Shown here in pieces: positions 1-64,000 of a stretch of 64,000 nt of DNA. The notes beneath the pieces were generated by a model, which was not told the origin of the DNA, did no database searches, and saw only the letters and a list, made by a program, of their open reading frames with translations. A program made the position numbers and the translations under genes. This DNA comes from Clostridia bacterium (GTDB lineage: Bacteria > Bacillota > Clostridia > UMGS1883 > UMGS1540). The stretch spans positions 5,982 to 69,981 of the forward strand of contig JAZNQL010000021.1 in NCBI GenBank assembly GCA_045590155.1. The letters run 5' to 3'. How positions within the stretch are numbered: position 1 is the first letter of the stretch; each line of letters starts with the position of its first letter.

Positions 1-347
1 GAATACCTTCTGTAAACATATACGGTGCGACCATAAGCACGGTTGTATGCCATGTAATAGCATTTTCAATTTCATTTTCGGTGCTTTCGAAAAATATTGA
101 CTTAAAACTTAACCTTGTTAAAAATATATTTAAGCCGCTTGCGGCATCTGTAATAATGGGTGTATGTGCCGTAATTATTTACAGACTGTTATCACTTTTT
201 GCAGAAAATATGGTAGCACTTTTATTGAGTATAGTGCTGTCAGCGATTATATATGTATTGCTTGTACTGGCATTTCGTATCCTCTCGCAGGAAGATGCCG
301 AAATGCTCCCGTTTGCAAGCCGTATTACAAAGAAATTTACAAGATAG
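1..347 (+). CDS. C-terminal fragment of a polytopic membrane protein, possibly a MurJ/SpoVB/Wzx-type polysaccharide flippase. The 5' end lies outside the window.
   Basis: Frame 3 is open from nt 3 to the stop at 347. The translation has several hydrophobic helices and a C-terminal ...EDAEMLPF... tail typical of SpoVB/flippase C-termini. Confidence 0.35.
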   Translation, partial: IPSVNIYGATISTVVCHVIAFSISFSVLSKNIDLKLNLVKNIFKPLAASVIMGVCAVIIYRLLSLFAENMVALLLSIVLSAIIYVLLVLAFRILSQEDAEMLPFASRITKKFTR

Positions 348-356
348 GAGAAAACT

Positions 357-2159
357 ATGCCCGAAAGACAGGATAACATCAGAAATTTTAGTATAATTGC
401 ACATATCGACCACGGCAAATCCACTCTTGCGGACAGGCTTTTGGAGTATACAGGTGTTGTAAGTGAAAGAGATATGGAAAACCAGCTCCTTGACAACATG
501 GACCTTGAGAGAGAAAGAGGAATAACAATTAAAGCAAGAGCGGTAAGGCTTGTTTATAAAAGAGATGACGGGGAATATATTTTAAACCTTATAGATACCC
601 CCGGTCACGTTGACTTTAACTATGAGGTTTCGCGTTCTTTAGCTGCGTGCGAGGGTGCGCTTTTGGTAGTTGACGCAGCCCAGGGCATAGAAGCACAAAC
701 ACTTGCAAATACTTATCTTGCGCTGGAACACGACCTTGAAATACTCCCTGTTATAAACAAAATAGACCTTCCAAGTGCACATCCCGAAGAAGTAAAGCTT
801 GAAATAGAAGATGTTATAGGAATAGATGCAGAGCAAGCACCTTTAATAAGTGCAAAAACAGGTCTTAATGTACCTAGTGTGCTTGATTATATTGTTGACA
901 ATATTCCCGCACCTCACGGCGACGAAAATGCACCTTTAAAAGCTTTGATATTTGACTCGTATTACGATAGTTACCGTGGTGTAATTGTATACGCAAGAAT
1001 AAAAGAAGGAACTTTAAAGGCGGGGGATAAAATACGTTTTATGGCAACGGGAAAGGAATACGATGTTGTTGAAACAGGATATTTAAGTCCTTCAGGAACT
1101 GTTGCGGCAAAAGAAATAAAGGCAGGCGAGGTTGGATATATTGCGGCAAGCATTAAAACTGTAAAGGACGTAAACGTCGGCGATACAGTTACATTGGCAA
1201 CAAACCCCGCAAGCGAGCCTTTGCCTGGATATAAAAAGGTAAACTCTATGGTGTTCTGCGGTATTTACCCTGCTGACGGAGCACATTACGAAGACCTTCG
1301 TGATGCACTTGAAAAACTGCAGTTAAACGATGCGTCGCTTCTTTACGAGCCCGAAACAAGTATTGCGCTCGGATTTGGTTTCAGATGCGGATTTTTAGGG
1401 CTTTTGCATATGGAAATAATACAGGAACGCCTTGAAAGAGAATATAATCTTGACCTTGTTACCACGGCACCCAGCGTTATTTACAAGGTAGTAAAAACCG
1501 ACGGCGAAACTATTATGATAGATAATCCCACAAATCTTCCTGACCCAAGCCAGATAGAGTACATGGAAGAGCCTATTGCTGATGCAAATATTATGGTGCC
1601 CTCGGAATACGTAGGCAGTATTATGGAGCTTTGCAGAGACCGCCGAGGCGACTATAAGGGTATGGAATATATAACAGAAGACAGAGCCGTACTTCATTAC
1701 GACTTACCTTTAAACGAAATCATTTACGACTTTTTTGACGCATTAAAATCAAGAACAAGAGGCTATGCTTCCTTTGATTATGAATTAAAGGGATATGAAA
1801 AGAGTTCGCTTGTAAAGCTTGATATTTTATTGAATGGCGATAACGTTGATGCTTTAAGCTTTATAGTTCATACCGAAAAGGCTTATGCAAGGGCAAGAAA
1901 AATAGCCGAAAAGTTAAAAGAGGTTATTCCAAGACAACTGTTTGAAGTACCCATTCAGGCAGCAATAGGAACTAAAATAATAGCAAGAGAAACCGTAAAA
2001 GCATTAAGAAAAGACGTTTTGGCAAAGTGCTACGGCGGTGACATAAGCCGAAAGAAAAAGCTTCTGGAAAAACAGAAGGAAGGTAAAAAGAGAATGCGCC
2101 AGGTTGGCAGTATAGAAGTACCGCAGGAAGCTTTTATGGCTGTACTTAAACTTGACTGA
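357..2159 (+). CDS. lepA: Elongation factor 4 (LepA)
   Basis: 600 aa. N-terminal [21 protein letters not shown]1 motif, [12 protein letters not shown] motifs. Length and C-terminal LepA domain are typical. Confidence 0.95.
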
Positions 2160-3205
2160 TGAGAGGACTTTATATTCATTTTCCTTTTTGCAAAAAAAAG
2201 TGTGATTATTGTGCTTTTTATTCAAAAAGCGGTGCAGAAGAATATATGGAGGAGTATGCAAAGGCCATTATAAAGGAAATAAAAACATATCCTTCCTGTG
2301 ATATTGACACTTTGTATTTTGGCGGAGGAACGCCCAGTGTTTTACCCGCAAATCTTCTCACACAGATTTTTGAAGAAGCAACAAAACATTTTTCGTTAAA
2401 AGGAACAGAAAATACAATTGAAATAAACCCAAAAACTGCTGATTTTGAAAAGCTTTCAGCTCTTTATAGTGCAGGCTTTAACAGAGTGAGTATAGGAGTG
2501 CAGTCTTTTTTGGATGATGAGCTTGCTCTTTTAGGCAGAATACATACGGGTCTTGATGCACAAAACACAATTTTGGATGCTTTCAGGGCTGGTTTTAACA
2601 ATATATCGGCAGATATAATGCTTGCACTTCCAAATCAAACCAAACAAAAGCTTGATATTACAATAGATAAAATGCTTTCGCTTCCTTTAACCCATATATC
2701 GGCGTATTCACTTTCGATTGAAGAAGGAACACCTTTTTCAAAAAAAGAACTTAATTTGCCAGGCGAAGATGAAGAAAGAGAGCTTTACTGGCACACAGTT
2801 CGGCGTTTTAAAGAAGAAAGTTTTTGCCATTATGAGATTTCAAACTTTGCAAAAAAAGGGAAAGAGGCAGTACATAATAAAAACTATTGGCTGTGTGGAG
2901 AGTATATAGGAATAGGGGCAGGAGCACATTCTTACTTTGATGGAAAACGATACAGTAACCGCGAAAGTATAGAAGAATATATAAAATCCCCCATGCGCGA
3001 AAATATTGAAATAATAGATGAAACTGCAAAAAAGCAGGAATATTATATGCTTGGATTAAGGCTTTTAGAGGGGATAGAAGAAAAAGAACACAAAAATCTT
3101 TTAAAAATGGAAAAGGCAGGTCTTATTGAGAAAAAAGACGGAAAAGTACGCCTTACAAAAAGAGGAATAGATATAGCAAATTACGTTATGGCGGAGCTGA
3201 TGTAA
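2159..3205 (+). CDS. hemW: Radical SAM heme chaperone HemW (HemN-like coproporphyrinogen III oxidase family)
   Basis: 348 aa. Starts [20 protein letters not shown] (CxxxCxxC radical SAM). The ATG overlaps the lepA stop (TGATG). The lepA-hemW pair is conserved. Confidence 0.85.
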   Translation: MRGLYIHFPFCKKKCDYCAFYSKSGAEEYMEEYAKAIIKEIKTYPSCDIDTLYFGGGTPSVLPANLLTQIFEEATKHFSLKGTENTIEINPKTADFEKLSALYSAGFNRVSIGVQSFLDDELALLGRIHTGLDAQNTILDAFRAGFNNISADIMLALPNQTKQKLDITIDKMLSLPLTHISAYSLSIEEGTPFSKKELNLPGEDEERELYWHTVRRFKEESFCHYEISNFAKKGKEAVHNKNYWLCGEYIGIGAGAHSYFDGKRYSNRESIEEYIKSPMRENIEIIDETAKKQEYYMLGLRLLEGIEEKEHKNLLKMEKAGLIEKKDGKVRLTKRGIDIANYVMAELM

Positions 3206-3652
3206 ATGGATGTATATTCTGATGCACTTAAAATAATTCTCGCAAAAAGAAGAACAAAAAAAGAGGTGTATCTGCTTTTGTTAAAAAAGGGATATGAAGA
3301 GCAGGATGCACAAAATGCCGTAGAGTATTATGAGGAAAGAGAGTATATTGACGATGCCGATTATGCAAGAAGATATGCGCACGATGCGGCAAAAATCGGC
3401 GGTAAAGGCAGAAACAGAATAGAACGTGAGCTTTTAGAAAAAGGCGTTTTGGAGGAATACATTTTTAAAGCCTTTGAAGAAATTGAATTTGACGTAAAAG
3501 AAAAAATGCATAAAAAGTTCGGCGAAGGTACAATAGATTTAAAAACTTGCGAAAAAATTAAAAATCACTTTTTAAGAAAGGGATTTACCTACGAAGAAAT
3601 AAACAGAGCTGTAAGCGAACTTTATACTGTAAAGAGGGACTTTGAATGTTGA
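3206..3652 (+). CDS. recX: RecX family regulatory protein
   Basis: 148 aa with repeated three-helix motifs (…YIDDADYARRYAHDAAKIGGKGRNRIERELLEKGV…). The final F-T/YEEI repeat is typical of RecX. Confidence 0.6.
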   Translation: MDVYSDALKIILAKRRTKKEVYLLLLKKGYEEQDAQNAVEYYEEREYIDDADYARRYAHDAAKIGGKGRNRIERELLEKGVLEEYIFKAFEEIEFDVKEKMHKKFGEGTIDLKTCEKIKNHFLRKGFTYEEINRAVSELYTVKRDFEC

Positions 3653-4941
3653 AAGTATGTTTTATATCGCTTGGGTGTCCGAAAAATCTTGTGGACTCCG
3701 AAATAATGGTAGCACTTGTAAAAAAAGCAGGGTACGAGGTTGTAGCAGCCGAAGCGCTTGCGGATATCATAGTTATAAACACCTGTGCTTTTATAGACAG
3801 TGCCAAGGAAGAAGCAATAAACACAATTTTAGAGGCAGCAGAGTACAAAAAATCAAACTGCAAAAGAATTGTTGTTACGGGCTGTCTTGCAGAACGCTAC
3901 CGTGACGAAATATTAAAAGAACTGCCCGAGGTTGATGCGATAGTAGGAGTAAATTCATTTTATGATATAGTGGCGGCAATAGAAGGGGAAACGAGGATTA
4001 TTGCCCCTCCTGAAAAAGAGTGTGTTGAAGGCTTTGAAAGGGTAATTGCAACACCACCGTATACTGCATATTTAAAAATAGCCGAAGGCTGTGACAATAA
4101 ATGTACTTATTGTGCAATTCCTTCAATAAGAGGACCATACAGAAGCCGAAGGATGGAAAATATAATTGAAGAAGCAAAGAAGCTTTATAAAGACGGGGTA
4201 AAAGAAGTTATTTTAATAGCACAGGATACGACCTACTACGGCACCGATATTTACGGAAAACCAATGCTTTCGGAGCTTTTGAATAAAATTTCCGAGATAG
4301 GGTTTACCTGGGTAAGAGTTTTATATACATATCCAGAACTTATAGATGACGAGCTTCTTGATACCGTAGCAAATCACGAAAATATTGTAAAATATTTTGA
4401 TATACCGATTCAACATATATCAAGCGCTGTTTTAAAGAGAATGGGAAGAAAGAGCACAGAAGAAAGTATATATGCTCTGATAGAAAAAATAAAGAAAAAA
4501 ATTCCTGATGTTACATTGCGGACATCTCTTATAGTAGGATTCTCGGGCGAGACCGAAGAAGATTTTGAAAAGCTTTGCCTCTTTGTAAAAACGGCAGAGT
4601 TTGACAGACTTGGAGTTTTTGAATATTCAAGAGAAGAAGGAACTCCGGCATATAGGCTAAAAGATATAGTGGATGACGAAACAAAGGCTTACAGAAGAAA
4701 TCTTATAATGGATATACAAAGCCGAGTGTCATACCAGAAAAATCTTAAAAAAACAGGTAAGGAAATCACAGTTTTATGTGAAGGAGTACAGGACGGATAC
4801 GCATACGCCCGCTCGTGTGCAGACGCCCCCGATGTTGACGGACTTGTTTATTTTAAATCCGACTCGGCAAAGCCGGGCGATTTTATAAAAGTTAAAATTA
4901 CAGCAGCAGAAGAATATGATTTAACAGGAGAACAGTTATGA
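3646..4941 (+). CDS. rimO: Ribosomal protein S12 methylthiotransferase RimO
   Basis: 431 aa. N-terminal MTTase domain (KVCFISLGCPKNLVDSE), radical SAM CxxxCxxC (EGCDNKCTYCAIP) and a C-terminal TRAM domain. Confidence 0.85.
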   Translation: MLKVCFISLGCPKNLVDSEIMVALVKKAGYEVVAAEALADIIVINTCAFIDSAKEEAINTILEAAEYKKSNCKRIVVTGCLAERYRDEILKELPEVDAIVGVNSFYDIVAAIEGETRIIAPPEKECVEGFERVIATPPYTAYLKIAEGCDNKCTYCAIPSIRGPYRSRRMENIIEEAKKLYKDGVKEVILIAQDTTYYGTDIYGKPMLSELLNKISEIGFTWVRVLYTYPELIDDELLDTVANHENIVKYFDIPIQHISSAVLKRMGRKSTEESIYALIEKIKKKIPDVTLRTSLIVGFSGETEEDFEKLCLFVKTAEFDRLGVFEYSREEGTPAYRLKDIVDDETKAYRRNLIMDIQSRVSYQKNLKKTGKEITVLCEGVQDGYAYARSCADAPDVDGLVYFKSDSAKPGDFIKVKITAAEEYDLTGEQL

Positions 4942-5462
4942 ATTTACCAAACAAATTAACAATTGTAAGAGCAATAATGATACCCCTTTTTATGTGTGCC
5001 TATATTTACATTGACACCGTAGCAGGAAAATGGATTGCAGCTGCATTATTTGCACTGGCTTCTTTTACCGACTTTTTGGACGGTTATTTAGCAAGAAGAG
5101 ACAATCTTGTAACAGACTTTGGCAAATTTATGGACCCGCTTGCCGATAAGCTTATGGTAACAGGAGCACTTTTATGCCTTCTGGCAGACGGAGTAATAGG
5201 CACATGGGTTACTATGATTATTTTGGCACGTGAATTTATTGTTACAGGGATAAGACTTGTAGGTGCATCAAAGGGCAGAGTAATTGCGGCAGGTAAGCTT
5301 GGAAAGCTTAAAACAGTTATACAGATAATTTCTGTTATAGCTGCGATTTTACTCGGAGCGGGAATAATCACTGACATTCTTATGTATGTTTCTGCATTGA
5401 TTACCCTTGTTTCTGGAATAAACTACATAGTTTTAAATAAAGATATAATAAGTGAGTGCTAA
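4938..5462 (+). CDS. pgsA: CDP-diacylglycerol--glycerol-3-phosphate 3-phosphatidyltransferase
   Basis: 174 aa. PNxLTxxR start (MNLPNKLTIVRAIMIPLF) and a CDP-alcohol phosphatidyltransferase motif DFLDGYLARR...DPLADK. Confidence 0.85.
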   Translation: MNLPNKLTIVRAIMIPLFMCAYIYIDTVAGKWIAAALFALASFTDFLDGYLARRDNLVTDFGKFMDPLADKLMVTGALLCLLADGVIGTWVTMIILAREFIVTGIRLVGASKGRVIAAGKLGKLKTVIQIISVIAAILLGAGIITDILMYVSALITLVSGINYIVLNKDIISEC

Positions 5463-5481
5463 TTTTAAAAGGTGTTATTTT

Positions 5482-6999
5482 ATGAAAAAAATTATATGCT
5501 TAATACTTGCAACAGCACTGGTTATATTTTTGTGTCCTGCTGCATTGGCAGAGCAGGATGTTATTGAGATAATCGATGCTGCAACAGGTCTTATATATAC
5601 TCCAAATGGGGAAATAACAGGAATAGCTGAAGGAATTACCGATATATGTATACCTTCAAAAATAAACGGTACACAAATAACTTCCATTGCACAGGAAGCG
5701 TTTTCAGAAAACGAATACCTTCTTAATGTAAGTATAGAAGAAGGTATTTGTAAAATAGGAGACTTTGCTTTTAGCGGTTGCACAAATCTTCAAAGTGTTA
5801 TATTGTCTAAAACCGTTACAAGCATAGGAACAGGAGCATTTTACGAATGCCCCTCACTTTTTACGGTAAACATTCCTGATAAAATAGAAATAATACCGCA
5901 GTCGCTTTTTTACAACTGTACAAGTCTTGCAGTTGTAAATTTGCCAAAGAGTGTAAAAATTATATATGATTTTGCATTTTTCGGTTGCACAAATCTTCGC
6001 AGTATGGTTTTCCCTGAAGGAGTTACTGCCATAGGAAAAGAAGCATTTTTCGGTTGCAGTGCACTTGAAAATATTTATGTATCTTCAACAGTAACAAACA
6101 TAGGCGAAAATGCATTTACATATTGCACCGCCTTAAAGAGTATTGAAGTAGACGAAGATAATGCTTCCTACCAAAGCGACGGTAAGGCGTTGTTTTCAAA
6201 TAACGGGCAAACCCTTATTCAGTATGCACTCGCGGTTTCGGATTCAAGCTATACAATCCCCGAAAATGTTGACAATATACTTGAATATGCTTTTGTTGCA
6301 AATCAGAATCTTGTAACAATAAACCTTAACAATGTACAGAGAATAGGTGAATATGCCTTTTTTGAATCAAACCTTTTAAACCGCCTTTCAATACCAAAAA
6401 CAGTATCCGAAATAGGCGAAGGTGCGTTTTCGTCGTGCTATAATCTAACATCTGTTATATTCTGCGGCAAAACAGCTATAATAAATTCAAACGCTTTTGC
6501 TGATGATTATAAGCTTGAAAATGTTATATTTTATCAGAATCCCGATATTGTGGGAGAAAATATATTTGAAAACGATTTGGGAGTAACTTTGTTCAGTAAG
6601 GATATAACCTTCTGGCAAACCTGTAATTGTGCAGAGCTTTTAAGACTTGAAAAGCTTATACAGGTTTTTGTGAACGGAGAAGAAATAATGTTTGACGTTC
6701 CTCCTAAGATAGAAAATGGACGTACACTTGTGCCCATGCGTGCAATATTCGAGGCACTTGGAGCCGAGGTGTTATGGGACGATACAACAAAAACCGTAAC
6801 AGCAAAAAAAGGCGATAACACAGTAGTTCTAACAATAGGAGAGAATATTCTTTATAAAAACTCAAGCGCAGTAGTTTTAGATACTCCTGCAAAAATAGAA
6901 AATTCAAGAACTATAGTCCCTGTAAGAGCAGTTAGCGAAGGCTTGTCATGTTTTGTATCTTGGGACGATGCTACAAGGAGTGTAATAATAACCGAATAA
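5482..6999 (+). CDS. Secreted cell-surface protein with BspA-type leucine-rich repeats and a C-terminal Cu-amine-oxidase-N-like stalk domain pair
   Basis: Signal peptide (MKKIICLILATALVIFLCPAALA). About 20 aa repeats of the form FxGCTNLxSVxxPxxVTSIGxxAF (LRR_5/BspA type). The C-terminus has two copies of …NG(R)TLVPMRAIFEALGAEV.WDD.T(K/R)… (copper amine oxidase N-terminal-like domain). Start chosen at the internal Met of the 5452 ORF. Confidence 0.7.
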   Translation: MKKIICLILATALVIFLCPAALAEQDVIEIIDAATGLIYTPNGEITGIAEGITDICIPSKINGTQITSIAQEAFSENEYLLNVSIEEGICKIGDFAFSGCTNLQSVILSKTVTSIGTGAFYECPSLFTVNIPDKIEIIPQSLFYNCTSLAVVNLPKSVKIIYDFAFFGCTNLRSMVFPEGVTAIGKEAFFGCSALENIYVSSTVTNIGENAFTYCTALKSIEVDEDNASYQSDGKALFSNNGQTLIQYALAVSDSSYTIPENVDNILEYAFVANQNLVTINLNNVQRIGEYAFFESNLLNRLSIPKTVSEIGEGAFSSCYNLTSVIFCGKTAIINSNAFADDYKLENVIFYQNPDIVGENIFENDLGVTLFSKDITFWQTCNCAELLRLEKLIQVFVNGEEIMFDVPPKIENGRTLVPMRAIFEALGAEVLWDDTTKTVTAKKGDNTVVLTIGENILYKNSSAVVLDTPAKIENSRTIVPVRAVSEGLSCFVSWDDATRSVIITE

Positions 7000-7003
7000 T
7001 GTT

Positions 7004-7822
7004 ATGTTAAAATTATACAGAAAATATACTGAAATTTTAACAAAAGCCAAAAAAGACCGGGTTTCGGCATACGCCGGTCAATCAACTTTTTTTATACTGA
7101 TATCGTTATTTCCGTTTGTAATGCTTTTAATGACTTTTTTGCATTATCTGCCTGCCGACAGCATAATTTTAACCCTTCTTACAAAAGAGTTTCTGCCGGG
7201 CGGAGTATCAGATTTTGCGGCAGAAATTTTAGAAGAAATAAGAGGTCTTTCAAAAACAACTGCAATACTTTCTTTAACATCTGTTACGGCACTTTGGGCG
7301 GCGTCTGCAGGAGTTTTGGCGATAATCAGGGCGTTAAATGCTATAAACGGAAACGAAGACAGACAAAATTATTTTATTATGAGAGCAAAAGCAGTATTTT
7401 ATGCTCTTGCATTTGCTTTGATAATTGCAACAGTGCTTTTAGTTTTAACATTCGGAAACACTGTGTTTATGTTTATAACAGTGCTTGATGAAATGACTTT
7501 TTTAACAAGCTTTTTGCGTGTGGGGGCAATCTTTTTACTGCTTACAATATTTTTTGCATTTATATATTCCCGTGTTCCAAAAAACAAACCTAAAATAAAA
7601 ACACAGCTTCCCGGTGCAGTTTTATGTGCCTGTATATGGATAGTTTTTTCGTTTTTATATTCTCTTTATATAAGCTATATGGGAATATACTCAAAAACCT
7701 ACGGTAGCCTTACGGCAGCAGTTTTACTTATGCTGTGGCTGTATTATTGTATATATTTTATGCTTATGTGCGCCGAAGTAAACGGCGTAATACTCGAAGG
7801 ACAAAACAATGAAAAAAAATAA
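7004..7822 (+). CDS. yihY: YihY/BrkB (virulence factor BrkB, RNase BN-like) family membrane protein
   Basis: 272 aa with 6 predicted TM helices. N-terminal ...AYAGQSTFFILISLFPFVMLL motif is characteristic of the YihY family. Confidence 0.65.
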   Translation: MLKLYRKYTEILTKAKKDRVSAYAGQSTFFILISLFPFVMLLMTFLHYLPADSIILTLLTKEFLPGGVSDFAAEILEEIRGLSKTTAILSLTSVTALWAASAGVLAIIRALNAINGNEDRQNYFIMRAKAVFYALAFALIIATVLLVLTFGNTVFMFITVLDEMTFLTSFLRVGAIFLLLTIFFAFIYSRVPKNKPKIKTQLPGAVLCACIWIVFSFLYSLYISYMGIYSKTYGSLTAAVLLMLWLYYCIYFMLMCAEVNGVILEGQNNEKK

Positions 7823-9623
7823 ACTTAATCCCATTTTAACAATAGCAATACTTTCGTGTCTTTTGTATATTTATCAAAGCCTTGTTCAAAGCGGCTTTGG
7901 AGATACTTTTAAGACACAACTTGAGGTACCTTGGATAATTTTGCTGAATATTCTGCCCATATTTTTGATTATGAGCTTTTTGTATTTTATATTCAACAGA
8001 ATATGGGCGGCTTTTTTATGCACAGGACTGCCTCTTACCTTGTTACTCATTGTAAATGACTACAAAATATTTTTCCGTGACGAGCCCTTAAGACCCGCGG
8101 ATTTAGGTCTTGTGCGCGAAACTGCAGGAATAATGGAAAATTACAGACTGGAAATAAGATGGGGCGTTTTTATTCCCACAATTATTTTACTGGCTCTTAT
8201 TTTCATAGTTTTTAAGTTTGTGCATGAAAAAAAGGTTAACTTATTAACCCGCGTAATAGGTATGGTTTTGGTTCCTTTAATTTTTGCGGGAGCATATACT
8301 GCTTTTTACCATGACAATAAGCTTGGAGAAACAACCCCTGCTTTAGCAGAAGAATACCACGAGGTAGACCGCTCGGAAAAGCAAGGCTATATGTTTTATT
8401 TTCTGTCAAGCTTTTCAAAATCTGAATATAAAATGCCAGAAGGTTATACAGATGAAACGGTGAACGAACTTCTCAGTTCCTATAAAGACGAAGATGACGA
8501 AAAGAAAGTTAATGTAATAGCAATTATGAGCGAGGCATTCTCCGATTTATCTGGGGCCGAAAATCTTGAGTTTGAAGATGATTTTAATCCTCTTATAAAC
8601 ATACAAAAGCTCCGCAAAGAGGGCATGTGGGGAAATATAGTTGTTAACGGCTTTGGCGGTGGAACCTCTTATACTGAATTTGAATTTTTAACAGGCGCAA
8701 GTCCTTATCTTATAGATCAGGCGATGCCTGAAATGTATAAAACTTATATTACATCACGCGCATATTCTTTGGCACAGGCTTTTTCTGATATGGGCTACAC
8801 AAGCGAAGGAATGCACCCCGGCCATGCATGGTTTTATAACAGACAGAATGTTTATCTTCACATGGGGTTTGAGAAGTTTATAAGCGATAATGTGCTTGAT
8901 ACAAAAAAGCTTTCGCAAACAAATTATTATATAAATGACTCGGAAACGGGCAGAATAATAAAAGAAATGTACGAAAGTCATAAAGAAGAAAATCCGGATA
9001 CCCCTTATTTTAATTTTACTGTAACATTGCAAAATCACGGTCCGTATATGGATTACGAAACCGAGAGGGGAACAGTTTTAGAACGTCCAGAAGATATAAG
9101 TGACGAGCTTTATTATACCTTAAACAATTACTTTTTAGGCCTTTCTGATGCTGATGCAATGCTTGGAGATCTTGCTGAATATTTTAACAAAAAAGAGGAA
9201 CCTGTTGTAATTGTTTTCTTTGGAGACCATCTTCCTTATATTGATGCTGAGGGCGAAGGATTTAAAGCGATAGGATATGACATATCTGCCGATACGCTTG
9301 AAGGATTAAAAAGACATTATTCTGTTCCCTATGTAATATGGGGGAATGATTCCTTCAGAAAAACGGGAGGAAAAAGAGGCGAGCAACAAGATATATCGGC
9401 AAACTTTTTATCTGTAAAGCTTTTTGATTACATAGGAATTCAAAAGCCGAGATATTTTCAGTTTTTATCTGACGTAGAAAAAGAAATGAATGTAATTTCG
9501 TCGCACTTTTTTGAACAAGACGGGGAAGTTTTAAGAGAAATTCCCGAAGAAAGTAAGAATTTAATTACGAATTATCAATATTTGCAATACTATAATATTG
9601 TCAGATTTAAAAATTTAGGTTGA
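7809..9623 (+). CDS. LTA-synthase/sulfatase-family membrane protein (phosphoglycerol or phosphoethanolamine transferase-like)
   Basis: 604 aa. About 5 N-terminal TM helices followed by a large extracytoplasmic alkaline-phosphatase-superfamily-like domain (…NGFGGGTSYTEFEFLTG…, …GDHLPY…). Confidence 0.5.
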   Translation: MKKNKLNPILTIAILSCLLYIYQSLVQSGFGDTFKTQLEVPWIILLNILPIFLIMSFLYFIFNRIWAAFLCTGLPLTLLLIVNDYKIFFRDEPLRPADLGLVRETAGIMENYRLEIRWGVFIPTIILLALIFIVFKFVHEKKVNLLTRVIGMVLVPLIFAGAYTAFYHDNKLGETTPALAEEYHEVDRSEKQGYMFYFLSSFSKSEYKMPEGYTDETVNELLSSYKDEDDEKKVNVIAIMSEAFSDLSGAENLEFEDDFNPLINIQKLRKEGMWGNIVVNGFGGGTSYTEFEFLTGASPYLIDQAMPEMYKTYITSRAYSLAQAFSDMGYTSEGMHPGHAWFYNRQNVYLHMGFEKFISDNVLDTKKLSQTNYYINDSETGRIIKEMYESHKEENPDTPYFNFTVTLQNHGPYMDYETERGTVLERPEDISDELYYTLNNYFLGLSDADAMLGDLAEYFNKKEEPVVIVFFGDHLPYIDAEGEGFKAIGYDISADTLEGLKRHYSVPYVIWGNDSFRKTGGKRGEQQDISANFLSVKLFDYIGIQKPRYFQFLSDVEKEMNVISSHFFEQDGEVLREIPEESKNLITNYQYLQYYNIVRFKNLG

Positions 9624-9648
9624 CATTTTATCCCTTATATACGATAAT
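9620..9648 (+). promoter_or_regulatory. Sigma-A-type promoter upstream of murD (TTGACA-17-GATAAT)
   Basis: TTGACA at 9620-9625, 17-nt spacer, GATAAT at 9643-9648. murD begins 25 nt downstream. Confidence 0.4.
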
Positions 9649-9672
9649 ATAGTTATTAGAGGTGAAACGTAT

Positions 9673-11040
9673 ATGAATAAAAAACTGGAAGCTTTTAAAG
9701 AAAGTATAAGCGGTAAAAGGGTTACAGTGCTTGGCATAGGCATAAGCAATAAGCCCTTGATTAAAATGCTGCTCTCGTTTGGTGCACATGTAACAGCGTG
9801 CGATAAAAATGAAGAACTTTCTGCTGATTTACTTCAGCTTATGAAGCTTGGTGCAAGATTTAATTTAGGCGAAAAATATCTTGATGATTTAGATTGCGAT
9901 ATTATATTTAAAACTCCCGGTATGAGAAGTGACATTCCAGAGCTTTTGGAAGCAAAGCAAAAAGGAATTAAAATAACAAGTGAAATGGAGCTTTTTTTCG
10001 AGCTGTGCCCCTGTAAAATTATAGGTGTAACAGGAAGCGATGGAAAAACTACCACAACCACTTTGATTTATAATATGCTTTGTGAAGAAGGTTATACATG
10101 CCATCTTGGCGGTAATATAGGAGAACCTTTACTTCCTAAAATAGAAAATATGGAAAAAACCGACTATGTTGTAGCAGAGCTTTCAAGCTTTCAGCTTCAT
10201 ACAATGAAGCGCAGCCCCAATATTGCTGTTGTTACAAATGTGTCGCCAAACCATCTTGATGTTCACAAGTCTATGAACGAATACATAGAAGCTAAAAAGA
10301 ACATTTTTAATTATCAGACAAAAACCGGCAAGCTTATATTAAATGCCGATAACGAAATAACAGCATCATTTGCAGAAGCGGCAAAAGGTGAGGTTATACC
10401 TTTTTCTATACAACAAAATAAAACAGAAGGTGTTTATATTGATGAAGAAAACAACATCTGTTTTGGCGAAAATAAAATTATAAATGCAAACGAAATAGCA
10501 ATCCCCGGAACACACAATGTAGAAAATTATATGGCAGCAATAGCTGCAGTTGCAAAACTTGTAAATGTTACCTCGATAAGAGCAGTAGCGCGCAATTTTA
10601 AAGGGGTTGAGCATCGTATTGAATATGTTCGCGAGGTTGACGGTGTTAAGTTTTATAACGATTCTATCGCAAGCAGTCCAACCCGTGCCCGTGCAGGCCT
10701 TTATTCGTTTAAGCAGAAAGTAATACTTATAGCAGGCGGATACGATAAGCATATTCCGTTTGACGAATTCGGCGAGGATATTAAGGCAAGATGTAAAAGA
10801 CTTTATCTTATAGGCGCAACAGCACCGCTTATAAAGGAAGCTGTAATTAAAGCTTATGAAGGAAAACGTACTTTGCCAATAATTCAGTACCCCACACTTG
10901 AAAGAGCTGTAAAAGAAGCATATATGGCTGCCGAAGCAGGAGATGTTGTAATACTTTCCCCTGCATGCGCAAGCTTTGACATGTATAAAAATTTTGAAGA
11001 ACGCGGAAAAAGATATAAGGAAATAGTTCGGTCGCTGTAA
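9673..11040 (+). CDS. murD: UDP-N-acetylmuramoylalanine--D-glutamate ligase
   Basis: 455 aa. Mur ligase P-loop GVTGSDGKTTTTTLI and a typical MurD N-terminal Rossmann domain. Confidence 0.9.
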   Translation: MNKKLEAFKESISGKRVTVLGIGISNKPLIKMLLSFGAHVTACDKNEELSADLLQLMKLGARFNLGEKYLDDLDCDIIFKTPGMRSDIPELLEAKQKGIKITSEMELFFELCPCKIIGVTGSDGKTTTTTLIYNMLCEEGYTCHLGGNIGEPLLPKIENMEKTDYVVAELSSFQLHTMKRSPNIAVVTNVSPNHLDVHKSMNEYIEAKKNIFNYQTKTGKLILNADNEITASFAEAAKGEVIPFSIQQNKTEGVYIDEENNICFGENKIINANEIAIPGTHNVENYMAAIAAVAKLVNVTSIRAVARNFKGVEHRIEYVREVDGVKFYNDSIASSPTRARAGLYSFKQKVILIAGGYDKHIPFDEFGEDIKARCKRLYLIGATAPLIKEAVIKAYEGKRTLPIIQYPTLERAVKEAYMAAEAGDVVILSPACASFDMYKNFEERGKRYKEIVRSL

Positions 11041-11061
11041 GACTGAGAAAAGAGGACGTAA

Positions 11062-12324
11062 ATGAGCAAATTGTTGGTAAACGGCGGCAAGGAGCTTTTT
11101 GGAGAAGTAAATATAAGCGGAGCCAAAAATGCGGCGGTTGCAATAATACCTGCGGCAATTTTGGCTGATGGTGTGTGCAGAATAGAAAACGTGCCTGACA
11201 TCAAGGATGTTGAGGTTGTTTTGGACATACTTAAAATTCTTGGAGCAAAGGTAAATAAAATTGATTCAAATACTCTTGAAATAGATTCAAGATATTTAAA
11301 CAGTTTTATCGCCGATTGTGAAGAAGCCAGAAAAATGAGGGTATCATATTATCTTATGGGTGCTCTTTTAGGCAGAATGGGCAGAGCCAGAGTAAGACTT
11401 CCGGGCGGATGCAATTTTGGAGAAAGACCCATTGACCAGCACATAAAGGGTTTTGAAGCAATGGGGGCGGATGTTACAATTGACGGATGCGTAGTTTCTG
11501 CAAAGGCAGAACACCTTGCGGGTGAGTCAATATATCTTGATATTGTCAGTGTAGGTGCTACAATAAATATAATGCTTGCAGCATGCCTTGCAGACGGAAA
11601 AACCATAATAGAAAATGCAGCTAAAGAGCCTCATATAGTTGACGTTGCAAACTTTTTAAACTCTATGGGAGCAAAAATAAGAGGGGCAGGTACCGATACA
11701 ATACGTATTGAGGGTGTAGAAAAAATGCACGGCGGTACTTACAGCATAATTCCCGACCAGATAGAGGCAGGCACATTTATGATTGCTGTGGCAGGCTGTG
11801 GCGGAGAAGTGCTTGTAAAAAATATTATACCAAAGCATATGGAATCTTTAAGTGCAAAGCTTGAAGAGGTAGGAGTACAGATAAAAGAATTTGACGATTC
11901 AATTTTAGTAAGCCGTAAAAAGGATGTACCGCTTCGACGTGCAAATATAAAAACAATGCCTTATCCCGGATTTCCTACCGATTTACAACCCCAGATAGTT
12001 GCCCTTTTAAGCATGGCAGAGGGGACAAGCACTGTAACAGAAAGTGTTTGGGAATCACGTTTTCAGTATACTGAAGAACTTAAAAAAATGGGAGCTGACA
12101 TTGTAATAGGCGGTAACCGTGCGGTAATACACGGTGTAAAAATGCTTCGCGGGACAGAGGTTATGGCAACCGATTTACGTGCAGGGGCAAGCCTTGTAAT
12201 ATCGGCCCTTATGACAGAGGGACAAACCTTTATAGGCAATCTTGCTTTTATTGAACGCGGATACGAAAAAATCGAAGAAAAGCTTACAGGCTTAGGTGCT
12301 GATATAAGGAAGGTAGAAGGATGA
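11062..12324 (+). CDS. murA: UDP-N-acetylglucosamine 1-carboxyvinyltransferase
   Basis: 420 aa. [35 protein letters not shown] start and active-site Cys region …[14 protein letters not shown]…. Confidence 0.9.
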
Positions 12325-13097
12325 CGGAATTTTGCTCCTTATTTAGCGGAAGCAGTGGTAATGCATGCTATATAAAACATAACGATACTGCTCTGCTTGT
12401 AGATGCAGGCGTAAGCGGAAAGAAAATTGAAGAGGCAATTTGTGCAATAGAAGGTAATGTAAAAAACATACAGGGTATATTGGTAACACATGAACATTCC
12501 GACCATATAAATTCGGTCGGAATTTTATCCCGCCGATATAAAATTCCTGTTTTTGCGACAAGCGGGACGTTTGAAGGAATGTCGGTAGGAGAATACTATC
12601 AGAAGGTTACAATAAAAGCAGGTCAGGATTTTGAAGTGGGCGGCATAAAAATAAAGCCCTTTTCAATTCCTCATGATGCTGCAGAACCTGTTGGATATAA
12701 TTTTTATGCAGACAGAAAGAAGATAACTGTGGCAACCGATATAGGCAGGATGAGCGAAGCGTTGTTTGTATCACTTTCCGGTTCTAATCTTATACTTTTA
12801 GAATCGAATCATGATAAAAAGATGCTTTTACAGGGAGTGTATCCTTTAAGCTTAAAACGGCGTATAGCAGGAGAGAGGGGACATCTTTCTAACGAAGAAG
12901 CGGCGCTTTGTGCGGCACGGCTTGTCGAAACGGGTACAAACAATATAATACTCGGGCATTTAAGCGGAGAAAATAATATTCCTTCAATTGCATATAACGA
13001 ATCGGCAAAAGCTATTGAAAGAACGGGAGTATCAGTGGGGAAAGACGTGCGACTTTGCGTTGCACGGGCATCCCAAAACGAGAAAATTACATTATGA
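12321..13097 (+). CDS. MBL-fold metallo-hydrolase (YycJ/WalJ-like)
   Basis: 258 aa with an HxHxDH motif ([10 protein letters not shown]). Its position directly upstream of rlmH mirrors the B. subtilis walJ…rlmH arrangement. Confidence 0.7.
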
Positions 13098-13567
13098 AAA
13101 TAAAGATAATAGCGGTTGGTAAGCTTAAAGAAAAATTCTGGCAGGAAGCCTGCGGAGAGTACATAAAACGTTTATCACGTTTTGTAAATATTGAAATAAC
13201 TGAACTTGCAGATTTAAAAATTCCCGACAAAGCATCACTTTCTGAGTGCGAAAAAATAAAAAATGCAGAAGGCGAAAAAATTCTTTCTTCTGTGAAAAAG
13301 GAAGAAATTATAAGTCTTTGCATTGAAGGGAACAAGGTTTCAAGCCTTGATATGGCACAGATTATAAAAAATGCCGAAAATTCGGGAAAAAGCCTTGCTT
13401 TTGTAATAGGCGGTTCGCTGGGACTTTCGGATGAAGTAAAGAAAGCCTCAAAAATGCGCATCTCAATGTCGGATATGACTTTTCCGCACCAGCTTGCAAG
13501 AGTAATGCTTGCAGAACAAATTTACCGTGCATTCAAGATAAATGCAAACGAAAGTTATCATAAATAA
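13094..13567 (+). CDS. rlmH: 23S rRNA (pseudouridine1915-N3)-methyltransferase RlmH
   Basis: Start chosen at the ATG at 13094 ([16 protein letters not shown]…), giving 157 aa, rather than the longer ORF start at 13055. SPOUT fold with a typical RlmH C-terminus. Confidence 0.85.
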   Translation: MKIKIIAVGKLKEKFWQEACGEYIKRLSRFVNIEITELADLKIPDKASLSECEKIKNAEGEKILSSVKKEEIISLCIEGNKVSSLDMAQIIKNAENSGKSLAFVIGGSLGLSDEVKKASKMRISMSDMTFPHQLARVMLAEQIYRAFKINANESYHK

Positions 13568-13600
13568 TAAAAGCTGAACAATTTTTGTTCAGCTTTTATT
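13568..13600. terminator. Bidirectional rho-independent terminator between rlmH and the convergent DHHW gene
   Basis: 12-bp stem AAAGCTGAACAA / TTGTTCAGCTTT with a 4-nt loop, flanked by A/T runs on both sides. Confidence 0.7.
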
Positions 13601-14684
13601 ATTTTAACCAAAATGAATTTGTATCGGTAAGCAATGTATCAACGCCGTACATAAAAAGAATTTCATCAATTTGATTTTCTGCTATAATATCCGAAACAGA
13701 TTTTCTGTAATATCTTAAATCGACCATATATATTTCACTGTAATTTGCAGTTAAAAACGGAGCAAAGCACTGAGCAAACGAATCCTTTACAATAAGAATT
13801 TTTCTGTCGTTTGAATAAGGATTTTTAATTTTTAAAAAGCTGTGATTTCCTTCTAAAAATACGGGGTACTTGTCGGGTGCGGAAAGGTGCTCTTTAAAGA
13901 AAAGAGTGTCATAAGTTTTTTGGTCCTCATAAATTTCAACACTTACTTTTTCACTATTGTCCCAAAGCTCAATTTTGTCGGGTGGGGTTAAAAAATAACC
14001 GCTTCCCGAATATGTTGTTCCATAAAAATCATCGTATGTTTCTATATTGTAATCATCGCATATATCCATACCTTTTTTCTCGCAAAAGGCTTGATACACA
14101 AGATAATTTCCGTAAGAAGTCAAATGATGGTCGGTTTTGTAAAACACTTGCTTTTCTGCATTTTTAAGAAGTGGGCGTACATCAAGCAAATCAAGGTCTT
14201 GCTTTTTGCAAAAAGCAAAAAGCTCGCCGTCGGGGTACTCCTTTGAGTGTTTTGGCAAAACATCTTCCATAACATAACCTGTGTGCGGAATTATAATAAG
14301 GTTTGACGGGATATCTGATTTTTTTGAAAATTCACTAAACTTTTCAATATTTTTTTCAAATGTTTTATAATCCGTGTTTTTTGGCGCATTTATAAGATAA
14401 CCGTCTTTACAAAAATAAATATCCGAGGCAGTGTTTTTGCCCAAAGCAAGATTTGTATATGAGTTTAACCCCTTGAAGAAATCCCTGAAAAATACGTGGT
14501 CTGACACAAACTCTTCAAACGATGAAAGATAACTTCCGTCAAGCAAAGCAGAAACAGAAAATTCGGGCATAACGGCAAGATACCTTTTTTCGTTTTGGGA
14601 ATATTCTTTTCCCGAATTTACAAAAAGAAGTACGGACATTAAAAATATAAAAACTAAAAAAACAACCGAAATAACTTTTTTCAT
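13599..14684 (-). CDS. DHHW-family extracytoplasmic protein (AlgX/AlgJ/PatB-like O-acyltransferase partner of MBOAT)
   Basis: Start chosen at the internal Met (MKKVISVVFLVFIFLMSVLLF, signal anchor). …KTDHHLTSYG… is a DHHW-type motif. The gene lies immediately downstream of the MBOAT gene. Confidence 0.6.
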   Translation of the reverse strand: MKKVISVVFLVFIFLMSVLLFVNSGKEYSQNEKRYLAVMPEFSVSALLDGSYLSSFEEFVSDHVFFRDFFKGLNSYTNLALGKNTASDIYFCKDGYLINAPKNTDYKTFEKNIEKFSEFSKKSDIPSNLIIIPHTGYVMEDVLPKHSKEYPDGELFAFCKKQDLDLLDVRPLLKNAEKQVFYKTDHHLTSYGNYLVYQAFCEKKGMDICDDYNIETYDDFYGTTYSGSGYFLTPPDKIELWDNSEKVSVEIYEDQKTYDTLFFKEHLSAPDKYPVFLEGNHSFLKIKNPYSNDRKILIVKDSFAQCFAPFLTANYSEIYMVDLRYYRKSVSDIIAENQIDEILFMYGVDTLLTDTNSFWLK

Positions 14685-14692
14685 AAAGACCT

Positions 14693-16051
14693 CTAAAAAC
14701 GGAAATATAAAAATGGATTGTAGCTTGAGCTTACAAGACTTGCAGTACAAAGCAAAAGTCCCATAAAACACAAAACGGCGGTAAAAACAGGAGCATATTT
14801 TTTATTGCACACAGATAAATAAAGCCTTTTTGCTATGGGTGTTGAAGCAAAGCTTGCAATTATCAGCATAATAAGATAGGGTAAAACGTTTACATTGCCA
14901 AAAAGCTTCCCGCAAAACATAGCTGTTATATATTCCTTTAATGCCGAAAAACTTTCTGATGCAAAAAGAACCCAGCCTATTATAACTATGAAGAGAGTGT
15001 ATATATGCCTTAAAATACGTGGGAGTTTTGCTAAAAATTTGCCAATGAACAGTTTTTCAAAAAGCAAAAGCAAACCATAGTAAAGTCCCCATAAAATTAA
15101 GTTCCAGCCTGCGCCGTGCCAAAGACCTGTAAGCATCCACACAAGAAGAATATTAAAGCAGAAGCGGAGCTTTTTAACACGGTTTCCGCCTAAAGGGATA
15201 TACACATAATCACGAAACCACGAACTCAAGGAAATATGCCATCTGCGCCAAAAGTCTGTTATACTCTCGGCAATATACGGGTAGTTAAAGTTTATCATAA
15301 ACTCAAAGCCCAGCATTCTGCCTAAACCTATTGCCATATCGGAATATCCGCTGAAATCAAAATATATCTGGAATGTAAAAGCAATGGCGCCAAGCCATGC
15401 ACCTAAAACGCCTGCTTCAAACGGGGCAGAGGATATACTGTCCCACAAAAGACCAAATTGATTTGCAAGCAACACTTTTTTTGCAAGACCCGAAACAAAC
15501 GAGGTAACACCTTCTGAAAAATCCGACTTTCGATTTACAAGCTGTGAATCAACATCTCTGTATCGAACAATGGGACCTGCAATAAGCTGGGGAAAAAGCG
15601 AAATGTATGTTGAAAAATTTATAAAACTGTGCTCTGCACGGCAGGAGCCTCTGTAAACATCAATAACGTACGATACTGCCTGGAAGGTGTAAAACGAAAT
15701 ACCTATCGGCAAAGGTATATTAACATCGGGAAAATTAAACGGAAGAACACTGTTTAAGCTTGTAAAAATAAAAGAAGTATACTTAAATATAAAAAGAGAA
15801 CCTATATTGAGTGCTATTGCAAATATAAGCAAAACTTTTTTACGGTTTGACTTTTCAATTACTCTTGCAAATAAAAAATTAACAACCATAGATGCAAGCA
15901 TTATAACAACATACAAAGGCTCTCCGTAAGCATAAAAAACAAGATTTGCAAAAAGCAGAAAAATGTTACGGAATCTTTCTGGGATTATATAGTTTATAAG
16001 AAGAACCGCAGGTAAAAATATAAACAGAAACGGCAAACTTGAAAAGACCAT
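14693..16051 (-). CDS. MBOAT-family membrane O-acyltransferase (DltB/AlgI/PatA-like)
   Basis: 452 aa, polytopic. N-terminal FLFIFLPAVLL…NLVFYAYGEP start and a conserved His region (…LWHGAGWN…) typical of MBOAT. Confidence 0.85.
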   Translation of the reverse strand: MVFSSLPFLFIFLPAVLLINYIIPERFRNIFLLFANLVFYAYGEPLYVVIMLASMVVNFLFARVIEKSNRKKVLLIFAIALNIGSLFIFKYTSFIFTSLNSVLPFNFPDVNIPLPIGISFYTFQAVSYVIDVYRGSCRAEHSFINFSTYISLFPQLIAGPIVRYRDVDSQLVNRKSDFSEGVTSFVSGLAKKVLLANQFGLLWDSISSAPFEAGVLGAWLGAIAFTFQIYFDFSGYSDMAIGLGRMLGFEFMINFNYPYIAESITDFWRRWHISLSSWFRDYVYIPLGGNRVKKLRFCFNILLVWMLTGLWHGAGWNLILWGLYYGLLLLFEKLFIGKFLAKLPRILRHIYTLFIVIIGWVLFASESFSALKEYITAMFCGKLFGNVNVLPYLIMLIIASFASTPIAKRLYLSVCNKKYAPVFTAVLCFMGLLLCTASLVSSSYNPFLYFRF

Positions 16052-16093
16052 AATATCTCCTTAAAATAAGCCGTCTTAGAAGACGGCTGCTTG

Positions 16094-16582
16094 TTATTTT
16101 ACAAATTCTTGATATACCGAAAGCATATCATTTTGCAAGGGAGATAAGAAAATAGAAACGAAATTACCTGTTCTTATTACCTTGCATTCCTGCGCCAGAG
16201 CATAGTTTTCGGCGTCGTAGGATTTAGATTGAAGCAAAACCTCCGAAAGTCTTGCAGTAAGTGACTGTTCAATTTTGTCAGCACAAGAGCTGTCTTTGCC
16301 TTGTGTCATTACAATTTCGTGAGGGAAGGTTCCATCCATTGTAACAAAGCTTGCAGACTGTAAAAGAATATCCTCGCTTATGCCATATAAATCCAGAAGG
16401 TCAGCACTTTCGATTAAAATTGCATCCTGAATTGAAAGTGTGTTTGTAATTTCGTCCCTTACGGCAGTAAGGTCAACATTTATTTCTGGCTGATTTTCGG
16501 CGGTAGCGGGATTATTGCTTTCACACCCCGAAAAAGTAAAAGCTAAAAATATTGCTAAACTAATTATTAAAAACTTTTTCAT
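16094..16582 (-). CDS. Lipoprotein, DUF4358-like, commonly encoded with MBOAT/DHHW pairs
   Basis: MKKFLIISLAIFLAFTFSGC lipobox at the internal Met (the ORF starts 4 codons earlier). A small extracytoplasmic domain follows. Confidence 0.5.
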   Translation of the reverse strand: MKKFLIISLAIFLAFTFSGCESNNPATAENQPEINVDLTAVRDEITNTLSIQDAILIESADLLDLYGISEDILLQSASFVTMDGTFPHEIVMTQGKDSSCADKIEQSLTARLSEVLLQSKSYDAENYALAQECKVIRTGNFVSIFLSPLQNDMLSVYQEFVK

Positions 16583-16595
16583 AAAGTACCTCATT

Positions 16596-17966
16596 TCAAT
16601 TTAATCCGGGTGGGATATGTGTTTTTAAGTAGTTTACCCATACATCGGCACCCTTATCGTTAAAATGTATGCCCATGCCTGTATTGTCACTGCAAAAATC
16701 AGGATTAAGATATCCATATTCGTCTTTTAAATAAGAAGCAACGTCAAGATAATACCATCCGTTATCGGAACACATTTTTGCAAGCTGCTCGTTATAGCTA
16801 TTTATGGAATTGATGTTCAAATCCTCGTCTGCACGCGAACTTTTGTAAGTTATAGGTGTTACCGACTGAACAAATATAACACAATCAGGCGATTTTGTTA
16901 AAATATCTTCAATAAGCATTTTGGTCGATTGAAGAGAAGAATCAAAATCAATAGCAATACCGTTCATACCAAGCATAATGTAAACCTTTTGAGCATCTGT
17001 CATTAAAATTCCGTCGGCGGGTTTTAATTTTTTGCCTCGAAAAGAGGGGTGTATTGATTCATTGGTAACATCCTGCACAGCACTCATAGGACTTAAACTT
17101 TCGGCACATAAAAATTTTGCCTTTCCTAAAGCGGAGGTTTCTTTGTTATAAAACTGAAGCTTTACAGAAATAGAATCTCCGATAAAAACAGCATTGTCAA
17201 AAAAGGAATCCAAAACAGATGAACTTTGCGTTACAAATGGGTCAAAGCCCTTTTCGGGAACTGGAGCAAAGTCTTTGTAAAGATTGTCGTAAGCCCCCGA
17301 AGTAATATTTACTGATTCATCGGCATTTTCGGTTAAAGCCGACATAAGAGAATAAAGACATGCAGCAAGCTCTCTTTTTCTGACAGGGTTTTGCGGATAA
17401 AGATAACCGTTACCGTAGCCGTTTACAATTCCTGCCATTTTACAAGCCACAACATCAGAACGATTTTTGTCCGAAACAAGCAATGAATCTATAAATTGTG
17501 AAGGCTCATAAATTTTAGCAAGATTAAGCTTTGTGCTTCTTGCAAAGTTTATTAAAACAGAGCAAAACTCTTCTTTTGTCACATTCTGGGCAGGGGCAAA
17601 CGAACTTATACTTGCAACATCCATAATACCGTTTTCGCAACACCATGCGGCAGGAATAAAAAACTCGGATTCTTGCTCCAAATCTGCAAAATGGCACTGT
17701 GTAATATCATTTTCAATGCCCCTGAAACCGGCAAGTGAATATAATGCAAAAGCAAGCTCTGCACGGGTTATATTTTTATCATGTTCAAATAAATTTTGAG
17801 AGGGGAGAAAACCGTTATATCCTAAAGCGGATGCGGCATCAAAAAACCAGTCTTTGTCATTGACATCAGAGTAAGGGTTAGTCCATCTTTCCTCCGACGA
17901 GATTGGATATATGGTAAATGAAATGAATAAAATTGTGAGCAAAAAAGAAGTTATGATTTTTTTCAT
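16596..17966 (-). CDS. Secreted SLH-domain protein fused to an SGNH/GDSL-type hydrolase domain (putative polysaccharide O-acetylesterase or transferase)
   Basis: Signal peptide (MKKIITSFLLTILFISF). N-terminal SLH-like repeats (…ITRAELAFALYSL…, …RKRELAACLYSLM…). C-terminal …VFIGDSISV… GDS(L) block and a later SGNH-like region. An alternative start lies 6 codons upstream at 17984. Confidence 0.6.
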   Translation of the reverse strand: MKKIITSFLLTILFISFTIYPISSEERWTNPYSDVNDKDWFFDAASALGYNGFLPSQNLFEHDKNITRAELAFALYSLAGFRGIENDITQCHFADLEQESEFFIPAAWCCENGIMDVASISSFAPAQNVTKEEFCSVLINFARSTKLNLAKIYEPSQFIDSLLVSDKNRSDVVACKMAGIVNGYGNGYLYPQNPVRKRELAACLYSLMSALTENADESVNITSGAYDNLYKDFAPVPEKGFDPFVTQSSSVLDSFFDNAVFIGDSISVKLQFYNKETSALGKAKFLCAESLSPMSAVQDVTNESIHPSFRGKKLKPADGILMTDAQKVYIMLGMNGIAIDFDSSLQSTKMLIEDILTKSPDCVIFVQSVTPITYKSSRADEDLNINSINSYNEQLAKMCSDNGWYYLDVASYLKDEYGYLNPDFCSDNTGMGIHFNDKGADVWVNYLKTHIPPGLN

Positions 17967-18067
17967 TTGTGTTCTCCAAAACAAAGTATTATCAGCCTAA
18001 CAATCTTATCACGCTTGAAAATAAAAGTCAATATGTAATTATTAATATATAATCAAAAAAATATATG

Positions 18068-18096
18068 TTGACAAATATGTAAGTCGAGTGTATAAT
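18068..18096 (+). promoter_or_regulatory. Consensus sigma-A promoter for greA (TTGACA-17-TATAAT)
   Basis: TTGACA at 18068-18073, exact 17-nt spacer, TATAAT at 18091-18096. greA starts 60 nt downstream. Confidence 0.7.
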
Positions 18097-18155
18097 GTAT
18101 AAAGTTGTTATGCATAATATTTTAGCGAGTTATGCATGGGAGGGAGTGAAATAAA

Positions 18156-18629
18156 GTGGAAAAACAAGTTATTATGACACTCGAAGGAAAAAAGAAGCTG
18201 GAAGAAGAACTTGATTACTTAAAATCTACCGGCAGAATGGACGTGACAGAAAAAATAAAGCAGGCACGTGCCTTTGGCGACTTGTCGGAAAACAGTGAGT
18301 ACGACGAAGCTAAAAACGAACAGGCACAAATGGAATCGCGCATAATTGCAATTGAACAAATGCTTAAATACGCAAAAGTAATTGACGAAAGTGCAATTGA
18401 TACATCAATCGTAAGTATAGGTTCCAAAGTAAAAGTTTACGACTGCGAATTTGAAGAAGAAATAGATTATTGTATCGTAGGTTCAACCGAAGCCGACCCT
18501 GTGGAAAACAAAATATCAGACGAATCACCTGTAGGAAAAGCCCTTTTAGGCGCAAAAATAGGTGACACTGTAACGGCAAAAGTTCCCACCGGAGAAATTC
18601 AGTTCAAAGTACTTGAAATCACAAAATAA
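18156..18629 (+). CDS. greA: Transcription elongation factor GreA
   Basis: 157 aa. N-terminal coiled-coil with …[13 protein letters not shown]… acidic tip motif and a C-terminal FKBP-like domain. Confidence 0.9.
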
Positions 18630-18666
18630 AAAAATCCCGAAGGGTTAAACCCTTCGGGATTTTTTA
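18628..18666. terminator. Bidirectional rho-independent terminator (greA and convergent phage-like cluster)
   Basis: 11-bp GC-rich stem ATCCCGAAGGG / CCCTTCGGGAT with loop TTAAA, flanked by an A-run and a T-run. Confidence 0.8.
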
Positions 18667-18675
18667 TATTTAAAA

Positions 18676-19755
18676 TCATTTCAAACCTGCAAGTGCCCAT
18701 GCTTTTTGGATATCCGACATTCTTTCGTAATCAATTTCGTCTTTCCATTTTTCAAAATCAAAGTCGCCTTTTTTCTGGTAGTACTCAAATTCTATTTCCT
18801 TTTGCATAATAAAGGCACGCATTTCTTCGTCTGTGCCGAAAGAAATAAGTTTCATTTTATCTTCTAAATCTTGTTTTCTCTCTCTTTCGCTTTGTGATAA
18901 GGTTCCTTCTTCTATGTCAAGAATATCTGCAGAACTCTTGTCAACCTCGCCTAAAAATTCGCTTCTTTTGTAAGCGGAGTCTATAAGATCAGATTTTTGC
19001 TTTCTGCCTTCTTCCTCGGCATTTTGAATAAACTCAATATTCTTTGTTCTTCGTGAGTTCTCTTCATTTGCAAGTTGTTGCATATTGTCTATGTAAGAAG
19101 CCAAATTTTCTTGTTCCTGTTTATACTTTTCAAAAGCCTTTTCTTCATATTCGGGAATAAGTTCCTGCGCTGCAGCTTGAGTGTATAATGCGTTTAAAGA
19201 ACTGTTTAAAACACCCTGACTGTTAAGTTTCTGCTGTGCCTTTTGCATGGCAAGCTCTTGCGCTGCGGCAAGATTTTTATCGCTTGCAGGGTCATAGGAA
19301 AAACTATTTTTCTTATACTTTTCCAGAGCTTGGTGTGCGGCATCTTCATATTTACTTTTGCCTGCCGAGTGTAGCTTGTCAATATAATTATTGTGAGCAT
19401 ATAAAGTACCGCCAAGATTTATAAAATTTCCGTCTTCAGGATTATAGTTTTTGCCGTTTATGTTAAGATAACGACTTTGACCTGTGTCTATCCATCCAAC
19501 ACTGTCGCCTTTGTTTGAAAGCTCTGTTCTGACATTTCCCATTCCTTTGCCTGCACCTACACCTGCGCTTACTAAAAGGTTATTTAAATCATCACGGCTC
19601 TTTGCATAATACGAACCGTTTTTAAGTTTAAGACCGTTGTTTCCTATGTTTCTTGTAATACCGCTCGCATCTGTTATTAAAATGCCACCGCTTTTCTCGT
19701 CATAGCCAACATCGTATCCGTAATTTTTAAAATAATCTCTTGCCTTAATTGCCAT
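18676..19755 (-). CDS. Hypothetical phage-cluster protein (coiled-coil-rich C-terminal half)
   Basis: 359 aa, last gene of the cluster. No recognisable catalytic motifs. Gln/Glu/Lys-rich coiled-coil segment at 150-330. Confidence 0.3.
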   Translation of the reverse strand: MAIKARDYFKNYGYDVGYDEKSGGILITDASGITRNIGNNGLKLKNGSYYAKSRDDLNNLLVSAGVGAGKGMGNVRTELSNKGDSVGWIDTGQSRYLNINGKNYNPEDGNFINLGGTLYAHNNYIDKLHSAGKSKYEDAAHQALEKYKKNSFSYDPASDKNLAAAQELAMQKAQQKLNSQGVLNSSLNALYTQAAAQELIPEYEEKAFEKYKQEQENLASYIDNMQQLANEENSRRTKNIEFIQNAEEEGRKQKSDLIDSAYKRSEFLGEVDKSSADILDIEEGTLSQSERERKQDLEDKMKLISFGTDEEMRAFIMQKEIEFEYYQKKGDFDFEKWKDEIDYERMSDIQKAWALAGLK

Positions 19756-19770
19756 AAAAACACTCCTTTC

Positions 19771-20115
19771 TTAAACAACTTTTAATATTATTCCATTGGA
19801 GTAATGAACTGTTTTTCCGTCTGCACTTTTAAAAGTGCCACTGCCCGAAGGCGAGGCGTAAAAAACAAATTCATTGTTACGAAAGCCTACCTCAAAATTA
19901 TTTCCGCATTTTATATTTTTGCCCGAGATACAAAAACTTCCGTCTGCACTTTTTATAGGGGTAATGTCAGTGTTTATAGAAATTATGTTGCTGCTGTCAA
20001 GCTTTTGAAGTAAAAAGTTAAGATCTTTTTGCAAACGTATAACGGCATCTTCAAGTTTTTTTAAGTTTCCGTCAAAACCGGCAGAGTCAATTTTTAATTC
20101 AGTTTTCATTACCAT
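19771..20115 (-). CDS. Hypothetical phage-cluster protein
   Basis: 114 aa ORF tightly packed (overlapping) with its neighbours. No recognisable motif. Confidence 0.3.
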   Translation of the reverse strand: MVMKTELKIDSAGFDGNLKKLEDAVIRLQKDLNFLLQKLDSSNIISINTDITPIKSADGSFCISGKNIKCGNNFEVGFRNNEFVFYASPSGSGTFKSADGKTVHYSNGIILKVV

Positions 20116-21572
20116 GACCCCTTTCTTTTTCTTATAAGCCTTTCAAGGGCGTGTATTTTACATTTTCCTTTACCGCTTATTTTGAACTGAAGCCAGTCAG
20201 CACAATAGGAAATTGAAAAAGGAATATCAATTCTGTAAACAGTTATCTTTTCTTTGTCTGAAGAACTACCCTTTTCAGAAAATACCGAGAGCGAAGCCTG
20301 ACTTTCCTGTCCAGTGTTGTTAAATACTGTAACAGAAAGGTCAGAACTTTGGGGCTTTTCTACTGTAAGATAAAGTCTTTGCGTATCGTGAGAAACAGAC
20401 GGAATATTAGAAGAAAAACATTTCGACAACCAGAACCATTCAATCTCCTCCTGAACATCAGATGCCATTTTGTATATATTTTTACCTGCAAGAGAGTACA
20501 GTTCTTCTTTAAATGTACAAAAAGCAGTTATGGGAAGACTGTCCTCGCAGTACCATTGATTAGTATCAAAGTTATATACTAAAAGAACGTGTCCGTCTTT
20601 TTGAGGAAGGCTTAAATAATACTTGTGCCCCAAAACTCCGGCACAAGCTTTTTGAGCAGAACTTATGTTGTCAAGATATTTTTGAATAGGTTTGCCTATA
20701 TTTTTTGGATTTGCACCGCCGCCGTAAATATATACAGCATTGTCACCAAGCCATATAAGGTGCGAAGCAACTTCTTTTATACTGCGGTATGCAAAGCATC
20801 CTATGCTGTCGCCGATTTTAGATGTCTGATAGCCAATAAGTGGGTCTGTGCCAAAAATCTCATACATGTGATGAGGTTTAAAAAAGATAATTCTGTCAGC
20901 AAATGAGGCAATCCCGCTGCAACCTTCGCTGTCAGACGTTTCAAACTCAAACGAAGCACCGTCAGTAAGGCTTTGCCAAAGCTCTGCATTTCTAAGTCCG
21001 CCTGCATAAAGATAGTTCTTACCGCTTCTTGCGGCATAAAGCCTGTTTGCGTGCGAAACAATATACGAACACCAGGGTATCTGCCTGTCCGAGTCAAGAT
21101 TTACCGTTACAATACTTGTTTTTTTGTTTACATCAAAATAGTATGCCTTATGCATAGCATCGCCGCAAGTTATAGTTCTATCAACAAAAAATGTCATGTC
21201 AGGCATTCCTTCATCTGAAAAGAAGTGTGTACCCGTACTTATTTTAGTCCAGCCTGTGTCGGGGTCATAGTAATACCAGTAATGATTTGAAATAACAGAC
21301 AAAAACTCATCGTAGTTTTCCGAATTTTCTTTTTTTAAAAGAACAGTTCCCAAAGCTATGGGATCAGAAGAAGGTGAAATGCTTTCGGTTTCAAAAGCAA
21401 GTTCCCTTGCTTTTCGCACAGATAGGTAAGGACCCTGTGCATCAATGTTTTTCATATCCGCAGCCTGAGAGTTGCCTATTGAAAAAGCGGCAATCTCTGT
21501 ATTAAGCCCTTCAAAATCTGTTATAACTTCTTTCTGCTTGCCCGAAAGAGTGTTCCAATATGGTTTGGTCAA
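20109..21572 (-). CDS. Hypothetical large phage-cluster protein (possible virion structural or tail-associated protein)
   Basis: 487 aa, immediately downstream of terL. Aromatic-rich (YWYYYDPDTGW), beta-rich character. No enzymatic motifs recognised. Confidence 0.35.
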   Translation of the reverse strand: MTKPYWNTLSGKQKEVITDFEGLNTEIAAFSIGNSQAADMKNIDAQGPYLSVRKARELAFETESISPSSDPIALGTVLLKKENSENYDEFLSVISNHYWYYYDPDTGWTKISTGTHFFSDEGMPDMTFFVDRTITCGDAMHKAYYFDVNKKTSIVTVNLDSDRQIPWCSYIVSHANRLYAARSGKNYLYAGGLRNAELWQSLTDGASFEFETSDSEGCSGIASFADRIIFFKPHHMYEIFGTDPLIGYQTSKIGDSIGCFAYRSIKEVASHLIWLGDNAVYIYGGGANPKNIGKPIQKYLDNISSAQKACAGVLGHKYYLSLPQKDGHVLLVYNFDTNQWYCEDSLPITAFCTFKEELYSLAGKNIYKMASDVQEEIEWFWLSKCFSSNIPSVSHDTQRLYLTVEKPQSSDLSVTVFNNTGQESQASLSVFSEKGSSSDKEKITVYRIDIPFSISYCADWLQFKISGKGKCKIHALERLIRKRKGSW

Positions 21573-21584
21573 AATAATTCCTCC

Positions 21585-22925
21585 TTAAATTCTCTTTTTA
21601 ATAGTCAGGTCGGGCTTTTTTAAATCTTCAAGTTCCGTTTTGGTATATCTGCCCGTTAAAGTAACAGGAATTTTTGTCAAAGGCGGACGTGACATGATTC
21701 CATATCTTATCGCTTCCGGAGCGTGTGTAATTTCATGAGGAAAATCAGAGACATCTTCGGGATTGTGTAAATCATGGGTAAGAGCAGGTAATGTCCGGAT
21801 TAAATTTATACAATTATTTGCAATAACAATATGAGGTCCGTCAACATCCCCTCTTAAATATTCTCGCAAAACACGCCATCCCTCAATTCTTCGGTTGTCG
21901 GCACGTACAAGACCGCAAAGCCCTGCCTCTGCCATAATTTCAATACCCGATTTGCCGGTGTCCTGGCGTCTGTTCCAAAGGTCGGGAGAAGCAGCGGTAT
22001 AAGAAATTTTTTCGTTTTCTGGAGAAAGCCGAAGGATTTCTTTTGCTGCTTCCGAAATAGTAAGTCCGCTTTTATAAAATTCACGATAAACAATACACTT
22101 GCCCGAAGGCATGACCGCCCACCAGTAGCAGGCGGTCATATCAAAACCATAGTCAAGACTTCTGAATTTTTTGTATTCCGAGGGTAAATCGCCAATATCA
22201 AGGCAGTGCACATCACGTTTAAATTCAGGGAAATACTGACCTTCAAATATATCCCAGTCCCCATAAAGCAGGGCACGCTTTTCGTTGTCGGGCAAAGACT
22301 CAAGGCGTTTTATATAGTCAGGGTCATGTTGCATTAAAAAAGAATTTTCAGTTACCTTTGCAGGTATAAAAATTCTTGTTCTGCCAATAGAATCGGTAAA
22401 AACTTCTTCCGGAGGCATAGCGTTTATAAAACGTTCTTTTACCCAGGCATGACCCGACGAACCCGGATTTGAACTTGACTTTAGTTGTTTTGGAAAATCA
22501 TTAACACCCCTTATTCTCGAAAGCATATAAGTGTACTGATATTCCGAAAAATGAGTCAGCTCGTCAAAACGGATAACGTCATACTCGGCTGACTGATACA
22601 TTGTAACATCTGAATTGCACATAAGAAAACCGAATTCAATTATCGACCCGTTTACAAATTCCATACGGTGTTTTGCCGATTTGTAGCAATACAGCGAGGA
22701 CGGGATAACTTCAAGTGCCGTCATAATAATACTTCTTTCAAGTTCGGGGAAGCTGGTTCTTAAAATAAGCTGCTTAATTTTCGGGTACTTTACCGCATAT
22801 AAAAATGCATCAATTACTTGCCCGTATGATTTTCCGCCACCAGCGGCGCCGCCGTATAAAACCTCATCACATTCCGAATCGATAAACTGTTTTTGTTTAG
22901 CAGTAATCTTAATGTCAAAATTCAT
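21585..22925 (-). CDS. Phage terminase large subunit
   Basis: 446 aa. Walker A (YGGAAGGGKSYGQ), Walker B-like (VIRFDELTHF) and a C-terminal RNase-H-like nuclease region (…RSLDYGFDMTACYWW…). Confidence 0.75.
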   Translation of the reverse strand: MNFDIKITAKQKQFIDSECDEVLYGGAAGGGKSYGQVIDAFLYAVKYPKIKQLILRTSFPELERSIIMTALEVIPSSLYCYKSAKHRMEFVNGSIIEFGFLMCNSDVTMYQSAEYDVIRFDELTHFSEYQYTYMLSRIRGVNDFPKQLKSSSNPGSSGHAWVKERFINAMPPEEVFTDSIGRTRIFIPAKVTENSFLMQHDPDYIKRLESLPDNEKRALLYGDWDIFEGQYFPEFKRDVHCLDIGDLPSEYKKFRSLDYGFDMTACYWWAVMPSGKCIVYREFYKSGLTISEAAKEILRLSPENEKISYTAASPDLWNRRQDTGKSGIEIMAEAGLCGLVRADNRRIEGWRVLREYLRGDVDGPHIVIANNCINLIRTLPALTHDLHNPEDVSDFPHEITHAPEAIRYGIMSRPPLTKIPVTLTGRYTKTELEDLKKPDLTIKKRI

Positions 22926-22930
22926 AAAAA

Positions 22931-23857
22931 TTAAGCGGCAGAATCCAAGCCTTCAGAACCTACAAGACCTCTCCAGTCAACATAACCTGTATCAAAACGG
23001 CAGTATCCGTAAAAACGGTAGTCCATTTTATTTGCAATTTTTTCGCAGTCAAAAATGGGCTTTTCACGCCATAAGAACATAAGGTTATCAATGCTTGAAT
23101 CCTGAACATACCAGGGCTTTGCCTCTGTGGAGTTTGCAAGATAATCCCATACAACAATTTCCATATTCGGAAGAGTGTTTTTATCGTTTAAGTTTGTGCC
23201 TGCCTGCTGTGTTGAGTTTAAAAGTGCACGGGCAGTAAATTCCCAGTCAGGATGAACAACCAGCTTGTTTGCAGTTGCTGCAATAAATACACCTGCATCA
23301 TCGGTCTGTGCACGGAGCTTTGATAAAGCAGTTTTAAGATTTTCGTCAGTAAGAGTTCCTGATACTAAATTATCGCCGACACCCTCGCTGTTAATAAGGG
23401 GATGAGCGCTTGAGAAAAGGGGAACAGAGTCATAACCTGCTTCAGAAAAACCGTCACAAATAACCTTTGCGGCCTGTGTTTCTTCGGTAGCGGCAAGACC
23501 TCTGCCAAGGTTTTTAGCAGAACCACCTTTACCAACACCGCGGAATACGTTGTACTGGTCATCCTGCAAAAGTTCCCAGGTAACTTCATAAGCCTTGTCG
23601 TAACGTTGCGCTGTGAAGGTAGCAGTACTTCCTGTGCTTATGTCATCCATATTAAAATCATTGCCTTCGCTGTTTGAATCCCATAAACCAAAGGCACCAA
23701 CGTGAGGGAAGGATTCTTCCTTCTTTGTCATCTTGTCAACCTTAAAGGTTTTTTCATACTGCTTGTCTTTTGCTTCGTATGAATCAAAAAACATTTTTTT
23801 GTGGATAGGGGTAAGCAACTCCCCAAAATTTGAACGTGTAAGTTTTGCTGTTGACAT
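22931..23857 (-). CDS. Putative phage major capsid protein
   Basis: 308 aa, located directly after the scaffold-like gene and before terL. Size and position fit an HK97-fold coat protein. No direct motif proof. Confidence 0.45.
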   Translation of the reverse strand: MSTAKLTRSNFGELLTPIHKKMFFDSYEAKDKQYEKTFKVDKMTKKEESFPHVGAFGLWDSNSEGNDFNMDDISTGSTATFTAQRYDKAYEVTWELLQDDQYNVFRGVGKGGSAKNLGRGLAATEETQAAKVICDGFSEAGYDSVPLFSSAHPLINSEGVGDNLVSGTLTDENLKTALSKLRAQTDDAGVFIAATANKLVVHPDWEFTARALLNSTQQAGTNLNDKNTLPNMEIVVWDYLANSTEAKPWYVQDSSIDNLMFLWREKPIFDCEKIANKMDYRFYGYCRFDTGYVDWRGLVGSEGLDSAA

Positions 23858-23868
23858 ATTTGTCCTCC

Positions 23869-24276
23869 TTATTTATTCTTATATTTCAAATATTCAGAAA
23901 CCGAAATTCCTGCAAGCTTTGCCGCCAGTTTTTCGGAATTTGTCATATCATCATTAGCAGGATGATATGCACTACCTGAGGAAAGAGCAGGTATTTTTCT
24001 TGATTTTCTGTGAAAATCGTCTTTTATTTTCTGCACTTCGTCTAAAAGCCTTTTAGCTCTTGCTTCCCCGAAAAGAGCATTATAAGCTTCTTTAGCAGTA
24101 ATTCCTTTTTCCAAAGCAAAGTCAGAAATTTCAGCCGAAACATCATCAATATCCGAGTAAAGAGCTTCTTTTTTCAAACTTTCTATTTCGCTTTTAAAAT
24201 CAGGGATATTTTCAACAGTTTCGGCAGTTTCCAAAACGTCTTGCTGTGAATTTATAAACTCTGTATTTTTGTCCAT
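23869..24276 (-). CDS. Putative phage scaffolding protein
   Basis: 135 aa, acidic, predicted helical/coiled-coil. Sits between the portal-like and capsid-like genes. Confidence 0.4.
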   Translation of the reverse strand: MDKNTEFINSQQDVLETAETVENIPDFKSEIESLKKEALYSDIDDVSAEISDFALEKGITAKEAYNALFGEARAKRLLDEVQKIKDDFHRKSRKIPALSSGSAYHPANDDMTNSEKLAAKLAGISVSEYLKYKNK

Positions 24277-24312
24277 AATTCAACATCCTTTCAAAAAACT
24301 TTTAATGAATAG

Positions 24313-24549
24313 TTATCTGTATAATTTTTTATCAGCGTATTCTTTTAAAGTTACTTCCATTTTCCCTCGATATCCGCAATGTGGACAGCAACCAATTTTA
24401 TTTTCCTGCCATCCTATGTCTCTTAAAGCAACTCTTTCGCATCTTGGACAAATGGGATTGTTTGCAGTTTCTTCGCAGGAAAGGTTTTTCACATATTCAT
24501 GTTGTTTTATTCTTTGTGCTACCGATATAGGAAGATAAATCTGTGCCAT
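24313..24549 (-). CDS. Small zinc-ribbon protein
   Basis: 78 aa with CPRC…CPHC (4-Cys zinc ribbon). Its stop overlaps the upstream portal-like gene. Confidence 0.4.
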   Translation of the reverse strand: MAQIYLPISVAQRIKQHEYVKNLSCEETANNPICPRCERVALRDIGWQENKIGCCPHCGYRGKMEVTLKEYADKKLYR

Positions 24550-26072
24550 TAAAAATCCCCCTCGGGTTGTGAGTGCATAACATTATCTTCAAGCGGTAAT
24601 CCCATATTTTCACGAAGCCAGTTTCTCATTTCAAAAACAGACATAATTCCGGATTTTGTAAGCTCGCTTAAAAGACTATAAACATAAGCTTTGTTCTGGG
24701 GCATACCTGCACCAACTGTTACATGAATATCAAATTCAGCATGTTTAGTTTCTCCGGTCGGTTGTAAAACATTTTTAAGGTCAGAACCTTTAAAGAAAAT
24801 AAATTCATTAGCGGAATCAGTAACCTTTATAGCAATTTCTTCTGTCCAGAATTCTCTTACAAGCTCAAGACAATATGAAAAAACATCAGAAAGAGTTTCC
24901 TGCAACATACATTGTTTATGCTGAATGGAGGTATTACCCGCCTGTTGCAGAGCAAGAACCTCTGTAGCAGTTGTAACACCCTGTTGTTTAGAACCCATCA
25001 TCTGGTCAGAAAATCTTGTAACCTTTTGACCTTCATACTGAAAAGCAGTTGCTCTTCTGTCCATTATGTAAGCAGGCATTGAAGGGGGAGTAAGAGTTCT
25101 TACCGAGTTTATACTGTTGGTAGGAATATTAAGACCAGCTTCATTTGTGAGGATATCAAGGTCTATACCAGAGCTTGTCTCAATAAGTCTTTGCGGATTA
25201 CCTGTAAGTCTTGCACTTCTTCTTATCTGGTCATCAAGGTCGTTTATAACATCCTGAACAGGGATTAAAAGCTCAACGTCGCCCTTGCCCCATATAGAGT
25301 GTTCTCTGTAATAAAGTGGTGTAAAAAAATAAGGATAGTTGCCATTTTCATAGAAAGGGATACCTTCATCACTGCTGTCATATAAAATCTGACCACATCC
25401 GCTCATTTCAACAAGTCTGAGTTTCCCTTTTTCCTTTGTCCATACAAGCATATGCAAATAAGCGTCTTCGCTTTTGTCCTCTAAAAGAGCACCCGCCTCA
25501 ATCTTATCGGCGATATCGCTACCGTAATGCTCTTTTGCCCAAAAAACAGATTTTCTCATGGTTTCAATAATGAACTGTGCTTCCTGCAATTTGTAAACAT
25601 CAGTTATTGCGGGATCCACAAAAATGTTTTCGGGACTGCAAACATCAATCTGCGGCAGACCATATCCCGACAAAGCATCAGGGTTAAAAGTAACTCTTAA
25701 AATACCAGTTCCATACTTTTCACGTCTTCTTTCGTGAATATCAAGTTTTCTGAAAAGTCTGTTTTTATCCTTTATAAATTCTAAAACCTTTGTTACCGTA
25801 TCGGCGAAGGGAATATCGGCAGGAGATACAGGAACAGTGGATATAGCAATATTCTGTTCCATCATCATAGCAACCTGACCTTCAACATTTGAATGAATAA
25901 TATTTGTATTAGAGCCTATATCATTTTCATCTTCTGGCTTGTTCACGTCACCTTCCCAGTACTTGTCGGCACGGCGGATAATTTCCGGAATTTTTTGCGA
26001 GTCTTTGTCCTGCATTGCACTGCGGTAATATTCTAAAAATTTATCTGAAAGCTTTTTTTGTGACTCTGTCAT
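24549..26072 (-). CDS. Putative phage portal protein
   Basis: 507 aa. Size and the portal-scaffold-capsid order support the call. No unique motif recognised by eye. Confidence 0.45.
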   Translation of the reverse strand: MTESQKKLSDKFLEYYRSAMQDKDSQKIPEIIRRADKYWEGDVNKPEDENDIGSNTNIIHSNVEGQVAMMMEQNIAISTVPVSPADIPFADTVTKVLEFIKDKNRLFRKLDIHERRREKYGTGILRVTFNPDALSGYGLPQIDVCSPENIFVDPAITDVYKLQEAQFIIETMRKSVFWAKEHYGSDIADKIEAGALLEDKSEDAYLHMLVWTKEKGKLRLVEMSGCGQILYDSSDEGIPFYENGNYPYFFTPLYYREHSIWGKGDVELLIPVQDVINDLDDQIRRSARLTGNPQRLIETSSGIDLDILTNEAGLNIPTNSINSVRTLTPPSMPAYIMDRRATAFQYEGQKVTRFSDQMMGSKQQGVTTATEVLALQQAGNTSIQHKQCMLQETLSDVFSYCLELVREFWTEEIAIKVTDSANEFIFFKGSDLKNVLQPTGETKHAEFDIHVTVGAGMPQNKAYVYSLLSELTKSGIMSVFEMRNWLRENMGLPLEDNVMHSQPEGDF

Positions 26073-26081
26073 ATTTCCTCC

Positions 26082-26708
26082 TTAACTTATAAATCTTACA
26101 ACAGGATATTTTCCACGTTTTCTGTACTTTCTCTGTAAAGCCTGATTTTTAAGAAAATTAAATTCAAGAAGATAGTTGTTTGCAAGTTCTGTATCTTCTC
26201 TTCCGGAGGCTATCATAAAAAATATTCCTGCTGAAAGAAGTTCTATTGAAGAAGATTGAACAGGAATAGCCTGTTCGTTGAATAATTTTTCGGCATCTTC
26301 ATCAGTAAGACTTTTGTCTGAATTTTTTATTTCGGCAAGACTTAAAAGCCTTTCTGCGTTTCCGTGATATATTTCTATAAGCTTTCCCGAAATTTTCGGA
26401 GGAGGGCTTACAGCAATATATCCTTCAAGAGGAATATAGTATGTACCATTTCTCTTTTTTTCTTCAACCAGAACAGGTTTGTACTGAATACCATCCACCA
26501 CAACCTCGCGAATACTGCTTTGCACTATATTGGAAGTTAAAGGATAAATTTCCACTCCGGCAACAGATTTTATAGTTGTAATTTCGTCACAAAGAGCACA
26601 ATCTGCAACCGAAGGCAGAATTCTATTTATAAATTCTGCAACCTCGTTGTCAGAAAAAGGGTGTGGCATACGAATTTTAATATCGTTTAAAAAATCTTTA
26701 AGATACAT
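26082..26708 (-). CDS. Hypothetical phage-cluster protein
   Basis: 208 aa, wedged between the endolysin and portal-like genes. No recognisable domain. Confidence 0.3.
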   Translation of the reverse strand: MYLKDFLNDIKIRMPHPFSDNEVAEFINRILPSVADCALCDEITTIKSVAGVEIYPLTSNIVQSSIREVVVDGIQYKPVLVEEKKRNGTYYIPLEGYIAVSPPPKISGKLIEIYHGNAERLLSLAEIKNSDKSLTDEDAEKLFNEQAIPVQSSSIELLSAGIFFMIASGREDTELANNYLLEFNFLKNQALQRKYRKRGKYPVVRFIS

Positions 26709-26712
26709 AGCA

Positions 26713-27414
26713 TCATCCTTCCATCAATCTATACAAAATTTCTGCAAGTTCTTCTCTTGTGCAAAAGCTTTTATATCTTTTTCCGTTTTTGTCACCAATA
26801 ATAGCCTCTTTGCCCTCAATCCATTTTCTCGCATTTTCCGACCAGCTTGAAGGGACCAAAAGAGCCTGCTCATTAAAATAATTATCAAGCATACGATTAA
26901 AATCTTCCTGTGTCATAAAACCCTCCACACTTTTTTTGAATTTCAGCCATTCTTCATTTTGCTCAACAAACGGGGCGGGGCAATTTTTGCCTGTTACATC
27001 GTAATGACGTATGATGTTTTCCAAAGGGATGCCATATTTTTTGCATATGAAGTCTGTTAAAACCACGGCATTTTCTATTGTCTTTTTTTCAAAATAAAAT
27101 TTACCGCCCGTCTTTTTAGAACAAAGCTCTATACCTATTGAGTTTGAATTCCTGCAAAAAGGGTGACGGTAGCTTTTGCTTCCGCAATGCCATGCAGTAT
27201 CGCAATCCTCAACACTTTGATAAACCTCATTTTCATCAACAAAATAATGTGCCGAGGAAGCAACTGCATTATTTTTAAAATAAGTTGCATTACCCTTTGC
27301 CGTGTCACCATTATTTGCAGTATAGTGAATTACAATATACTTAATATCTGAGTTTCTTCCTTTGGAATAATTTTTACTGTTTGAAAGCATTTTGAGAATT
27401 TGCATTTTTACCAT
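26713..27414 (-). CDS. N-acetylmuramoyl-L-alanine amidase endolysin (Amidase_2/PGRP fold, XlyA-like) with a short C-terminal wall-binding-like tail
   Basis: …IKYIVIHYTAN…AHYFVD… and …RHYDVTGKNCPAPF… are the two Zn-binding blocks of Amidase_2. The C-terminal about 50 aa (…TREELAEILYRLM…) resemble an SLH-type binding segment. Confidence 0.8.
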   Translation of the reverse strand: MVKMQILKMLSNSKNYSKGRNSDIKYIVIHYTANNGDTAKGNATYFKNNAVASSAHYFVDENEVYQSVEDCDTAWHCGSKSYRHPFCRNSNSIGIELCSKKTGGKFYFEKKTIENAVVLTDFICKKYGIPLENIIRHYDVTGKNCPAPFVEQNEEWLKFKKSVEGFMTQEDFNRMLDNYFNEQALLVPSSWSENARKWIEGKEAIIGDKNGKRYKSFCTREELAEILYRLMEG

Positions 27415-27607
27415 TTTTCTCCTTTTCGTTTATTATTTTTTTGCAAAGCATCATAATAAGCTCGCCGCCGAAAAAGCCCATAGCCGGAATATAGATTTTT
27501 TCAGGAGAAATAGAAAGAGCCTCGCAAACGCACAGACTCTTAAAAGTAATTATTACAGTAAAAATAAGACACAAAAGAACAGTTACTTTCATAAACTTGC
27601 CCTTCAT
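27374..27607 (-). CDS. Putative holin (XhlB-like, two TM helices)
   Basis: Start chosen at the internal Met whose ATG overlaps the XhlA stop (ATGA at 27604-27607). 78 aa with two hydrophobic helices and a Lys/Asn-rich C-terminus. It overlaps the endolysin start. Confidence 0.45.
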   Translation of the reverse strand: MKGKFMKVTVLLCLIFTVIITFKSLCVCEALSISPEKIYIPAMGFFGGELIMMLCKKIINEKEKNGKNANSQNAFKQ

Positions 27608-27882
27608 AGCAAAAACACCTTCAAAAAATATCCTACCACGGCACCGGCTGCCGCACTGATTGATGCACTTACAGCAGAATTCCATCTTTTTCTTGGCAGA
27701 CTTTCCATCGCCTCCACCCGTTTTGAAACGCGGCAAACCTCTTCCCGCATTTCCTTTACCTCGAAGGCAAGACTGTAAACACTTTCTGTCAGTTTTTCAA
27801 TAGAGTCAAGTCTTCTGTGAGCTGATTTTGTTGATTGCTCAACGCCTGTAAGTCTTTCCCAAAGTTCCTTTTCGTCTTCCAT
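27604..27882 (-). CDS. xhlA: XhlA-family phage lysis-associated membrane protein (hemolysin XhlA)
   Basis: 92 aa. N-terminal coiled-coil (…ERLTGVEQSTKSAHRRLDSIEKL…) and a single C-terminal TM helix (ISAAAGAVVGYFLKVFLL), the XhlA architecture. Confidence 0.6.
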   Translation of the reverse strand: MEDEKELWERLTGVEQSTKSAHRRLDSIEKLTESVYSLAFEVKEMREEVCRVSKRVEAMESLPRKRWNSAVSASISAAAGAVVGYFLKVFLL

Positions 27883-28160
27883 TATAAGTCATCACCTCCG
27901 ATTTGCTCAAAAATACTCTTTGCAAGGCTTTTACATTCTTCGCAAAAAGCATTATATTCCTCAAATTCTTCTGGATGGGTATATCGTTTTCTTAAAACAG
28001 AAAATTCTTTTGATTGACTAAACCTTTCTCTTATAAGAGCATTTACGGTTTCGTCATATCCGATACTTTCAAAATATGAATATTTGTTGGAATCTAATTC
28101 CTTTATTTCTTCTTCAGTCATTGGTCTTACTGTGCCGTTATCGTCAATATATTTAATCAT
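27882..28160 (-). CDS. Hypothetical phage-cluster protein
   Basis: 92 aa acidic ORF between the tail-fibre-like gene and xhlA. Its start overlaps the upstream stop. Confidence 0.3.
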   Translation of the reverse strand: MIKYIDDNGTVRPMTEEEIKELDSNKYSYFESIGYDETVNALIRERFSQSKEFSVLRKRYTHPEEFEEYNAFCEECKSLAKSIFEQIGGDDL

Positions 28161-29554
28161 TTTCTCACCCCAAAAATATAAATTGTAGCACCCGCCGCAA
28201 GATTTCCGTCAAGTTTAAATTTTCCAATTGGATTATCAGCAGGATATTGTAATAAGTTCTTTGGACTCGTATAAAGCCCACTTTCTTCTGTAAAAGAGAA
28301 AACAGAAGAAAGTGGTGGTGTAAAATTTAAAAAATAAAAACCTTTGTATTCATAAAAGTTATAGCATATTGATTTGAAAGAAGAATATTCCGAAATATTT
28401 TTTGAAACATTTCCGATAGGGTTGCCTTTGGTGTCGTAAAAGTATAAGGCAAGTCTGCATTGAGAGGTAATATTGCCTTTAACAAGGATATACAGCTCTT
28501 TAAAATTGTATGGCTCTCCGTTTTCGCAAATACTTCTCGTAAGCGAGGAGATACCAGTGTCAGAAAATGTATAGCAGTCATCTATTGAAACAATCTCAAG
28601 TTCTACATATATTCCTTCTGTGGGAGTTCCATATATATAAATAGCAACATCATCCAAGCTTACAGAGCTTCCGTTATAGACCCAGCCTGAATTTTCATAA
28701 AAAAGCCGGTAGATGCCGGGCTTGCCAAAATAAGCAATAGTCTGAGAAGGGTTTGTGGTATTAAAGGCACAATTAGGGCTATTTGAATAAAGCATACCTC
28801 CTGACAATAAGGACATTGATTCTCCAACACAATAGTCAAAGCCCATTCCTAAACCATCATATTCCTGTAAAGAAAGCATAACAGAATGGGTGCTGTAAAC
28901 CTTCTTATAGTAATATTTTTCCCCGCTTTGAAAAACCTCGCCCGAAGGGACTTTAGTGTAGCCAACATGAATATAATCTACAAGTTCATAATTGTTTTCT
29001 GCTATCTTGTCCTGCTTTCCATTAAGCAAAGTCTGAACGTTACCCTCTATGCCTTCAAGAGAGTTTATATCTGTGCTGGATACATTTACATCTTGCAAAA
29101 CAGTTTTTTCCCACAAGTATTTAACAGTACTTCCTGTTTTATCCTTGCCTTTATACAAATATTCAGTGCCGTCGGACGTATAATAACGGAATACATTTGG
29201 TAAATCAAGTCCAGGTGCAGTAGATTCAGTAGGCGCCGCCTTTTTTGTTGACACAAAAATGGGAGCATACTCATTATCATGATTATGGTTAGCATCTGCT
29301 TTAGAATCAAACTGTGCCTGAACAGAAGACTTTGTTCCCTTAAGAAAATTCAGTTCCCCCGTTGAAATCTTTGCGCCGTCTAAAATGTTTAACTCGCCAG
29401 CGTCGGCAGTAACATTCTCAAATTTTGAAAGGCCTAACTGCTCTGCTGTTACGCAGTGGGGATTGTCCTCTCGCTCGGTGTGCGCACTGACAGAAGGGAT
29501 AACATTAACAAAGTCCTTGATAACCTTACCCATTTCTTCTGAAACTTTAGCCAT
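28157..29554 (-). CDS. Putative phage tail fibre / receptor-binding protein
   Basis: 465 aa. The N-terminal …AGELNILDGAKISTGELNFLKGTKSSVQAQFDSK… repeat motif is typical of Firmicutes phage tail-fibre N-termini. The C-terminal part is beta-rich and Tyr/Asn/Ser-rich. Confidence 0.5.
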   Translation of the reverse strand: MAKVSEEMGKVIKDFVNVIPSVSAHTEREDNPHCVTAEQLGLSKFENVTADAGELNILDGAKISTGELNFLKGTKSSVQAQFDSKADANHNHDNEYAPIFVSTKKAAPTESTAPGLDLPNVFRYYTSDGTEYLYKGKDKTGSTVKYLWEKTVLQDVNVSSTDINSLEGIEGNVQTLLNGKQDKIAENNYELVDYIHVGYTKVPSGEVFQSGEKYYYKKVYSTHSVMLSLQEYDGLGMGFDYCVGESMSLLSGGMLYSNSPNCAFNTTNPSQTIAYFGKPGIYRLFYENSGWVYNGSSVSLDDVAIYIYGTPTEGIYVELEIVSIDDCYTFSDTGISSLTRSICENGEPYNFKELYILVKGNITSQCRLALYFYDTKGNPIGNVSKNISEYSSFKSICYNFYEYKGFYFLNFTPPLSSVFSFTEESGLYTSPKNLLQYPADNPIGKFKLDGNLAAGATIYIFGVRK

Positions 29555-29566
29555 AAAATCATCTCC

Positions 29567-29980
29567 TTAAATAACTTCAATTTTTATATTTATGTCCTCG
29601 CTGTTTAAATTTTCGCCTTTTTCCGACAAGTCGTTAATAATTTTTGAAATTTCAGAAAGCTTTATTATTTCAAGCTCGTGTATTTTGTCAATGGCACTTT
29701 TTTTTTGAGCTGCAGGGATATCCTCGTTTGCAATAATTCTTATTGCTTTTTGTAAAAGCAAATCATTTTCCTTTGCAAAATTTATCCTTCCAGCAATTAA
29801 AGAAAAGGCATTATCCCTGATAACCTGTGGGTCATAAGGGCCAATGCCTGTATCCTCTTTGAGCCAACGAGAAAGCGTAGAGCGATGAATGTCTAATTTA
29901 TTGCAAATCTCTTTTATTGGTTTGCCTTCAGCATAAAGAAGTCTTGCTCTCCTTTTTGCTTCAGTTGAATAATATTTCAT
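29567..29980 (-). CDS. HTH-domain protein, putative terminase small subunit or cluster regulator
   Basis: Start taken at MKYYSTEAK, which has a strong RBS (AAAAAAGGAGGAAGG) 7 nt upstream. The longer ORF extension to 30022 is rejected. N-terminal HTH (…IKEICNKLDIHRSTLSRWLKE…). Confidence 0.4.
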   Translation of the reverse strand: MKYYSTEAKRRARLLYAEGKPIKEICNKLDIHRSTLSRWLKEDTGIGPYDPQVIRDNAFSLIAGRINFAKENDLLLQKAIRIIANEDIPAAQKKSAIDKIHELEIIKLSEISKIINDLSEKGENLNSEDINIKIEVI

Positions 29981-30075
29981 CCTTCCTCCTTTTTTATCAC
30001 TGCAGCCCGCCCGCCTCTGCAAAAAACTATGTGATATTCTCCCCTTAATGCTTTGTGCATATCTTTACAGCTTGC

Positions 30076-30105
30076 ATTATAAGACAAGGGGTGTGTAACA
30101 TTCAA
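30076..30105 (-). promoter_or_regulatory. Putative sigma-A promoter driving the phage-like cluster (TTGAAT-18-TATAAT on the minus strand)
   Basis: The minus strand reads TTGAAT (30105-30100), an 18-nt spacer, then TATAAT (30081-30076). This is about 95 nt upstream of the first gene of the cluster. Confidence 0.4.
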
Positions 30106-30112
30106 TAACATC

Positions 30113-30141
30113 TTTACAAGAATTTAAAAATGTGATAAAAT
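30113..30141 (+). promoter_or_regulatory. Putative promoter for tcdA (TTTACA-17-TAAAAT)
   Basis: TTTACA at 30113-30118, 17-nt spacer, TAAAAT at 30136-30141. RBS AAGGAGAG before the ATG at 30163. Confidence 0.35.
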
Positions 30142-30162
30142 AAATAATTAAGGAGAGATTTT

Positions 30163-30843
30163 ATGGGAATATTTTCAAGACTGGAACTTTTAATTGGAAA
30201 AGAAGCTGTTTTAACCTTAAAAAACAAAAGAGTAGTATTGTTTGGCGTAGGCGGTGTAGGGGGCTATGTGTTTGAAGGCCTTGTGCGCAGCGGAGTAGGA
30301 CATATCACAATAGTTGACAACGATAAGTTTTCAAAAAGCAATATTAACCGACAAATAGGAGCATTGAACTCAAGCCTTGACAGACTTAAAGTGGATGTAT
30401 TGGAAGAACGTGCCAAAGACATAAATCCTTTGATAACAATAGAAAAGATAACAGAGTTTTATCCTTCCAAAACAGAAATTGATTTTTCCTTGTTTGATTA
30501 CGTTATAGATGCTGTTGATACTGTTTCCTCAAAGCTTATAATAATAGAAAAAGCAATTCAGGCAAATGTAAAAATTATAAGTTCTATGGGCACAGGGAAT
30601 AAAACAGACCCGTCAAAGGTAAAACTTACTGATATATATAAAACTTCAACTGATCCTCTTGCAAGAGTAATGAGATATGAACTTAAAAAAAGAGGTATAA
30701 AAAAATTAAAGGTAGTATATTCTGACGAAGTTCCTGTAAAAACAGAAAACAAAGAGATTGCGAGTAATATTTTTGTGCCTGCAACAGCAGGACTTTTGAT
30801 TGCTTCAGAAGCAGTAAAAGACTTGACAAAAGCTAATAAATAA
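30163..30843 (+). CDS. tcdA: tRNA threonylcarbamoyladenosine dehydratase (ThiF/MoeB E1-like family)
   Basis: 226 aa. Rossmann motif VVLFGVGGVGGYVFEGLVRSGVGHITIVDND. Short form lacking a rhodanese domain. Confidence 0.7.
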   Translation: MGIFSRLELLIGKEAVLTLKNKRVVLFGVGGVGGYVFEGLVRSGVGHITIVDNDKFSKSNINRQIGALNSSLDRLKVDVLEERAKDINPLITIEKITEFYPSKTEIDFSLFDYVIDAVDTVSSKLIIIEKAIQANVKIISSMGTGNKTDPSKVKLTDIYKTSTDPLARVMRYELKKRGIKKLKVVYSDEVPVKTENKEIASNIFVPATAGLLIASEAVKDLTKANK

Positions 30844-30889
30844 TGTAAAATTAAGATACATTGTTGTTTTTTAGTAAAAGGAAAAGATT

Positions 30890-31600
30890 ATGAAAAAATT
30901 TTTAACATTATTTTTAACCATTGTAATACTGTCGCTTTGCACATTGCCTGCTTTAGCAGATAACGATGTAAATGCAGTAGGAGCAATAAATGCAACAACT
31001 TTAAATGTAAGAAATGCCCCTGATATGAATGCAGAAATTATAGGTACGCTTTCATATAACAGTAAAATCAATATAATCACAAAAACGGGGGATTGGTATA
31101 AAATAAATTATAACGGCGTAGTAGGGTATATTTATTGTCTGTATGCAGCTGTAAGCCGTTTTGGCAATCCCGTTGTTTATGATGCAAGCGTTGACCGTTC
31201 TTTCCAAACGGCAGAAGGAGCCGCAAAAGGCGAACAGGTTTTGGCTTTAGCAAAAACCTTCCTTGGCGTACCTTATGTATGGGGAGGAACGTCCCCTTCT
31301 GGGTTTGATTGCAGCGGACTTGTATACTATGTGTATAAACAGTTTGGCGTTACCTTAAACCGTGTTGCAGCTGATATGACCGCAGCGGGAATTCCTGTTA
31401 CATATTCTGAACTCAAACCTGGCGACATAGTTTTCTTCCACAATACAAGTAGGTATACACGTATAAATCACGTTGGAATATATGCAGGAAACGGCACATT
31501 TATACACGCACCGCAAACGGGCGACGTAGTTAAATTCTCGCCTTTAAATACTGGCTATTATAGCACAACATTCGTAACAGCAAGAAGAATTTTTGAATAA
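30890..31600 (+). CDS. Secreted SH3b-domain NlpC/P60 (C40) peptidoglycan endopeptidase
   Basis: Signal peptide. SH3-like segment (…GDWYKINYNGVVGYIY…). NlpC/P60 catalytic Cys block (…VPYVWGGTSPSGFDCSGLVYYVY…) and His block (…HVGIYAGNGTFIHAP…). Confidence 0.85.
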   Translation: MKKFLTLFLTIVILSLCTLPALADNDVNAVGAINATTLNVRNAPDMNAEIIGTLSYNSKINIITKTGDWYKINYNGVVGYIYCLYAAVSRFGNPVVYDASVDRSFQTAEGAAKGEQVLALAKTFLGVPYVWGGTSPSGFDCSGLVYYVYKQFGVTLNRVAADMTAAGIPVTYSELKPGDIVFFHNTSRYTRINHVGIYAGNGTFIHAPQTGDVVKFSPLNTGYYSTTFVTARRIFE

Positions 31601-31680
31601 TTTAATAAAAAAAGCTTGAATTTATATCAAATTAGTTGTAAAATGTAAAAAGTTTAATTTATACTGAGGAGAAGAATGAT

Positions 31681-32868
31681 ATGGCAGAAATTAAAAAAAT
31701 CGGAATTATGACAGGCGGCGGCGATTGCAGCGGATTAAATGCAGTTATCCGTGCCGTAGTAAGCACAGCAATCAACAAATACGGAATTGAGTGCGTAGGT
31801 ATTCAAAACTGTTACCGTGGGTTATATCTCGGCGAAAGTCAGATGATACCGTTAACACTTGGTAGCGTAGAAGAAATTATCGGCGATGGCGGAACAATAC
31901 TTTATAACTCCAACAAAGATAATTTGTTCAAGTATCCCAAGAGAGACAAAAACGGTATAGTAAAAGGTCCTGACGGAAAACCCGTTTACGAAGACATGTC
32001 TGATGTAGCAGTTGAAAACATTAAAAAAGCAGGTATCGATGCACTTGTAATAATCGGTGGCGACGGTACATTAACTTCGGGACGTGACTATTCACGTAAA
32101 GGCGTAAGAGTTATGGGCGTTCCCAAAACAATAGATAACGACTTAAATTCAACCGACCAGACCTTTGGTTTTGACACAGCAATTATGAGAAATGTTGAAG
32201 CAATTGACTGCCTTAAAACAACAGGCCGCAGCCATCATAGAGTAATGGTGTTTGAAGCAATGGGTCGTGAATCGGGACACCTTGCCTTACACACAGGTAT
32301 TGCATCTGGTGCTGACGCTATAATCATTCCTGAAATTCCTTACGATATAGTAAAAATTAAAGATAGAGTTAAGAAAGCTCTTCAAAGCGATAAACATTAC
32401 GCAATGGTAGTAGTAGCTGAAGGCGCACCCTCCCCAAGCGGAGAAGCTGTAACAGCTATCACACAGGACTTTTCGCCCGATGGTGTAAAGCTTGGCGGTA
32501 TAGGCAGAGTTATTGCAAACACTCTTGAGGAACTCTTAAATTCAGAACGTGACGAAAACGGTTATGCTATAAACGATACAATTATCGACGTTGAATGCCG
32601 TAGCGTAGCACTTTCACATGTACAACGCGGTGGTGACACATCAGCAGCAGACCGTATCCTCTGCACACGTTACGGAAGTAAAGCAGTAGACCTTCTTATG
32701 GAAGGCTACAATAAGCACATGGTAGCTTTGCGTGACGGCGAAATGGTTCCCGTTCCTCTTGAAGTTGTAATTCCTACAAGCGATATGCATTCAAACTTCA
32801 AACCCGTAGACGTTAACGGAGAACTTGTTCAACTTGCAAAAACAATAGGAATTTGCATGGGCGACTAA
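31681..32868 (+). CDS. pfkA: 6-phosphofructokinase (PfkA family, long form)
   Basis: 395 aa. …IGIMTGGGDCSGLNAVIRAVV…, …IIGGDGTLTSG…, …MGRESGHLAL… motifs. ATP versus PPi specificity not resolved by eye. Confidence 0.85.
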   Translation: MAEIKKIGIMTGGGDCSGLNAVIRAVVSTAINKYGIECVGIQNCYRGLYLGESQMIPLTLGSVEEIIGDGGTILYNSNKDNLFKYPKRDKNGIVKGPDGKPVYEDMSDVAVENIKKAGIDALVIIGGDGTLTSGRDYSRKGVRVMGVPKTIDNDLNSTDQTFGFDTAIMRNVEAIDCLKTTGRSHHRVMVFEAMGRESGHLALHTGIASGADAIIIPEIPYDIVKIKDRVKKALQSDKHYAMVVVAEGAPSPSGEAVTAITQDFSPDGVKLGGIGRVIANTLEELLNSERDENGYAINDTIIDVECRSVALSHVQRGGDTSAADRILCTRYGSKAVDLLMEGYNKHMVALRDGEMVPVPLEVVIPTSDMHSNFKPVDVNGELVQLAKTIGICMGD

Positions 32869-32880
32869 TTAAATAAATTA

Positions 32881-32913
32881 AAAGGCGGTGTAAAAATTTA
32901 CACCGCCTTTTTT
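32881..32913. terminator. Bidirectional rho-independent terminator (pfk and convergent small-ORF operon)
   Basis: Stem GGCGGTGTA / TACACCGCC (9 bp, extended by AAA/TTT), loop AAAATT, then a T-run. The same stem sequence recurs at 39474-39496. Confidence 0.8.
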
Positions 32914-32937
32914 ACATCCCCTTTGTTTTTTACTCTT

Positions 32938-33216
32938 TTATAAACCCATAATAAAAATATATCCTAAAAGAAGGAGAAGAACAGTATCGGTATCTTCTTC
33001 TTGCATAAGCATAAAAATAACTGCAATTAAAATTAAATCGTCTTTAGAAAATTTGCTGAATATATTTCCTAAAAAAGATTTATTTGCTTTTTCTTTGGGA
33101 GGGGGCAAGCTTGCCTGAGAATTCTTCTCAATAACAGGCTCTGCCTGTCTTTCATTGCTTTGAGTCTGGCTATTTGTGTTATTTCCTTGTTGATTTCCGT
33201 AATATCTCATGTACAA
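32938..33216 (-). CDS. Small hypothetical membrane protein
   Basis: 92 aa. Gln/Asn/Ser-rich N-terminus and a single C-terminal TM helix (…LILIAVIFMLM…LLLLLGYIFIMGL). Confidence 0.35.
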   Translation of the reverse strand: MYMRYYGNQQGNNTNSQTQSNERQAEPVIEKNSQASLPPPKEKANKSFLGNIFSKFSKDDLILIAVIFMLMQEEDTDTVLLLLLGYIFIMGL

Positions 33217-33228
33217 AAGCTACCCCTC

Positions 33229-33600
33229 CTAAAAAATATTCAAATCACCTAAAACTGATGACATTTTCGATAGCTTTAAAATTTTTACAGCACCGTCAAC
33301 TTTGTCAGCGCGTTTTTTTGAAAGGTAGGGTTTTAATGCTGTTAAAAGATTAACCCGATTATCTTCTTCGGAAGAAATCTGTCTGTACATGTTTCCTATC
33401 TTAAAAAGCATTTCAGGGTTATCAAGAATTCCTGAAAGTGGATTTTCTCCACCATCTTTTTTTTTATCTTTTACGGCATCCTCGTTTTTGGTGCCGCTTC
33501 CCTGTAAAGATGAAAGCATTGACTCAATAGTATTCATTGCTTCTTGGTTATTCAAAATGTTCTTAAGAATATCTTCCGGAAAGTCTGGCACCGAAATCAC
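33229..33600 (-). CDS. Small hypothetical protein
   Basis: 123 aa, hydrophilic, co-oriented and nearly abutting its neighbours in a 3-gene mini-operon. Confidence 0.35.
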   Translation of the reverse strand: MISVPDFPEDILKNILNNQEAMNTIESMLSSLQGSGTKNEDAVKDKKKDGGENPLSGILDNPEMLFKIGNMYRQISSEEDNRVNLLTALKPYLSKKRADKVDGAVKILKLSKMSSVLGDLNIF

Positions 33601-33601
33601 C

Positions 33602-33859
33602 TCATTTATTTTTGAAAATATCTAACAGTTTATTTACCATGTCAGGATTGTTTTTTACATATTCAGAAACACCTTTCGCGTTTTGAATATTGGATATATC
33701 GGGAGAGTCTTTCATCTGTGATATAATCTTTTGCCCTGCTTCGGTAGAACTGAAAGCCTGGAATTTTTTAATAGCCTCTTCAAGCTGTTTAGGGTCCGCT
33801 CCCTTAAGCAAATCTTCGAAATTGTTTAACAAAATCAATTCCCCCTTTAAAATAAGCAA
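33602..33859 (-). CDS. Small hypothetical protein
   Basis: 85 aa, helical and hydrophilic, first gene of the mini-operon. Start uncertain. Confidence 0.3.
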   Translation of the reverse strand: MLILKGELILLNNFEDLLKGADPKQLEEAIKKFQAFSSTEAGQKIISQMKDSPDISNIQNAKGVSEYVKNNPDMVNKLLDIFKNK

Positions 33860-33915
33860 TCTCTATACTATAATATGCACTGATAAATAAAAATGTAACT
33901 ATTGACAAAAGAAAA

Positions 33916-33944
33916 AAAATATCATAATATTATGCAAGAGGTGA
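33916..33944 (+). promoter_or_regulatory. Putative promoter for the yfcE-like gene (TTGACA-17-TAATAT)
   Basis: TTGACA…AAAAAAATATCA…TAATAT directly before the ATG at 33949. Confidence 0.35.
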
Positions 33945-33948
33945 TATT

Positions 33949-34413
33949 ATGCGCATAGTGGTTTTCAGCGATACGCACGGCAGTATAAATAAATGCATCA
34001 GCGCAGTTAACACACTCGGACAGGTTGATATGATAATACATCTTGGCGATGTGTTAAAAGATGCAAAGAATCTAGAAGTATCTTTTCCTGAAATACCGTT
34101 TGAATATGTATCGGGTAATAACGATATATATTCATTTCAAACCGAAAAAATGATAGAAGTAAGCGGTAAAAAGATATTTATGACTCACGGTCATATATAC
34201 GGAGTCAAAAATTCTTTAAAAAACCTTGCCGAAAAAGCGAAACAAGAACAAGCTGATATATGTCTTTTCGGACATACCCATAAAAGTTTTGATGGATGCG
34301 AATATGGAGTACGGTTTTTAAATCCAGGATCGGCAAAAGGTTACGTTGGAGTCACTTGCGGGATAATAGAAATAGAAAATGAAAAAATAAGAACCATGAT
34401 TTGGGAAATTTAG
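33949..34413 (+). CDS. YfcE/MJ0936-family metallophosphoesterase
   Basis: 154 aa. MRIVVFSDTHGS…, …HLGDV…, …MTHGH…, …FGHTH… metal-binding blocks. Confidence 0.8.
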   Translation: MRIVVFSDTHGSINKCISAVNTLGQVDMIIHLGDVLKDAKNLEVSFPEIPFEYVSGNNDIYSFQTEKMIEVSGKKIFMTHGHIYGVKNSLKNLAEKAKQEQADICLFGHTHKSFDGCEYGVRFLNPGSAKGYVGVTCGIIEIENEKIRTMIWEI

Positions 34414-34422
34414 GAGGATTTT

Positions 34423-35205
34423 ATGTTACTTGCAATAGATGTAGGCAATACCAATATAGTTTTAGGTGTGTACGAAGGTGCAAAACCATGTGCACATTTT
34501 CGTCTTGCAACTTCTCACGAGCGTTCGCGCGATGAATACGGAGTAATGTTTATAAGCTTTTTGCAGTATAAGGGAATAGCGCTTGATAAAATAGAAGCAG
34601 TACTTATTTCCTCGGTTGTTCCTCAAGTTATGTACTCTCTTGAACGCGCAATAGAAAAATATATAGGAAAGAAGCCTTATGTTGTAGACAATACTACCGA
34701 TTTCGGACTAAAAAATCTTTACGATAATCCAAAAGAAGTAGGGGCGGACAGGCTTGTAAATGCTTATGCGGCATACAACCTCTACGGTGGGCCACTAATA
34801 GTAGTAGACTTCGGAACCGCAACAACATTTTGCGCGGTGTCCGAAAAAGGGGAATATCTTGGCGGTGTAATTTGCCCAGGCATAAAAATTGCAAACGAAG
34901 CATTGTTCCAGCGTACAGCAAAATTGCCCAGAGTTGAAATAACAAAACCTGCCTCTGTTATAGGGAAAAATACAGTTGAAAGCATACAGTCAGGAATTTT
35001 ATACGGTTATGTAGGGCAAGTAAATAATATAGTAGAAAAGATGCGCGAAGAAATGAATGAACCTGATGCAAAGGTTATAGCAACAGGCGGACTTGCAAAT
35101 CTTATTTCAGAAGAAACCGACATTTTTTATTGCATAAACGGATCCCTTACTCTTGACGGACTTATGTTTTATTATGAAGCGCAGAGAAATAAAATAAATT
35201 TCTGA
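34423..35205 (+). CDS. coaX: Type III pantothenate kinase
   Basis: 260 aa. MLLAIDVGNTNIVLGVY start, …GADRLVNA…, …IVVDFGTATT… motifs (ASKHA fold). Confidence 0.9.
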   Translation: MLLAIDVGNTNIVLGVYEGAKPCAHFRLATSHERSRDEYGVMFISFLQYKGIALDKIEAVLISSVVPQVMYSLERAIEKYIGKKPYVVDNTTDFGLKNLYDNPKEVGADRLVNAYAAYNLYGGPLIVVDFGTATTFCAVSEKGEYLGGVICPGIKIANEALFQRTAKLPRVEITKPASVIGKNTVESIQSGILYGYVGQVNNIVEKMREEMNEPDAKVIATGGLANLISEETDIFYCINGSLTLDGLMFYYEAQRNKINF

Positions 35206-35211
35206 AAATTC

Positions 35212-35240
35212 TTGACAATATATTTCAGAAATGTTATAAT
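35212..35240 (+). promoter_or_regulatory. Consensus sigma-A promoter (TTGACA-17-TATAAT) for the 35282 gene
   Basis: TTGACA at 35212-35217, 17-nt spacer, TATAAT at 35235-35240. Confidence 0.65.
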
Positions 35241-35281
35241 GTCTTATAAGGTACGTTTATGGTAGACAGGAGACGTATAAC

Positions 35282-35992
35282 ATGTTTTGGAAACGCTTTT
35301 TTAGAGTCATATGTGCAGTATTAGCAGTGATATTGGTTACAGGTGCTGCAGTGTATGTATGGCAAAAAGATAATATTGATGCCGTAATAAATTCCTTTTT
35401 ATATAGTGAAGAGGAATTGGTTGCAAAACAAAATGAATCAAAAGAGCAAGTAAAGCAGTTGGTTAAGGATTATGATATATCCGTTCAGCGAGACTTCACT
35501 CCTGAAGAGGAGGAGATGCTTGAAAAAGGAGAACTTACGCCGGAGGAAGCGGTAGAGCTTCTTTTTCAAAAAAAAGAAGAGCAAAGTCCTCCTAATACGT
35601 TAAATCCTAATCTGTCAGGTAATAAAAATCAAACTTCCGGCAAAAAGGCTAAAACAGAAAAAGATGTAATAGATAAGTATATGATTCAGTTTTACGCTTG
35701 TAAAGCCGACTTTCTTTCACGTCTTGGGGGGCTTGAAGCAACAGTACTGGCACATTTTAGAAGCCTGCCTGAAAGAACCGTAAAAACGAAGCAGGAAACG
35801 ATTTCGAAATTCATTTCCAGCTTTGCAGCATTAGAAAGTGAATGCGACGGAAAGATGAACGGAATTTTAGCATCATTTGAAAAGGAACTTAAAGAAGTTG
35901 GCGGAGATACTTCACTTGTTTCAAAAATCAAAAAAGCTTATGTTGCAGAAAAAAATGCAAAAAAAGCTACAATTATAAGCGAGTATGCATAA
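35282..35992 (+). CDS. Hypothetical N-terminally membrane-anchored protein
   Basis: 236 aa. One N-terminal TM helix (…VICAVLAVILVTGAAVYVW…), then a charged, Glu/Lys-rich helical region. No known motif. Confidence 0.4.
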   Translation: MFWKRFFRVICAVLAVILVTGAAVYVWQKDNIDAVINSFLYSEEELVAKQNESKEQVKQLVKDYDISVQRDFTPEEEEMLEKGELTPEEAVELLFQKKEEQSPPNTLNPNLSGNKNQTSGKKAKTEKDVIDKYMIQFYACKADFLSRLGGLEATVLAHFRSLPERTVKTKQETISKFISSFAALESECDGKMNGILASFEKELKEVGGDTSLVSKIKKAYVAEKNAKKATIISEYA

Positions 35993-36058
35993 TAAAGGTT
36001 AATAAATGCTAGTGGCATTTTATTATAAAAAATTTTCTGAATTAGGAGATGGTCGATA

Positions 36059-37795
36059 ATGAAAAAATTAGTATCATTATTAGTATTGGTAGTATTTTTG
36101 GTAAGCTGTATGTCGAGCATTGCTTTAGCAGAATCAGTAAATGCAAGTTACGACAATGCAAAAAAAGCAGTATCTGCAATTGTTTCTTCGCTTGAAGCAG
36201 TTACAGACCCTGTTTTACGTGCACAGGCATATTCACATTACCTTACATACTATATTGCAAGCGATGCACATATGGACGAACTTATTGCTCTTGTAAAGGC
36301 AGATGATATGTCATCGATAGATGTTATAGCAACATTAAATGCTGCAGGAATTGCAAAAAAAGATATGATTTTTCTTTTCCAGCTTGTAAAGAGTGTTCCC
36401 GAAGCTAGCAGAGCAGAAGCAGTAGAAGCTCATATTTCAAGAACACCTCAGACTCTTACCGCTGAAGAAATTGCATCTTTCGAAAGAGTTTTTGATGAAC
36501 TGGTATCAGCAGAATTCCAGGCGACAATTGAAGAAGATTACGGTCTTACAGCAGTAGATTTCTATCCCTTCTTCAAAACATTTGATGGCCTTTTCATAAT
36601 TAAAACAGAAGAGGGTCGTCTCGTTGTAGATACAATAAGCCCTGCTTTTGCAGAAGCGTTAGGCTCAATCATCGAAGAAGAAGATATTGACGAAATCAAC
36701 GGCATAGCAATCACACAACCCGAAGACCTTTTACAGGCTATCGTAAGTGAAATTGAAGAAAATGCAACAGAAGAACTTGTTGCAGACTTCAAGACAGTAT
36801 TAGAATCAGTTAATGCATATGCAGACATTACCTTTAATGATGCTATTTATGTATATGATGGCACAGAAAAGACAATTTTAGTTAATGCCACATTACCCGA
36901 AGGTGTAACAGTTACATATGAATCAAATAAAGCAACTGAACCTGGCAGATATACTGCAAAGGCAACATTTTCTGGTGGCGAATACGACAACAAAGAACTT
37001 ACAGCAACACTCATTATAGCACCTAAACCTGAAGATATATCCGTAAAATATAAAGTAACATTAACACTTAGTAAGGTTACAGACCTTCCTGAAGGATGGG
37101 AATGGAAAGATCCTTCACAGAAGGTAAAATTAGGCAAGGGAGTTTATACTGCAGTATTTACAGATGAACCCACTGGTCTTACAATAACCAAGGATGTAAA
37201 TGTAAATGCTAAAAAGCAGTCATCAAATGGTGGTGTAGTTATAACACCTCCTGCAGAGGAAGAAAAAGTAACATTCACTGATATTGATGGTCACTGGGCA
37301 GAAGCTAATATTATCACAGCAGCAGAAAAAGGCTACTTTAATGGTTATGAAGATGGTAGCTTCGCACCTAATAATGGCGTAACCCGTCAGGAAATGGCAG
37401 TTGTTCTTGTAAGAGTACTCGGTTTAACAGAAAAACTTGGTACAGCAAAACTTCAGAACATAAGCGATGAAGCAGCAATCGCTGGTTGGGCAGCTCCTTC
37501 TGTAGCATTGCTCCTTGAAATGGGTATCATCACAGGTTACGAAGATGGATCATTCAAACCCGAAGTTGTAATTACCCGTGAACAACTCTGTACAATACTT
37601 GCTCGCGCATTAACACAGAAACCTGCAACACTTAAGGATATGTCCTTTACAGATTACTCTGAATGGGCAAAAGATTATGTACAGACAATGTATACTCTCG
37701 GCGTAGTAGAAGGATTTGAAGATGGCACATTCAGAGGAACAAACTCTGTAACTCGTGCAGAAGCAGCAACAATGCTTTTAAGATACGCAAAATAA
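36059..37795 (+). CDS. S-layer / cell-wall protein with an MBG (YGX) domain and three C-terminal SLH domains
   Basis: Signal peptide. …VYDGTEKTILVNATLPEGVTVTYESNKATEPGRYTAKATF… (MBG domain). Three SLH repeats at the C-terminus (FTDIDGHWAE…, …ITREQLCTILARAL…, …VTRAEAATMLLRY…). Confidence 0.8.
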   Translation: MKKLVSLLVLVVFLVSCMSSIALAESVNASYDNAKKAVSAIVSSLEAVTDPVLRAQAYSHYLTYYIASDAHMDELIALVKADDMSSIDVIATLNAAGIAKKDMIFLFQLVKSVPEASRAEAVEAHISRTPQTLTAEEIASFERVFDELVSAEFQATIEEDYGLTAVDFYPFFKTFDGLFIIKTEEGRLVVDTISPAFAEALGSIIEEEDIDEINGIAITQPEDLLQAIVSEIEENATEELVADFKTVLESVNAYADITFNDAIYVYDGTEKTILVNATLPEGVTVTYESNKATEPGRYTAKATFSGGEYDNKELTATLIIAPKPEDISVKYKVTLTLSKVTDLPEGWEWKDPSQKVKLGKGVYTAVFTDEPTGLTITKDVNVNAKKQSSNGGVVITPPAEEEKVTFTDIDGHWAEANIITAAEKGYFNGYEDGSFAPNNGVTRQEMAVVLVRVLGLTEKLGTAKLQNISDEAAIAGWAAPSVALLLEMGIITGYEDGSFKPEVVITREQLCTILARALTQKPATLKDMSFTDYSEWAKDYVQTMYTLGVVEGFEDGTFRGTNSVTRAEAATMLLRYAK

Positions 37796-37808
37796 TTTAA
37801 ATTTTATA

Positions 37809-37844
37809 AAGCAGATAAACGGTTTCGTTTATCTGCTTTTTTTA
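37809..37844 (+). terminator. Rho-independent terminator
   Basis: 12-bp stem AGCAGATAAACG / CGTTTATCTGCT, loop GTTTC, followed by TTTTTTT. Confidence 0.8.
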
Positions 37845-37945
37845 TTTGTGGAGAGGAGTTTTTATTTTTAATATAGAATCGCTTGCTTTTTATTTAAAAA
37901 TAAAGTATAATGTAGTTGAATATTTAAATAAAAAAGGAGAAAAAA

Positions 37946-39463
37946 ATGAAAAAGATAATAGCTTTAATATTATCTGTTATACTGGTTTTTGGTATAATAG
38001 GAACACAGGTATCAGCAAATATGGCTGACCAGATAGTTGAAAAAATTGGAGAATATTCAAAAGAAGACCGTGCATCAATGATTCTTTTGATAAAATCATT
38101 TGTAGTAAGTGATAGCGGTGTTGATTTGCTTGTTGACGCAGTTAAAAAATATACTCCCTCATCTACCGATATGATAAGCGAAGTGATAGGCAAGCTTTTA
38201 GAATATTCTGATGAAGAAACTTTGACTAAAGCATTTCTTTCGTTAAAGCTTATAGATGAAGATATAAGAGAAAAATATTACGATGCATTCAGAAATAAAG
38301 AAACTGTAAATCTTTCTTCAGAAGCAGAAAAACATGTTGATAAACTGGTTCAGAATCTTTTTGAAAATCCCGGTGCATTTTACGCAATTTGTGAAGAAGA
38401 CGGAATAACAAACGAGGTTATTGCAAAAACAATTTCAGCAATAGTTGAAATAAACGGAGGCAAAGCTCTCTTTACCGATTCGCCGATAGCAGGAAAACTT
38501 GAATACAAAACAGTTTCCTCATCAATGGAAAAACTTTTTTCTGAAGCATCATCATACGGTAAAGATAAAGCAGAATTTTTGGCAAAAATAAATTCAGATG
38601 CAGACTATATTACAGCAATTAAAAAAGTTGGCGCAGAAATAGGACTTTATGAAGCAAAGAAAACCCCTGTAAATAATAACCAAGGACCTTCAGCTCCTTC
38701 TGTAAAACCTTCAGTTCCCGATAAAGACAAACTCGATAAATTTGAAATAAAAAATGCAGGCAAATATACTCAAGATGTAGCAAAAGATAATTTAATGCTC
38801 TATAAAATAGAAGGCGAGCAGTTAATACCTCAAAAATTCTTTGTAATAGAAAATGGTAAAGCTATTTGCCAGATTGAAACACCTGGCACATACGCATTTT
38901 TTGAAATAAACCCCGTTTTTGCCGACTGTGCAGGCCTTTGGGGAGAAAACTATATAACAAACCTCTATTACAGAGGCATAATTTCAGGCAGAGGCGAAAA
39001 TGTATTTGACCCTAATGGTAAAATTACAAGAGAAGAGTTTGTAAAGCTTTTGTGTGAACTTTTCGGACTTACAGATAACGGAAATGCGCTTCCCTTTACA
39101 GATGTCCCCCGCGATGCATGGTACTATAAATATGTAGCAGCAGCATACCAGAACGGACTTGTAAACGGCGTAAGTGCAACAGAATTCGGTACAGGTGCAA
39201 ATATTTTAAGACAGGATATGTGTAAAATAATCTGCTTGGCACTTTCAAAAACCGAAAATATGCCTGGCTATGATGCGTCAAGCGTTACAATAACTGACGA
39301 AAAAAATGTTAGCGAATACGCGAAAGAATATGTAAAAGCACTTTATTCACTAGGACTGATTTCGGGCAACGAACGCGGAGAATTTATGCCATTGAATAAT
39401 GCAACCAGACAGGAAACAGCAAAAATCATATATAATGTAATAAATCTTGCAGTAAAAAACTAA
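37946..39463 (+). CDS. Secreted SLH-domain cell-wall protein (three C-terminal SLH repeats)
   Basis: Signal peptide (MKKIIALILSVILVFGIIGTQVSA). C-terminal SLH repeats (FADCAGLWGENYITNLYYRGIISG…, FTDVPRDAWYYKYV…, …ATRQETAKIIYNV…). Confidence 0.8.
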   Translation: MKKIIALILSVILVFGIIGTQVSANMADQIVEKIGEYSKEDRASMILLIKSFVVSDSGVDLLVDAVKKYTPSSTDMISEVIGKLLEYSDEETLTKAFLSLKLIDEDIREKYYDAFRNKETVNLSSEAEKHVDKLVQNLFENPGAFYAICEEDGITNEVIAKTISAIVEINGGKALFTDSPIAGKLEYKTVSSSMEKLFSEASSYGKDKAEFLAKINSDADYITAIKKVGAEIGLYEAKKTPVNNNQGPSAPSVKPSVPDKDKLDKFEIKNAGKYTQDVAKDNLMLYKIEGEQLIPQKFFVIENGKAICQIETPGTYAFFEINPVFADCAGLWGENYITNLYYRGIISGRGENVFDPNGKITREEFVKLLCELFGLTDNGNALPFTDVPRDAWYYKYVAAAYQNGLVNGVSATEFGTGANILRQDMCKIICLALSKTENMPGYDASSVTITDEKNVSEYAKEYVKALYSLGLISGNERGEFMPLNNATRQETAKIIYNVINLAVKN

Positions 39464-39470
39464 AAAACAA

Positions 39471-39500
39471 AAAGGCGGTGTAAAAACTACACCGCCTTTT
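39471..39500. terminator. Bidirectional rho-independent terminator (SLH gene and convergent rodA)
   Basis: Stem GGCGGTGTA / TACACCGCC, loop AAAAC, T-run. The stem is identical to the terminator at 32881-32913. Confidence 0.8.
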
Positions 39501-39511
39501 AATATAAAATT

Positions 39512-40639
39512 TTAAAATCTCAATCCTTTTTTTCTTATTTTAACATTTACTATGAGTGCAATGGCAAGCATACTTGCAAGCATATTAGAACCACCATAGC
39601 TTACAAAAGGAAGAGGAATACCTGTTACCGGCAAAAGTGCAAGGCACATACATATATTTTCAAGCACATGGAATAAAAACATACATCCTACTCCAATACC
39701 AATCATTTCGCCCAAAATATCGCGGGATTCAGATGCAATAACAAAACATCTTACAACAATTACAACCAAAGCCGCAATAAGAATAATAGAACCCCAAAGT
39801 CCAAGTTCCTCACCAATAACCGCAAAAATGAAGTCGGTTTGTTTTTCAGGCAAATAACCCATCTGTGTTTGAACACCGTTGCCAACACCTTGTCCTAAAA
39901 TCTTACCCGAGCCTATTGCAATTTTAGATTGAAGAACATGGTATCCGGAACCTGTCGGGTCAAGGTCAGGATTTAGAAAAGCAAGAATTCTGTTTTTCTG
40001 ATAATCCTTTAAAAGGAAAAACCATGCAAGAGGCAAAATTGCCGCCAGAACAGAAAAAAGACCTATAATATATTTTCTGTCAATACCTGCAATAAAAAGC
40101 ATACCCATTGCAATAAAAATAAAAACAAGCGCAGTTCCCATATCCGGCTGGAGTAAAATAAGACCTACCAAAGCCGCAACGTGTAAAAGTAATAAAACTA
40201 TGTTCAAAGGTCTGTTCAAATCATTTTTAACAGTTTCAATATGCTTTGCAAAGGTAATAATAAACGTAACTTTAATTATTTCGGAAGGCTGAATACCAAC
40301 AGGACCTATCCTTATCCATGAATTGGAACCAATGTCGTCACCAGTACCGAATATCAAAACCAAAACAAGCAAAATAATATTAAGACCGAATAAATAAGGT
40401 GCAAGCTGACAAATGTAATCATAGTCAATTTTTGATATAAGATATACCGCCAAAGCACCTATAAAAAAAGCCACAGCCTGAACTATTAAAAAACGAGCTT
40501 GTGCCATCGACTTTGTAGAACTGTAAATAGCAACAAAACCAATTATAACCGAAACCAGTACAGGTATACAAATCCATATATCAAGCCAAGAAAATAAGCC
40601 TTTTTTTCTTTTAAAAGCCAATAGAATCACTCCTAACAA
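39512..40639 (-). CDS. SEDS-family peptidoglycan glycosyltransferase (RodA/FtsW/SpoVE)
   Basis: 375 aa, polytopic. …TDFIFAVIGEELGLWGS… and …GIPLPFVSYGGSN… conserved SEDS blocks. Confidence 0.85.
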   Translation of the reverse strand: MLGVILLAFKRKKGLFSWLDIWICIPVLVSVIIGFVAIYSSTKSMAQARFLIVQAVAFFIGALAVYLISKIDYDYICQLAPYLFGLNIILLVLVLIFGTGDDIGSNSWIRIGPVGIQPSEIIKVTFIITFAKHIETVKNDLNRPLNIVLLLLHVAALVGLILLQPDMGTALVFIFIAMGMLFIAGIDRKYIIGLFSVLAAILPLAWFFLLKDYQKNRILAFLNPDLDPTGSGYHVLQSKIAIGSGKILGQGVGNGVQTQMGYLPEKQTDFIFAVIGEELGLWGSIILIAALVVIVVRCFVIASESRDILGEMIGIGVGCMFLFHVLENICMCLALLPVTGIPLPFVSYGGSNMLASMLAIALIVNVKIRKKGLRF

Positions 40640-40721
40640 TTAGATTATACCAAATTTAAACTTACAATACAATAAAAAATAAATCTTTTTATTACTCTTT
40701 TTCTAAAAAAGACAAAAGGGT

Positions 40722-40750
40722 TTGCAAACATAAGTAAAATATGGTAAAAT
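40722..40750 (+). promoter_or_regulatory. Putative promoter for radC (TTGCAA-17-TAAAAT)
   Basis: TTGCAA at 40722-40727, 17-nt spacer, TAAAAT at 40745-40750. RBS AAAGGAGTG. Confidence 0.4.
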
Positions 40751-40771
40751 AAAAACAAAGGAGTGACTGTT

Positions 40772-41449
40772 ATGCACGAACATGAAGGACACAGAGAAAG
40801 AATGAAACAACGCTTCTTAAAAAGCGGGCTTGAAAGTATGGCACCTCACGAGGTTTTAGAAATGCTTCTTTTTTATACAAATGCAAGACGTGACACAAAT
40901 CCACTAGGACATGCGTTAATTTCCGAATTTGGAAGCGTAGCAAATGTACTTGATGCAGATATAGAACACCTTTGTTCAGTAAAAGGTATAGGCGAAAACA
41001 CTGCCATATTCATAAAATTCATTTCACAACTGAATAATTATTACGCAAAAAGCAAATGGCAGGAAAGGCCACGTCTTTTAAATGTGACAGAGGTAGGGAC
41101 TTATCTTGTTGATTATATAGGAGAAAAAACAACCGAAGGCTTTTATGTTGTATGCTTTGATGTTTCGAAAAAAGTAATAATAACAGAAAAAGTATCAGAA
41201 GGCTCAATAGCAAAAATACCTGTTGACCCAAGAAAGGTAGTGGCTACGGCTTTAAAACATAGAGCGACAAGCGTTGTACTTGCCCACAATCATCCTTCAG
41301 GAACACTTCATCCTTCAAGTGAGGATATTGTGCTTACAAAGAAGCTGTGTCAGGCACTCGAAAGTATAGATATAGAAGTTACAGACCATATAATAGTAGC
41401 GGCAAAATCTTTTGTCAGCCTTTCAGAAAGAGGACTTATGCCGCAATAA
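40772..41449 (+). CDS. radC: RadC-family (UPF0758) JAB/MPN-domain protein
   Basis: Start taken at the ATG at 40772 (MHEHEGHRERMK…), which has an RBS. The ORF-track start at 40763 is a GTG. Helix-hairpin-helix N-domain and a JAMM motif (…VVLAHNHPSGTLHPS…). Confidence 0.85.
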   Translation: MHEHEGHRERMKQRFLKSGLESMAPHEVLEMLLFYTNARRDTNPLGHALISEFGSVANVLDADIEHLCSVKGIGENTAIFIKFISQLNNYYAKSKWQERPRLLNVTEVGTYLVDYIGEKTTEGFYVVCFDVSKKVIITEKVSEGSIAKIPVDPRKVVATALKHRATSVVLAHNHPSGTLHPSSEDIVLTKKLCQALESIDIEVTDHIIVAAKSFVSLSERGLMPQ

Positions 41450-41467
41450 GCAAAGAAGGTTTTTAAA

Positions 41468-43978
41468 TTGAAAAAAATTCTGGTAGTTGACGGTAACAGC
41501 ATAATAAACCGTGCGTTTTACGCAATAAGAAATATGACCGCACCAAACGGTCTTTCAACCAACGGCATTTTTGGATTCTTAAACATATTTTTCAAAAATA
41601 TGGAGGAAGTTTCTCCTGACGGTGTAGCAGTAACATTTGACCTTCGGGCACCAACCTTCCGCCATAAAGAGTATGAACTTTATAAAGCAAACCGACACGG
41701 GATGCCTGACGAACTTGCAGAGCAAATGCCTGTTTTAAAAGATATATTGCGCGCAATGAACGTTACAATTTTAGAAATCGAAGGATATGAAGCCGACGAT
41801 GTAATAGGAACAGTAGCAAAAAGATGCGAAAAAGAAGATTACGAATGTTATATAGTAACAGGAGATAAAGATGACTTACAGCTTGCAAGTCAGAAAACAA
41901 AAATACTTCTTACAACCACAGCAAAAGGACAAACCACCACGTCAGTATATACCGATAAAGAAGTAATAGAACGTTACGGAGTAACTCCCTTGCAGTTTAT
42001 CGATATAAAAGGTCTTATGGGCGACTCATCCGACAATATTCCCGGAGTAGCCGGGATAGGCGAAAAAACTGCTATGAGCCTTATAAGCGAATACGGTTCA
42101 ATAGACAACCTCTATAAAAATCTTGAAAACGGAAAAATAAAAGGAGCAACCCTTACAAAACTTCGTGAGGGGCAGGAGAGTGCAATCTTAAGCCGTCATC
42201 TTGCAACCATCGTTTGCGACGTTCCCATAGAATTTGAACTTTCTGATTTAGAAGTAAAACCCTACAATACAGAACAACTTGCAAAACTTTTCGAAAGCTT
42301 GCAGTTTAAAAGCTTTTTAAAGAAACTTGATATTACAGTTTTAAAAGAAGAAATATCGGCAGAAAAAGAAGAAATTACCGAGGATATATTAGAAAGCATA
42401 GTATCGTCAGAAGAAATGAATTACTATTTTGATGGGGAAGAAATTACGGTATGCTTTAATGGAAAAATATATTTTGGTGCTGCCAAAAAATTTGCAAAAA
42501 TAATCAAAAACGAAAAAGTAAAAAAAATAACACACGATGCAAAAAATCATATAATATATTTTTCTAAGATTGGCATAGAATATAAAGCACTTGCATTTGA
42601 TACTGCAATAGCAGCTTATATATTAGACCCAGCAAGAGCAAAATATGTATATGGAGAGATTTGCGAAAAATATCTTCAAAAAACGGCACGATCGGGATTT
42701 GAAGCTATTTTGATAAACGAACTTTATAATACTTTAAATAAAGAACTTAAGGAAAATGATCAGGAAAAACTGTATTATGAAATAGAACTTCCTTTAGTAG
42801 AAATTCTTGCAAAAATGCAAAGCACAGGATTTTTAGCAGATAAAGAAAAACTGAAGGAACTTTCTGCCCAGTACGGTAAAGATTTACAAAGCCTTGAAAC
42901 CGCAATTTATATGCAGTCTGGAGAGACATTTAATATAAATTCTCCAAAACAACTTGGCGAAGTTTTGTTTGAAAAAATGGGATTACCTCCCATCAAAAAA
43001 AATAAATCAGGCTACTCAACCGATGCGGATGTTATGAAAAAACTAGCAGATAAACATCCCATAATAAATGACATACTTGATTATAGAGCATTAAGTAAAT
43101 TAAAATCCACTTATGCTGATGGCTTGCAGGAAGTAATAGGAGAAGACGGAAGGATACATTCTTCATTCAATCAAACAGTTACAACAACAGGAAGAATCAG
43201 TTCAAACGAGCCTAATATGCAAAACATTCCTGTAAAGACAGAACTTGGCAGAGAACTTCGGAGAGTATTTATAGCACAAGACGAATATGTTTTGATAGAT
43301 GCCGACTATTCACAAATAGAACTTCGTGTTTTGGCGCACATGTCAAAAGACAAAAAAATGCAGGATGCATTTTTGATGGATGAAGATATTCATACAAAAA
43401 CGGCAGCAGAAGTGTTCGGTGTTGCAGAATTTATGGTAACTCCCGAAATGCGTTCCCGTGCCAAAGCAGTTAATTTTGGCATTGTGTACGGCATAGGCGA
43501 CTTCACTTTGGGAGAAAACTTGGGAATAAGCAGAAAACAAGCTAAAGAGTATATAGAAAACTATTTAAAAACATACTCAGAGGTAGATCGATTTATGAAA
43601 GAAACAGTAGAAGAAGCACATAAAACAGGCTATGTAAAAACTATGCTTGACAGAAGACGCTATATCCCTGAAATACTTTCAAGTAAATATCTTCTTCGCT
43701 CTTTTGGAGAACGTGCAGCACAAAATGCACCAATACAGGGCAGTGCGGCAGACATAATAAAAATAGCCATGATACGAGTTTATGACGCATTAAAAAAAGA
43801 AGCGCCAAAATCCCGTCTTATATTGCAGGTGCACGACGAACTTATAGTTGAAGCACATATTTCAGAAAAAGAAAAAGTACAAAAGATAATAAAACGAGAA
43901 ATGGAAAACGCATACCCTATGTCGGTTCCTCTGAAAGTTGACATAGGAGAAGGAAAGAGTTGGTATGATGCAAAATAA
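41468..43978 (+). CDS. polA: DNA polymerase I
   Basis: 836 aa with an apparent TTG start. 5'-3' exonuclease N-domain (…VVDGNSIINRAFYA…, …GDSSDNIPGVAGIGEKTA…). Polymerase motifs A (…LIDADYSQIELRVLAH…), B (…RSRAKAVNFGIVYG…) and C (…LQVHDELIVE…). Confidence 0.9.
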   Translation: MKKILVVDGNSIINRAFYAIRNMTAPNGLSTNGIFGFLNIFFKNMEEVSPDGVAVTFDLRAPTFRHKEYELYKANRHGMPDELAEQMPVLKDILRAMNVTILEIEGYEADDVIGTVAKRCEKEDYECYIVTGDKDDLQLASQKTKILLTTTAKGQTTTSVYTDKEVIERYGVTPLQFIDIKGLMGDSSDNIPGVAGIGEKTAMSLISEYGSIDNLYKNLENGKIKGATLTKLREGQESAILSRHLATIVCDVPIEFELSDLEVKPYNTEQLAKLFESLQFKSFLKKLDITVLKEEISAEKEEITEDILESIVSSEEMNYYFDGEEITVCFNGKIYFGAAKKFAKIIKNEKVKKITHDAKNHIIYFSKIGIEYKALAFDTAIAAYILDPARAKYVYGEICEKYLQKTARSGFEAILINELYNTLNKELKENDQEKLYYEIELPLVEILAKMQSTGFLADKEKLKELSAQYGKDLQSLETAIYMQSGETFNINSPKQLGEVLFEKMGLPPIKKNKSGYSTDADVMKKLADKHPIINDILDYRALSKLKSTYADGLQEVIGEDGRIHSSFNQTVTTTGRISSNEPNMQNIPVKTELGRELRRVFIAQDEYVLIDADYSQIELRVLAHMSKDKKMQDAFLMDEDIHTKTAAEVFGVAEFMVTPEMRSRAKAVNFGIVYGIGDFTLGENLGISRKQAKEYIENYLKTYSEVDRFMKETVEEAHKTGYVKTMLDRRRYIPEILSSKYLLRSFGERAAQNAPIQGSAADIIKIAMIRVYDALKKEAPKSRLILQVHDELIVEAHISEKEKVQKIIKREMENAYPMSVPLKVDIGEGKSWYDAK

Positions 43979-44534
43979 GAAAGTTATATGGCTCACAGGC
44001 GGAAGCGGAAGCGGAAAGAGTATGGTTGCGAAGTTTTTTAAAGAACGCGGCTGTACAATAATAGATGCAGACCTGATATCCCATCAAATAATGAAAAAAG
44101 GAACCCCGGCTTACAAAGAAACAGTAAAGGCTTTCGGGGAGGGAATACTTTTTCCTGACGGAGAAATAGACAGAAGGGGTCTTGGTGGAATAATCTTTGA
44201 AGATTCAGAAAAAAGAGCCATTTTAAACGGAATAACCCATAAGTATATACGCGACGAAATAATCCGTCAAAGCGTTGGCAACGGCGTATTTGTTGTAGAT
44301 GCACCTTTGCCCGATTTCGGCGTGCCGTGCGATATGACGATAGTAGTGCATTCCGACAGAGAAACACGCATAAAGCGTATAATGGAAAGAGATAATATCG
44401 ACAGAAAGTATGCAGAAAACAGGATAGAATCACAACCTCTTGAAGAAGAGTATGAAAGATTTGCCGATATAATAATAAATAATTTGGGCGATCCCGAGCA
44501 GTTAAGAAAACAAGTCGAGCAGGTGGAACTTTGA
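43965..44534 (+). CDS. coaE: Dephospho-CoA kinase
   Basis: 189 aa with a P-loop (IWLTGGSGSGKS). Overlaps the polA end. polA-coaE synteny is common. Confidence 0.85.
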   Translation: MMQNKKVIWLTGGSGSGKSMVAKFFKERGCTIIDADLISHQIMKKGTPAYKETVKAFGEGILFPDGEIDRRGLGGIIFEDSEKRAILNGITHKYIRDEIIRQSVGNGVFVVDAPLPDFGVPCDMTIVVHSDRETRIKRIMERDNIDRKYAENRIESQPLEEEYERFADIIINNLGDPEQLRKQVEQVEL

Positions 44535-45082
44535 AAAAACTTATAAGGTTTATAATTTTTTTACTTATATTGATAATAGCATTAAAAGCCTTTCTACAAT
44601 TATTTCCATTGCACTACCGTCAAACACTTGACGAGGCAGCTGTAAAATACGGAATAGACAATACTCTTTTTGCAGCTCTTGTAAAAACAGAAAGCAATTT
44701 TAACGAAACAGCAGTTTCAAAAGCAGGAGCAAAAGGACTTGCACAAATCACAACCGAAACAGCCGAGTGGTGTGCAAATAAAATGGGCTTATCAGAATAT
44801 GACCTTTTTAACCCTTACGATAATATAGAGATATCAGCTTTTTATTTTTCTTATCTTCTCGGGCAGTTTGAAGGGGATGAAACTTTAGCTCTGGCAGCAT
44901 ATAACGCAGGGCAGGGCAATGTGTTAAAATGGATTTCAACCCCAAAGTATTCGCCTGACGGAAAAACCTTACAGAATATTCCGTTTGAAGAAACCGAAAA
45001 ATATATCAAAAAAATAAATTTTTATCAAAAGGTATACCGAAACATATATAAAATATCAGACTATATAAAAAAGGAGATGTAA
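44531..45082 (+). CDS. Lytic transglycosylase (SLT domain) with N-terminal membrane anchor
   Basis: 183 aa. …LFAALVKTESNFNETAVSKAGAKGLAQIT… (catalytic Glu in the ES motif) and …AYNAGQGNV…. Confidence 0.8.
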   Translation: MKKLIRFIIFLLILIIALKAFLQLFPLHYRQTLDEAAVKYGIDNTLFAALVKTESNFNETAVSKAGAKGLAQITTETAEWCANKMGLSEYDLFNPYDNIEISAFYFSYLLGQFEGDETLALAAYNAGQGNVLKWISTPKYSPDGKTLQNIPFEETEKYIKKINFYQKVYRNIYKISDYIKKEM

Positions 45083-45108
45083 AAAATTTTTTTACATCTC
45101 CTTTTTTG
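45071..45108 (+). terminator. Rho-independent terminator overlapping the SLT stop codon
   Basis: Stem AAGGAGATGTAAAAA / TTTTTACATCTCCTT, short loop, then TTTTTT. Confidence 0.7.
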
Positions 45109-45134
45109 GGGGATAGGAAAAAATGTTTCATAAT

Positions 45135-45219
45135 GGACAAACTGAGCTACGGCAAGGTGAAGCCTTGCCGTAGCTTGCCCGAAGGCGTACAAAGGTACGT
45201 CGAGAGGCGAAGTTTGTTC
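45135..45219. ncRNA. Candidate structured RNA element or GC-rich palindromic element in a convergent intergenic region (strand undetermined)
   Basis: An about 85-nt segment at about 57% GC in an otherwise AT-rich intergenic region. Closing helix GGACAAACT…AGTTTGTTC. A strong 14-bp hairpin at 45144-45176 (GCTACGGCAAGG-TGAAG-CCTTGCCGTAGC) and a second 7-bp hairpin at 45184-45201 (GGCGTAC-AAAG-GTACGTC). Confidence 0.3.
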
Positions 45220-45377
45220 ATAGCAAAAAACATAAATTTTTAAGAAAAAATCAAAAAATTGATTTTTTCGACCTAATTTATCTGTTTATAAATTAGACTT
45301 ACAAAGTATTTTTCATATATTTATTTGTTTTTTGCGGTCTGGACTTTTTTTACATCCCCTTTTCGTTTTATTTTATT

Positions 45378-46640
45378 TTAGAATAATATTATAAGAAACT
45401 GTGATACTAAAACAACTGCTATAAGTGCGATAGGATAAGTAGCCGCATAAGCTGCTGCAACATCTTCTGTTCCGGCAACATTAATCAGCGTTCCAAGAGC
45501 AGGTGTACTTGTCATACCGCCCGTAATTGAACCAAGATTATTAAGTAAGCTGAGTTTTAATACATATTTTGCAAACAAATATCCAACTATTAACGGGAAT
45601 ATGGTCATAATAATGCCATAAACAAAATACATCGGGTCAAAGTTTGCTACAAATTCTGCACCGCCCGGGATACCTGCACCAACAAGGAAAAGGATAAGCC
45701 CTAATTCTCTGAAAAGCTTAAGTGTGCTCTGGGTGGGCATAATACTTATAGGGCCGATTTTACCAAAATGGCCGAGAATCAAGCTCATAAGCAGACAGCC
45801 GCCAGTAGTTGTAAGTGAAAAGCATGTTCCTGACAACCCTGCAGAAGAAAGAGGTATTTTTATCTGACCTATAATTGTGCCGAGAATTGCTGCAAGGCAG
45901 AATCCTGCAATGCCCATATGGTCAATTTCAAACAATTTACGCTGTGCTTTTTCATCTTTGTTTGCCGTCTCAATAACAATTTTTGCACGTTCTTCAGCCA
46001 TATTCGCTTTTGCTAATTTAGGTATAATCTGTACAAAAAGCACAACACCAACCACACCGAAAATATAAGCAATACCATGTCCTACTGAAACAAGACCTGT
46101 AAATTCTTCTGCAACAGTTGCTTTAGCTGCAGAAAAAGCAGGCGTTGATGTGAGCGAACCTGAAAGCAAGCCTACAATCATTGCAACAAATCCATCCTGA
46201 CTTTCGATTGTCGCACCATAGCCGAGTATCTCCCCTGCATATATGCAGGCAGCAGCTGAAATACCACCGGCAAGTATTATAATTAACCCTAAAAGCACAT
46301 AAGACTTAAAGTTTTTCTTAAAGTTGCCAAAAAACTTAGGACCTGCTATATAGCCTACCGATGTTACAAAAAGAATAAGACCAAGACTTTCAATAATTGA
46401 AAGCCCACCTGAAAAATCATAGGGTTTTGAGGATGTCGCAAACAAGAGAGCTCCAGTTTCATTTACATTAAAGAACAATGCACCAAAAAGCAAGGCTATA
46501 ATGAATACTCCTGCATCGCCAAGTGATATGCCTTTAATTGTTATTCTTCCAAGAAGATATCCTAAAAGAAGAACACTGAAAACAACAAATAATAGTGTAT
46601 AAATATTATTTATTGAAATAACTCCGTTCAGAAAACTCAT
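45378..46640 (-). CDS. Putative C4-dicarboxylate/aspartate-family transporter (duplicated Asp-Al_Ex / YidE-YbjL-like domain, no TrkA-C)
   Basis: 420 aa, about 10-12 TM helices. Internal duplication, each half carrying a …GISLGDAGVFIIALLFG… / …GLSGTCFSLTTTGGCLL… type motif typical of the AAE/YidE family. It is the last gene of the mdh-fumC-hdr-frd operon. Confidence 0.5.
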   Translation of the reverse strand: MSFLNGVISINNIYTLLFVVFSVLLLGYLLGRITIKGISLGDAGVFIIALLFGALFFNVNETGALLFATSSKPYDFSGGLSIIESLGLILFVTSVGYIAGPKFFGNFKKNFKSYVLLGLIIILAGGISAAACIYAGEILGYGATIESQDGFVAMIVGLLSGSLTSTPAFSAAKATVAEEFTGLVSVGHGIAYIFGVVGVVLFVQIIPKLAKANMAEERAKIVIETANKDEKAQRKLFEIDHMGIAGFCLAAILGTIIGQIKIPLSSAGLSGTCFSLTTTGGCLLMSLILGHFGKIGPISIMPTQSTLKLFRELGLILFLVGAGIPGGAEFVANFDPMYFVYGIIMTIFPLIVGYLFAKYVLKLSLLNNLGSITGGMTSTPALGTLINVAGTEDVAAAYAATYPIALIAVVLVSQFLIILF

Positions 46641-46658
46641 TCTATTACCTCCGTAAAT

Positions 46659-48266
46659 TTAAATTTCGCTCTGTTTTCTTGTGTAATCAGGTAAAAGTTT
46701 TGGCGAAACAGCATTTGTTTCAATTCCTGCATCGCTACGCTCTTTGTCAAACTTCTTTATATGGTCCAAAGTCATAGTTCCTACTTTAGTATTTTTAGCA
46801 CATTCTGCGGCATTTTTACCTGCACTTCTGCCAAAAACAATAATATCAAGTAAAGAGTTACCCATAAGTCTGTTTCTGCCGTGAATACCGCCAACAGCTT
46901 CGCCTGCAACAAAAAGATTTTCAATATTTGTTGTCATACAGTTGTCGTTTATGTCTAATCCGCCGTTCTGGTAGTGAAGGGTAGGATATACCAAAATAGG
47001 TTCACGTCTTATGTCAATACCGTAGTTTGCAAACATACGCATCATAGCAGGTATGCGAGCTTCAATAGTGCCTTCTCCACCTATTTTTTCAATCATGGGA
47101 GTATCAAGCCATACAGCATTTCCGTCGCCTGTTTCTACGCCATTTTCGCGGTCAGAACATTCACGGATAATAGAAGCCGCCGCAACATCTCTTGTTTCAA
47201 GAGGATGCATAAATACTTTACCCTCGCGGTTTATAAGCTTTGCACCGAGAGAACGAACCTTTTCAGTAACAAGAGCACCAAAAATCTGTTGAGGGAAAGC
47301 AACACCGGTGGGATGATATTGCAAAGTTTCTGCATATAAAAGTTTAGCACCTGCTCTGTAACCCAAAACAAGACCATCAGCCGTAGCACCGTAATGGTTT
47401 GAGGTGGGGAATCCCTGGTAGTGCATTCTGCCCGCACCGCCTGTTGCGATAATAACAGTTTTTGCACGTGCCACCATAAGCTCTTTTGTTTCCATATTCA
47501 TTAAAACGGCACCGCAAGCCTTGCCTTTGTCATCTAAAATAAGTTCAATGGCAGAAGTAAAGTCCACAACGGGAATTTGTCTGTTCAAAACTTCATCACG
47601 CAAGGTTCTCATAATTTCAGCACCCGAGTAATCCTTTGCCGCGTGCATTCTCTTTCGAGAAGTACCGCCGCCGTGAGTAGTTATCATAGTGCCATCTTCA
47701 GCCTTGTCAAATTCAACACCAAGCTCATTTAACCATAAAATAGCATCAGGAGCATCGCAAACAAGTTTTGATAAAAGCTCACGCTTTGCAGCAAAATGAC
47801 CGCCGCCAAATGCGTCTAAAAAATGTATAGCAGGGGAATCGTTTGGCTTGTCAGCTGCCTGAATACCGCCTTCGGCCATCATAGTATTTGCGTCGCCCAT
47901 TCGAAGCTTTGTTACAATCATAACATTTGCATTTTTGTTATGAGCTTCAATAGCAGCAGAACAACCTGCGCCGCCACCGCCTATAATAAGAACATCAACA
48001 TCGTATGTAACAGAAGATAAGTCAATATCTTCTGGTGCAATTCTGCTGTGTGCCTGCAATATTTCGCAAAGCTCTTTGGGAACCTTATCTCCCTTGTTAG
48101 GACCTATTTTAAGCTCCGAAAATTCACTTTTCTTATGGTCGGGATGATATGCTGCCAAAAGTTCTTCTTTTTGAGCTGCAGTCATTCTTTCGGGCTCATA
48201 AGCAATGTTTGCTTCTCTGGCTGCTTCAACAGCCTTCAAAGATTCCTGAAATTCTTTTGAATACAT
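46659..48266 (-). CDS. Fumarate reductase / succinate dehydrogenase flavoprotein-subunit homologue (soluble, non-covalent FAD type) with an extra N-terminal domain of about 85 aa
   Basis: 535 aa. FAD dinucleotide fold DVLIIGGGGAGCSAAIEA starts only at about residue 90. No His in the covalent-FAD position (…ANTMMAEGGIQAA…). Substrate/catalytic blocks LQYHPTG, HYQNGG, RNRLMGNSLLD. Confidence 0.7.
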   Translation of the reverse strand: MYSKEFQESLKAVEAAREANIAYEPERMTAAQKEELLAAYHPDHKKSEFSELKIGPNKGDKVPKELCEILQAHSRIAPEDIDLSSVTYDVDVLIIGGGGAGCSAAIEAHNKNANVMIVTKLRMGDANTMMAEGGIQAADKPNDSPAIHFLDAFGGGHFAAKRELLSKLVCDAPDAILWLNELGVEFDKAEDGTMITTHGGGTSRKRMHAAKDYSGAEIMRTLRDEVLNRQIPVVDFTSAIELILDDKGKACGAVLMNMETKELMVARAKTVIIATGGAGRMHYQGFPTSNHYGATADGLVLGYRAGAKLLYAETLQYHPTGVAFPQQIFGALVTEKVRSLGAKLINREGKVFMHPLETRDVAAASIIRECSDRENGVETGDGNAVWLDTPMIEKIGGEGTIEARIPAMMRMFANYGIDIRREPILVYPTLHYQNGGLDINDNCMTTNIENLFVAGEAVGGIHGRNRLMGNSLLDIIVFGRSAGKNAAECAKNTKVGTMTLDHIKKFDKERSDAGIETNAVSPKLLPDYTRKQSEI

Positions 48267-48280
48267 AAAATCATCCTCCC

Positions 48281-48955
48281 TTACTTTTCAATGTCACGGT
48301 TATTATATAAATCTTTTAATTCTTCAACAGGCTTACCCATCAAAGCTTCTATTAAATCGTTAAAATCGCCGTTTTCAATTTCTTTTACACGGTTTTTAAG
48401 ATGCTCGGTTTTAGGAGCTAAATACTTGCCGTTAATTCTTCTTGCAAGCATAGCAACCTGGGGATGAGAAATACCCGCAGGACATCTTGAAGAACAGCAT
48501 CCACACATTACACAGTCAAAAGATTCTTCTGCACACTTTTCAAATTCGCCACGTTGAGCATAAGCAATGTACTGCATAACATCAAGACTCTGCGTACACG
48601 ACTTTGTGCAAGCATTACATCCAACACAGGCATATATTTCGGGGTAAAGCTGCATCATAACCTGTTGAGATACAGAAATCTTTTCAATATCATAAACCTG
48701 TTTTACAAGCGGGAAAAAGGGGAGAGTAGCAATATACATACCGTCTATAACCTTTGTCTGGCAAGCAAGACAGGATTTAAGAGTACTTTCGCCTTTAATG
48801 CGGTAAATAGTGGCACAAGCCCCGCAAAAGCCATTTCTGCAACCGCAACCGCGTACAAGCTGATATCCCGAGTATTCCATAGCACGCATTATTGTTAAAT
48901 TATCCGGCACCTCATACTTTTTGCCGAAAAGATAAATATTTACCATATTTTCCAT
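48281..48955 (-). CDS. Fumarate reductase / succinate dehydrogenase iron-sulfur-subunit homologue
   Basis: 224 aa. N-terminal plant-type [2Fe-2S] cysteines (…RGCGCRNGFCGACA…C…) and two C-terminal cubane motifs (CVGCNACTKSC, CVMCGCCSSRCP). Confidence 0.7.
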   Translation of the reverse strand: MENMVNIYLFGKKYEVPDNLTIMRAMEYSGYQLVRGCGCRNGFCGACATIYRIKGESTLKSCLACQTKVIDGMYIATLPFFPLVKQVYDIEKISVSQQVMMQLYPEIYACVGCNACTKSCTQSLDVMQYIAYAQRGEFEKCAEESFDCVMCGCCSSRCPAGISHPQVAMLARRINGKYLAPKTEHLKNRVKEIENGDFNDLIEALMGKPVEELKDLYNNRDIEK

Positions 48956-48973
48956 AACGTATATTCTCCCTCC

Positions 48974-49807
48974 TTAATATTCGTCCGGAAGCTGATCCAG
49001 TTCATCACAACGGAAAACAGGTCCGTCCTTACAAACATATTTTGCACCTACATTACATCTTCCACATTTTCCTACACCGCACTTCATTCTGAGTTCGAGT
49101 GTAGTATAAACCTGTGTTTTGTCAAACCCTAAAGAGCACAGAGCATCCAAAGTAAATTTAATCATAATTGGAGGTCCGCACAAAACAGCAGTTTTATTTG
49201 TATCAAAGTTCAGCTCTTTTACAAAATTTGGTACAAATCCAACATGACCATCCCAAGCCTCTTCAGCGTTATCAATAGTTAAATGGACTGAAACGCCCGA
49301 GTCTTTAGACCATTCATCAATAATTTCTTTATAATCAAGCAAATCAGCCTTACTTCTTGAACCGTAAACAATATCAATTTTTCCGTATCTGTCACGGTAA
49401 TGACGGCAGTAGTTTATAACAGAACGTAAGGGTGCAAGCCCAACACCGCCTGCAATAAACAAAAGGTCTTTTCCCGCAAAAACATCATCCACAGGGAAAG
49501 GTTTTCCGTAAGGTCCTCTTATTGTAATTTGCTGACCTTCTTCGGCATTATGTAACCAATCGGTTACACAACCGCATTTTTTAATCGAAAACTCCATAAA
49601 TTCTTCATTTGTAGGGGAGGAAGTAATCGAAAACATTGCTTCGCCAACTCCCGGGATTGAAAGCATAGCACACTGACCGGGCCTGTGATTGAAAGCTTTT
49701 TTCCCTTCAGGGGTAACAACCCTGAAGGTCTTTATATCTGGCGTATCAATACGAACATCTGTAATAACACCTATTTTGGGGATTAAAGTTTCTTCATAAT
49801 TACTCAC
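48974..49807 (-). CDS. FlxA/AsrB/HydG/PyrK-family NAD(P)H-binding FAD oxidoreductase subunit with C-terminal [2Fe-2S]
   Basis: 277 aa. Ferredoxin-NADP-reductase-like fold (…FNHRPGQCAMLSIPGVGEAMFSI…, …LFIAGGVGLAPLRS…) and a C-terminal Cys cluster (…CGVGKCGRCNVGAKYVC…). Confidence 0.65.
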   Translation of the reverse strand: MSNYEETLIPKIGVITDVRIDTPDIKTFRVVTPEGKKAFNHRPGQCAMLSIPGVGEAMFSITSSPTNEEFMEFSIKKCGCVTDWLHNAEEGQQITIRGPYGKPFPVDDVFAGKDLLFIAGGVGLAPLRSVINYCRHYRDRYGKIDIVYGSRSKADLLDYKEIIDEWSKDSGVSVHLTIDNAEEAWDGHVGFVPNFVKELNFDTNKTAVLCGPPIMIKFTLDALCSLGFDKTQVYTTLELRMKCGVGKCGRCNVGAKYVCKDGPVFRCDELDQLPDEY

Positions 49808-50843
49808 TTATTTTCCCTCCAAATCTTTTCATTACTTTTGCAATATTCATAGATATAGGACACTTTGCAAGACATCTTCCGCAACCTACGCACGAGAATA
49901 AGCCGTCATTATTTTCGGGATAATAGACTAGCTTGTGCATAAAACGCTGACGGAAACGCTCTTTCTGTGTAAGTCTGTTGTTGCCGTGAGCCATTTTTGT
50001 AAATTCCGAAAACATACAAGAGTCCCAACAACGGAATCTTTTTATTCCGTGGCCTGTATCAAAATCCTTTATGTCATAACATTGACATGTGGGGCAAACA
50101 TAAGTACAGGTTCCGCAACCGAGACAGTTTTCCGAAAGAGAATCCCATAACGGGTCATCAAACAATTCTTTAGTTTTACCACCACCAAAAGCAGTAGTTT
50201 TTAAATCTTTGAGGGGTAACTTTTCAAGACGCTCTTTTATAAGAGTTTTTTGTTTTTCTACAACTTCAGAATCAACCTGCTCAAATAAATCTTCTAAAGA
50301 AGCAAGCAAAGCTTCTCCCTTTTCTGTTTTAGCATCAAAGTAAAAAGCATCTTGTGTTTTAAAGCACTCAATATCTCCCGAAGGGTTTGCCGCATCAATA
50401 CTAAACGTAGTACAAAAGCAGGTTTCTGCGGGCTTTGTGCAGGCAAGAGATATTATTAAAGCGTGCTCACGTCTGTTTTTGTAGTAAGTATCAATGGGAT
50501 CTGCAAGAAAAACTCTGTCTAAAACATCAAAGCTTTTAACATCGCAGGCACGTACACCAAAAATTACAAAATCTTCGTTTTCGCATCTTGAGTCAATAAC
50601 GTCTATTTTCTTACCCTGCATTTTAAATTCCATAAGATTTTCAGTTTGCGGGAAGAAAAAGTCTTTTGCGCTTCTGTTTGTGTTCAAAGCATCCGAAATA
50701 TTTACTCCTTCTTGCCAAAGCTTAAATTCGGCACCGCCTTCAGTGTCGATAGGCAAATACAAAGACATTTTATCGCTGATGGCAGCAAAAAAAGCATCAA
50801 GCTTATCAGATAATAATTTACGCATTACCATCACCTCTTTCAA
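49800..50843 (-). CDS. FlxB/AsrA/HydB-family iron-sulfur subunit
   Basis: 347 aa. Two ferredoxin-like motifs (CLGCGTCTYVCPTCQC and CVGCGRCLAKCP) plus extra Cys. A paralogue of the next gene. Start may be a few codons downstream. Confidence 0.55.
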   Translation of the reverse strand: MKEVMVMRKLLSDKLDAFFAAISDKMSLYLPIDTEGGAEFKLWQEGVNISDALNTNRSAKDFFFPQTENLMEFKMQGKKIDVIDSRCENEDFVIFGVRACDVKSFDVLDRVFLADPIDTYYKNRREHALIISLACTKPAETCFCTTFSIDAANPSGDIECFKTQDAFYFDAKTEKGEALLASLEDLFEQVDSEVVEKQKTLIKERLEKLPLKDLKTTAFGGGKTKELFDDPLWDSLSENCLGCGTCTYVCPTCQCYDIKDFDTGHGIKRFRCWDSCMFSEFTKMAHGNNRLTQKERFRQRFMHKLVYYPENNDGLFSCVGCGRCLAKCPISMNIAKVMKRFGGKISE

Positions 50844-51810
50844 AAGCTTCAGAAGGTTCTAAATCATCTAAAGTATAGTTAATAAGGGGAGAACGGCTTC
50901 CGGCTTCTTCGCCTGCCTGATAATCTCCGTAAAATTCATTTATATCTTTAATGAATTTTCTATTCAATAAATGCAACGGAATTCTCTGCGGGCAAACTCT
51001 TGAACACTGTCCGCAATCTGTGCATCTTCCTGCAACGTGAAAAGCACGTATAATATGGAACATTTTTTCTTCAAAGCTGTTAGATGCGGCTTTGTTTTCC
51101 ACTCCTGATTTAGGGTTATCAAAAACACATTTTTCACAGGTGCAAGCAGGACATACATCACGGCATGCATTGCATCTTATACAACGTGAGAGTTCATTCT
51201 GCCAAAAAGCAAATCGCTCATCAGGAGTCATTTTTTCAAGAGCTTCAACTTCGTCAAAACGCTTGGAGTCAATAACTTCGCCTTCGTCACCTAAAAGCTC
51301 ATCATAAGCTACACATTTTTTTGATTTGCAGTTTTTGCAGCCTTCTAAAAGTACGTCACTGCGTTTAAGTGAAATCTCTCCGTCATAAAGAGTGCTAACA
51401 GTGATGTTTTCTCCATCTGTTTTTACGGAAGTAAAGCTGTCGCATTTTTTCTTTAATAAATCAGCATCAAGCATTCCTTCACAGGGAATACCTACAACGT
51501 ATACCTTTTCTCTGTCAAAACGGTGTTCAGTCAAAAGCTGATTAAAGCTATAAGTATCACAAGGCTTTAAAAATACTAAAACCTTTTTATCGCTTTTTTC
51601 AGTTTCAGATATTAAGTATTTCGAGAAGTTTGCACCGCAAAAATCTCCCCATACAAAATTTTCTTTAAGGTCATCTGTGTCAAAAAACACAGCAGGAGTA
51701 ATATCGTAGCAAAATTCGCCCTTTCTCCAACCCAGAACACGGTCAACGGTGGAGTTTTTCAGTAATTCTTCTGCTTTATTAAGGAGAATTTCTTGTGTTA
51801 TTTTTTGCAT
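50818..51810 (-). CDS. FlxC-like iron-sulfur subunit (AsrA/HydB-family paralogue)
   Basis: 330 aa. CIRCNACRDVCPACTCEKC and CTDCGQCSRVCP ferredoxin-like motifs. N-terminal region with CDTYS/CEG cysteines. Confidence 0.5.
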   Translation of the reverse strand: MQKITQEILLNKAEELLKNSTVDRVLGWRKGEFCYDITPAVFFDTDDLKENFVWGDFCGANFSKYLISETEKSDKKVLVFLKPCDTYSFNQLLTEHRFDREKVYVVGIPCEGMLDADLLKKKCDSFTSVKTDGENITVSTLYDGEISLKRSDVLLEGCKNCKSKKCVAYDELLGDEGEVIDSKRFDEVEALEKMTPDERFAFWQNELSRCIRCNACRDVCPACTCEKCVFDNPKSGVENKAASNSFEEKMFHIIRAFHVAGRCTDCGQCSRVCPQRIPLHLLNRKFIKDINEFYGDYQAGEEAGSRSPLINYTLDDLEPSEAFERGDGNA

Positions 51811-52238
51811 CTTAAATCCTCCAATCTTTTATTTTCGCCTAAAGCTGCAACGGTTTCGCAAAATTCTGTCATAGTAGCAGCAAATTTTGCGCCTTCAGCA
51901 GCTGATACCCATTCAACTCTGGTTCTTTCTCTTTCAATACCTAAATAATCAAGCATAGAGAATAAAAGAGTCATGCGGCGGCGGGTATAATAGTTTCCGG
52001 ATGTATAATGACAATCGCCTGGATGACAACCGCAAATAATCACACCGTCAGCACCTCTCTGAAAAGCGCGTAAAATGTAAGAGGAATTAACGCGGCAAGA
52101 ACAGGGAACACGGATAATTTTAACATCAGCAGGATAAGCAAGTCGGTTATTTCCTGCTAAATCGGCACCCGCATACGAACACCAGTTGCAACAAAATGCA
52201 ACAATAAGAGGTTTATAGGAACCATTATTTAACGACAT
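51798..52238 (-). CDS. mvhD: MvhD/FlxD-type [2Fe-2S] electron-transfer subunit
   Basis: 146 aa. …VAFCCNWCSYAGADLAG…RVPCSCRV…GADGVIICGCHPGDCHY… matches the MvhD delta-subunit signature. Confidence 0.75.
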   Translation of the reverse strand: MSLNNGSYKPLIVAFCCNWCSYAGADLAGNNRLAYPADVKIIRVPCSCRVNSSYILRAFQRGADGVIICGCHPGDCHYTSGNYYTRRRMTLLFSMLDYLGIERERTRVEWVSAAEGAKFAATMTEFCETVAALGENKRLEDLRCKK

Positions 52239-54223
52239 ATCGCATCCACCTCCGCTATAATCTGGTCATTTTTAAATCCATTTAAGTCCATTGCGCCCGA
52301 CATACAAGCAACGCAACAACATCCGCAACCCTGGCAAATAGCAGGGTTAACGCTTGCAACACGGCGGGTTTTTGTTTTTCCGCCCGGCATACGAAAATCT
52401 TTGTCAACGTATGAAATAGCACCGTAAGGACAAACCTTTTCACAGGTAGAACAACCGTTACACATCATTTCGTTTGAATGTGCAATACAGGGGTTGCCCA
52501 GCAGCTTATCCTTGCAAAGCAAGCCTATTACCTTTGCGGCAGTAGCACCTGCTTGAGCGACTGTTTCAGGAATATCTTTAGGGCCCTGACATGTGCCTGA
52601 TAAAAAGATACCTGCGGTAGGACTTTCAACCGGACGAAGCTTTGGATGAGCTTCTGTAAAGAAGTCGTTTGTGTCCATTGAAGCTGTAAGCATTGTAGCC
52701 AAACCTCTTGCAGATTCATCGGGTTCTATGGCAGCTGCTAAAATAACCATATCAGCATCAATCTTAAGCTGTTTTCCTTCTATTAAATCGGAAGCCGAAA
52801 CAATAAGCTTATCTCCTTCGGGACAAACCTTTCCGACCATACCTTTTATATAGTGAACGCCATATTCTTCAACAGCACGGCGGTAAAACTCGTCAAAGTT
52901 TTTGCCCGGGGTACGCACATCAATGTAGAAAACATAAACATCAGTATCGGGGTATTTATCACGAGTAAGCATTGCATGCTTTGCAGTATACATACAACAA
53001 ATTTTTGAGCAGTATTCCTTACCCTTTTGAGCACAAGCATCACAACGGGAACCCACACATTGTACAAAAACAAGAGTGTGAGGGTGTTTTCCATCGGAAG
53101 GACGAAGAAGCTTTCCGCCTGTGGGACCAGCCGCATTTGTAAGTCTTTCAAATTCTAAAGATGTAATAACATCCTTTGACTGTGAATAAGCAAATTCGTC
53201 AAACTTATCCATTGATATAGGATTAAAGCCTGTTGCTGCAACAATAGCACCATACTTTTCTTCAACAAATTCGTCTTTTGCCTGATAATCAATAGCACCT
53301 GCAGTACAAAGCTTCGAACAAAGACCGCACTTGCCGCTTTTAAGCATGGTACAGTATTGAGGGTCAATAGTAGCAACCTTTGGTATAGCCTGTGCAAAAG
53401 GAATATAAATAGCTCTTCTGTTATCCATACCAAGATTAAATTCGTTGGGAATATTTTTCTGGGGACATTTTTCGGTACACAAACCGCAACCTGTGCATAT
53501 ATCCTCTTTAACGTATCTTGCTTTACGCTTTATTTTAACATCAAAATTGCCTACAAAGCCTTTAACTTCTTCAACCTCTGAATAAGAGAATATTCTTATA
53601 TTTTCGTGTTGTGCAACATCAACCATTTTTGGAGTTAAAATACAGGCAGCACAGTCAAGAGTAGGGAAGGTTTTGTCAAGCTGCGCCATTTTACCGCCAA
53701 TGGTGGCCTTCTTTTCAACAATATCAACCAAAAAGCCTGCATCAGCAATATCCAAAGCAGTCTGAATACCTGCAATACCGCCGCCTATAACGAGTGCACG
53801 TTTTGTAACAGGAGATTCGCCTGGAATAAGAGGCGCATTAAGATTTACCTTTGCAATGGCAGCTTTGCCTAAAATAATAGCCTTTTCAGTACCTGTCTGG
53901 ATATCCTTATGTACCCAGGAACACTGTTCACGGATATTTGCAATTTCTACCATATAAGAGTTAAGACCTGCTGCTGCAGCAGTTTTTCTAAAGGTCTGCT
54001 CATGCATTCTTGGAGAGCATGAACAAACAACAATACCTGTAAGGTTGTGCTCTTTTACAGCATTTTTAATAAGGTCCTGTCCTGCCTGGGAACACATATA
54101 CTGATATTCTGTCGAAAAAACAACACCTGGCTCGTTTTCCAAAGCCTTGGAAACGGCAGCCACATCAACAGTCGCTGCAATATTAGTACCGCAGTGACAA
54201 ACAAAAACACCAATTCTTTGCAT
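52229..54223 (-). CDS. hdrA: HdrA-type heterodisulfide-reductase subunit A (FAD, multi-FeS; bifurcating flavoprotein homologue)
   Basis: 664 aa. N-terminal Cys-rich MvhD-like segment (…VFVCHCGTNIA…VVCSCSPRMHE…). FAD fold (ALVIGGGIAGIQTALDIADAG). Inserted ferredoxin motifs (CTGCGLCTEKCP; CGLCSKLCTAGA; CNGCSTCEKVCP). C-terminal Cys cluster (CQGCGCCCVACMSGA). Confidence 0.8.
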   Translation of the reverse strand: MQRIGVFVCHCGTNIAATVDVAAVSKALENEPGVVFSTEYQYMCSQAGQDLIKNAVKEHNLTGIVVCSCSPRMHEQTFRKTAAAAGLNSYMVEIANIREQCSWVHKDIQTGTEKAIILGKAAIAKVNLNAPLIPGESPVTKRALVIGGGIAGIQTALDIADAGFLVDIVEKKATIGGKMAQLDKTFPTLDCAACILTPKMVDVAQHENIRIFSYSEVEEVKGFVGNFDVKIKRKARYVKEDICTGCGLCTEKCPQKNIPNEFNLGMDNRRAIYIPFAQAIPKVATIDPQYCTMLKSGKCGLCSKLCTAGAIDYQAKDEFVEEKYGAIVAATGFNPISMDKFDEFAYSQSKDVITSLEFERLTNAAGPTGGKLLRPSDGKHPHTLVFVQCVGSRCDACAQKGKEYCSKICCMYTAKHAMLTRDKYPDTDVYVFYIDVRTPGKNFDEFYRRAVEEYGVHYIKGMVGKVCPEGDKLIVSASDLIEGKQLKIDADMVILAAAIEPDESARGLATMLTASMDTNDFFTEAHPKLRPVESPTAGIFLSGTCQGPKDIPETVAQAGATAAKVIGLLCKDKLLGNPCIAHSNEMMCNGCSTCEKVCPYGAISYVDKDFRMPGGKTKTRRVASVNPAICQGCGCCCVACMSGAMDLNGFKNDQIIAEVDAICR

Positions 54224-54239
54224 TTACCGTTTCCTCCTT

Positions 54240-54629
54240 TTATTTAGTATATTTTCTGAATGCAGTAACAAGTGCCTGCTGCGGAATATCCTCATCAAGC
54301 AACGACGGAATCATATCAGGTGTTAAATGATTTGAATCCTTTTGTCTTATTGTAACAAGACGGATTGCCTCAATAAGCTTTCCCGGTTCAACCCCTGTTG
54401 GACAACGTTCAACACAAGCCATGCACGATAAGCACTTGTATATTGATTCTGATTTCATTAACCTTTCAACATCGGCATTTTCTACCATTGAAACAAACTG
54501 ATGAGGATGAAATTCCATCTCATCATACGAAGGGCAAGTAGCAGAACATTTGCCACATTTCATACATTTTCTTGGGTTAACTCCGCTGATGCGAAGCACA
54601 GTTTCGCGAATACGTTTTATATCAGCCAT
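54240..54629 (-). CDS. hdrC: HdrC-type 2x[4Fe-4S] subunit
   Basis: 129 aa. CMKCGKCSATCP and CLSCMACVERCP motifs. Confidence 0.7.
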   Translation of the reverse strand: MADIKRIRETVLRISGVNPRKCMKCGKCSATCPSYDEMEFHPHQFVSMVENADVERLMKSESIYKCLSCMACVERCPTGVEPGKLIEAIRLVTIRQKDSNHLTPDMIPSLLDEDIPQQALVTAFRKYTK

Positions 54630-55437
54630 TGTTAACCTCCTTTATACCTAAAGCCTCTGCCAGAATTTCTGTAAAGTACATAACAGGAACAGGGCTTTCA
54701 TTTTTTATAAGATTATATTTGCATAAAGGACAAGCAGTAATAATTAAGTCGGCACCATGTCTTGCAGCACTTTCCGAAATGGAAAGGCTTCTTTTTTTAG
54801 CCGCATCTGCATCCTCTAAAGCAATGTATCCGCCACAGCACTCGTTGCGGCAGGGGTATATTGCTGCTTCTCCGCCAAGAGCAGAAATAAAATCCTCAAA
54901 AATAGTTGGATTTTCAGGGTCATCAAACTGTAAAGCTTTGCTTGGTCGAAGCAGTAAACAACCATAATAGGCGGCAATTTTTTTGCCGGTTAAAGGATTT
55001 TTAACCTTTTCTTTTATTTTGTCAAAACCTATTTTGTCGCGCAAAAATTCTAAATAATGAAAAACTTCTGCCTCACCATTGTAGGCTGTAAAATCTTCGT
55101 CCTGTGCCATATAATTGTTAACTGTGTTTGCAAAATCAGGATTTTTCATAGAAACATTGGTACGTTTTACAACATTGTGACAAGCCGAACAAACAGTGAT
55201 TAAAGGTCTGTTTTTTAAATACGAATCACGCAGAACACGCACACTCGAAAGTTTTGTTGCAATTTCGTCCGCAGCTGAGGTAAAAGCACCGCCGCAACAT
55301 TGCCAGTTTTCAATTTCGCAAAGTTCAAACCCAAGAATTTCGGCACATTCTCTTGCATATTTATCGAGCTCTTTTGCCTTGTTTTTCAAGGTACAGCCCG
55401 GGTAATAATTTACTTTCATGTCAAACTCCTTTCGCAA
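54622..55437 (-). CDS. hdrB: HdrB-type subunit with two CCG domains
   Basis: Two Cx(n)CCGx(n)CxxC repeats (YYPGCTL…CCGGAF…CSACHNV and YYGCLLL…CCGGYI…CPLCKYN). The true start may be the Met at 55419 (MKVNYY). Confidence 0.8.
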   Translation of the reverse strand: MRKEFDMKVNYYPGCTLKNKAKELDKYARECAEILGFELCEIENWQCCGGAFTSAADEIATKLSSVRVLRDSYLKNRPLITVCSACHNVVKRTNVSMKNPDFANTVNNYMAQDEDFTAYNGEAEVFHYLEFLRDKIGFDKIKEKVKNPLTGKKIAAYYGCLLLRPSKALQFDDPENPTIFEDFISALGGEAAIYPCRNECCGGYIALEDADAAKKRSLSISESAARHGADLIITACPLCKYNLIKNESPVPVMYFTEILAEALGIKEVNNG

Positions 55438-55450
55438 TAGCTAAAAAGTG

Positions 55451-56827
55451 TTAAACCATTTCTTCGGGATGAAATACTTCATCAAATCTTTCTGCAGTTA
55501 AAAAACCAAGCTCAACACAGGCTTCCTTTAACGATATGTTATCTTTGAAAGCCTTTTTAGCTGTTTTAGCAGCATTTTCGTAACCAATGTAAGGATTGAG
55601 AGCAGTTACAAGCATAAGAGAGTTATGCAGATTATGATGCATCTTTTCTTTGTTGGCAGTAATGCCGCAAGCACATTTGTTGTTAAATGAAACAATGGCT
55701 TCTGCAAGAAGTCTTGCAGATTGCAGGAAGTTGTAAGCTGCAACAGGCATAAATACATTAAGTTCAAAATTTCCTTGAGATGCCGCCATCGAAACTGCAA
55801 CATCATTTCCCATAACCTGAACAGCAACCATTGTTACTGCTTCACACTGTGTAGGATTAACCTTTCCCGGCATAATTGAAGAACCGGGTTCGTTTTCGGG
55901 AATAAAAATTTCGCCTAAACCGTCACGCGGACCCGATGCAAGCCAACGTATGTCGTTAGCAATTTTCATCATATCGCAAGCAGTTGCCTTTATTGCACCA
56001 TGTGCAAAAACAAGCTCGTCTTTTGAAGTTAAAGAGTGGAATTTATTTTCTGCTGTAACAAATGGTTTTCCGGTAAGCTCTGACACTTTCTTTGCAACAA
56101 GAACATCAAAGCCTTTCGGTGCATTAAGACCGGTACCAACAGCAGTGCCGCCGAGTGCAAGTTCATACAAAGGTTTTAAAGATAACTTCAAAAGTTCAAG
56201 ATCTCTTTCAAGACTTGAACGCCAGCCGCTTATTTCCTGGCTGAATTTTATTGGTGTAGCATCCTGCAAGTGAGTACGTCCCGACTTTACAATACCTTCA
56301 TTTTCTTTTTCTAAACGCTTAAAGGTTGTAATTAAAAGCTCAATCGCAGGAATAAGCTTATCTTCAATAGCAATAACCGCCGAAATGTGCATAGCAGTAG
56401 GAAAAGTGTCGTTTGAAGATTGACTCATATTTATATCGTCATTTGGATGGGTTAATGAAGCAGAGGCAATCTGATTTGCACGATTGCAAATAACTTCATT
56501 TGCATTCATGTTTGATTGTGTGCCTGAACCTGTCTGCCATACAACTAAGGGAAAATGTTCATTTAACTTACCGCTTATTACTTCATCACAGGCCGATGAT
56601 ATAGCATCAAGCTTTTCTTTTGTCATTTTAGCGGAATTTAATTCATGGTTAGCTAAAGCGGCAGCCTTTTTTAAGATACCAAAAGCGTGTATAATTTCAC
56701 GGGGCATAGTTTCAATGCCAACGCCTATTTCAAAATTTTCGTGGCTTCGCTGTGTTTGAGCCGCCCACAAAGAATCAGAGGGAACTTTTACCTCTCCCAT
56801 AGAGTCATGTTCAATACGATAATCCAT
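55451..56827 (-). CDS. fumC: Class II fumarate hydratase
   Basis: 458 aa. N-terminus DSMGEVKVPSDSLWAAQTQRSHENF is FumC-like, not AspA-like. Fumarate-lyase signature GSSIMPGKVNPTQCEA. Confidence 0.9.
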   Translation of the reverse strand: MDYRIEHDSMGEVKVPSDSLWAAQTQRSHENFEIGVGIETMPREIIHAFGILKKAAALANHELNSAKMTKEKLDAISSACDEVISGKLNEHFPLVVWQTGSGTQSNMNANEVICNRANQIASASLTHPNDDINMSQSSNDTFPTAMHISAVIAIEDKLIPAIELLITTFKRLEKENEGIVKSGRTHLQDATPIKFSQEISGWRSSLERDLELLKLSLKPLYELALGGTAVGTGLNAPKGFDVLVAKKVSELTGKPFVTAENKFHSLTSKDELVFAHGAIKATACDMMKIANDIRWLASGPRDGLGEIFIPENEPGSSIMPGKVNPTQCEAVTMVAVQVMGNDVAVSMAASQGNFELNVFMPVAAYNFLQSARLLAEAIVSFNNKCACGITANKEKMHHNLHNSLMLVTALNPYIGYENAAKTAKKAFKDNISLKEACVELGFLTAERFDEVFHPEEMV

Positions 56828-56841
56828 ATTAGCCTCCTATA

Positions 56842-57816
56842 TTAAAACTTTGTAACTTTAATAATTTCTTTTAAACAATTTGCACTGTTATGTAATGCAG
56901 CTTGTTCTTTTTCATTTAAGGGCAAAAGAAGCTTATGATGAATAGCTGCATCGCCAACACTGCAGAGAATACTTAAGCATACATCTTCAATTCCGTACTC
57001 TCCGTGCATCATTGAAGATACAGTAAGATTAGTATCCATGCTGCTTAAAAGACATTTACAAATATGACAAACTGAAATAGAAACAGCGTAAAAAGTAGCA
57101 CCCTTTCGTTCTATAACTCTGGCACCTGATTTTCTTACATAGTCTTCAACTTCGTTTATATTTAAATCAGGGATAGGTCTTTCACAGTGTGCAATACTTT
57201 CCGAAAAATCTAAAACGGGGATGTTTGAAAGATTTACAAGGGACCAGGGTATAAATGAAGAATCTCCATGCTCTCCAAGCACATAAGCGTGAACATTTTT
57301 CTGGCTTATCTGATAATATTCTGAGATACGGCTTCTGAGTCTTGCGGTGTCCAAAATAGTTCCCGAACCTAAAATTCTGTTTTCAGGAATACCCGAAAGC
57401 TTGCAAAAAGCATAAGTTAAGATATCAACAGGGTTACTTACAATTATGTATGTAGCGTCGGGGGCGTGACGTGTAATATTTGGAATAATAGATTTTAAAA
57501 CATCAACATTTGTTTGTGTCAGTTCTAAACGTGATTGCCCTGGCTGTCTTGGTACACCTGAAGTAATAACGACAATATTTGAGTTTACAGCATCAGAATA
57601 ATCACCTGCATAAATTGAGCATGCAGTACAAAAAGGCGTACCCTGACGGATGTCAAGCGCCTCGCCACTGGCTTTTTTGCCGTTAACATCAATCATTACA
57701 ATTTCAGAGGCAATACCTAAACAAGCAAGAGTATAGGCAATTGTCGAGCCAACATTTCCGCTTCCTATAATAGTAATTTTGTTCACAAGTATCATCCTTC
57801 CGTTAAAAAATGTCAA
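56842..57816 (-). CDS. mdh: LDH-family 2-hydroxyacid dehydrogenase, predicted malate dehydrogenase (LDH-like MDH)
   Basis: Rossmann ITIIGSGNVGS…, …ITSGVPRQPGQSRLEL… with Arg at the LDH Q102-equivalent position (malate specificity), …IVSNPVD…, catalytic His in …LGEHGDS…. The likely real start is the Met at 57795 (MILVNKITIIG). Confidence 0.75.
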   Translation of the reverse strand: MTFFNGRMILVNKITIIGSGNVGSTIAYTLACLGIASEIVMIDVNGKKASGEALDIRQGTPFCTACSIYAGDYSDAVNSNIVVITSGVPRQPGQSRLELTQTNVDVLKSIIPNITRHAPDATYIIVSNPVDILTYAFCKLSGIPENRILGSGTILDTARLRSRISEYYQISQKNVHAYVLGEHGDSSFIPWSLVNLSNIPVLDFSESIAHCERPIPDLNINEVEDYVRKSGARVIERKGATFYAVSISVCHICKCLLSSMDTNLTVSSMMHGEYGIEDVCLSILCSVGDAAIHHKLLLPLNEKEQAALHNSANCLKEIIKVTKF

Positions 57817-58042
57817 AAAAAATCATTTTAATGTAAGAATTTACAAAGATATGTAAAATTCTATATTTCTCAATTTTATATTATAACATAAATCGACAGA
57901 TTTGTAAAGCTAAAAAGTAGCAAAGAATTAACAAAAAATCATTTTTATTAACATATTATTTTGTAAACATTAGCAAGAGAATAATAATTTTTTAAATTTA
58001 ACGGAAAAAGCTGCTGGGAAAGAGTTATCAACAACTAAAAAT

Positions 58043-59938
58043 TCAAATTTCAATTTGTGAAAATTTATCAGAAAACTCTTCCCAGTCACAATAAAGTTTT
58101 TCGTTTATAGCTTTTTTTGAAGCGATTTTTTCGTTCAATTCCATAGCTCGCACATAATCTGAACCACAAACCGAAAGTTCTTCTTCAAGTATTGATATTT
58201 CTTCTTCCAAAACATAAATATCCTCTTCACATTTTTTGATTTTGTTTTCTAAAGAACGCTTTAATCCCTTAAGTTCTTTTTCTGCCTTATAATCATTTGA
58301 CTTTTTTTCTGCAGGGGAACAAACAACGCTTTGAGGCAATCTTTTTTCCATAAAATAATCATAGTTACCATTATATGTCATAACTCTTTTGTCTTGCATA
58401 TGGCATATTCTTGTAGCAAACGAATTTATAAAATATCTGTCATGAGAAATTATAAACATTGTACCGCCAAAATTCGAAAGAGCCTTTTCCAAAGCATCTT
58501 TCGAAGCAATATCAAGGTGGTTTGTAGGTTCGTCTAAAAGCAGAAGATTAGGTTTTGACATAATAACCTTTAAAAGAGAAACACGCGCCTTTTCTCCCCC
58601 CGATAAAGTTTTAATTTCCTTAAAAACATCATCGCCACGGAATAAAAATGCAGCAAGGGCTGAACGTATTTCGGTTTCTGTAAGGCGAGGGAAAGCATCC
58701 CATACATCATCAATAACAGTTTTCTCTGGATCTAAACCTTCAAGATTCTGGTCATATTTTGCAATTTTTACACCGCTCCCCTTTTTTATATCTCCTTTTT
58801 GTGGCAAAAGGGTACCGTTTACAAGATTAAACAGAGTAGTTTTACCGCAACCGTTTGAACCTAAAAGGAACATTACGTCACCTTTTTTAATCTCAAACGA
58901 AACGTCAGAGAAAAGGGGAGAAGAAAATCCAAATTCAACACTTTTAAGAGTCAAAACATCGTTCCCTGTATTAGAAGATGGAGAAAAACTGAAATCTATT
59001 TTAGCATCTTCTTTTTCAACTACCGTAAGCTCTGCTTTAAGTCTGTCAACCTGCTTTTGTTTACTTTCAGCAGTTTTTATATTTTTTTCTCTGTTCCATC
59101 TTTTTTGCTGCTGTATAATTCCTTCGATACGCTTTATTTCGTGCATCTGATTTTTAAAATGTTTTTCTTCAAGCTCAATTCTTGCCTGCTTTTCTTTTCT
59201 TGAGTCAGAAAAGTTTCCGTTATAGGCAAACACTTTACCCCCTGTAAGCTCGAGAGTTTTATTTGTAACCTTGTCAAGAAAATATCTATCGTGCGAGATA
59301 ACAATAAAGGTTCCGTTAAAAGCAGAAAGATAATTTTCCAAAAAAGCACAACTTTCAATATCAAGATGGTTAGTAGGTTCGTCCAAAAGCAGAAAATCGG
59401 CATGGCTTAAAAGCAACTTTGCAAGCATAGCTCTGGTTTTTTGTCCGCCAGAAAGGGAAGATACCGAAAGATTAAGTTCGTCTTCTGAAAAGCCAAGTCC
59501 CAAAAGCATTGAACGAGTTTTAGCACGGAAGGTAAGCCCCTCGTTTTGCTCATACTTTTCGCGCAGATTATGTTGCAATAAAATAAGCTTGTCTAAATCG
59601 GAATTTTGCTCTTCAATATCCTCTTCAATTTTTTTGAGTTTTTCTTCTGTTTGCAAAAGGTCAGAAAACACATCTAAAACTTCAAAATATAAGCTTTTAT
59701 CGGAATCTGCAAAAACATGTTGCTCCATATAACCTATTTTACAACCCGAAGCAATGGAAATACTGCCAGAATCAGCAGTTATCATATTTTTAATAATCTT
59801 AAAAAGGGTAGTTTTGCCAACTCCGTTTGAGCCGACAAATCCTACCCTGTCACGATTTTCAACTGTAAAGCTTAAATTGTCAAAAAGTACACGCTCTCCA
59901 AAAGAAAGACAAAGAGAATGCACATCAAGTAAAGGCAT
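58043..59938 (-). CDS. ABC-F family ATPase (tandem ABC domains, no TMD; Uup/EttA-like translation factor type)
   Basis: 631 aa. Two Walker A sites (GSNGVGKTT; GSNGCGKTT), two LSGG signatures (LSGGQKTR; LSGGEKARV), a basic interdomain linker and a C-terminal coiled-coil. Confidence 0.85.
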   Translation of the reverse strand: MPLLDVHSLCLSFGERVLFDNLSFTVENRDRVGFVGSNGVGKTTLFKIIKNMITADSGSISIASGCKIGYMEQHVFADSDKSLYFEVLDVFSDLLQTEEKLKKIEEDIEEQNSDLDKLILLQHNLREKYEQNEGLTFRAKTRSMLLGLGFSEDELNLSVSSLSGGQKTRAMLAKLLLSHADFLLLDEPTNHLDIESCAFLENYLSAFNGTFIVISHDRYFLDKVTNKTLELTGGKVFAYNGNFSDSRKEKQARIELEEKHFKNQMHEIKRIEGIIQQQKRWNREKNIKTAESKQKQVDRLKAELTVVEKEDAKIDFSFSPSSNTGNDVLTLKSVEFGFSSPLFSDVSFEIKKGDVMFLLGSNGCGKTTLFNLVNGTLLPQKGDIKKGSGVKIAKYDQNLEGLDPEKTVIDDVWDAFPRLTETEIRSALAAFLFRGDDVFKEIKTLSGGEKARVSLLKVIMSKPNLLLLDEPTNHLDIASKDALEKALSNFGGTMFIISHDRYFINSFATRICHMQDKRVMTYNGNYDYFMEKRLPQSVVCSPAEKKSNDYKAEKELKGLKRSLENKIKKCEEDIYVLEEEISILEEELSVCGSDYVRAMELNEKIASKKAINEKLYCDWEEFSDKFSQIEI

Positions 59939-59953
59939 AATAAAAATCCTTTC

Positions 59954-60607
59954 TTATTTCATCGTTTCCTGCTTCACTTTTTTGTCAATTATATGACGGG
60001 AAGCAAGCTCTTCTTTAATGTCCTGAACAGTAATGCCCATTTCCACCATAAGAACAAGAGTGTGATATGCAAGGTCGGCAATTTCGTAAACAGTTTCTTC
60101 CTTGCTGTCCTTCATAGCACCTATAATAACCTCGGTACATTCTTCGCCTACTTTTTTTAGAATTTTTTCTTTTCCTTTTTCAAACAGATATGTAGTATAC
60201 GAGCCTTCTGGTTTTTCGTTTTTACGGCTTATAAGAAGCTCGTATAAAGCTTCAAGTGAAAAATCCTTTACTCCTTCATATTCCTTGTTTTCAAAGAAAA
60301 GGTTTGTAAAGCACGAGTCTGTACCTAAATGGCAAGCAGGACCTTCTTTAATAACTTCACATACTAAAGCATCGTTGTCGCAGTCAGAAGTAATTCGCAC
60401 AATGTGCTGAACATTACCGCTTTCTTCGCCTTTTCTCCAAAGCTTATTACGCGAACGGGAATAGAAACAGGTTCTGCCCTCTTTTATGGATATTTCAAGA
60501 CTTTCTTGCGACATATATGCAACCGTAAGCACTTTTTTTGTGAAAAAATCTGTTACAACACAAGGAATAAGTCCGTTTGAATCAAATTTAAGTTTATCAA
60601 TATTCAT
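59954..60607 (-). CDS. hisIE: Bifunctional phosphoribosyl-AMP cyclohydrolase / phosphoribosyl-ATP pyrophosphatase
   Basis: 217 aa. HisI block (…GLIPCVVTD…RSRNKLWRKGEESGN…DCDND…) followed by a HisE-like C-terminus. Confidence 0.85.
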   Translation of the reverse strand: MNIDKLKFDSNGLIPCVVTDFFTKKVLTVAYMSQESLEISIKEGRTCFYSRSRNKLWRKGEESGNVQHIVRITSDCDNDALVCEVIKEGPACHLGTDSCFTNLFFENKEYEGVKDFSLEALYELLISRKNEKPEGSYTTYLFEKGKEKILKKVGEECTEVIIGAMKDSKEETVYEIADLAYHTLVLMVEMGITVQDIKEELASRHIIDKKVKQETMK

Positions 60608-60608
60608 T

Positions 60609-61364
60609 TTAAAGCCTCATTTCAATATTGCTTTGGTTAAGATATTTTTTTAAATCTTTTATACTCACTTCTTTAAAATGGAAAATAGAAGCGGCAAGAC
60701 CTGCACTTACAGAAGTAGTCTCAAAAAGTTCTTTGAAGTGCTGCATATTTCCGGCACCGCCCGAAGCAATTACAGGAATTGATACAACTGAGCATATTTT
60801 TTGCAAAAACTCAATATCAAAGCCTTGTTTTACTCCGTCTGTATCAATGCTGTTTATAACAAGCTCTCCGGCACCATTTTCCTGCCCGAAAGCTGCCCAC
60901 CGAAGTGCATCCATTCCCGTATCTTCTCTGCCGCCCTTTACAAAAACGTGAAACTCTCCGTCAACTCTTTTTACATCCATAGAAAGTACAACGCACTGAT
61001 TTCCGTATTTTAAAGCTGCCTCTTTTATTAAATCGGGATTTTTGCATGCTCCTGAATTTACGCTTACCTTATCTGCTCCGCATTTTAAAACGCGGTCAAA
61101 ATCTTCAATGGTATTTATGCTTCCGCCAACGGTTAAGGGTATAAATATTTCTTTCGCAACGTCCTGCAAAACATCTGTAAAAAGAGATCTGCCTTCGTGA
61201 CTTGCAGTAATGTCATAAAAAACCAGCTCGTCAGCTCCGCTTGAATTATAGAATTTTGCAAGCTCCACAGGGGAAGCAATTTCTTTTATTCCTTTAAAAT
61301 TCACACCCTTGCACACTTTGCCGTCGCGTATGTCAAGACAAGGGATAATTCTTTTTGTAATCAT
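60609..61364 (-). CDS. hisF: Imidazole glycerol phosphate synthase cyclase subunit
   Basis: 251 aa. MITKRIIPCLDIRDGKVCKG…, …GGGI… TIM-barrel phosphate-binding motifs. Confidence 0.9.
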   Translation of the reverse strand: MITKRIIPCLDIRDGKVCKGVNFKGIKEIASPVELAKFYNSSGADELVFYDITASHEGRSLFTDVLQDVAKEIFIPLTVGGSINTIEDFDRVLKCGADKVSVNSGACKNPDLIKEAALKYGNQCVVLSMDVKRVDGEFHVFVKGGREDTGMDALRWAAFGQENGAGELVINSIDTDGVKQGFDIEFLQKICSVVSIPVIASGGAGNMQHFKELFETTSVSAGLAASIFHFKEVSIKDLKKYLNQSNIEMRL

Positions 61365-62080
61365 ATATCCTCCGCAAGTTCTAAAACACGTTTTAAATCA
61401 AGCTTCTTTTCGTAAATTGCTTTGCCTACAATAGCACCGTAGGTGCCTATTTTGCAAAGCTCGCAAATTTCGTTTTCGAACGAAATACCGCCCGAAGCTA
61501 TTATGTTAAGATTTTCAATCTTTGCGAGTTCTTTGTAAATATCAAGGTTTGTGCCAGAAAGTGCCCCGTCTTTTGAAATATCTGTGTAAATTACGGTGCC
61601 AACACCTAAAGATGCAAGCTCACGACAAAAATCAATACCGTTTTTTTCTGTGCTTTCAAGCCAGCCTGAAATTGCAACATTTCCGTTTTTGGTGTCAACC
61701 CCAACGGCAATTTTTTCTTTATAAACAGATAGAGCTTCTTTTAAAAATTCAGGGTCTTGTAAAGCGGCTGTGCCTATTATGGCACGGTTTATGCCTATGT
61801 TGATATAATCTTTAATCCTTTCCATATTTCTTATACCGCCGCCAAGCTCGGTAAAAAGAGAACAGGAAGAATTTATTTTTTCAATAACATCAAAATTTTT
61901 TGGAGAACCTTCTTTTGCACCATCAAGGTCAACAATATGAAGATTTGATGCCCCTGCATCTTCAAATTGCTTTGCAATTTCAACAGGGTTATCAGAATAT
62001 GAAGTCATATTGTTGTAGTCGCCGAATTTTAATCTTACAACTCGACCGTCTCGCAAATCTATTGCAGGAAAAATTTTCAT
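61361..62080 (-). CDS. hisA: 1-(5-phosphoribosyl)-5-[(5-phosphoribosylamino)methylideneamino]imidazole-4-carboxamide isomerase
   Basis: 239 aa. MKIFPAIDLRDGRVVRL… start. Paralogous to hisF. Confidence 0.9.
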   Translation of the reverse strand: MKIFPAIDLRDGRVVRLKFGDYNNMTSYSDNPVEIAKQFEDAGASNLHIVDLDGAKEGSPKNFDVIEKINSSCSLFTELGGGIRNMERIKDYINIGINRAIIGTAALQDPEFLKEALSVYKEKIAVGVDTKNGNVAISGWLESTEKNGIDFCRELASLGVGTVIYTDISKDGALSGTNLDIYKELAKIENLNIIASGGISFENEICELCKIGTYGAIVGKAIYEKKLDLKRVLELAEDI

Positions 62081-62082
62081 AA

Positions 62083-62685
62083 TTAAACCTCCGTAAAGCC
62101 CTTTAAAATGGCAAGACCTACATCCCCGCTTTTTTCAGGATGAAACTGTGTGCCGAAAACATTGCCGCTCGCAACAATACCTGCAACGTCAACACCGTAG
62201 TTTGAAGTTGCAACCAAAGCTTCATCGCAATTTTTTGCATAGTATGAATGAACGTAGTAAACGTAGTCACCATTCTTTATATATTTAAGCAAAGGGGAGT
62301 CTTTTACAAAATCAAGTTTGTTCCAGCCCATGTGAGGAACAGTTAGGCAAATATCTTCTTCCAAAGGGCATACATCGCCCTTTATAAGACCTAAACCCTT
62401 GTGCTCGCCGTACTCGTAGCTCTTTTCAAATAAAAGCTGCATACCAAGGCAAATACCCAAAATGGGCTTACCTCTTTTCGCCTGATCACATACAAGGTCT
62501 GCCATACCCGAATTAAATAAAAGCTTTGCGGCATCTTCAAAAGCACCGACGCCAGGAAGAATAATGCGGTCAGCCTGTTCAATTTTTTGTTTATCGGAGG
62601 TAAATTCAAATTCAGCACCGATAGCTTTTAAGGATGCTGAAACCGAAAAAATATTACCTACACCGTAATCGATTAAAGCTATCAT
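62083..62685 (-). CDS. hisH: Imidazole glycerol phosphate synthase glutaminase subunit
   Basis: 200 aa. Class I glutamine amidotransferase catalytic Cys in …ILGICLGMQLL…, His/Glu in …GTQFHPEKS…. Confidence 0.9.
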   Translation of the reverse strand: MIALIDYGVGNIFSVSASLKAIGAEFEFTSDKQKIEQADRIILPGVGAFEDAAKLLFNSGMADLVCDQAKRGKPILGICLGMQLLFEKSYEYGEHKGLGLIKGDVCPLEEDICLTVPHMGWNKLDFVKDSPLLKYIKNGDYVYYVHSYYAKNCDEALVATSNYGVDVAGIVASGNVFGTQFHPEKSGDVGLAILKGFTEV

Positions 62686-63272
62686 AAAATTGTGCCTTTC
62701 GTTGAGGGAATTGAATTTTTATCACGTTCGTTTACGCTGACTGCCGCACTTAAAGTACGGGCAAAGGATTTAAAAGCACCTTCAATAATGTGGTGCGAAT
62801 TTTTACCTGCAAGTTGTTTGATGTGTAAAGAACAACCCAAAGCGCGTGTGAACGCAAGGAAAAATTCATCAACAAGCTCTGTTTCAAATGTTCCGAGCTT
62901 TTTAGTTGTAATATCAAGGTCGGAAGCATAAAAACTACGTCCTCCGATGTCTATGGAAGTTAAAATTAAAGTTTCATCCATAGGAAGGATAAAAAATCCG
63001 TATCGTGTAATGCCGCGCATATCGCCCAAAGCTTCTTTTACGGCGTTACCTAGAACAATACCGCAATCTTCAACTGTGTGGTGTGCATCAACTACCATGT
63101 CGCCTTTGCAACAAATATTTAAATCAAACATTGCATGCTTTGCCAACAAAGTGAGCATGTGGTCAAAAAAACCGCATCCTGTATCGATTTGTGAACTTCC
63201 TGTTCCGTCAAGATTTAAAGTAAGTTCAATTTGTGTTTCGTTTGTGTTTCTTTTTATACTGGAGCTTCTCAT
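62682..63272 (-). CDS. hisB: Imidazoleglycerol-phosphate dehydratase
   Basis: 196 aa. …RNTNETQIELTLNLDG… and His-rich metal-binding motifs (…DHHTVED…). Confidence 0.9.
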   Translation of the reverse strand: MRSSSIKRNTNETQIELTLNLDGTGSSQIDTGCGFFDHMLTLLAKHAMFDLNICCKGDMVVDAHHTVEDCGIVLGNAVKEALGDMRGITRYGFFILPMDETLILTSIDIGGRSFYASDLDITTKKLGTFETELVDEFFLAFTRALGCSLHIKQLAGKNSHHIIEGAFKSFARTLSAAVSVNERDKNSIPSTKGTIL

Positions 63273-64000
63273 ATTAAACCCTCCGTAATAAGTTTTATTT
63301 TATAGATAAAGAATTCCATTTCTTCATCAGTACCAATGCTTATTCTTATAAAATCAGAAATACGCTCGCTCGAAAAATGTCTTATTAAAATACCTTCATC
63401 CTTTAATTTCAAATAAAGCTTTTCGCCATCAATCAAAGGATGCTTTGCAAAAATGAAATTGGTTTTTGAAGGAAGAACAAAGAACCCTAAATCATTCAAA
63501 GACTTTGAAGTTTTTTCTCTTGTATCAATAACCTTTTTCACACAATTCTTAAAATAAGATACATCTTTCATCGCAGCTTGTCCTGCCAAAAGAGATAGCC
63601 TGTTTATGTTATATGGATTAAAAGAATATTTCATTTTATTCAAATCCGAAATAAGCTCTTTGTTTCCTATAGCAAAACCTATTCTCGCACCCGCAAGACT
63701 TCTTGATTTTGAAAAGGTGGAAACAACAAGTAGATTTTCGTACTTTTCAGTAAGTTTTACTGCACTTTCACATCCAAAATCAACATAAGCTTCATCAATA
63801 ATTATAACGCTATCGATATTTTGATTTACAATTTCTTCAATTTCCGATAAAGAAAGAGCAAGACCGGTAGGTGCATTGGGGTTTGCAATAAAAATTGCTT
63901 TGTGTTTTTGGTAGTAATCTTTTGGATTTATACTAAAATTATCGCAAAGCGGTATAGTCTCATAGCTAACATCAAACAAAGCTGCAAAAACCTTATAAAA
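63269..64000 (-). CDS. hisC: Histidinol-phosphate aminotransferase. The 3' portion is in the window and the N-terminus lies beyond 64000.
   Basis: The reading frame stays open to the window edge. …IANPNAPTG… and …IIDEAYVDF… class-II aminotransferase blocks. PLP-Lys in …VSTFSKS…. Confidence 0.85.
   Translation of the reverse strand, partial: FYKVFAALFDVSYETIPLCDNFSINPKDYYQKHKAIFIANPNAPTGLALSLSEIEEIVNQNIDSVIIIDEAYVDFGCESAVKLTEKYENLLVVSTFSKSRSLAGARIGFAIGNKELISDLNKMKYSFNPYNINRLSLLAGQAAMKDVSYFKNCVKKVIDTREKTSKSLNDLGFFVLPSKTNFIFAKHPLIDGEKLYLKLKDEGILIRHFSSERISDFIRISIGTDEEMEFFIYKIKLITEGLI

Follow-up and report, generated by a model that had tools for sequence, protein, structure and literature searches.

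A compact cluster of phage-derived genes in a gut Clostridia genome appears, with a somewhat better than even chance, to be a particle operon of podovirus origin that the host has domesticated and that functions in the manner of a gene transfer agent (GTA). The cluster occupies positions 18676-30022 of the window, the 64-kb stretch of DNA that was analysed as a whole, and consists of 15 intact minus-strand open reading frames (ORFs) with intergenic gaps of 0-40 nt over ~11.4 kb. As judged from their sequences, the 15 genes constitute a complete minimal podovirus virion set together with packaging and lysis genes. The traits of a GTA found here are phage-derived structural, packaging and lysis genes on the host chromosome, the absence of own replication, excision or integration functions from the cluster and the scanned genes around it, and vertical inheritance under purifying selection, the last with the provisos that synonymous sites are near saturation and that two copies occur in some MAGs.

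Gene content of the cluster

The predicted features of the cluster and its borders are given below, from the upstream to the downstream end. L006 denotes the corresponding element of a sister species.

30163-30843: ThiF-family gene, on the opposite flank from greA
30076..30105, minus strand: candidate sigma-A-like promoter (TTGAAT, 18-nt spacer, TATAAT; 10/12 matches in a consensus scan), upstream of the first gene
29994..30025, minus strand: 32-nt non-coding block TTTTTGCAGAGGCGGGCGGGCTGCAGTGATAA in the 5' leader, flanked by a TATCAC...GTGATA inverted repeat
29567..29980, minus strand: HTH protein, probable small terminase subunit (TerS), 137 aa; Pfam HTH_23, HTH_28 and Terminase_5; TerS PHROGs 2538, 309, 1482 and 4102
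28157..29554, minus strand: tail fibre or receptor-binding protein, 465 aa; N-terminal ~100 aa share 33-49% identity with the fibres of related clusters
27882..28160, minus strand: small acidic protein, 92 aa; intact, 56% identical in L006, omega 0.18
27604..27882, minus strand: XhlA-like lysis-associated membrane protein, 92 aa; phrog_937 'hemolysin' (6.5e-8); C-terminal hydrophobic segment
27374..27607, minus strand: putative holin-like protein, ~77 aa, two hydrophobic segments; called from sequence and position immediately before the amidase
26713..27414, minus strand: endolysin, N-acetylmuramoyl-L-alanine amidase, 233 aa; Pfam Amidase_2 (1e-29); endolysin PHROGs (down to 4e-43)
26082..26708, minus strand: head-to-tail adaptor, 208 aa; PF24175 SU10_adaptor via homologues
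24549..26072, minus strand: portal, 507 aa; Pfam SU10_portal (2e-16) and P22_portal; phrog_156 (6e-34)
24313..24549, minus strand: Zn-ribbon protein with two CxxC pairs, 78 aa; tblastn identities of 56-91% within the family
23869..24276, minus strand: putative scaffolding protein, 135 aa, shortened; homology to the C-terminal region of the 233-314-aa product encoded between the portal and capsid genes of relatives
22931..23857, minus strand: major capsid protein, 308 aa; Pfam Phage_capsid_4 (3e-17) and Mu-like_gpT (2e-16); phrog_371
21585..22925, minus strand: TerL, 446 aa; Pfam Terminase_3 (1.8e-10) and Terminase_6N; phrog_979 (4e-45)
20109..21572, minus strand: tail nozzle or hub protein, 487 aa; Foldseek against PDB; PHROGs 511, 3287 and 578
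19771..20115, minus strand: small virion-module protein, 114 aa; conserved, following the nozzle gene in L028 and layout B relatives as well
18676..19755, minus strand: 359-aa protein, small N-terminal beta domain followed by long helices; in ~40-kb phages as in the compact family, homologues come after adaptor and nozzle
18629..18665, bidirectional: intrinsic terminator serving both the cluster and convergent greA; 18-nt perfect inverted repeat between T-runs
18156-18629: greA, convergent with the cluster; Pfam GreA_GreB_N and GreA_GreB

The TerL, portal, capsid, amidase and XhlA-like calls, already made in a preliminary description from the sequence, are supported by Pfam and PHROG matches, that of the XhlA-like protein by phrog_937 only. 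Two of the genes most likely start inside their maximal ORFs. The start of the first gene is most likely ATG 29980, behind the RBS AAGGAGG, giving 137 rather than 151 aa (maximal ORF to 30022), and that of the holin-like gene is most likely ATG 27607, where ATGA overlaps the stop codon of the preceding gene (maximal ORF to 27736). The holin-like protein, the 92-aa acidic protein and the 114-aa protein have no family match.

The HTH protein scores 23 bits against Terminase_5 (cut-off 20.3) and does not resemble the HTH product encoded ahead of TerL in phage PK1. It is probably TerS, although the assignment is weak and the alternative is a transcription regulator. TerL carries a Walker A (GGGKS) and a Walker B-like (IRFDE) motif. 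The Zn-ribbon gene is kept throughout the family and in the phage relatives, and has the lowest omega of the cluster (0.012); the scaffold role of the 135-aa protein is suggested by its position.

The 465-aa fibre itself has no direct Pfam or PDB match; the same N-terminal region of the fibre gene in related clusters, however, matches tail-fibre PHROGs (phrog_892, 3e-15), and the C-terminal part is swapped for a different sequence in L006. The 487-, 359- and 208-aa ORFs, which the preliminary description had singled out for structural and homology comparison, yielded a nozzle, no match and an adaptor, respectively. SU10_adaptor is matched by 26/32 full-length homologues of the 208-aa protein, with no other family seen, while the window copy misses E = 1e-3 for it; in the phage relatives the adaptor gene lies directly upstream of the nozzle gene. 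For the 487-aa protein, the top 26 Foldseek matches in PDB are all podovirus nozzle, hub or muzzle proteins, including those of Pa223 (7e-12), P22 (gp10, 8eap_D, 1.5e-8), SU10 (2e-7), Sf6 (gp8) and T7 (gp12), from a model of low confidence (pLDDT 54, TM 0.3-0.4); its PHROG matches are virion or head-closure proteins. The 359-aa protein has no Pfam, PHROG, PDB or fold match, but its gene is constrained (omega 0.076) and is always preceded by the nozzle gene. By analogy with the gene order 4, 10, 26 of phage P22, it may form a tail needle or plug, or be an internal protein.

None of the 15 proteins matches a sheath, tube or baseplate family. The lack of tail-tube genes had been remarked on beforehand and is real, but it is not an anomaly: a tube is absent because the particle is of podovirus type, with the adaptor and nozzle of a short tail present.

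Locus, flanks and leader

The cluster had been described as 15 packed minus-strand genes between greA and tcdA; the 15 ORFs, greA and the ThiF family of the other neighbour were confirmed, but not the specific name tcdA. The reported lack of a recombinase, tRNA and att repeats was borne out by domain scans, a tRNA/tmRNA search and a repeat test. No tRNA or tmRNA and no Rfam match were found in the whole window, and no flanking direct repeats occur above chance. Recombinase and replication domains are absent from the cluster, from the contiguous ORFs at 13599-37795 and from ten more ORFs between 9673 and 48266. The scanned neighbour ORFs are all housekeeping (MurD, MurA-type, MBOAT, SLH/GDSL protein, PFK, CoaX, SpoVE, RadC and PolA), and the integrase or att sites that would have marked the cluster as the end of an ordinary prophage were not found in the scanned flanks. 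An integrase is also absent from every precomputed gene table examined, and no recurrent integrase family is present in the best 25 of 86 Pfam families from 93 flank ORFs at 17 related loci. The window element encodes no regulator gene.

The upstream edge of the element lies at ~30141, where blastn homology to L006 stops. The -35 and -10 regions of the promoter candidate, which may drive the cluster, are identical in L006. The 32-nt leader block is 100% identical in L006 despite a synonymous-site dS of 0.6-1, and is a candidate operator or regulatory site; the RNA fold of the leader is not significant (z = -0.9).

Selection and inheritance

In the comparison of the window with L006, omega lies at 0.01-0.38 for each of the 15 genes, and eight other pairs gave 0.03-0.30, in line with the earlier suggestion that the intact ORFs reflect selection. 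The presence of the block in a related genome, proposed earlier as a check, was found at the same greA locus in the sister species: L006 is collinear with the window at 78-81% nucleotide identity through greA and three more flank genes, and the upstream neighbour of the element differs between the two. The codon usage of the cluster is host-like (RSCU r = 0.946 vs null 0.930 +/- 0.037), its GC is 0.380 against 0.377 for the host, and cluster GC follows flank GC over a range of 0.36-0.55 (19 loci, r = 0.89). In 10 genome pairs, the element and its flanks have diverged to the same degree; most of these pairs are near synonymous saturation (pS 0.5-0.75), which limits the power of the comparison. 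On these comparisons, the window element is best read as vertically inherited.

The compact family and its phage ancestry

Compact clusters of 9-13 kb in more than 25 gut Clostridia MAGs form one clade. A total of 763 portal homologues were found, and in NJ trees of both portal and capsid all compact clusters fall into one clade nested among phages of 38-46 kb. Source labels of the family MAGs include goat, water buffalo and chicken. Temperate podophages of ~40 kb with canonical gene order are, from these sequence relationships, the evident ancestors. Homologous TerL, portal and capsid genes are found in temperate podophages of Bacillota (Bacillus phage PK1, Paenibacillus API480 and SV21, B. 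megaterium Page-like phages and ~40-kb IMG/VR contigs), with identities of 43% for TerL (PK1), 22-47% for portal and 35-55% for capsid (35.5% to the PK1 head protein). For the adaptor, nozzle, Zn-ribbon and 359-aa proteins, homologues exist in IMG/VR and metagenome phages of ~40 kb, but none was detected in PK1. PK1 (41 kb), the closest cultured phage and the one related phage annotated in full, also carries recombinase, XRE repressor, Erf, Gam, SSB, replication and sigma-factor genes, all of which the window element lacks.

In the related phages, TerL is followed by portal, Zn-ribbon gene, scaffold and capsid and then by adaptor, nozzle and the 359-aa gene, whereas TerL of the window lies downstream of the capsid gene. 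The order had been described as unusual and scrambled; it is unusual relative to the phage relatives, but it is a conserved, derived feature of the family rather than local disorder. Relative to the phage relatives, whose scaffolds have 270-314 aa and portals 600-650 aa, the scaffold is halved in length and the portal shortened, both possible hints of a head that holds less DNA than the gene set. A capsid of ancestral size, if kept, could make the element able to package itself.

In relatives of layout A, neither TerL nor TerS is encoded within +/-10 kb, and purifying selection still acts on the virion genes. Control genes are present in relatives of layout B, namely an HTH_3 repressor, an ImmA/M78 protease and a sigma-like late activator (phrog_36). 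Some MAGs hold two diverged copies of the cluster. Chromosomal contexts differ between sub-clades, and greA, SipL, MBOAT and spoIIIA are recurrent neighbours across layouts. Two members (L035 and L036), both fragments, are listed by IMG/VR as viral contigs.

Comparison with known systems

The podovirus-like GTA of Faecalibacterium prausnitzii, FpGTA, has an operon of 10.5 kb (Borodovich et al., Nat Commun 2026, PMC12946183). Its ~40-nm capsids package 8.4-8.9 kb of host DNA, and GTA-type packaging was observed in Oscillospiraceae and Christensenellaceae too; GTA-like particles of this kind were first shown in gut bacteria in 2026 (PMC12946183). Both FpGTA and the window element are chromosomal podovirus-type sets in gut Clostridia, with TerS, TerL, portal, scaffold, capsid, nozzle, fibres, holin and endolysin, a main operon of about 10 kb, and no replication or integration genes. 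The FpGTA nozzle is P22-gp10-like, and 8eap was also recovered for the window nozzle by Foldseek, with a low-confidence model. The capsids, in contrast, differ: that of FpGTA is annotated as N4-gp56 family (PMC12946183 Supplementary Data 2), while that of the window is of Mu-gpT/Phage_capsid_4 type and has no TIGR04387-type match in NCBIfam at E <= 0.01. Between portal and capsid, FpGTA has a Prp-like cysteine protease gene, where the window has the Zn-ribbon and scaffold genes; no Prp domain is present in any of the 15 proteins. The FpGTA order is TerS, TerL, portal, and its genes are split between two loci 125 kb apart, whereas the window element is one operon including lysis. FpGTA is backed by particle, proteomic and packaged-DNA evidence, and the window element is known from its genes alone. 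On this indirect comparison with the annotation of FpGTA, the window element is best read as its analogue from a different phage lineage. Of the four MAGs that the FpGTA study examined for such genes (Onthomonas, Gemmiger and two of F. prausnitzii), one F. prausnitzii MAG alone yielded a strong candidate operon (PMC12946183).

It is conceivable, at rather less than an even chance, that the compact clusters represent an uncharacterised family of podovirus-derived GTAs, clade-wide and vertical in gut Clostridia, domesticated from SU10/P22-type temperate phages independently of FpGTA. Such a family would consist of self-contained 9-13 kb operons with at least three gene orders, one without adjacent terminase, and could explain some of the GTA-type packaging in the gut virome in taxa without found GTA genes.

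The likeness to PBSX of Bacillus subtilis lies in a chromosomally fixed, non-replicating particle locus with an XhlA, holin and amidase cassette, which in the window is indicated by phrog_937, Amidase_2 and the sequence and position of the putative holin. The PBSX locus, at ~28 kb, is of myovirus type and has sheath, tube and baseplate; the window element, at 11.4 kb, is short-tailed and has no sheath or tube gene and no Xre or Xpf-type regulator. The control genes of layout B relatives (Xre-type repressor, sigma-like activator) are comparable to those of PBSX, which packages host fragments of ~13 kb (13.4 kb cited; PMC12946183).

Capsid-encoding satellites such as cf-PICIs are likewise small (10-15 kb) chromosomal elements with capsid, portal and terminase. 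As Alqurainy and colleagues reportedly described in 2023, cf-PICIs carry integrase, regulatory and replication modules and att sites, and borrow helper tails. The window element has none of these modules or att repeats, and encodes its own tail and lysis genes.

Proposed mechanism and alternative explanations

In the proposed mechanism, a single transcript of ~11.4 kb would start at a promoter near 30090 and end in the terminator at 18629-18665. A procapsid would be built from capsid, short scaffold and portal and then loaded with DNA by the TerS-like HTH protein and TerL; adaptor, nozzle, 359-aa protein and fibre would close the head and form the short tail, and the XhlA-like protein, holin and amidase would lyse the producer cell. 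Since replication, excision and integration functions are lacking, the DNA available to the terminase would be the host chromosome. We infer particle production, packaging of host DNA, its delivery to recipients, and control by a host regulator via the conserved leader. Several points count against the GTA reading: the TerS call is weak; a head of ancestral size could hold the element itself; with no regulator encoded in the element, a sigma-A-like promoter before lysis genes requires an unseen repressor; two diverged copies in some MAGs are more typical of mobile elements; near-saturated synonymous sites limit the co-divergence comparison; and the upstream neighbours of the window element and L006 differ.

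A domesticated particle could also have been selected for a role other than gene transfer, as a PBSX-like killer or defective particle, as programmed lysis with DNA release, or as a DNA-free particle in the terminase-less relatives. Assembly and lysis would be as above and only the host benefit would differ. The PBSX-like lysis cassette, the PBSX-like control logic of layout B (repressor, ImmA/M78 protease, phrog_36 activator) and the selected virion genes of layout A are in keeping with this explanation, which we nevertheless regard as unlikely. TerL of the window is intact and strongly constrained (omega 0.079 against L006), so DNA packaging matters in this element; PBSX killing works through a contractile tail, which the element lacks; and the terminase of layout A may sit at a second locus, as in the split FpGTA and RcGTA genes.

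The preliminary description had named a domesticated particle, a satellite or cf-PICI-like element, and a GTA-like module as options. Selection, host-like codons, co-divergence and the shared locus support a domesticated GTA-like operon, while satellite or cf-PICI identity is unsupported and disfavoured by the lack of an integrase or replication module, by the own adaptor, nozzle, fibre and lysis genes, and by the lack of any sign of mobility. More broadly, a helper-dependent satellite or mini-phage, relying on a helper phage, on a host recombinase or on distant genes for excision, replication or spread, is improbable. Its size of ~11 kb and its capsid, portal and terminase would suit a capsid-forming satellite, and the two diverged copies, the chromosomal contexts that vary between sub-clades and the IMG/VR entries would agree with mobility. 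The IMG/VR contigs, however, are fragments; the window element has no integrase, replication initiator, primase or att repeats, none of which recurs in the best 25 of 86 families from the related flanks; and the own tail and lysis genes, the host-like codon usage, and, across species pairs, the shared locus and the equal divergence of element and flanks all argue against this reading. Least probable is an inert remnant, in which a deletion would have left behind the structural half of a temperate podophage of ~40 kb, persisting by chance and without function. That all genes derive from a temperate podophage lineage and that the integration and replication modules are missing would fit such a remnant, but the selection data largely appear to refute it: neutral genes at dS of 0.6 to >1 would have stops, whereas 15/15 ORFs are intact with low omega, one gene set is kept across the genomes of a single clade, and the non-coding leader block is perfectly conserved.

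Layout of the cluster and its surroundings

The 15 ORFs of the cluster, all on the minus strand, fill positions 18676-30022 with a spacing of 0-40 nt, and thus form the compact block of packed genes that the preliminary description had proposed. The following features border the block.

18156-18629, greA, one flank, convergent to the cluster
18629-18665, perfect 18-nt inverted repeat, terminator shared by the cluster and greA and working in both directions
29994-30025, minus strand, GC-rich non-coding leader block of 32 nt, ahead of the first gene
30105-30076, promoter-like site TTGAAT-18-TATAAT
30163-30843, ThiF-family gene, other flank

Farther out, all scanned genes have core housekeeping roles: MurD, a MurA-type enzyme, DHHW, MBOAT, DUF4358, an SLH/GDSL protein, NlpC/P60, PFK, CoaX, SLH proteins, SpoVE/FtsW, RadC, PolA, and CoaE. 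Neither tRNA nor tmRNA occurs in the window, which also has no match to an Rfam family; Rfam and PADLOC together gave nothing relevant, and no direct repeats beyond chance bracket the cluster. On the minus strand at 32938-33859, pfk and a metallophosphoesterase gene enclose three small ORFs (92, 123, and 85 aa) that match nothing in Pfam or PADLOC.

Predicted gene products

Several products are recognized by family matches: TerL (Terminase_3; phrog_979 at 4e-45), the portal (SU10_portal; phrog_156 at 6e-34), the major capsid protein (Phage_capsid_4 and Mu gpT), the endolysin (Amidase_2), and an XhlA-like protein (phrog_937). The HTH protein encoded by the first gene carries weak small-terminase signatures and is a weak candidate for TerS. 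It has no similarity to the HTH protein encoded upstream of TerL in PK1, a 41-kb Bacillus phage that is the closest cultured phage, and homology of the two genes is therefore ruled out. A Mu-like transposable prophage is likewise ruled out: the capsid protein is gpT-like, yet a transposase is lacking and the HTH protein has no more than 137 aa.

The 208-aa, 487-aa, and 359-aa proteins had been singled out in the preliminary description for HHpred or structure prediction, and family and model searches now assign the first two as adaptor and nozzle. Among full-length homologues of the 208-aa protein, 26 of 32 match PF24175 (SU10_adaptor) and no other family, by which it is the predicted head-to-tail adaptor. 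For the 487-aa protein, a word-index search yielded three relatives, to which a profile re-search contributed no more; its AlphaFold model, built from four sequences, is poor (pLDDT 54). Even so, the 26 best PDB matches of this model all belong to nozzle, hub, or muzzle proteins of podoviruses (E 7e-12 to 9e-6), including those of Pa223, crAss001, VP1, P22 (gp10), Sf6 (gp8), SU10, and T7 (gp12), and the protein is accordingly the predicted tail nozzle. The 359-aa protein appears to have a small beta domain with long helices after it, in a poor single-sequence model (pTM 0.24) on which a fold search is meaningless. PDB sequence searches with profiles of the nozzle, the 359-aa protein, and the portal, and with the fibre sequence, were empty. 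The gene of the 359-aa protein always comes after the nozzle gene, phages included, a position that suggests a needle, plug, or internal protein.

The N-terminus of the 465-aa protein matches the fibre gene of relatives, which in turn matches tail-fibre PHROGs; the protein is therefore the predicted fibre. When positions 28184-29508 of the window are set against 788-1881 of L006, the element of a sister species at the same greA locus, the C-terminal two-thirds of the fibre gene are swapped, while the two elements are otherwise collinear. Such a swap fits a changed receptor specificity. A 78-aa Zn-ribbon gene (24313-24549) has the lowest selection ratio of the cluster between window and L006 (omega 0.012), and is kept in phage relatives.

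With adaptor, nozzle, and fibre identified, the cluster codes for a complete short-tailed virion. No tail tube is to be expected in such a virion, so that the lack of tail-tube genes, correctly noted before, is not an anomaly.

A family of compact clusters nested among phages

The window portal has 763 homologues. In a scan covering one genome of each species, 26 loci came up, every one in a MAG of Clostridia or Oscillospiraceae, with goat, water buffalo, and chicken as the named sources. Looking up the exact portal protein returned no contig, and looking up its cluster returned only two NCBI MAG contigs. According to gene maps, the compact clusters measure about 9-13 kb and come in three layouts.

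Layout W: seen in the window and in L006
Layout B: TerS(GP3), adaptor, portal, scaffold, capsid, TerL, Zn-ribbon gene, nozzle, 359-aa gene, then lysis
Layout A: portal, Zn-ribbon gene, scaffold, capsid, fibre, lysis, adaptor, nozzle, 359-aa gene

The Zn-ribbon gene follows the portal in layouts W and A and TerL in layout B. Layout B has upstream an HTH_3 and an ImmA gene as well as a sigma-like regulator. Layout A has no TerL or TerS within +/-10 kb (L001, L008, L011-L017, L029, L032-L035), and its virion genes are under purifying selection (omega 0.03-0.22). Members of layout A include the MAGs GCA_015068765.1, GCA_045533905.1, and GCA_029006755.1. Either its terminase is encoded at a second locus, which would be a parallel to FpGTA (see below) and RcGTA, or its particles are free of DNA.

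More distant portal relatives (39-47% identity) are found on IMG/VR contigs of 38-46 kb, in which the order is canonical: TerL, portal, Zn-ribbon gene, scaffold, and capsid, then adaptor, nozzle, and 359-aa gene. PK1 carries, besides, a recombinase, an XRE repressor, Erf, Gam, SSB, replication genes, and a sigma factor. In NJ trees of the portal and of the capsid, every compact cluster falls in one clade nested among the 38-46-kb phages. Therefore, the module order, which had been described as scrambled, is indeed unusual, but is a derived trait conserved across the family rather than a local disorder. Human-faecal "Bacteriophage sp." scaffolds of 9.6-12.4 kb were ruled out as complete mini-elements, being unrelated fragments with no terminal repeats.

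The scaffold (23869-24276 in the window) is shortest in layouts W and B (132-152 aa), longer in layout A (233-259 aa), and longest in the phages (270-314 aa). The portal (24549-26072) has 507 aa in the window, mostly 520-560 aa across the family, and 600-650 aa in the phages. The shorter proteins may be linked to a smaller head. Three MAGs have two copies each of the compact cluster. In JAZNQN (L021, L024) and JAZOQG (L022, L023) the copies fall in different sub-clades; in CAZNYY (L028, L031) the second of them, L031, amounts to an unplaced 2-kb fragment. L007, sister to the window clade, has five tandem paralogous ORFs between the capsid gene and TerL (about 4000-9460).

Evolution of the cluster with its host

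In the comparison of the window with L006, whose portals are 91% identical, omega is 0.01-0.38 in all 15 genes, with dS of 0.6 to more than 1; eight other pairs, the terminase-less layout A among them, have omega of 0.03-0.30. To return to the window and L006: The two share a collinear stretch, 30141 to 15068 in the window, that has 78-81% nucleotide identity and covers greA and three more host genes. The codon usage of the cluster is indistinguishable from that of the host (r = 0.946; null 0.930 +/- 0.037; reference, the 49 host ORFs with 110 aa or more), and across 19 loci the GC content of the cluster tracks that of its flanks, from 0.36 to 0.55 (r = 0.89). In 10 genome pairs with shared flanks the divergence of the element equals that of the flanks, many synonymous values being near saturation. 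The neighbours greA, SipL, MBOAT, and spoIIIA recur across layouts. Taken together, these observations argue against a decaying remnant and against a recently mobile element. The interpretation in the preliminary description is thus supported in part: its domesticated, GTA-like option holds, given the purifying selection, the host-like codon usage, and the equal divergence of element and flanks.

A metagenome scan anchored on the SLH/GDSL neighbour gene returned only two distant matches, and no close relative with an empty site. Over the 19 loci, the GC content of the cluster averages 3.4 points higher than that of the flanks.

Relation to known phage-derived particles

The size and the head genes of the window element are shared with capsid-forming PICIs, which, however, have integrase and replication modules and no tails. 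Integrase is absent from every precomputed gene table, and none recurs among the best 25 of 86 families (93 flank ORFs, 17 loci). The earlier suggestion of a satellite is not upheld for an element that lacks integrase and replication modules and has tail genes of its own. PBSX has the lysis cassette and the domesticated status in common with the window element, but its tail is contractile.

The closest functional precedent is FpGTA, the gene transfer agent of Faecalibacterium prausnitzii, which is podovirus-like and encoded by a 10.5-kb operon and a 5.5-kb second locus (PMC12946183). Its capsids of ~40 nm hold 8.4-8.9 kb of host DNA (PMC12946183). Reported in January 2026, it is the first podovirus-like GTA and also the first from a gut commensal. 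The FpGTA proteins are RCH50844-RCH50852 and RCH48794-RCH48797, and a Coprocola candidate cluster is given in preprint 10.64898/2026.07.08.737213. The window element has the same podovirus-like design and nozzle fold. In contrast to FpGTA, its capsid is not of the N4-gp56 type, it has no Prp-like protease, its gene order is different, and it occupies a single locus. Judged by the published annotation of FpGTA, it falls outside the FpGTA sequence family. The element is filed as one of the GTA or domesticated-particle kind, putatively derived on its own from a temperate podophage lineage of SU10/P22 type.

Proposed mechanism and significance

In the proposed mechanism, one operon would provide capsid, short scaffold, and portal for building procapsids, which the terminase would load with any DNA at hand. 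Adaptor, nozzle, 359-aa protein, and fibre would finish the short tail, and the XhlA-like protein, holin, and amidase would free the particles. Since the element has no ability to replicate or excise, the packaged DNA should be host chromosome. Particle production, packaging of host DNA, and transfer are what we infer from sequence, and a GTA-like mechanism appears somewhat probable.

To our knowledge, very few GTAs have been described. A second independently domesticated lineage, if true, would mean that short-tailed GTAs arose repeatedly in Bacillota. The family occurs across many uncultured gut Clostridia, and is compact enough to fit one 11-kb operon. Such elements could then be searched for by a portal and a Mu-gpT-type capsid with TerL, an SU10-type adaptor, and a nozzle after them, in the absence of integrase. 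DNA of Oscillospiraceae and Christensenellaceae shows GTA-type packaging in recent virome studies that could not name the responsible genes, for which the window family offers a testable candidate. As to the sub-family that lacks terminase, the role of its particles is a sharp question.

Candidate regulatory sites

The first gene most likely starts at the ATG at 29980, behind AAGGAGG; the upstream TTG frame is broken in L006. The 32-nt leader block is 100% identical in L006 despite a dS of 0.6-1, and is flanked by a TATCAC...GTGATA inverted repeat (30031-30036 and 29994-29999). The fold of the conserved leader as RNA is not significant. The block may be an operator, and its invariance suggests control by a factor encoded elsewhere.

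Sporulation genes adjoin several compact clusters, namely SipL (L005, L014, L017, L018, L033), spoIIIA genes (L008, L011, L029, L032), and yunB (L002, L005). Such neighbours could be due to chance in spore-formers, or could be a hint of developmental timing.

What the first reader, a model, noticed from the sequence alone, without database searches (positions are those of the whole stretch)
45378..57816. Twelve-gene operon joining malate dehydrogenase, fumarase, an HdrABC-MvhD-Flx bifurcation module and a soluble fumarate-reductase pair
Twelve co-oriented minus-strand genes with gaps of 8-19 nt or overlaps read mdh(R102)-fumC-hdrB-hdrC-hdrA-mvhD-flxC-like-flxB-like-flxA-like-frdB-like-frdA-like-transporter. 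A reductive oxaloacetate-to-succinate branch is therefore tied to a complete FlxABCD-HdrABC-type complex. Flx-Hdr complexes are known from sulfate reducers (NADH to the DsrC disulfide), and HdrBC-like TfrB partners a fumarate-reductase flavoprotein in methanogen thiol:fumarate reductase. The sequence shows no DsrC or CoM/CoB context here. I infer that fumarate is the high-potential acceptor of an NAD(P)H-dependent, possibly ferredoxin-coupled (flavin-based bifurcating) fumarate reductase. I do not know of a characterised example with this architecture.
Basis: partly seen in the sequence, partly recalled or inferred. Interest (0 to 1): 0.85.

Follow-up and report, generated by a model that had tools for sequence, protein, structure and literature searches.

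The report
Succinate operon with Flx-Hdr-linked fumarate reductase
This is a real, strongly conserved 12-gene operon of a gut Clostridia bacterium that turns oxaloacetate into succinate and wires a soluble fumarate reductase to an NADH-oxidising Flx-Hdr module, probably to make reduced ferredoxin as well; the idea was published in 2019 for other bacteria and has not been tested biochemically.

Summary
Twelve minus-strand genes lie 13-18 nt apart or overlap by 8-26 nt, between one strong promoter-like site and two strong hairpins. The products are an LDH-family dehydrogenase with the Q102R malate switch, class II fumarase, HdrB, HdrC, full-length HdrA, MvhD/FlxD, FlxC-, FlxB- and FlxA-like proteins, a soluble FrdB/FrdA pair and an AAEx transporter.

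The order is collinear in all 80 related species loci. The Hdr-Flx core lies upstream of frdA in 56 of 57 informative loci. FrdA keeps every fumarate-site residue and has Asn in place of the covalent-FAD histidine in 88 of 88 loci, so it is a one-way reductase. HdrA matches the bifurcating methanogen HdrA over its full length. HdrB keeps both CCG motifs.

It is not new. The same architecture and hypothesis were published for Pseudoclostridium thermosuccinogenes (its "succinate operon", 2019-2020) and for tubeworm symbionts (2019, 2024). I found no biochemical characterisation.

This is a new member of a known but unproven kind. At least 591 species genomes encode a relative of its FrdA, and the 80 best are gut or rumen Clostridia.

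The parts
57880..57908 (-). Promoter-like site, TTTACA-17-TATAAT with an extended-10 TG. It is the best match in the region and lies in the 226-nt gap upstream of mdh.
   Evidence: 11 of 12 matches, TG present; sequence. This is a consensus match only and has not been shown to function.
56842..57786 (-). mdh: an LDH-family NAD-dependent dehydrogenase with Arg at the substrate-specificity position 102, so a predicted malate dehydrogenase (oxaloacetate to malate). The longest ORF runs to 57816. The likely start is the GTG at 57786, after GGAAGGA.
   Evidence: L-LDH model TIGR01771, 328 bits, above its cut-off. (R aligned to the Q of Thermotoga LDH 1A5Z). (R in 49 of 49 aligned orthologues). (314 aa called in L003).
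55451..56827 (-). fumC: class II fumarate hydratase (malate to fumarate).
   Evidence: TIGR00979, 708 bits against a cut-off of 665; the aspA equivalog scores 453 against 681. The GRTHLQDATP motif carries the His that my memory assigns to fumarases, conserved in 55 of 55 loci.
54622..55419 (-). hdrB-like: two complete CCG motifs (C15-x31-CC-x34-CxxC and C160-x39-CC-x33-CxxC), the ligand pattern of two non-cubane [4Fe-4S] clusters. Proposed junction between HdrC and FrdB.
   Evidence: PF02754, two stretches. (best model SdhE of methylmenaquinol:fumarate reductase, 153 bits; HdrB 131 bits). (methanogen HdrB chains, E = 2e-30, alignment starting at M7). The motifs were read from the translation.
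54240..54629 (-). hdrC-like: ferredoxin-like subunit with 2x[4Fe-4S].
   Evidence: Fer4_17/Fer4_8; HdrC model TIGR03290, 54 bits, below its cut-off.
52229..54223 (-). hdrA: full-length FAD and Fe-S subunit, including the inserted and the C-terminal ferredoxin domains. Proposed bifurcating flavin.
   Evidence: 678 bits, residues 3-662 aligned to 5-649 of 5ODC_A, with the Cys motifs conserved in the alignment. (HdrA2 model, 775 bits).
51798..52238 (-). mvhD/flxD: [2Fe-2S] adaptor subunit.
   Evidence: PF02662 FlpD, 183 bits, full length.
50818..51810 (-). flxC-like: Fe-S protein with 2x[4Fe-4S] and a weak FrhB_C/AsrA-like N-terminal part.
   Evidence: (only a weak, ferredoxin-region similarity to FlxB-like, E = 2e-5).
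49800..50843 (-). flxB-like: homologue of the sulfhydrogenase beta subunit (Fer4_22).
   Evidence: ShyB 187 bits, HydB 172 bits. (9NEZ_B, E = 2e-47).
48974..49807 (-). flxA-like: FAD plus NAD(P)H-binding plus [2Fe-2S] subunit. Proposed site of NAD(P)H oxidation.
   Evidence: FAD_binding_6, NAD_binding_1, DHODB_Fe-S_bind. (9NEZ_C, sulfhydrogenase gamma, E = 9e-59).
48281..48955 (-). frdB-like: Fe-S subunit of the soluble fumarate reductase, with a [2Fe-2S] site (C39, C44, C47, C65) and two full CxxCxxCxxxC motifs.
   Evidence: all 12 Cys invariant across 9 sequences down to 29% identity. (the profile hits the E. coli FrdB N-terminal domain, E = 5e-8). (natural FrdB-FrdA fusion P0122). It lies next to frdA in every locus that has room for it except distant L091, which carries an unassigned 94-aa ORF there; in L089 the neighbouring 509-aa ORF has no Pfam hit.
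46659..48266 (-). frdA-like: soluble fumarate reductase flavoprotein with non-covalent FAD, a conserved ~87-aa N-terminal extension and no SdhA-type C-terminal domain.
   Evidence: TfrA model 350 bits; PF00890 241 bits; no PF02910. (alignment to E. coli FrdA). (N at the covalent-His site and H232, R287, H355, R390 in 88 of 88 loci). (AF2 pLDDT 88; top fold match 1KF6_A, E = 4e-33).
45378..46640 (-). AAEx-family permease with two Asp-Al_Ex repeats and no central TrkA_C domain. Predicted succinate exporter.
   Evidence: PF06826, 182 bits, two stretches. The family includes a succinate exporter (PMC9527358). It is present downstream of frdA in 47 of 67 informative loci.
45067..45175 (-). Two strong hairpins downstream of the last gene: a 13-bp GC-rich stem at 45145-45175, and an A-tract/stem/U-tract hairpin at 45067-45107 that could terminate transcription in both directions, shared with the convergent SLT gene.
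   Evidence: MFE -56.6 kcal/mol, z = -9.9, 0 of 200 shuffles as stable; sequence.

Best explanation
The region is a single 'succinate operon' of an uncultured gut Clostridia bacterium. The pathway runs as follows.

1. The R102 LDH-family enzyme reduces oxaloacetate to malate.
2. FumC dehydrates malate to fumarate.
3. A soluble two-subunit fumarate reductase reduces fumarate to succinate. FrdA carries non-covalent FAD. FrdB carries a [2Fe-2S] and two [4Fe-4S] clusters.
4. The AAEx permease exports succinate.

FrdAB has no quinone-binding anchor. I infer that it takes its electrons from the seven-subunit Flx-Hdr module encoded between fumC and frdB:

- FlxA oxidises NAD(P)H.
- FlxB, FlxC and MvhD pass electrons to the FAD of HdrA.
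- That FAD bifurcates. One electron goes uphill through HdrA's ferredoxin domains to ferredoxin.
- The other goes downhill through HdrC, HdrB and FrdB to the FrdA FAD and fumarate.

The net reaction would be 2 NADH + fumarate + oxidised ferredoxin -> 2 NAD+ + succinate + reduced ferredoxin.

What is shown: gene identities, conserved catalytic and cluster-binding residues, and near-invariant synteny. What is inferred: the physical complex, the direct HdrB-to-FrdB electron path without a free thiol, NADH rather than NADPH as donor, and ferredoxin reduction.
For: - Operon anatomy: 12 co-oriented genes with junctions from -26 to +18 nt. One strong promoter-like site lies upstream and strong hairpins lie downstream.
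- Synteny: the order is collinear in 80 of 80 related species loci. The hdrBCA-mvhD-flxCBA-frdB core is present in 56 of 57 informative loci, fumC in 52 of 55 and mdh in 46 of 53.
- FrdA: its fold and its sequence are FrdA-like. H232, R287, H355 and R390 are kept in 88 of 88 loci and T244 in 87 of 88. Asn replaces the covalent-FAD histidine in 88 of 88. From established work on E. coli FrdA His44 mutants, this fits fumarate reduction and not succinate oxidation.
- FrdB: all 12 Cys are invariant, and a natural FrdB-FrdA fusion exists.
- HdrA matches the structurally characterised bifurcating HdrA over its full length.
- HdrB has both CCG motifs. Its best curated model is SdhE, the CCG partner of a fumarate reductase.
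- Methanogen TfrB is itself a FrdB plus HdrB-like fusion. The window's FrdB, HdrC and HdrB hit TfrB model positions 19-101, 133-220 and 373-471.
- A 54%-identical FrdA sits in korABCD-like/hdrA-mvhD-hdrC-hdrB-frdB-frdA with no flx genes on the contig. Hdr-FrdAB is therefore the conserved pairing, and the input module varies.
- Thermodynamics from textbook potentials (NADH -320 mV, fumarate +30 mV, ferredoxin about -450 mV): the coupled reaction is exergonic.
- Literature: the P. thermosuccinogenes operon with the same layout is co-regulated, about 4-fold up at low CO2, and high H2 abolishes succinate formation there (PMC7282089). The Endoriftia cluster is co-expressed (PMC11636981).
Against: - No biochemical data exist for any member, according to 8 full-text searches of an open-access library only.
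- FrdAB relatives also occur without Hdr or Flx nearby: L053 within the close clade, and L085, L088, L090 and L091 among distant relatives. L086 has a NuoF-like gene instead. FrdAB can therefore use other donors.
- HdrB keeps an intact disulfide-reducing cluster site. That is unnecessary if it only relays electrons, and it leaves room for a thiol/disulfide mediator.
- In Endoriftia, tfrAB expression departed from the rest of the cluster (PMC11636981).
- Full-length HdrA architecture does not prove bifurcation.
- NAD(P)H specificity was not determined.
Confidence: 0.55

Rival explanations
1. The complex is a non-bifurcating NAD(P)H:fumarate oxidoreductase. The Flx-Hdr proteins serve only as an electron wire from NAD(P)H to FrdAB, and no ferredoxin is reduced.
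For: Soluble NADH-dependent fumarate reductases with extra subunits exist: the Hydrogenobacter five-subunit enzyme cited in PMC13147460, and the FrdBA plus NuoF-like arrangement in L086. Models of Blautia metabolism simply assume an NADH-dependent enzyme (PMC12773636).
Against: Seven extra subunits are a costly wire, and they include a full-length HdrA with both ferredoxin domains. About 350 mV would be wasted. In P. thermosuccinogenes, high H2 abolished succinate formation, which the authors took as fitting ferredoxin coupling (PMC7282089).
Confidence: 0.15
2. The coupling is mediated by a thiol, as in methanogens (Hdr plus Tfr). Flx-Hdr bifurcates electrons to ferredoxin and to an unidentified disulfide at HdrB. 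The resulting thiols, free or bound, deliver electrons to fumarate.
For: HdrB keeps both complete CCG motifs of the disulfide-reducing site. Flx-Hdr of sulfate reducers is proposed to reduce the DsrC disulfide (PMC4759654, citing Ramos 2015). Mitchell et al. list a DsrC-like intermediary as one option (PMC11636981).
Against: FrdB here has no CCG domain of its own, so FrdAB alone has no known thiol-oxidising site, unlike TfrB. Neither the operon nor the 64-kb window encodes a DsrC/TusE-like or thiol-carrier gene. The junctions of 18 nt or less leave no room for a missed small ORF.
Confidence: 0.15
3. There are two independent enzymes in one operon. FrdAB is reduced by ferredoxin or another soluble donor. 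Flx-Hdr is co-expressed only to rebalance NADH and ferredoxin, with some other high-potential acceptor.
For: FrdAB occurs alone in L053, L085, L088, L090 and L091. FrdB's two [4Fe-4S] clusters could accept electrons from ferredoxin.
Against: Linkage is near-invariant (56 of 57 loci) and the order is fixed (80 of 80) across species whose FrdA identity falls to 72%. Hdr and FrdBA are again adjacent in the 54%-identical L084 lineage. No alternative acceptor for HdrB is encoded.
Confidence: 0.1
4. The FrdA-like protein acts on another substrate. One case would be an L-aspartate oxidase, with the AAEx protein as an aspartate:alanine exchanger and the lyase as an aspartase.
For: The NadB models score well (276 bits). 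The lyase scores 509 bits on an aspartate ammonia-lyase subfamily model whose cut-off is 510. AAEx is named after an aspartate:alanine antiporter.
Against: The fumC equivalog model is passed (708 against 665), while the aspA equivalog fails (453 against 681). By my recollection the GRTHLQDATP His marks fumarases. TfrA is the best FrdA model and NadB is below its cut-off (276 against 453). NadB has no Fe-S partner, whereas FrdB is always adjacent and is once fused to FrdA. At the position that aligns with FrdA Phe in the RRFGG motif (Glu121 of E. coli NadB by my recollection), the window has His and the family varies. The R102 MDH fits a malate route.
Confidence: 0.03

Closest known systems
'Succinate operon' of Pseudoclostridium thermosuccinogenes (CDQ83_RS03365-RS03315; Koendjbiharie et al. 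2020, PMC7282089; Koendjbiharie & van Kranenburg 2019 preprint, doi 10.20944/preprints201912.0288.v1, which I could not read)
   Same: As described in the paper, the gene content and order are the same: fumarate hydratase, seven Flx-Hdr genes, two fumarate reductase genes, then a putative succinate transporter. The proposed function is the same (NADH to fumarate plus ferredoxin). It is also a Clostridia host.
   Different: The window has an R102 LDH-family mdh as first gene, which is not listed in that operon. The host is a mesophilic gut lineage rather than a thermophile. I could not fetch the P. thermosuccinogenes sequences, so orthology rests on the published description and not on an alignment.
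korABCD-tfrAB-flxABCD-hdrABC rTCA cluster of Ca. Endoriftia and Thioflavicoccus mobilis (Rubin-Blum 2019, PMC6315080; Mitchell 2024, PMC11636981)
   Same: A soluble TfrA-like/FrdB-like pair is co-located with HdrABC, MvhD and Flx, and it was proposed to receive bifurcated electrons from NADH. The metagenomic locus L084 found here (OFOR-hdrA-mvhD-hdrC-hdrB-frdB-frdA, FrdA 54% identical) has this type of layout.
   Different: That cluster serves autotrophic CO2 fixation in Gammaproteobacteria and includes 2-oxoglutarate:ferredoxin oxidoreductase. The window's operon is fermentative, with mdh, fumC and an exporter and no OFOR.
FlxABCD-HdrABC of Desulfovibrio vulgaris (Ramos et al. 2015, as described in PMC4759654 and PMC7282089)
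   Same: The seven-subunit composition is the same: an NAD(P)H-binding FlxA, Fe-S proteins FlxB and FlxC, the MvhD-like FlxD, and HdrA, HdrB and HdrC.
   Different: The gene order is inverted (hdrBC-hdrA-flxDCBA). The proposed acceptor is fumarate through FrdAB rather than the DsrC disulfide. No dsr genes lie in the window.
Methanogen thiol:fumarate reductase TfrAB together with Mvh/Fdh-HdrABC (structures 5ODC, 7BKB, 8RVU)
   Same: FrdA is closest to the TfrA model. TfrB is a FrdB plus HdrB-like fusion, so it shows the same partnership. HdrA is a full-length match to the bifurcating HdrA (678 bits). Summed, Hdr plus Tfr in methanogens gives the same net chemistry, with donor electrons going to fumarate and ferredoxin.
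   Different: Methanogens link the two enzymes through free CoM-SH/CoB-SH and use H2 or formate as donor. Here the donor is NAD(P)H through Flx, FrdB lacks CCG domains, and no CoM/CoB context exists.
Soluble NADH-dependent five-subunit fumarate reductase of Hydrogenobacter thermophilus (Miura 2008, cited in PMC13147460)
   Same: It is a soluble, quinone-independent fumarate reductase fed by NADH through accessory subunits.
   Different: Its accessory subunits differ and its genes are scattered. It has not been reported to bifurcate. The nearest analogue seen here is L086 (frdB-frdA plus a NuoF-like gene).

Membership tests
Soluble (TfrA-type) fumarate reductase flavoprotein | FAD_binding_2 fold with the capping domain of FrdA/SdhA | tested here: met
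   PF00890, 241 bits. AF2 model pLDDT 88; top Foldseek match E. coli FrdA 1KF6_A, E = 4e-33, TM 0.70.
Soluble (TfrA-type) fumarate reductase flavoprotein | Dicarboxylate-binding and proton-transfer residues (E. coli FrdA H232, T244, R287, H355, R390) | tested here: met
   All are aligned and conserved in the window. In related loci they are kept in 88 of 88, with T244 in 87 of 88.
Soluble (TfrA-type) fumarate reductase flavoprotein | No covalent-FAD histidine (E. coli FrdA His44) | tested here: met
   Asn lies at the aligned position in the window and in 88 of 88 loci. The consequence, non-covalent FAD, is inferred.
Soluble (TfrA-type) fumarate reductase flavoprotein | Reaches the curated score of the TfrA equivalog model | tested here: not met
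   NF004900 scores 350 bits against a cut-off of 718. The protein is a relative of archaeal TfrA, not an equivalog.
Soluble (TfrA-type) fumarate reductase flavoprotein | Fumarate reductase activity | not testable with these tools
   Needs an enzyme assay.
FrdB/SdhB-type iron-sulfur subunit | N-terminal [2Fe-2S] domain with CxxxxCxxC...C, followed by a ferredoxin-like two-cluster domain | tested here: met
   C39, C44, C47, C65 and two CxxCxxCxxxC motifs are invariant. The profile matches the E. coli FrdB N-terminal domain, E = 5e-8. The second motif has all four Cys, so a [4Fe-4S] cluster is predicted where classical SdhB has [3Fe-4S].
FrdB/SdhB-type iron-sulfur subunit | Obligate partnership with the flavoprotein | tested here: met
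   It is adjacent to frdA in all 80 close loci with enough sequence and in L084, L086, L088 and L090. It is fused to FrdA in P0122/L085.
HdrABC heterodisulfide-reductase module (bifurcating type) | HdrA with the N-terminal cluster domain, the thioredoxin-reductase-like FAD domain, and the inserted and C-terminal ferredoxin domains | tested here: met
   Residues 3-662 align to 5-649 of 5ODC_A, 678 bits, with the Cys motifs conserved in the alignment. By contrast the non-bifurcating sHdrA 6TJR_A matches only residues 327-567.
HdrABC heterodisulfide-reductase module (bifurcating type) | HdrB with two CCG motifs (Cx31-39CCx33-36CxxC) | tested here: met
   Both motifs are complete. E = 2e-30 to methanogen HdrB chains.
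HdrABC heterodisulfide-reductase module (bifurcating type) | Reaches the curated equivalog scores for CoB-CoM heterodisulfide reductase subunits | tested here: not met
   HdrA scores 775 against 1100, HdrB 131 against 345 and HdrC 54 against 160. These are homologues, not the methanogen enzyme.
HdrABC heterodisulfide-reductase module (bifurcating type) | Flavin-based bifurcation to ferredoxin; a disulfide substrate | not testable with these tools
   Needs biochemistry. No candidate disulfide carrier is encoded in the window.
FlxABCD NADH dehydrogenase module | FlxA with FAD, NAD(P)H and [2Fe-2S] domains, homologous to sulfhydrogenase gamma | tested here: met
   PF00970, PF00175 and PF10418. 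9NEZ_C, E = 9e-59.
FlxABCD NADH dehydrogenase module | Two Fe-S subunits (FlxB, FlxC) and an MvhD-like FlxD encoded next to hdrABC | tested here: met
   FlxB-like matches 9NEZ_B, E = 2e-47. FlxC-like has 2x[4Fe-4S] motifs. MvhD scores 183 bits. All lie contiguous with hdrA.
FlxABCD NADH dehydrogenase module | Sequence orthology to D. vulgaris DVU2399-2404 | not tested
   No reference sequences or curated Flx models were available in the tools.
Malate dehydrogenase (LDH-like) | Arg at specificity position 102 (Gln in L-LDH) | tested here: met
   Direct alignment to LDH 1A5Z. R is kept in 49 of 49 orthologues.
Malate dehydrogenase (LDH-like) | Reaches the curated MDH model scores | tested here: not met
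   TIGR01763 scores 216 against 352 and NF004863 scores 270 against 283. The L-LDH model TIGR01771 is passed instead (328 against 304). Overall it is an LDH-clade sequence with the MDH switch residue, so activity needs an assay.
Class II fumarase | Passes the curated fumC equivalog | tested here: met
   TIGR00979, 708 bits against 665. FumaraseC_C domain.
AAEx transporter (succinate exporter subgroup) | Two Asp-Al_Ex repeats | tested here: met
   PF06826, 182 bits, two stretches.
AAEx transporter (succinate exporter subgroup) | Succinate as substrate | not testable with these tools
   This is inferred from context, and from the family containing a succinate exporter (PMC9527358).

The most novel reading that the evidence does not exclude
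The Flx-Hdr-FrdAB proteins form one soluble supercomplex in which HdrB's two non-cubane clusters act as a thiol-free junction between HdrC and FrdB. The complex performs flavin-based bifurcation (2 NADH -> fumarate + ferredoxin). It is the main quinone-independent, energy-conserving route to succinate in hundreds of gut and rumen Clostridia species, which would make it a large and so far unaccounted term in gut succinate and ferredoxin/H2 budgets.
Probability: 0.4. Interest if true: 0.75.

Novelty: new member of a known kind. Interest (0 to 1): 0.5.

Why it matters
If the mechanism holds, fumarate joins crotonyl-CoA, caffeyl-CoA and heterodisulfides as a high-potential acceptor that drives ferredoxin reduction. 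Quinone-free fermenters could then conserve energy from fumarate reduction, through Rnf or hydrogenases.

Relatives of this FrdA are very widespread. More than 8000 protein clusters match, and some of them hold 500-1400 member sequences. At least 591 GTDB species genomes encode a relative, and the 80 best are all gut or rumen Clostridia. The complex could therefore shape succinate cross-feeding and H2 output in animal guts. It is also relevant to bio-succinate production.

The survey names one cultured host, Yeguia hominis NSJ-40 (L029), in which the published but untested hypothesis could be tested.

Tried and rejected
- The exact FrdA sequence is not on record in the contig index. I used close relatives (98% and 84% identity) instead.
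- The 2019 preprint by Koendjbiharie and van Kranenburg is not in the library, so its content is known only through PMC7282089.
- I could not fetch P. thermosuccinogenes or D. vulgaris sequences. The single genome scan returned only the 80 closest loci, all at least 72% identical. Direct orthology to those reference systems is therefore untested.
- The Rfam scan of the whole window found nothing, so there is no riboswitch or leader upstream of mdh.
- The simple terminator scan missed the downstream hairpins. Its three internal minus-strand hits lie inside coding sequence and are weak. Folding revealed the real hairpins.
- FlxC and FlxB are not close paralogues; only their ferredoxin regions align, E = 2e-5.
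- L-aspartate oxidase/aspartase reading: rejected on model scores, the Fe-S partner and signature residues (see the rival explanations).
- Succinate oxidation (reverse direction): rejected because the covalent-FAD histidine is absent in 88 of 88 loci.
- Horizontal transfer: the operon's GC is 0.38-0.42 against 0.35-0.37 in the flanks. That is a small difference and I did not take it as evidence of transfer.
- A complex (multimer) structure prediction was not possible with the tools.

Full report
**Observation.** Taking the longest ORFs, the junctions from mdh to the permease are +14, +13, -8, +16, -10, -13, -26, -8, +18, +14 and +18 nt.

The best sigma-70-like match in the region is TTTACA-17-TATAAT with an extended-10 TG, at 57908-57880. 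It lies in the 226-nt gap that separates the cluster from an upstream ABC-F gene. Downstream of the last gene two very stable hairpins follow, at 45145-45175 and 45067-45107. The second is an A-tract/stem/U-tract hairpin that could terminate transcription in both directions, shared with the convergent lytic-transglycosylase gene (z = -9.9). The three terminator-like hits inside the cluster on the minus strand are weak and lie in coding sequence. The anatomy is that of one transcription unit, although co-transcription was not measured.

Two start codons are probably later than the longest ORF. For mdh it is the GTG at 57786, after GGAAGGA, which gives 314 aa as called in L003. For hdrB it is the ATG at 55419, where the PDB alignments begin.

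**Gene identities.**

*The carbon branch.*
- The first gene belongs to the LDH/MDH family and passes the curated L-LDH model (TIGR01771, 328 bits against 304). All its best solved relatives are L-LDHs. In the direct alignment to Thermotoga LDH it has Arg where LDHs have the specificity residue Gln102: GVPRQPGQSR against GVPQKPGETR. This Arg is kept in 49 of 49 aligned orthologues.
- The second gene passes the class II fumarase equivalog (708 against 665). It fails the aspartase equivalog (453 against 681).

*The Hdr subunits.*
- HdrB has two complete CCG motifs. Its best curated model is SdhE, the CCG subunit of methylmenaquinol:fumarate reductase (153 bits); HdrB scores 131 bits.
- HdrC is a short protein with two [4Fe-4S] clusters.
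- HdrA aligns over residues 3-662 with residues 5-649 of the structurally characterised bifurcating HdrA (5ODC_A, 678 bits). The cysteine motifs of the inserted and C-terminal ferredoxin domains are present.
- MvhD is a full-length FlpD domain.

*The Flx subunits.*
- FlxB-like and FlxA-like are clear homologues of Pyrococcus sulfhydrogenase I beta and gamma (9NEZ, E = 2e-47 and 9e-59). This matches the published description of the Flx proteins.
- FlxC-like is a further Fe-S protein.

**The fumarate-reductase pair.**
- FrdA-like is closest to archaeal TfrA (350 bits, below the cut-off). It has no SdhA C-terminal domain and carries a conserved ~87-residue N-terminal extension.
- An AlphaFold model (pLDDT 88) matches E. 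coli FrdA best (E = 4e-33).
- In the alignment to E. coli FrdA, the residues H232, T244, R287, H355 and R390 are conserved, and the covalent-FAD His44 is Asn. Across 88 loci the counts are 88 of 88 for all of these except T244, which is 87 of 88. This is the pattern of a one-way fumarate reductase.
- FrdB-like resembles SdhB/FrdB only weakly as a single sequence. A nine-sequence alignment shows twelve invariant cysteines: C39, C44, C47, C65 and two CxxCxxCxxxC motifs. Its profile finds the N-terminal domain of E. coli FrdB (E = 5e-8).
- A natural FrdB-FrdA fusion exists (P0122, 727 aa).
- The last gene is a 420-aa AAEx permease with two Asp-Al_Ex repeats. That family includes a succinate exporter (PMC9527358).

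**Conservation.**
- FrdA has more than 8000 relatives in the protein collection. The top 120 are at least 84% identical, and some clusters hold 500-1400 member sequences.
- The scan of one genome per species found at least 591 species with a relative. The 80 best (72-87% identity) are all gut or rumen Clostridia. They include Acutalibacteraceae, Oscillospiraceae, Congzhengia, Faecousia and the cultured Yeguia hominis NSJ-40.
- A tblastn survey with all twelve window proteins showed the same order in 80 of 80 loci. The complete hdrB-hdrC-hdrA-mvhD-flxC-flxB-flxA-frdB block lies upstream of frdA in 56 of 57 loci that have enough sequence. fumC is present in 52 of 55, mdh in 46 of 53 and the permease in 47 of 67.
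- The single exception, L053, has frdBA with a CitMHS transporter next to pyr genes.
- Variants L001 and L002 carry an S9 peptidase gene and a metallo-beta-lactamase-fold gene inserted in the cluster.

**More distant relatives show modularity.**
- A 54%-identical FrdA lies in a four-subunit 2-oxoacid:ferredoxin oxidoreductase-hdrA-mvhD-hdrC-hdrB-frdB-frdA cluster, with no flx gene on the 10-kb contig.
- A 47%-identical FrdA is followed by a NuoF-like NADH-binding subunit.
- Others stand alone.
- So FrdAB is a soluble catalytic module that has been joined to different electron-input modules. Hdr-FrdAB is a recurrent pairing.

**Mechanism.** FrdAB has no membrane anchor. FrdB has no CCG domain, so it has no known site for quinol or thiol oxidation.

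Methanogen TfrB is in effect FrdB fused to an HdrB-like CCG domain. The window's FrdB, HdrC and HdrB hit TfrB model positions 19-101, 133-220 and 373-471. Type E enzymes likewise pair SdhB with the CCG protein SdhE.

I therefore propose that FrdB docks on HdrB or HdrC, and that the electron paths are:
- NAD(P)H -> FlxA -> FlxB/FlxC -> MvhD -> HdrA FAD, where the pair of electrons is split;
- one electron -> HdrA ferredoxin domains -> ferredoxin;
- the other electron -> HdrC -> HdrB -> FrdB -> FrdA FAD -> fumarate.

With textbook potentials (NADH -320 mV, fumarate/succinate about +30 mV, ferredoxin about -450 mV), the reaction 2 NADH + fumarate + oxidised ferredoxin -> 2 NAD+ + succinate + reduced ferredoxin is exergonic.

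The shown steps are gene identity, cofactor-binding motifs and linkage. The complex, the thiol-free junction, the nucleotide specificity and ferredoxin reduction are all inferred.

The intact CCG site of HdrB keeps a thiol/disulfide mediator possible. The stand-alone FrdAB loci keep an independent, for example ferredoxin-dependent, FrdAB possible. No DsrC/TusE, CoM/CoB or other thiol-carrier gene is present in the 64-kb window.

**Comparison with what is known.**
- Koendjbiharie et al. (PMC7282089) describe the 'succinate operon' of Pseudoclostridium thermosuccinogenes. It comprises fumarate hydratase (CDQ83_RS03365), Flx-Hdr (RS03360-30), fumarate reductase (RS03325-20) and a putative succinate transporter (RS03315). 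It is up about 4-fold at low CO2.
[quoted passage not shown] They also note that high H2 abolishes succinate formation.
- Rubin-Blum et al. (PMC6315080) proposed independently that korABCD and tfrAB, interspersed with flxABCD-hdrABC in tubeworm symbionts and Thioflavicoccus, form a complex.
- Mitchell et al. (PMC11636981) showed co-expression, with tfrAB a partial exception.
- A 2026 survey restates the idea (PMC13147460).
- A 2026 study of Blautia luti measured methyl-viologen:fumarate reductase activity and simply assumed an NADH-dependent enzyme (PMC12773636).
- In eight full-text searches I found no purification, activity or structure of such a complex. The library is open-access only, so this absence is not proof.

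**Verdict.** It coincides with a hypothesis published in 2019 and is still unproven.

The window adds three things:
- a 12-gene version that begins with an LDH-clade R102 dehydrogenase;
- evidence that the cluster is almost invariant across dozens of gut and rumen Clostridia species, and that relatives of its FrdA occur in at least 591 species genomes;
- a residue-level case for a one-way, non-covalent-FAD FrdA.

I rate it a new member of a known (predicted) kind, of moderate interest. The open question of whether fumarate can drive flavin-based bifurcation is worthwhile and directly testable, but this finding did not open it.

Noticed in passing
window 18676-30022, minus strand: A compact phage-like block of about 11 kb. 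It holds a terminase large subunit (21585-22925), a Mu gpT-like major capsid (22931-23857), an SU10-type portal (24549-26072), an N-acetylmuramoyl-L-alanine amidase (26713-27414), an HTH_23 protein (29567-30022) and several ORFs with no Pfam hit. It is too small for a full tailed phage, so it may be a defective prophage, a GTA-like element or a satellite.
   Followed up: no
window 56842-57786: The operon's 'mdh' passes NCBI's curated L-lactate dehydrogenase model, and all its best PDB relatives are LDHs. Yet it carries the Q102R malate switch in 49 of 49 orthologues. Annotation pipelines would probably name it L-LDH. It looks like a natural counterpart of the engineered Q102R LDH-to-MDH conversion.
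   Followed up: partly
window 48006-48266 (FrdA residues 1-87): FrdA has a conserved ~87-residue N-terminal extension with near-invariant L36, H41, P42, G55, N57 and G59. It is predicted with pLDDT of 80 or more and is mostly helical. It has no Pfam match, and it is present in distant relatives that lack Hdr. The usual SdhA C-terminal domain is missing. Its function is unknown.
   Followed up: partly
L001 998-1720 and 8448-9293; L002 4012-4845: In one lineage the operon carries two inserted genes: an S9 peptidase between fumC and hdrB, and a metallo-beta-lactamase-fold gene (PF12706, also hitting the Anti-Pycsar Apyc1 family PF23023) between flxA and frdB. L053 also has a Lactamase_B gene just after frdA.
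   Followed up: no
L053 8079-11605: In a Congzhengia MAG the frdB-frdA pair (78-80% identical) stands without hdr, flx, mdh or fumC within 9 kb upstream. It follows a CitMHS transporter, ptsI and a pyrimidine-synthesis gene set (pyrD, pyrF, pyrE, pyrB, pyrI). It is the only exception among 57 informative loci.
   Followed up: partly
L084 811-9771: A metagenomic contig has the order four-subunit 2-oxoacid:ferredoxin oxidoreductase, hdrA, mvhD, hdrC, hdrB, frdB, frdA (FrdA 54% identical), with no flx genes on the contig. The layout is like the published tubeworm-symbiont rTCA cluster.
   Followed up: partly
L086 and L087 9366-12891; L085 5250-7433: Other input modules exist for the same FrdAB family. 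In a proteobacterial-looking context with cytochrome c, DsrE and rhodanese genes, frdB-frdA is followed by a NuoF-like (Complex1_51K) NADH-binding subunit. Elsewhere there is a single-polypeptide FrdB-FrdA fusion of 727 aa.
   Followed up: no
L063 and L074 (record titles): Two of the 80 syntenic loci come from records labelled 'uncultured Treponema sp.' and 'Bacteroides uniformis'. Their proteins are 74-79% identical to the Clostridia ones and the gene order is the same. This points to mis-binned contigs or recent transfer.
   Followed up: no
window 36059-39463: Two adjacent large proteins each have three S-layer-homology (SLH) repeats near the C-terminus. They are cell-surface proteins of the host.
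   Followed up: no
window 1-64000: No Rfam family reaches its gathering score anywhere in the 64 kb. There are no tRNA, riboswitch or leader matches.
   Followed up: yes
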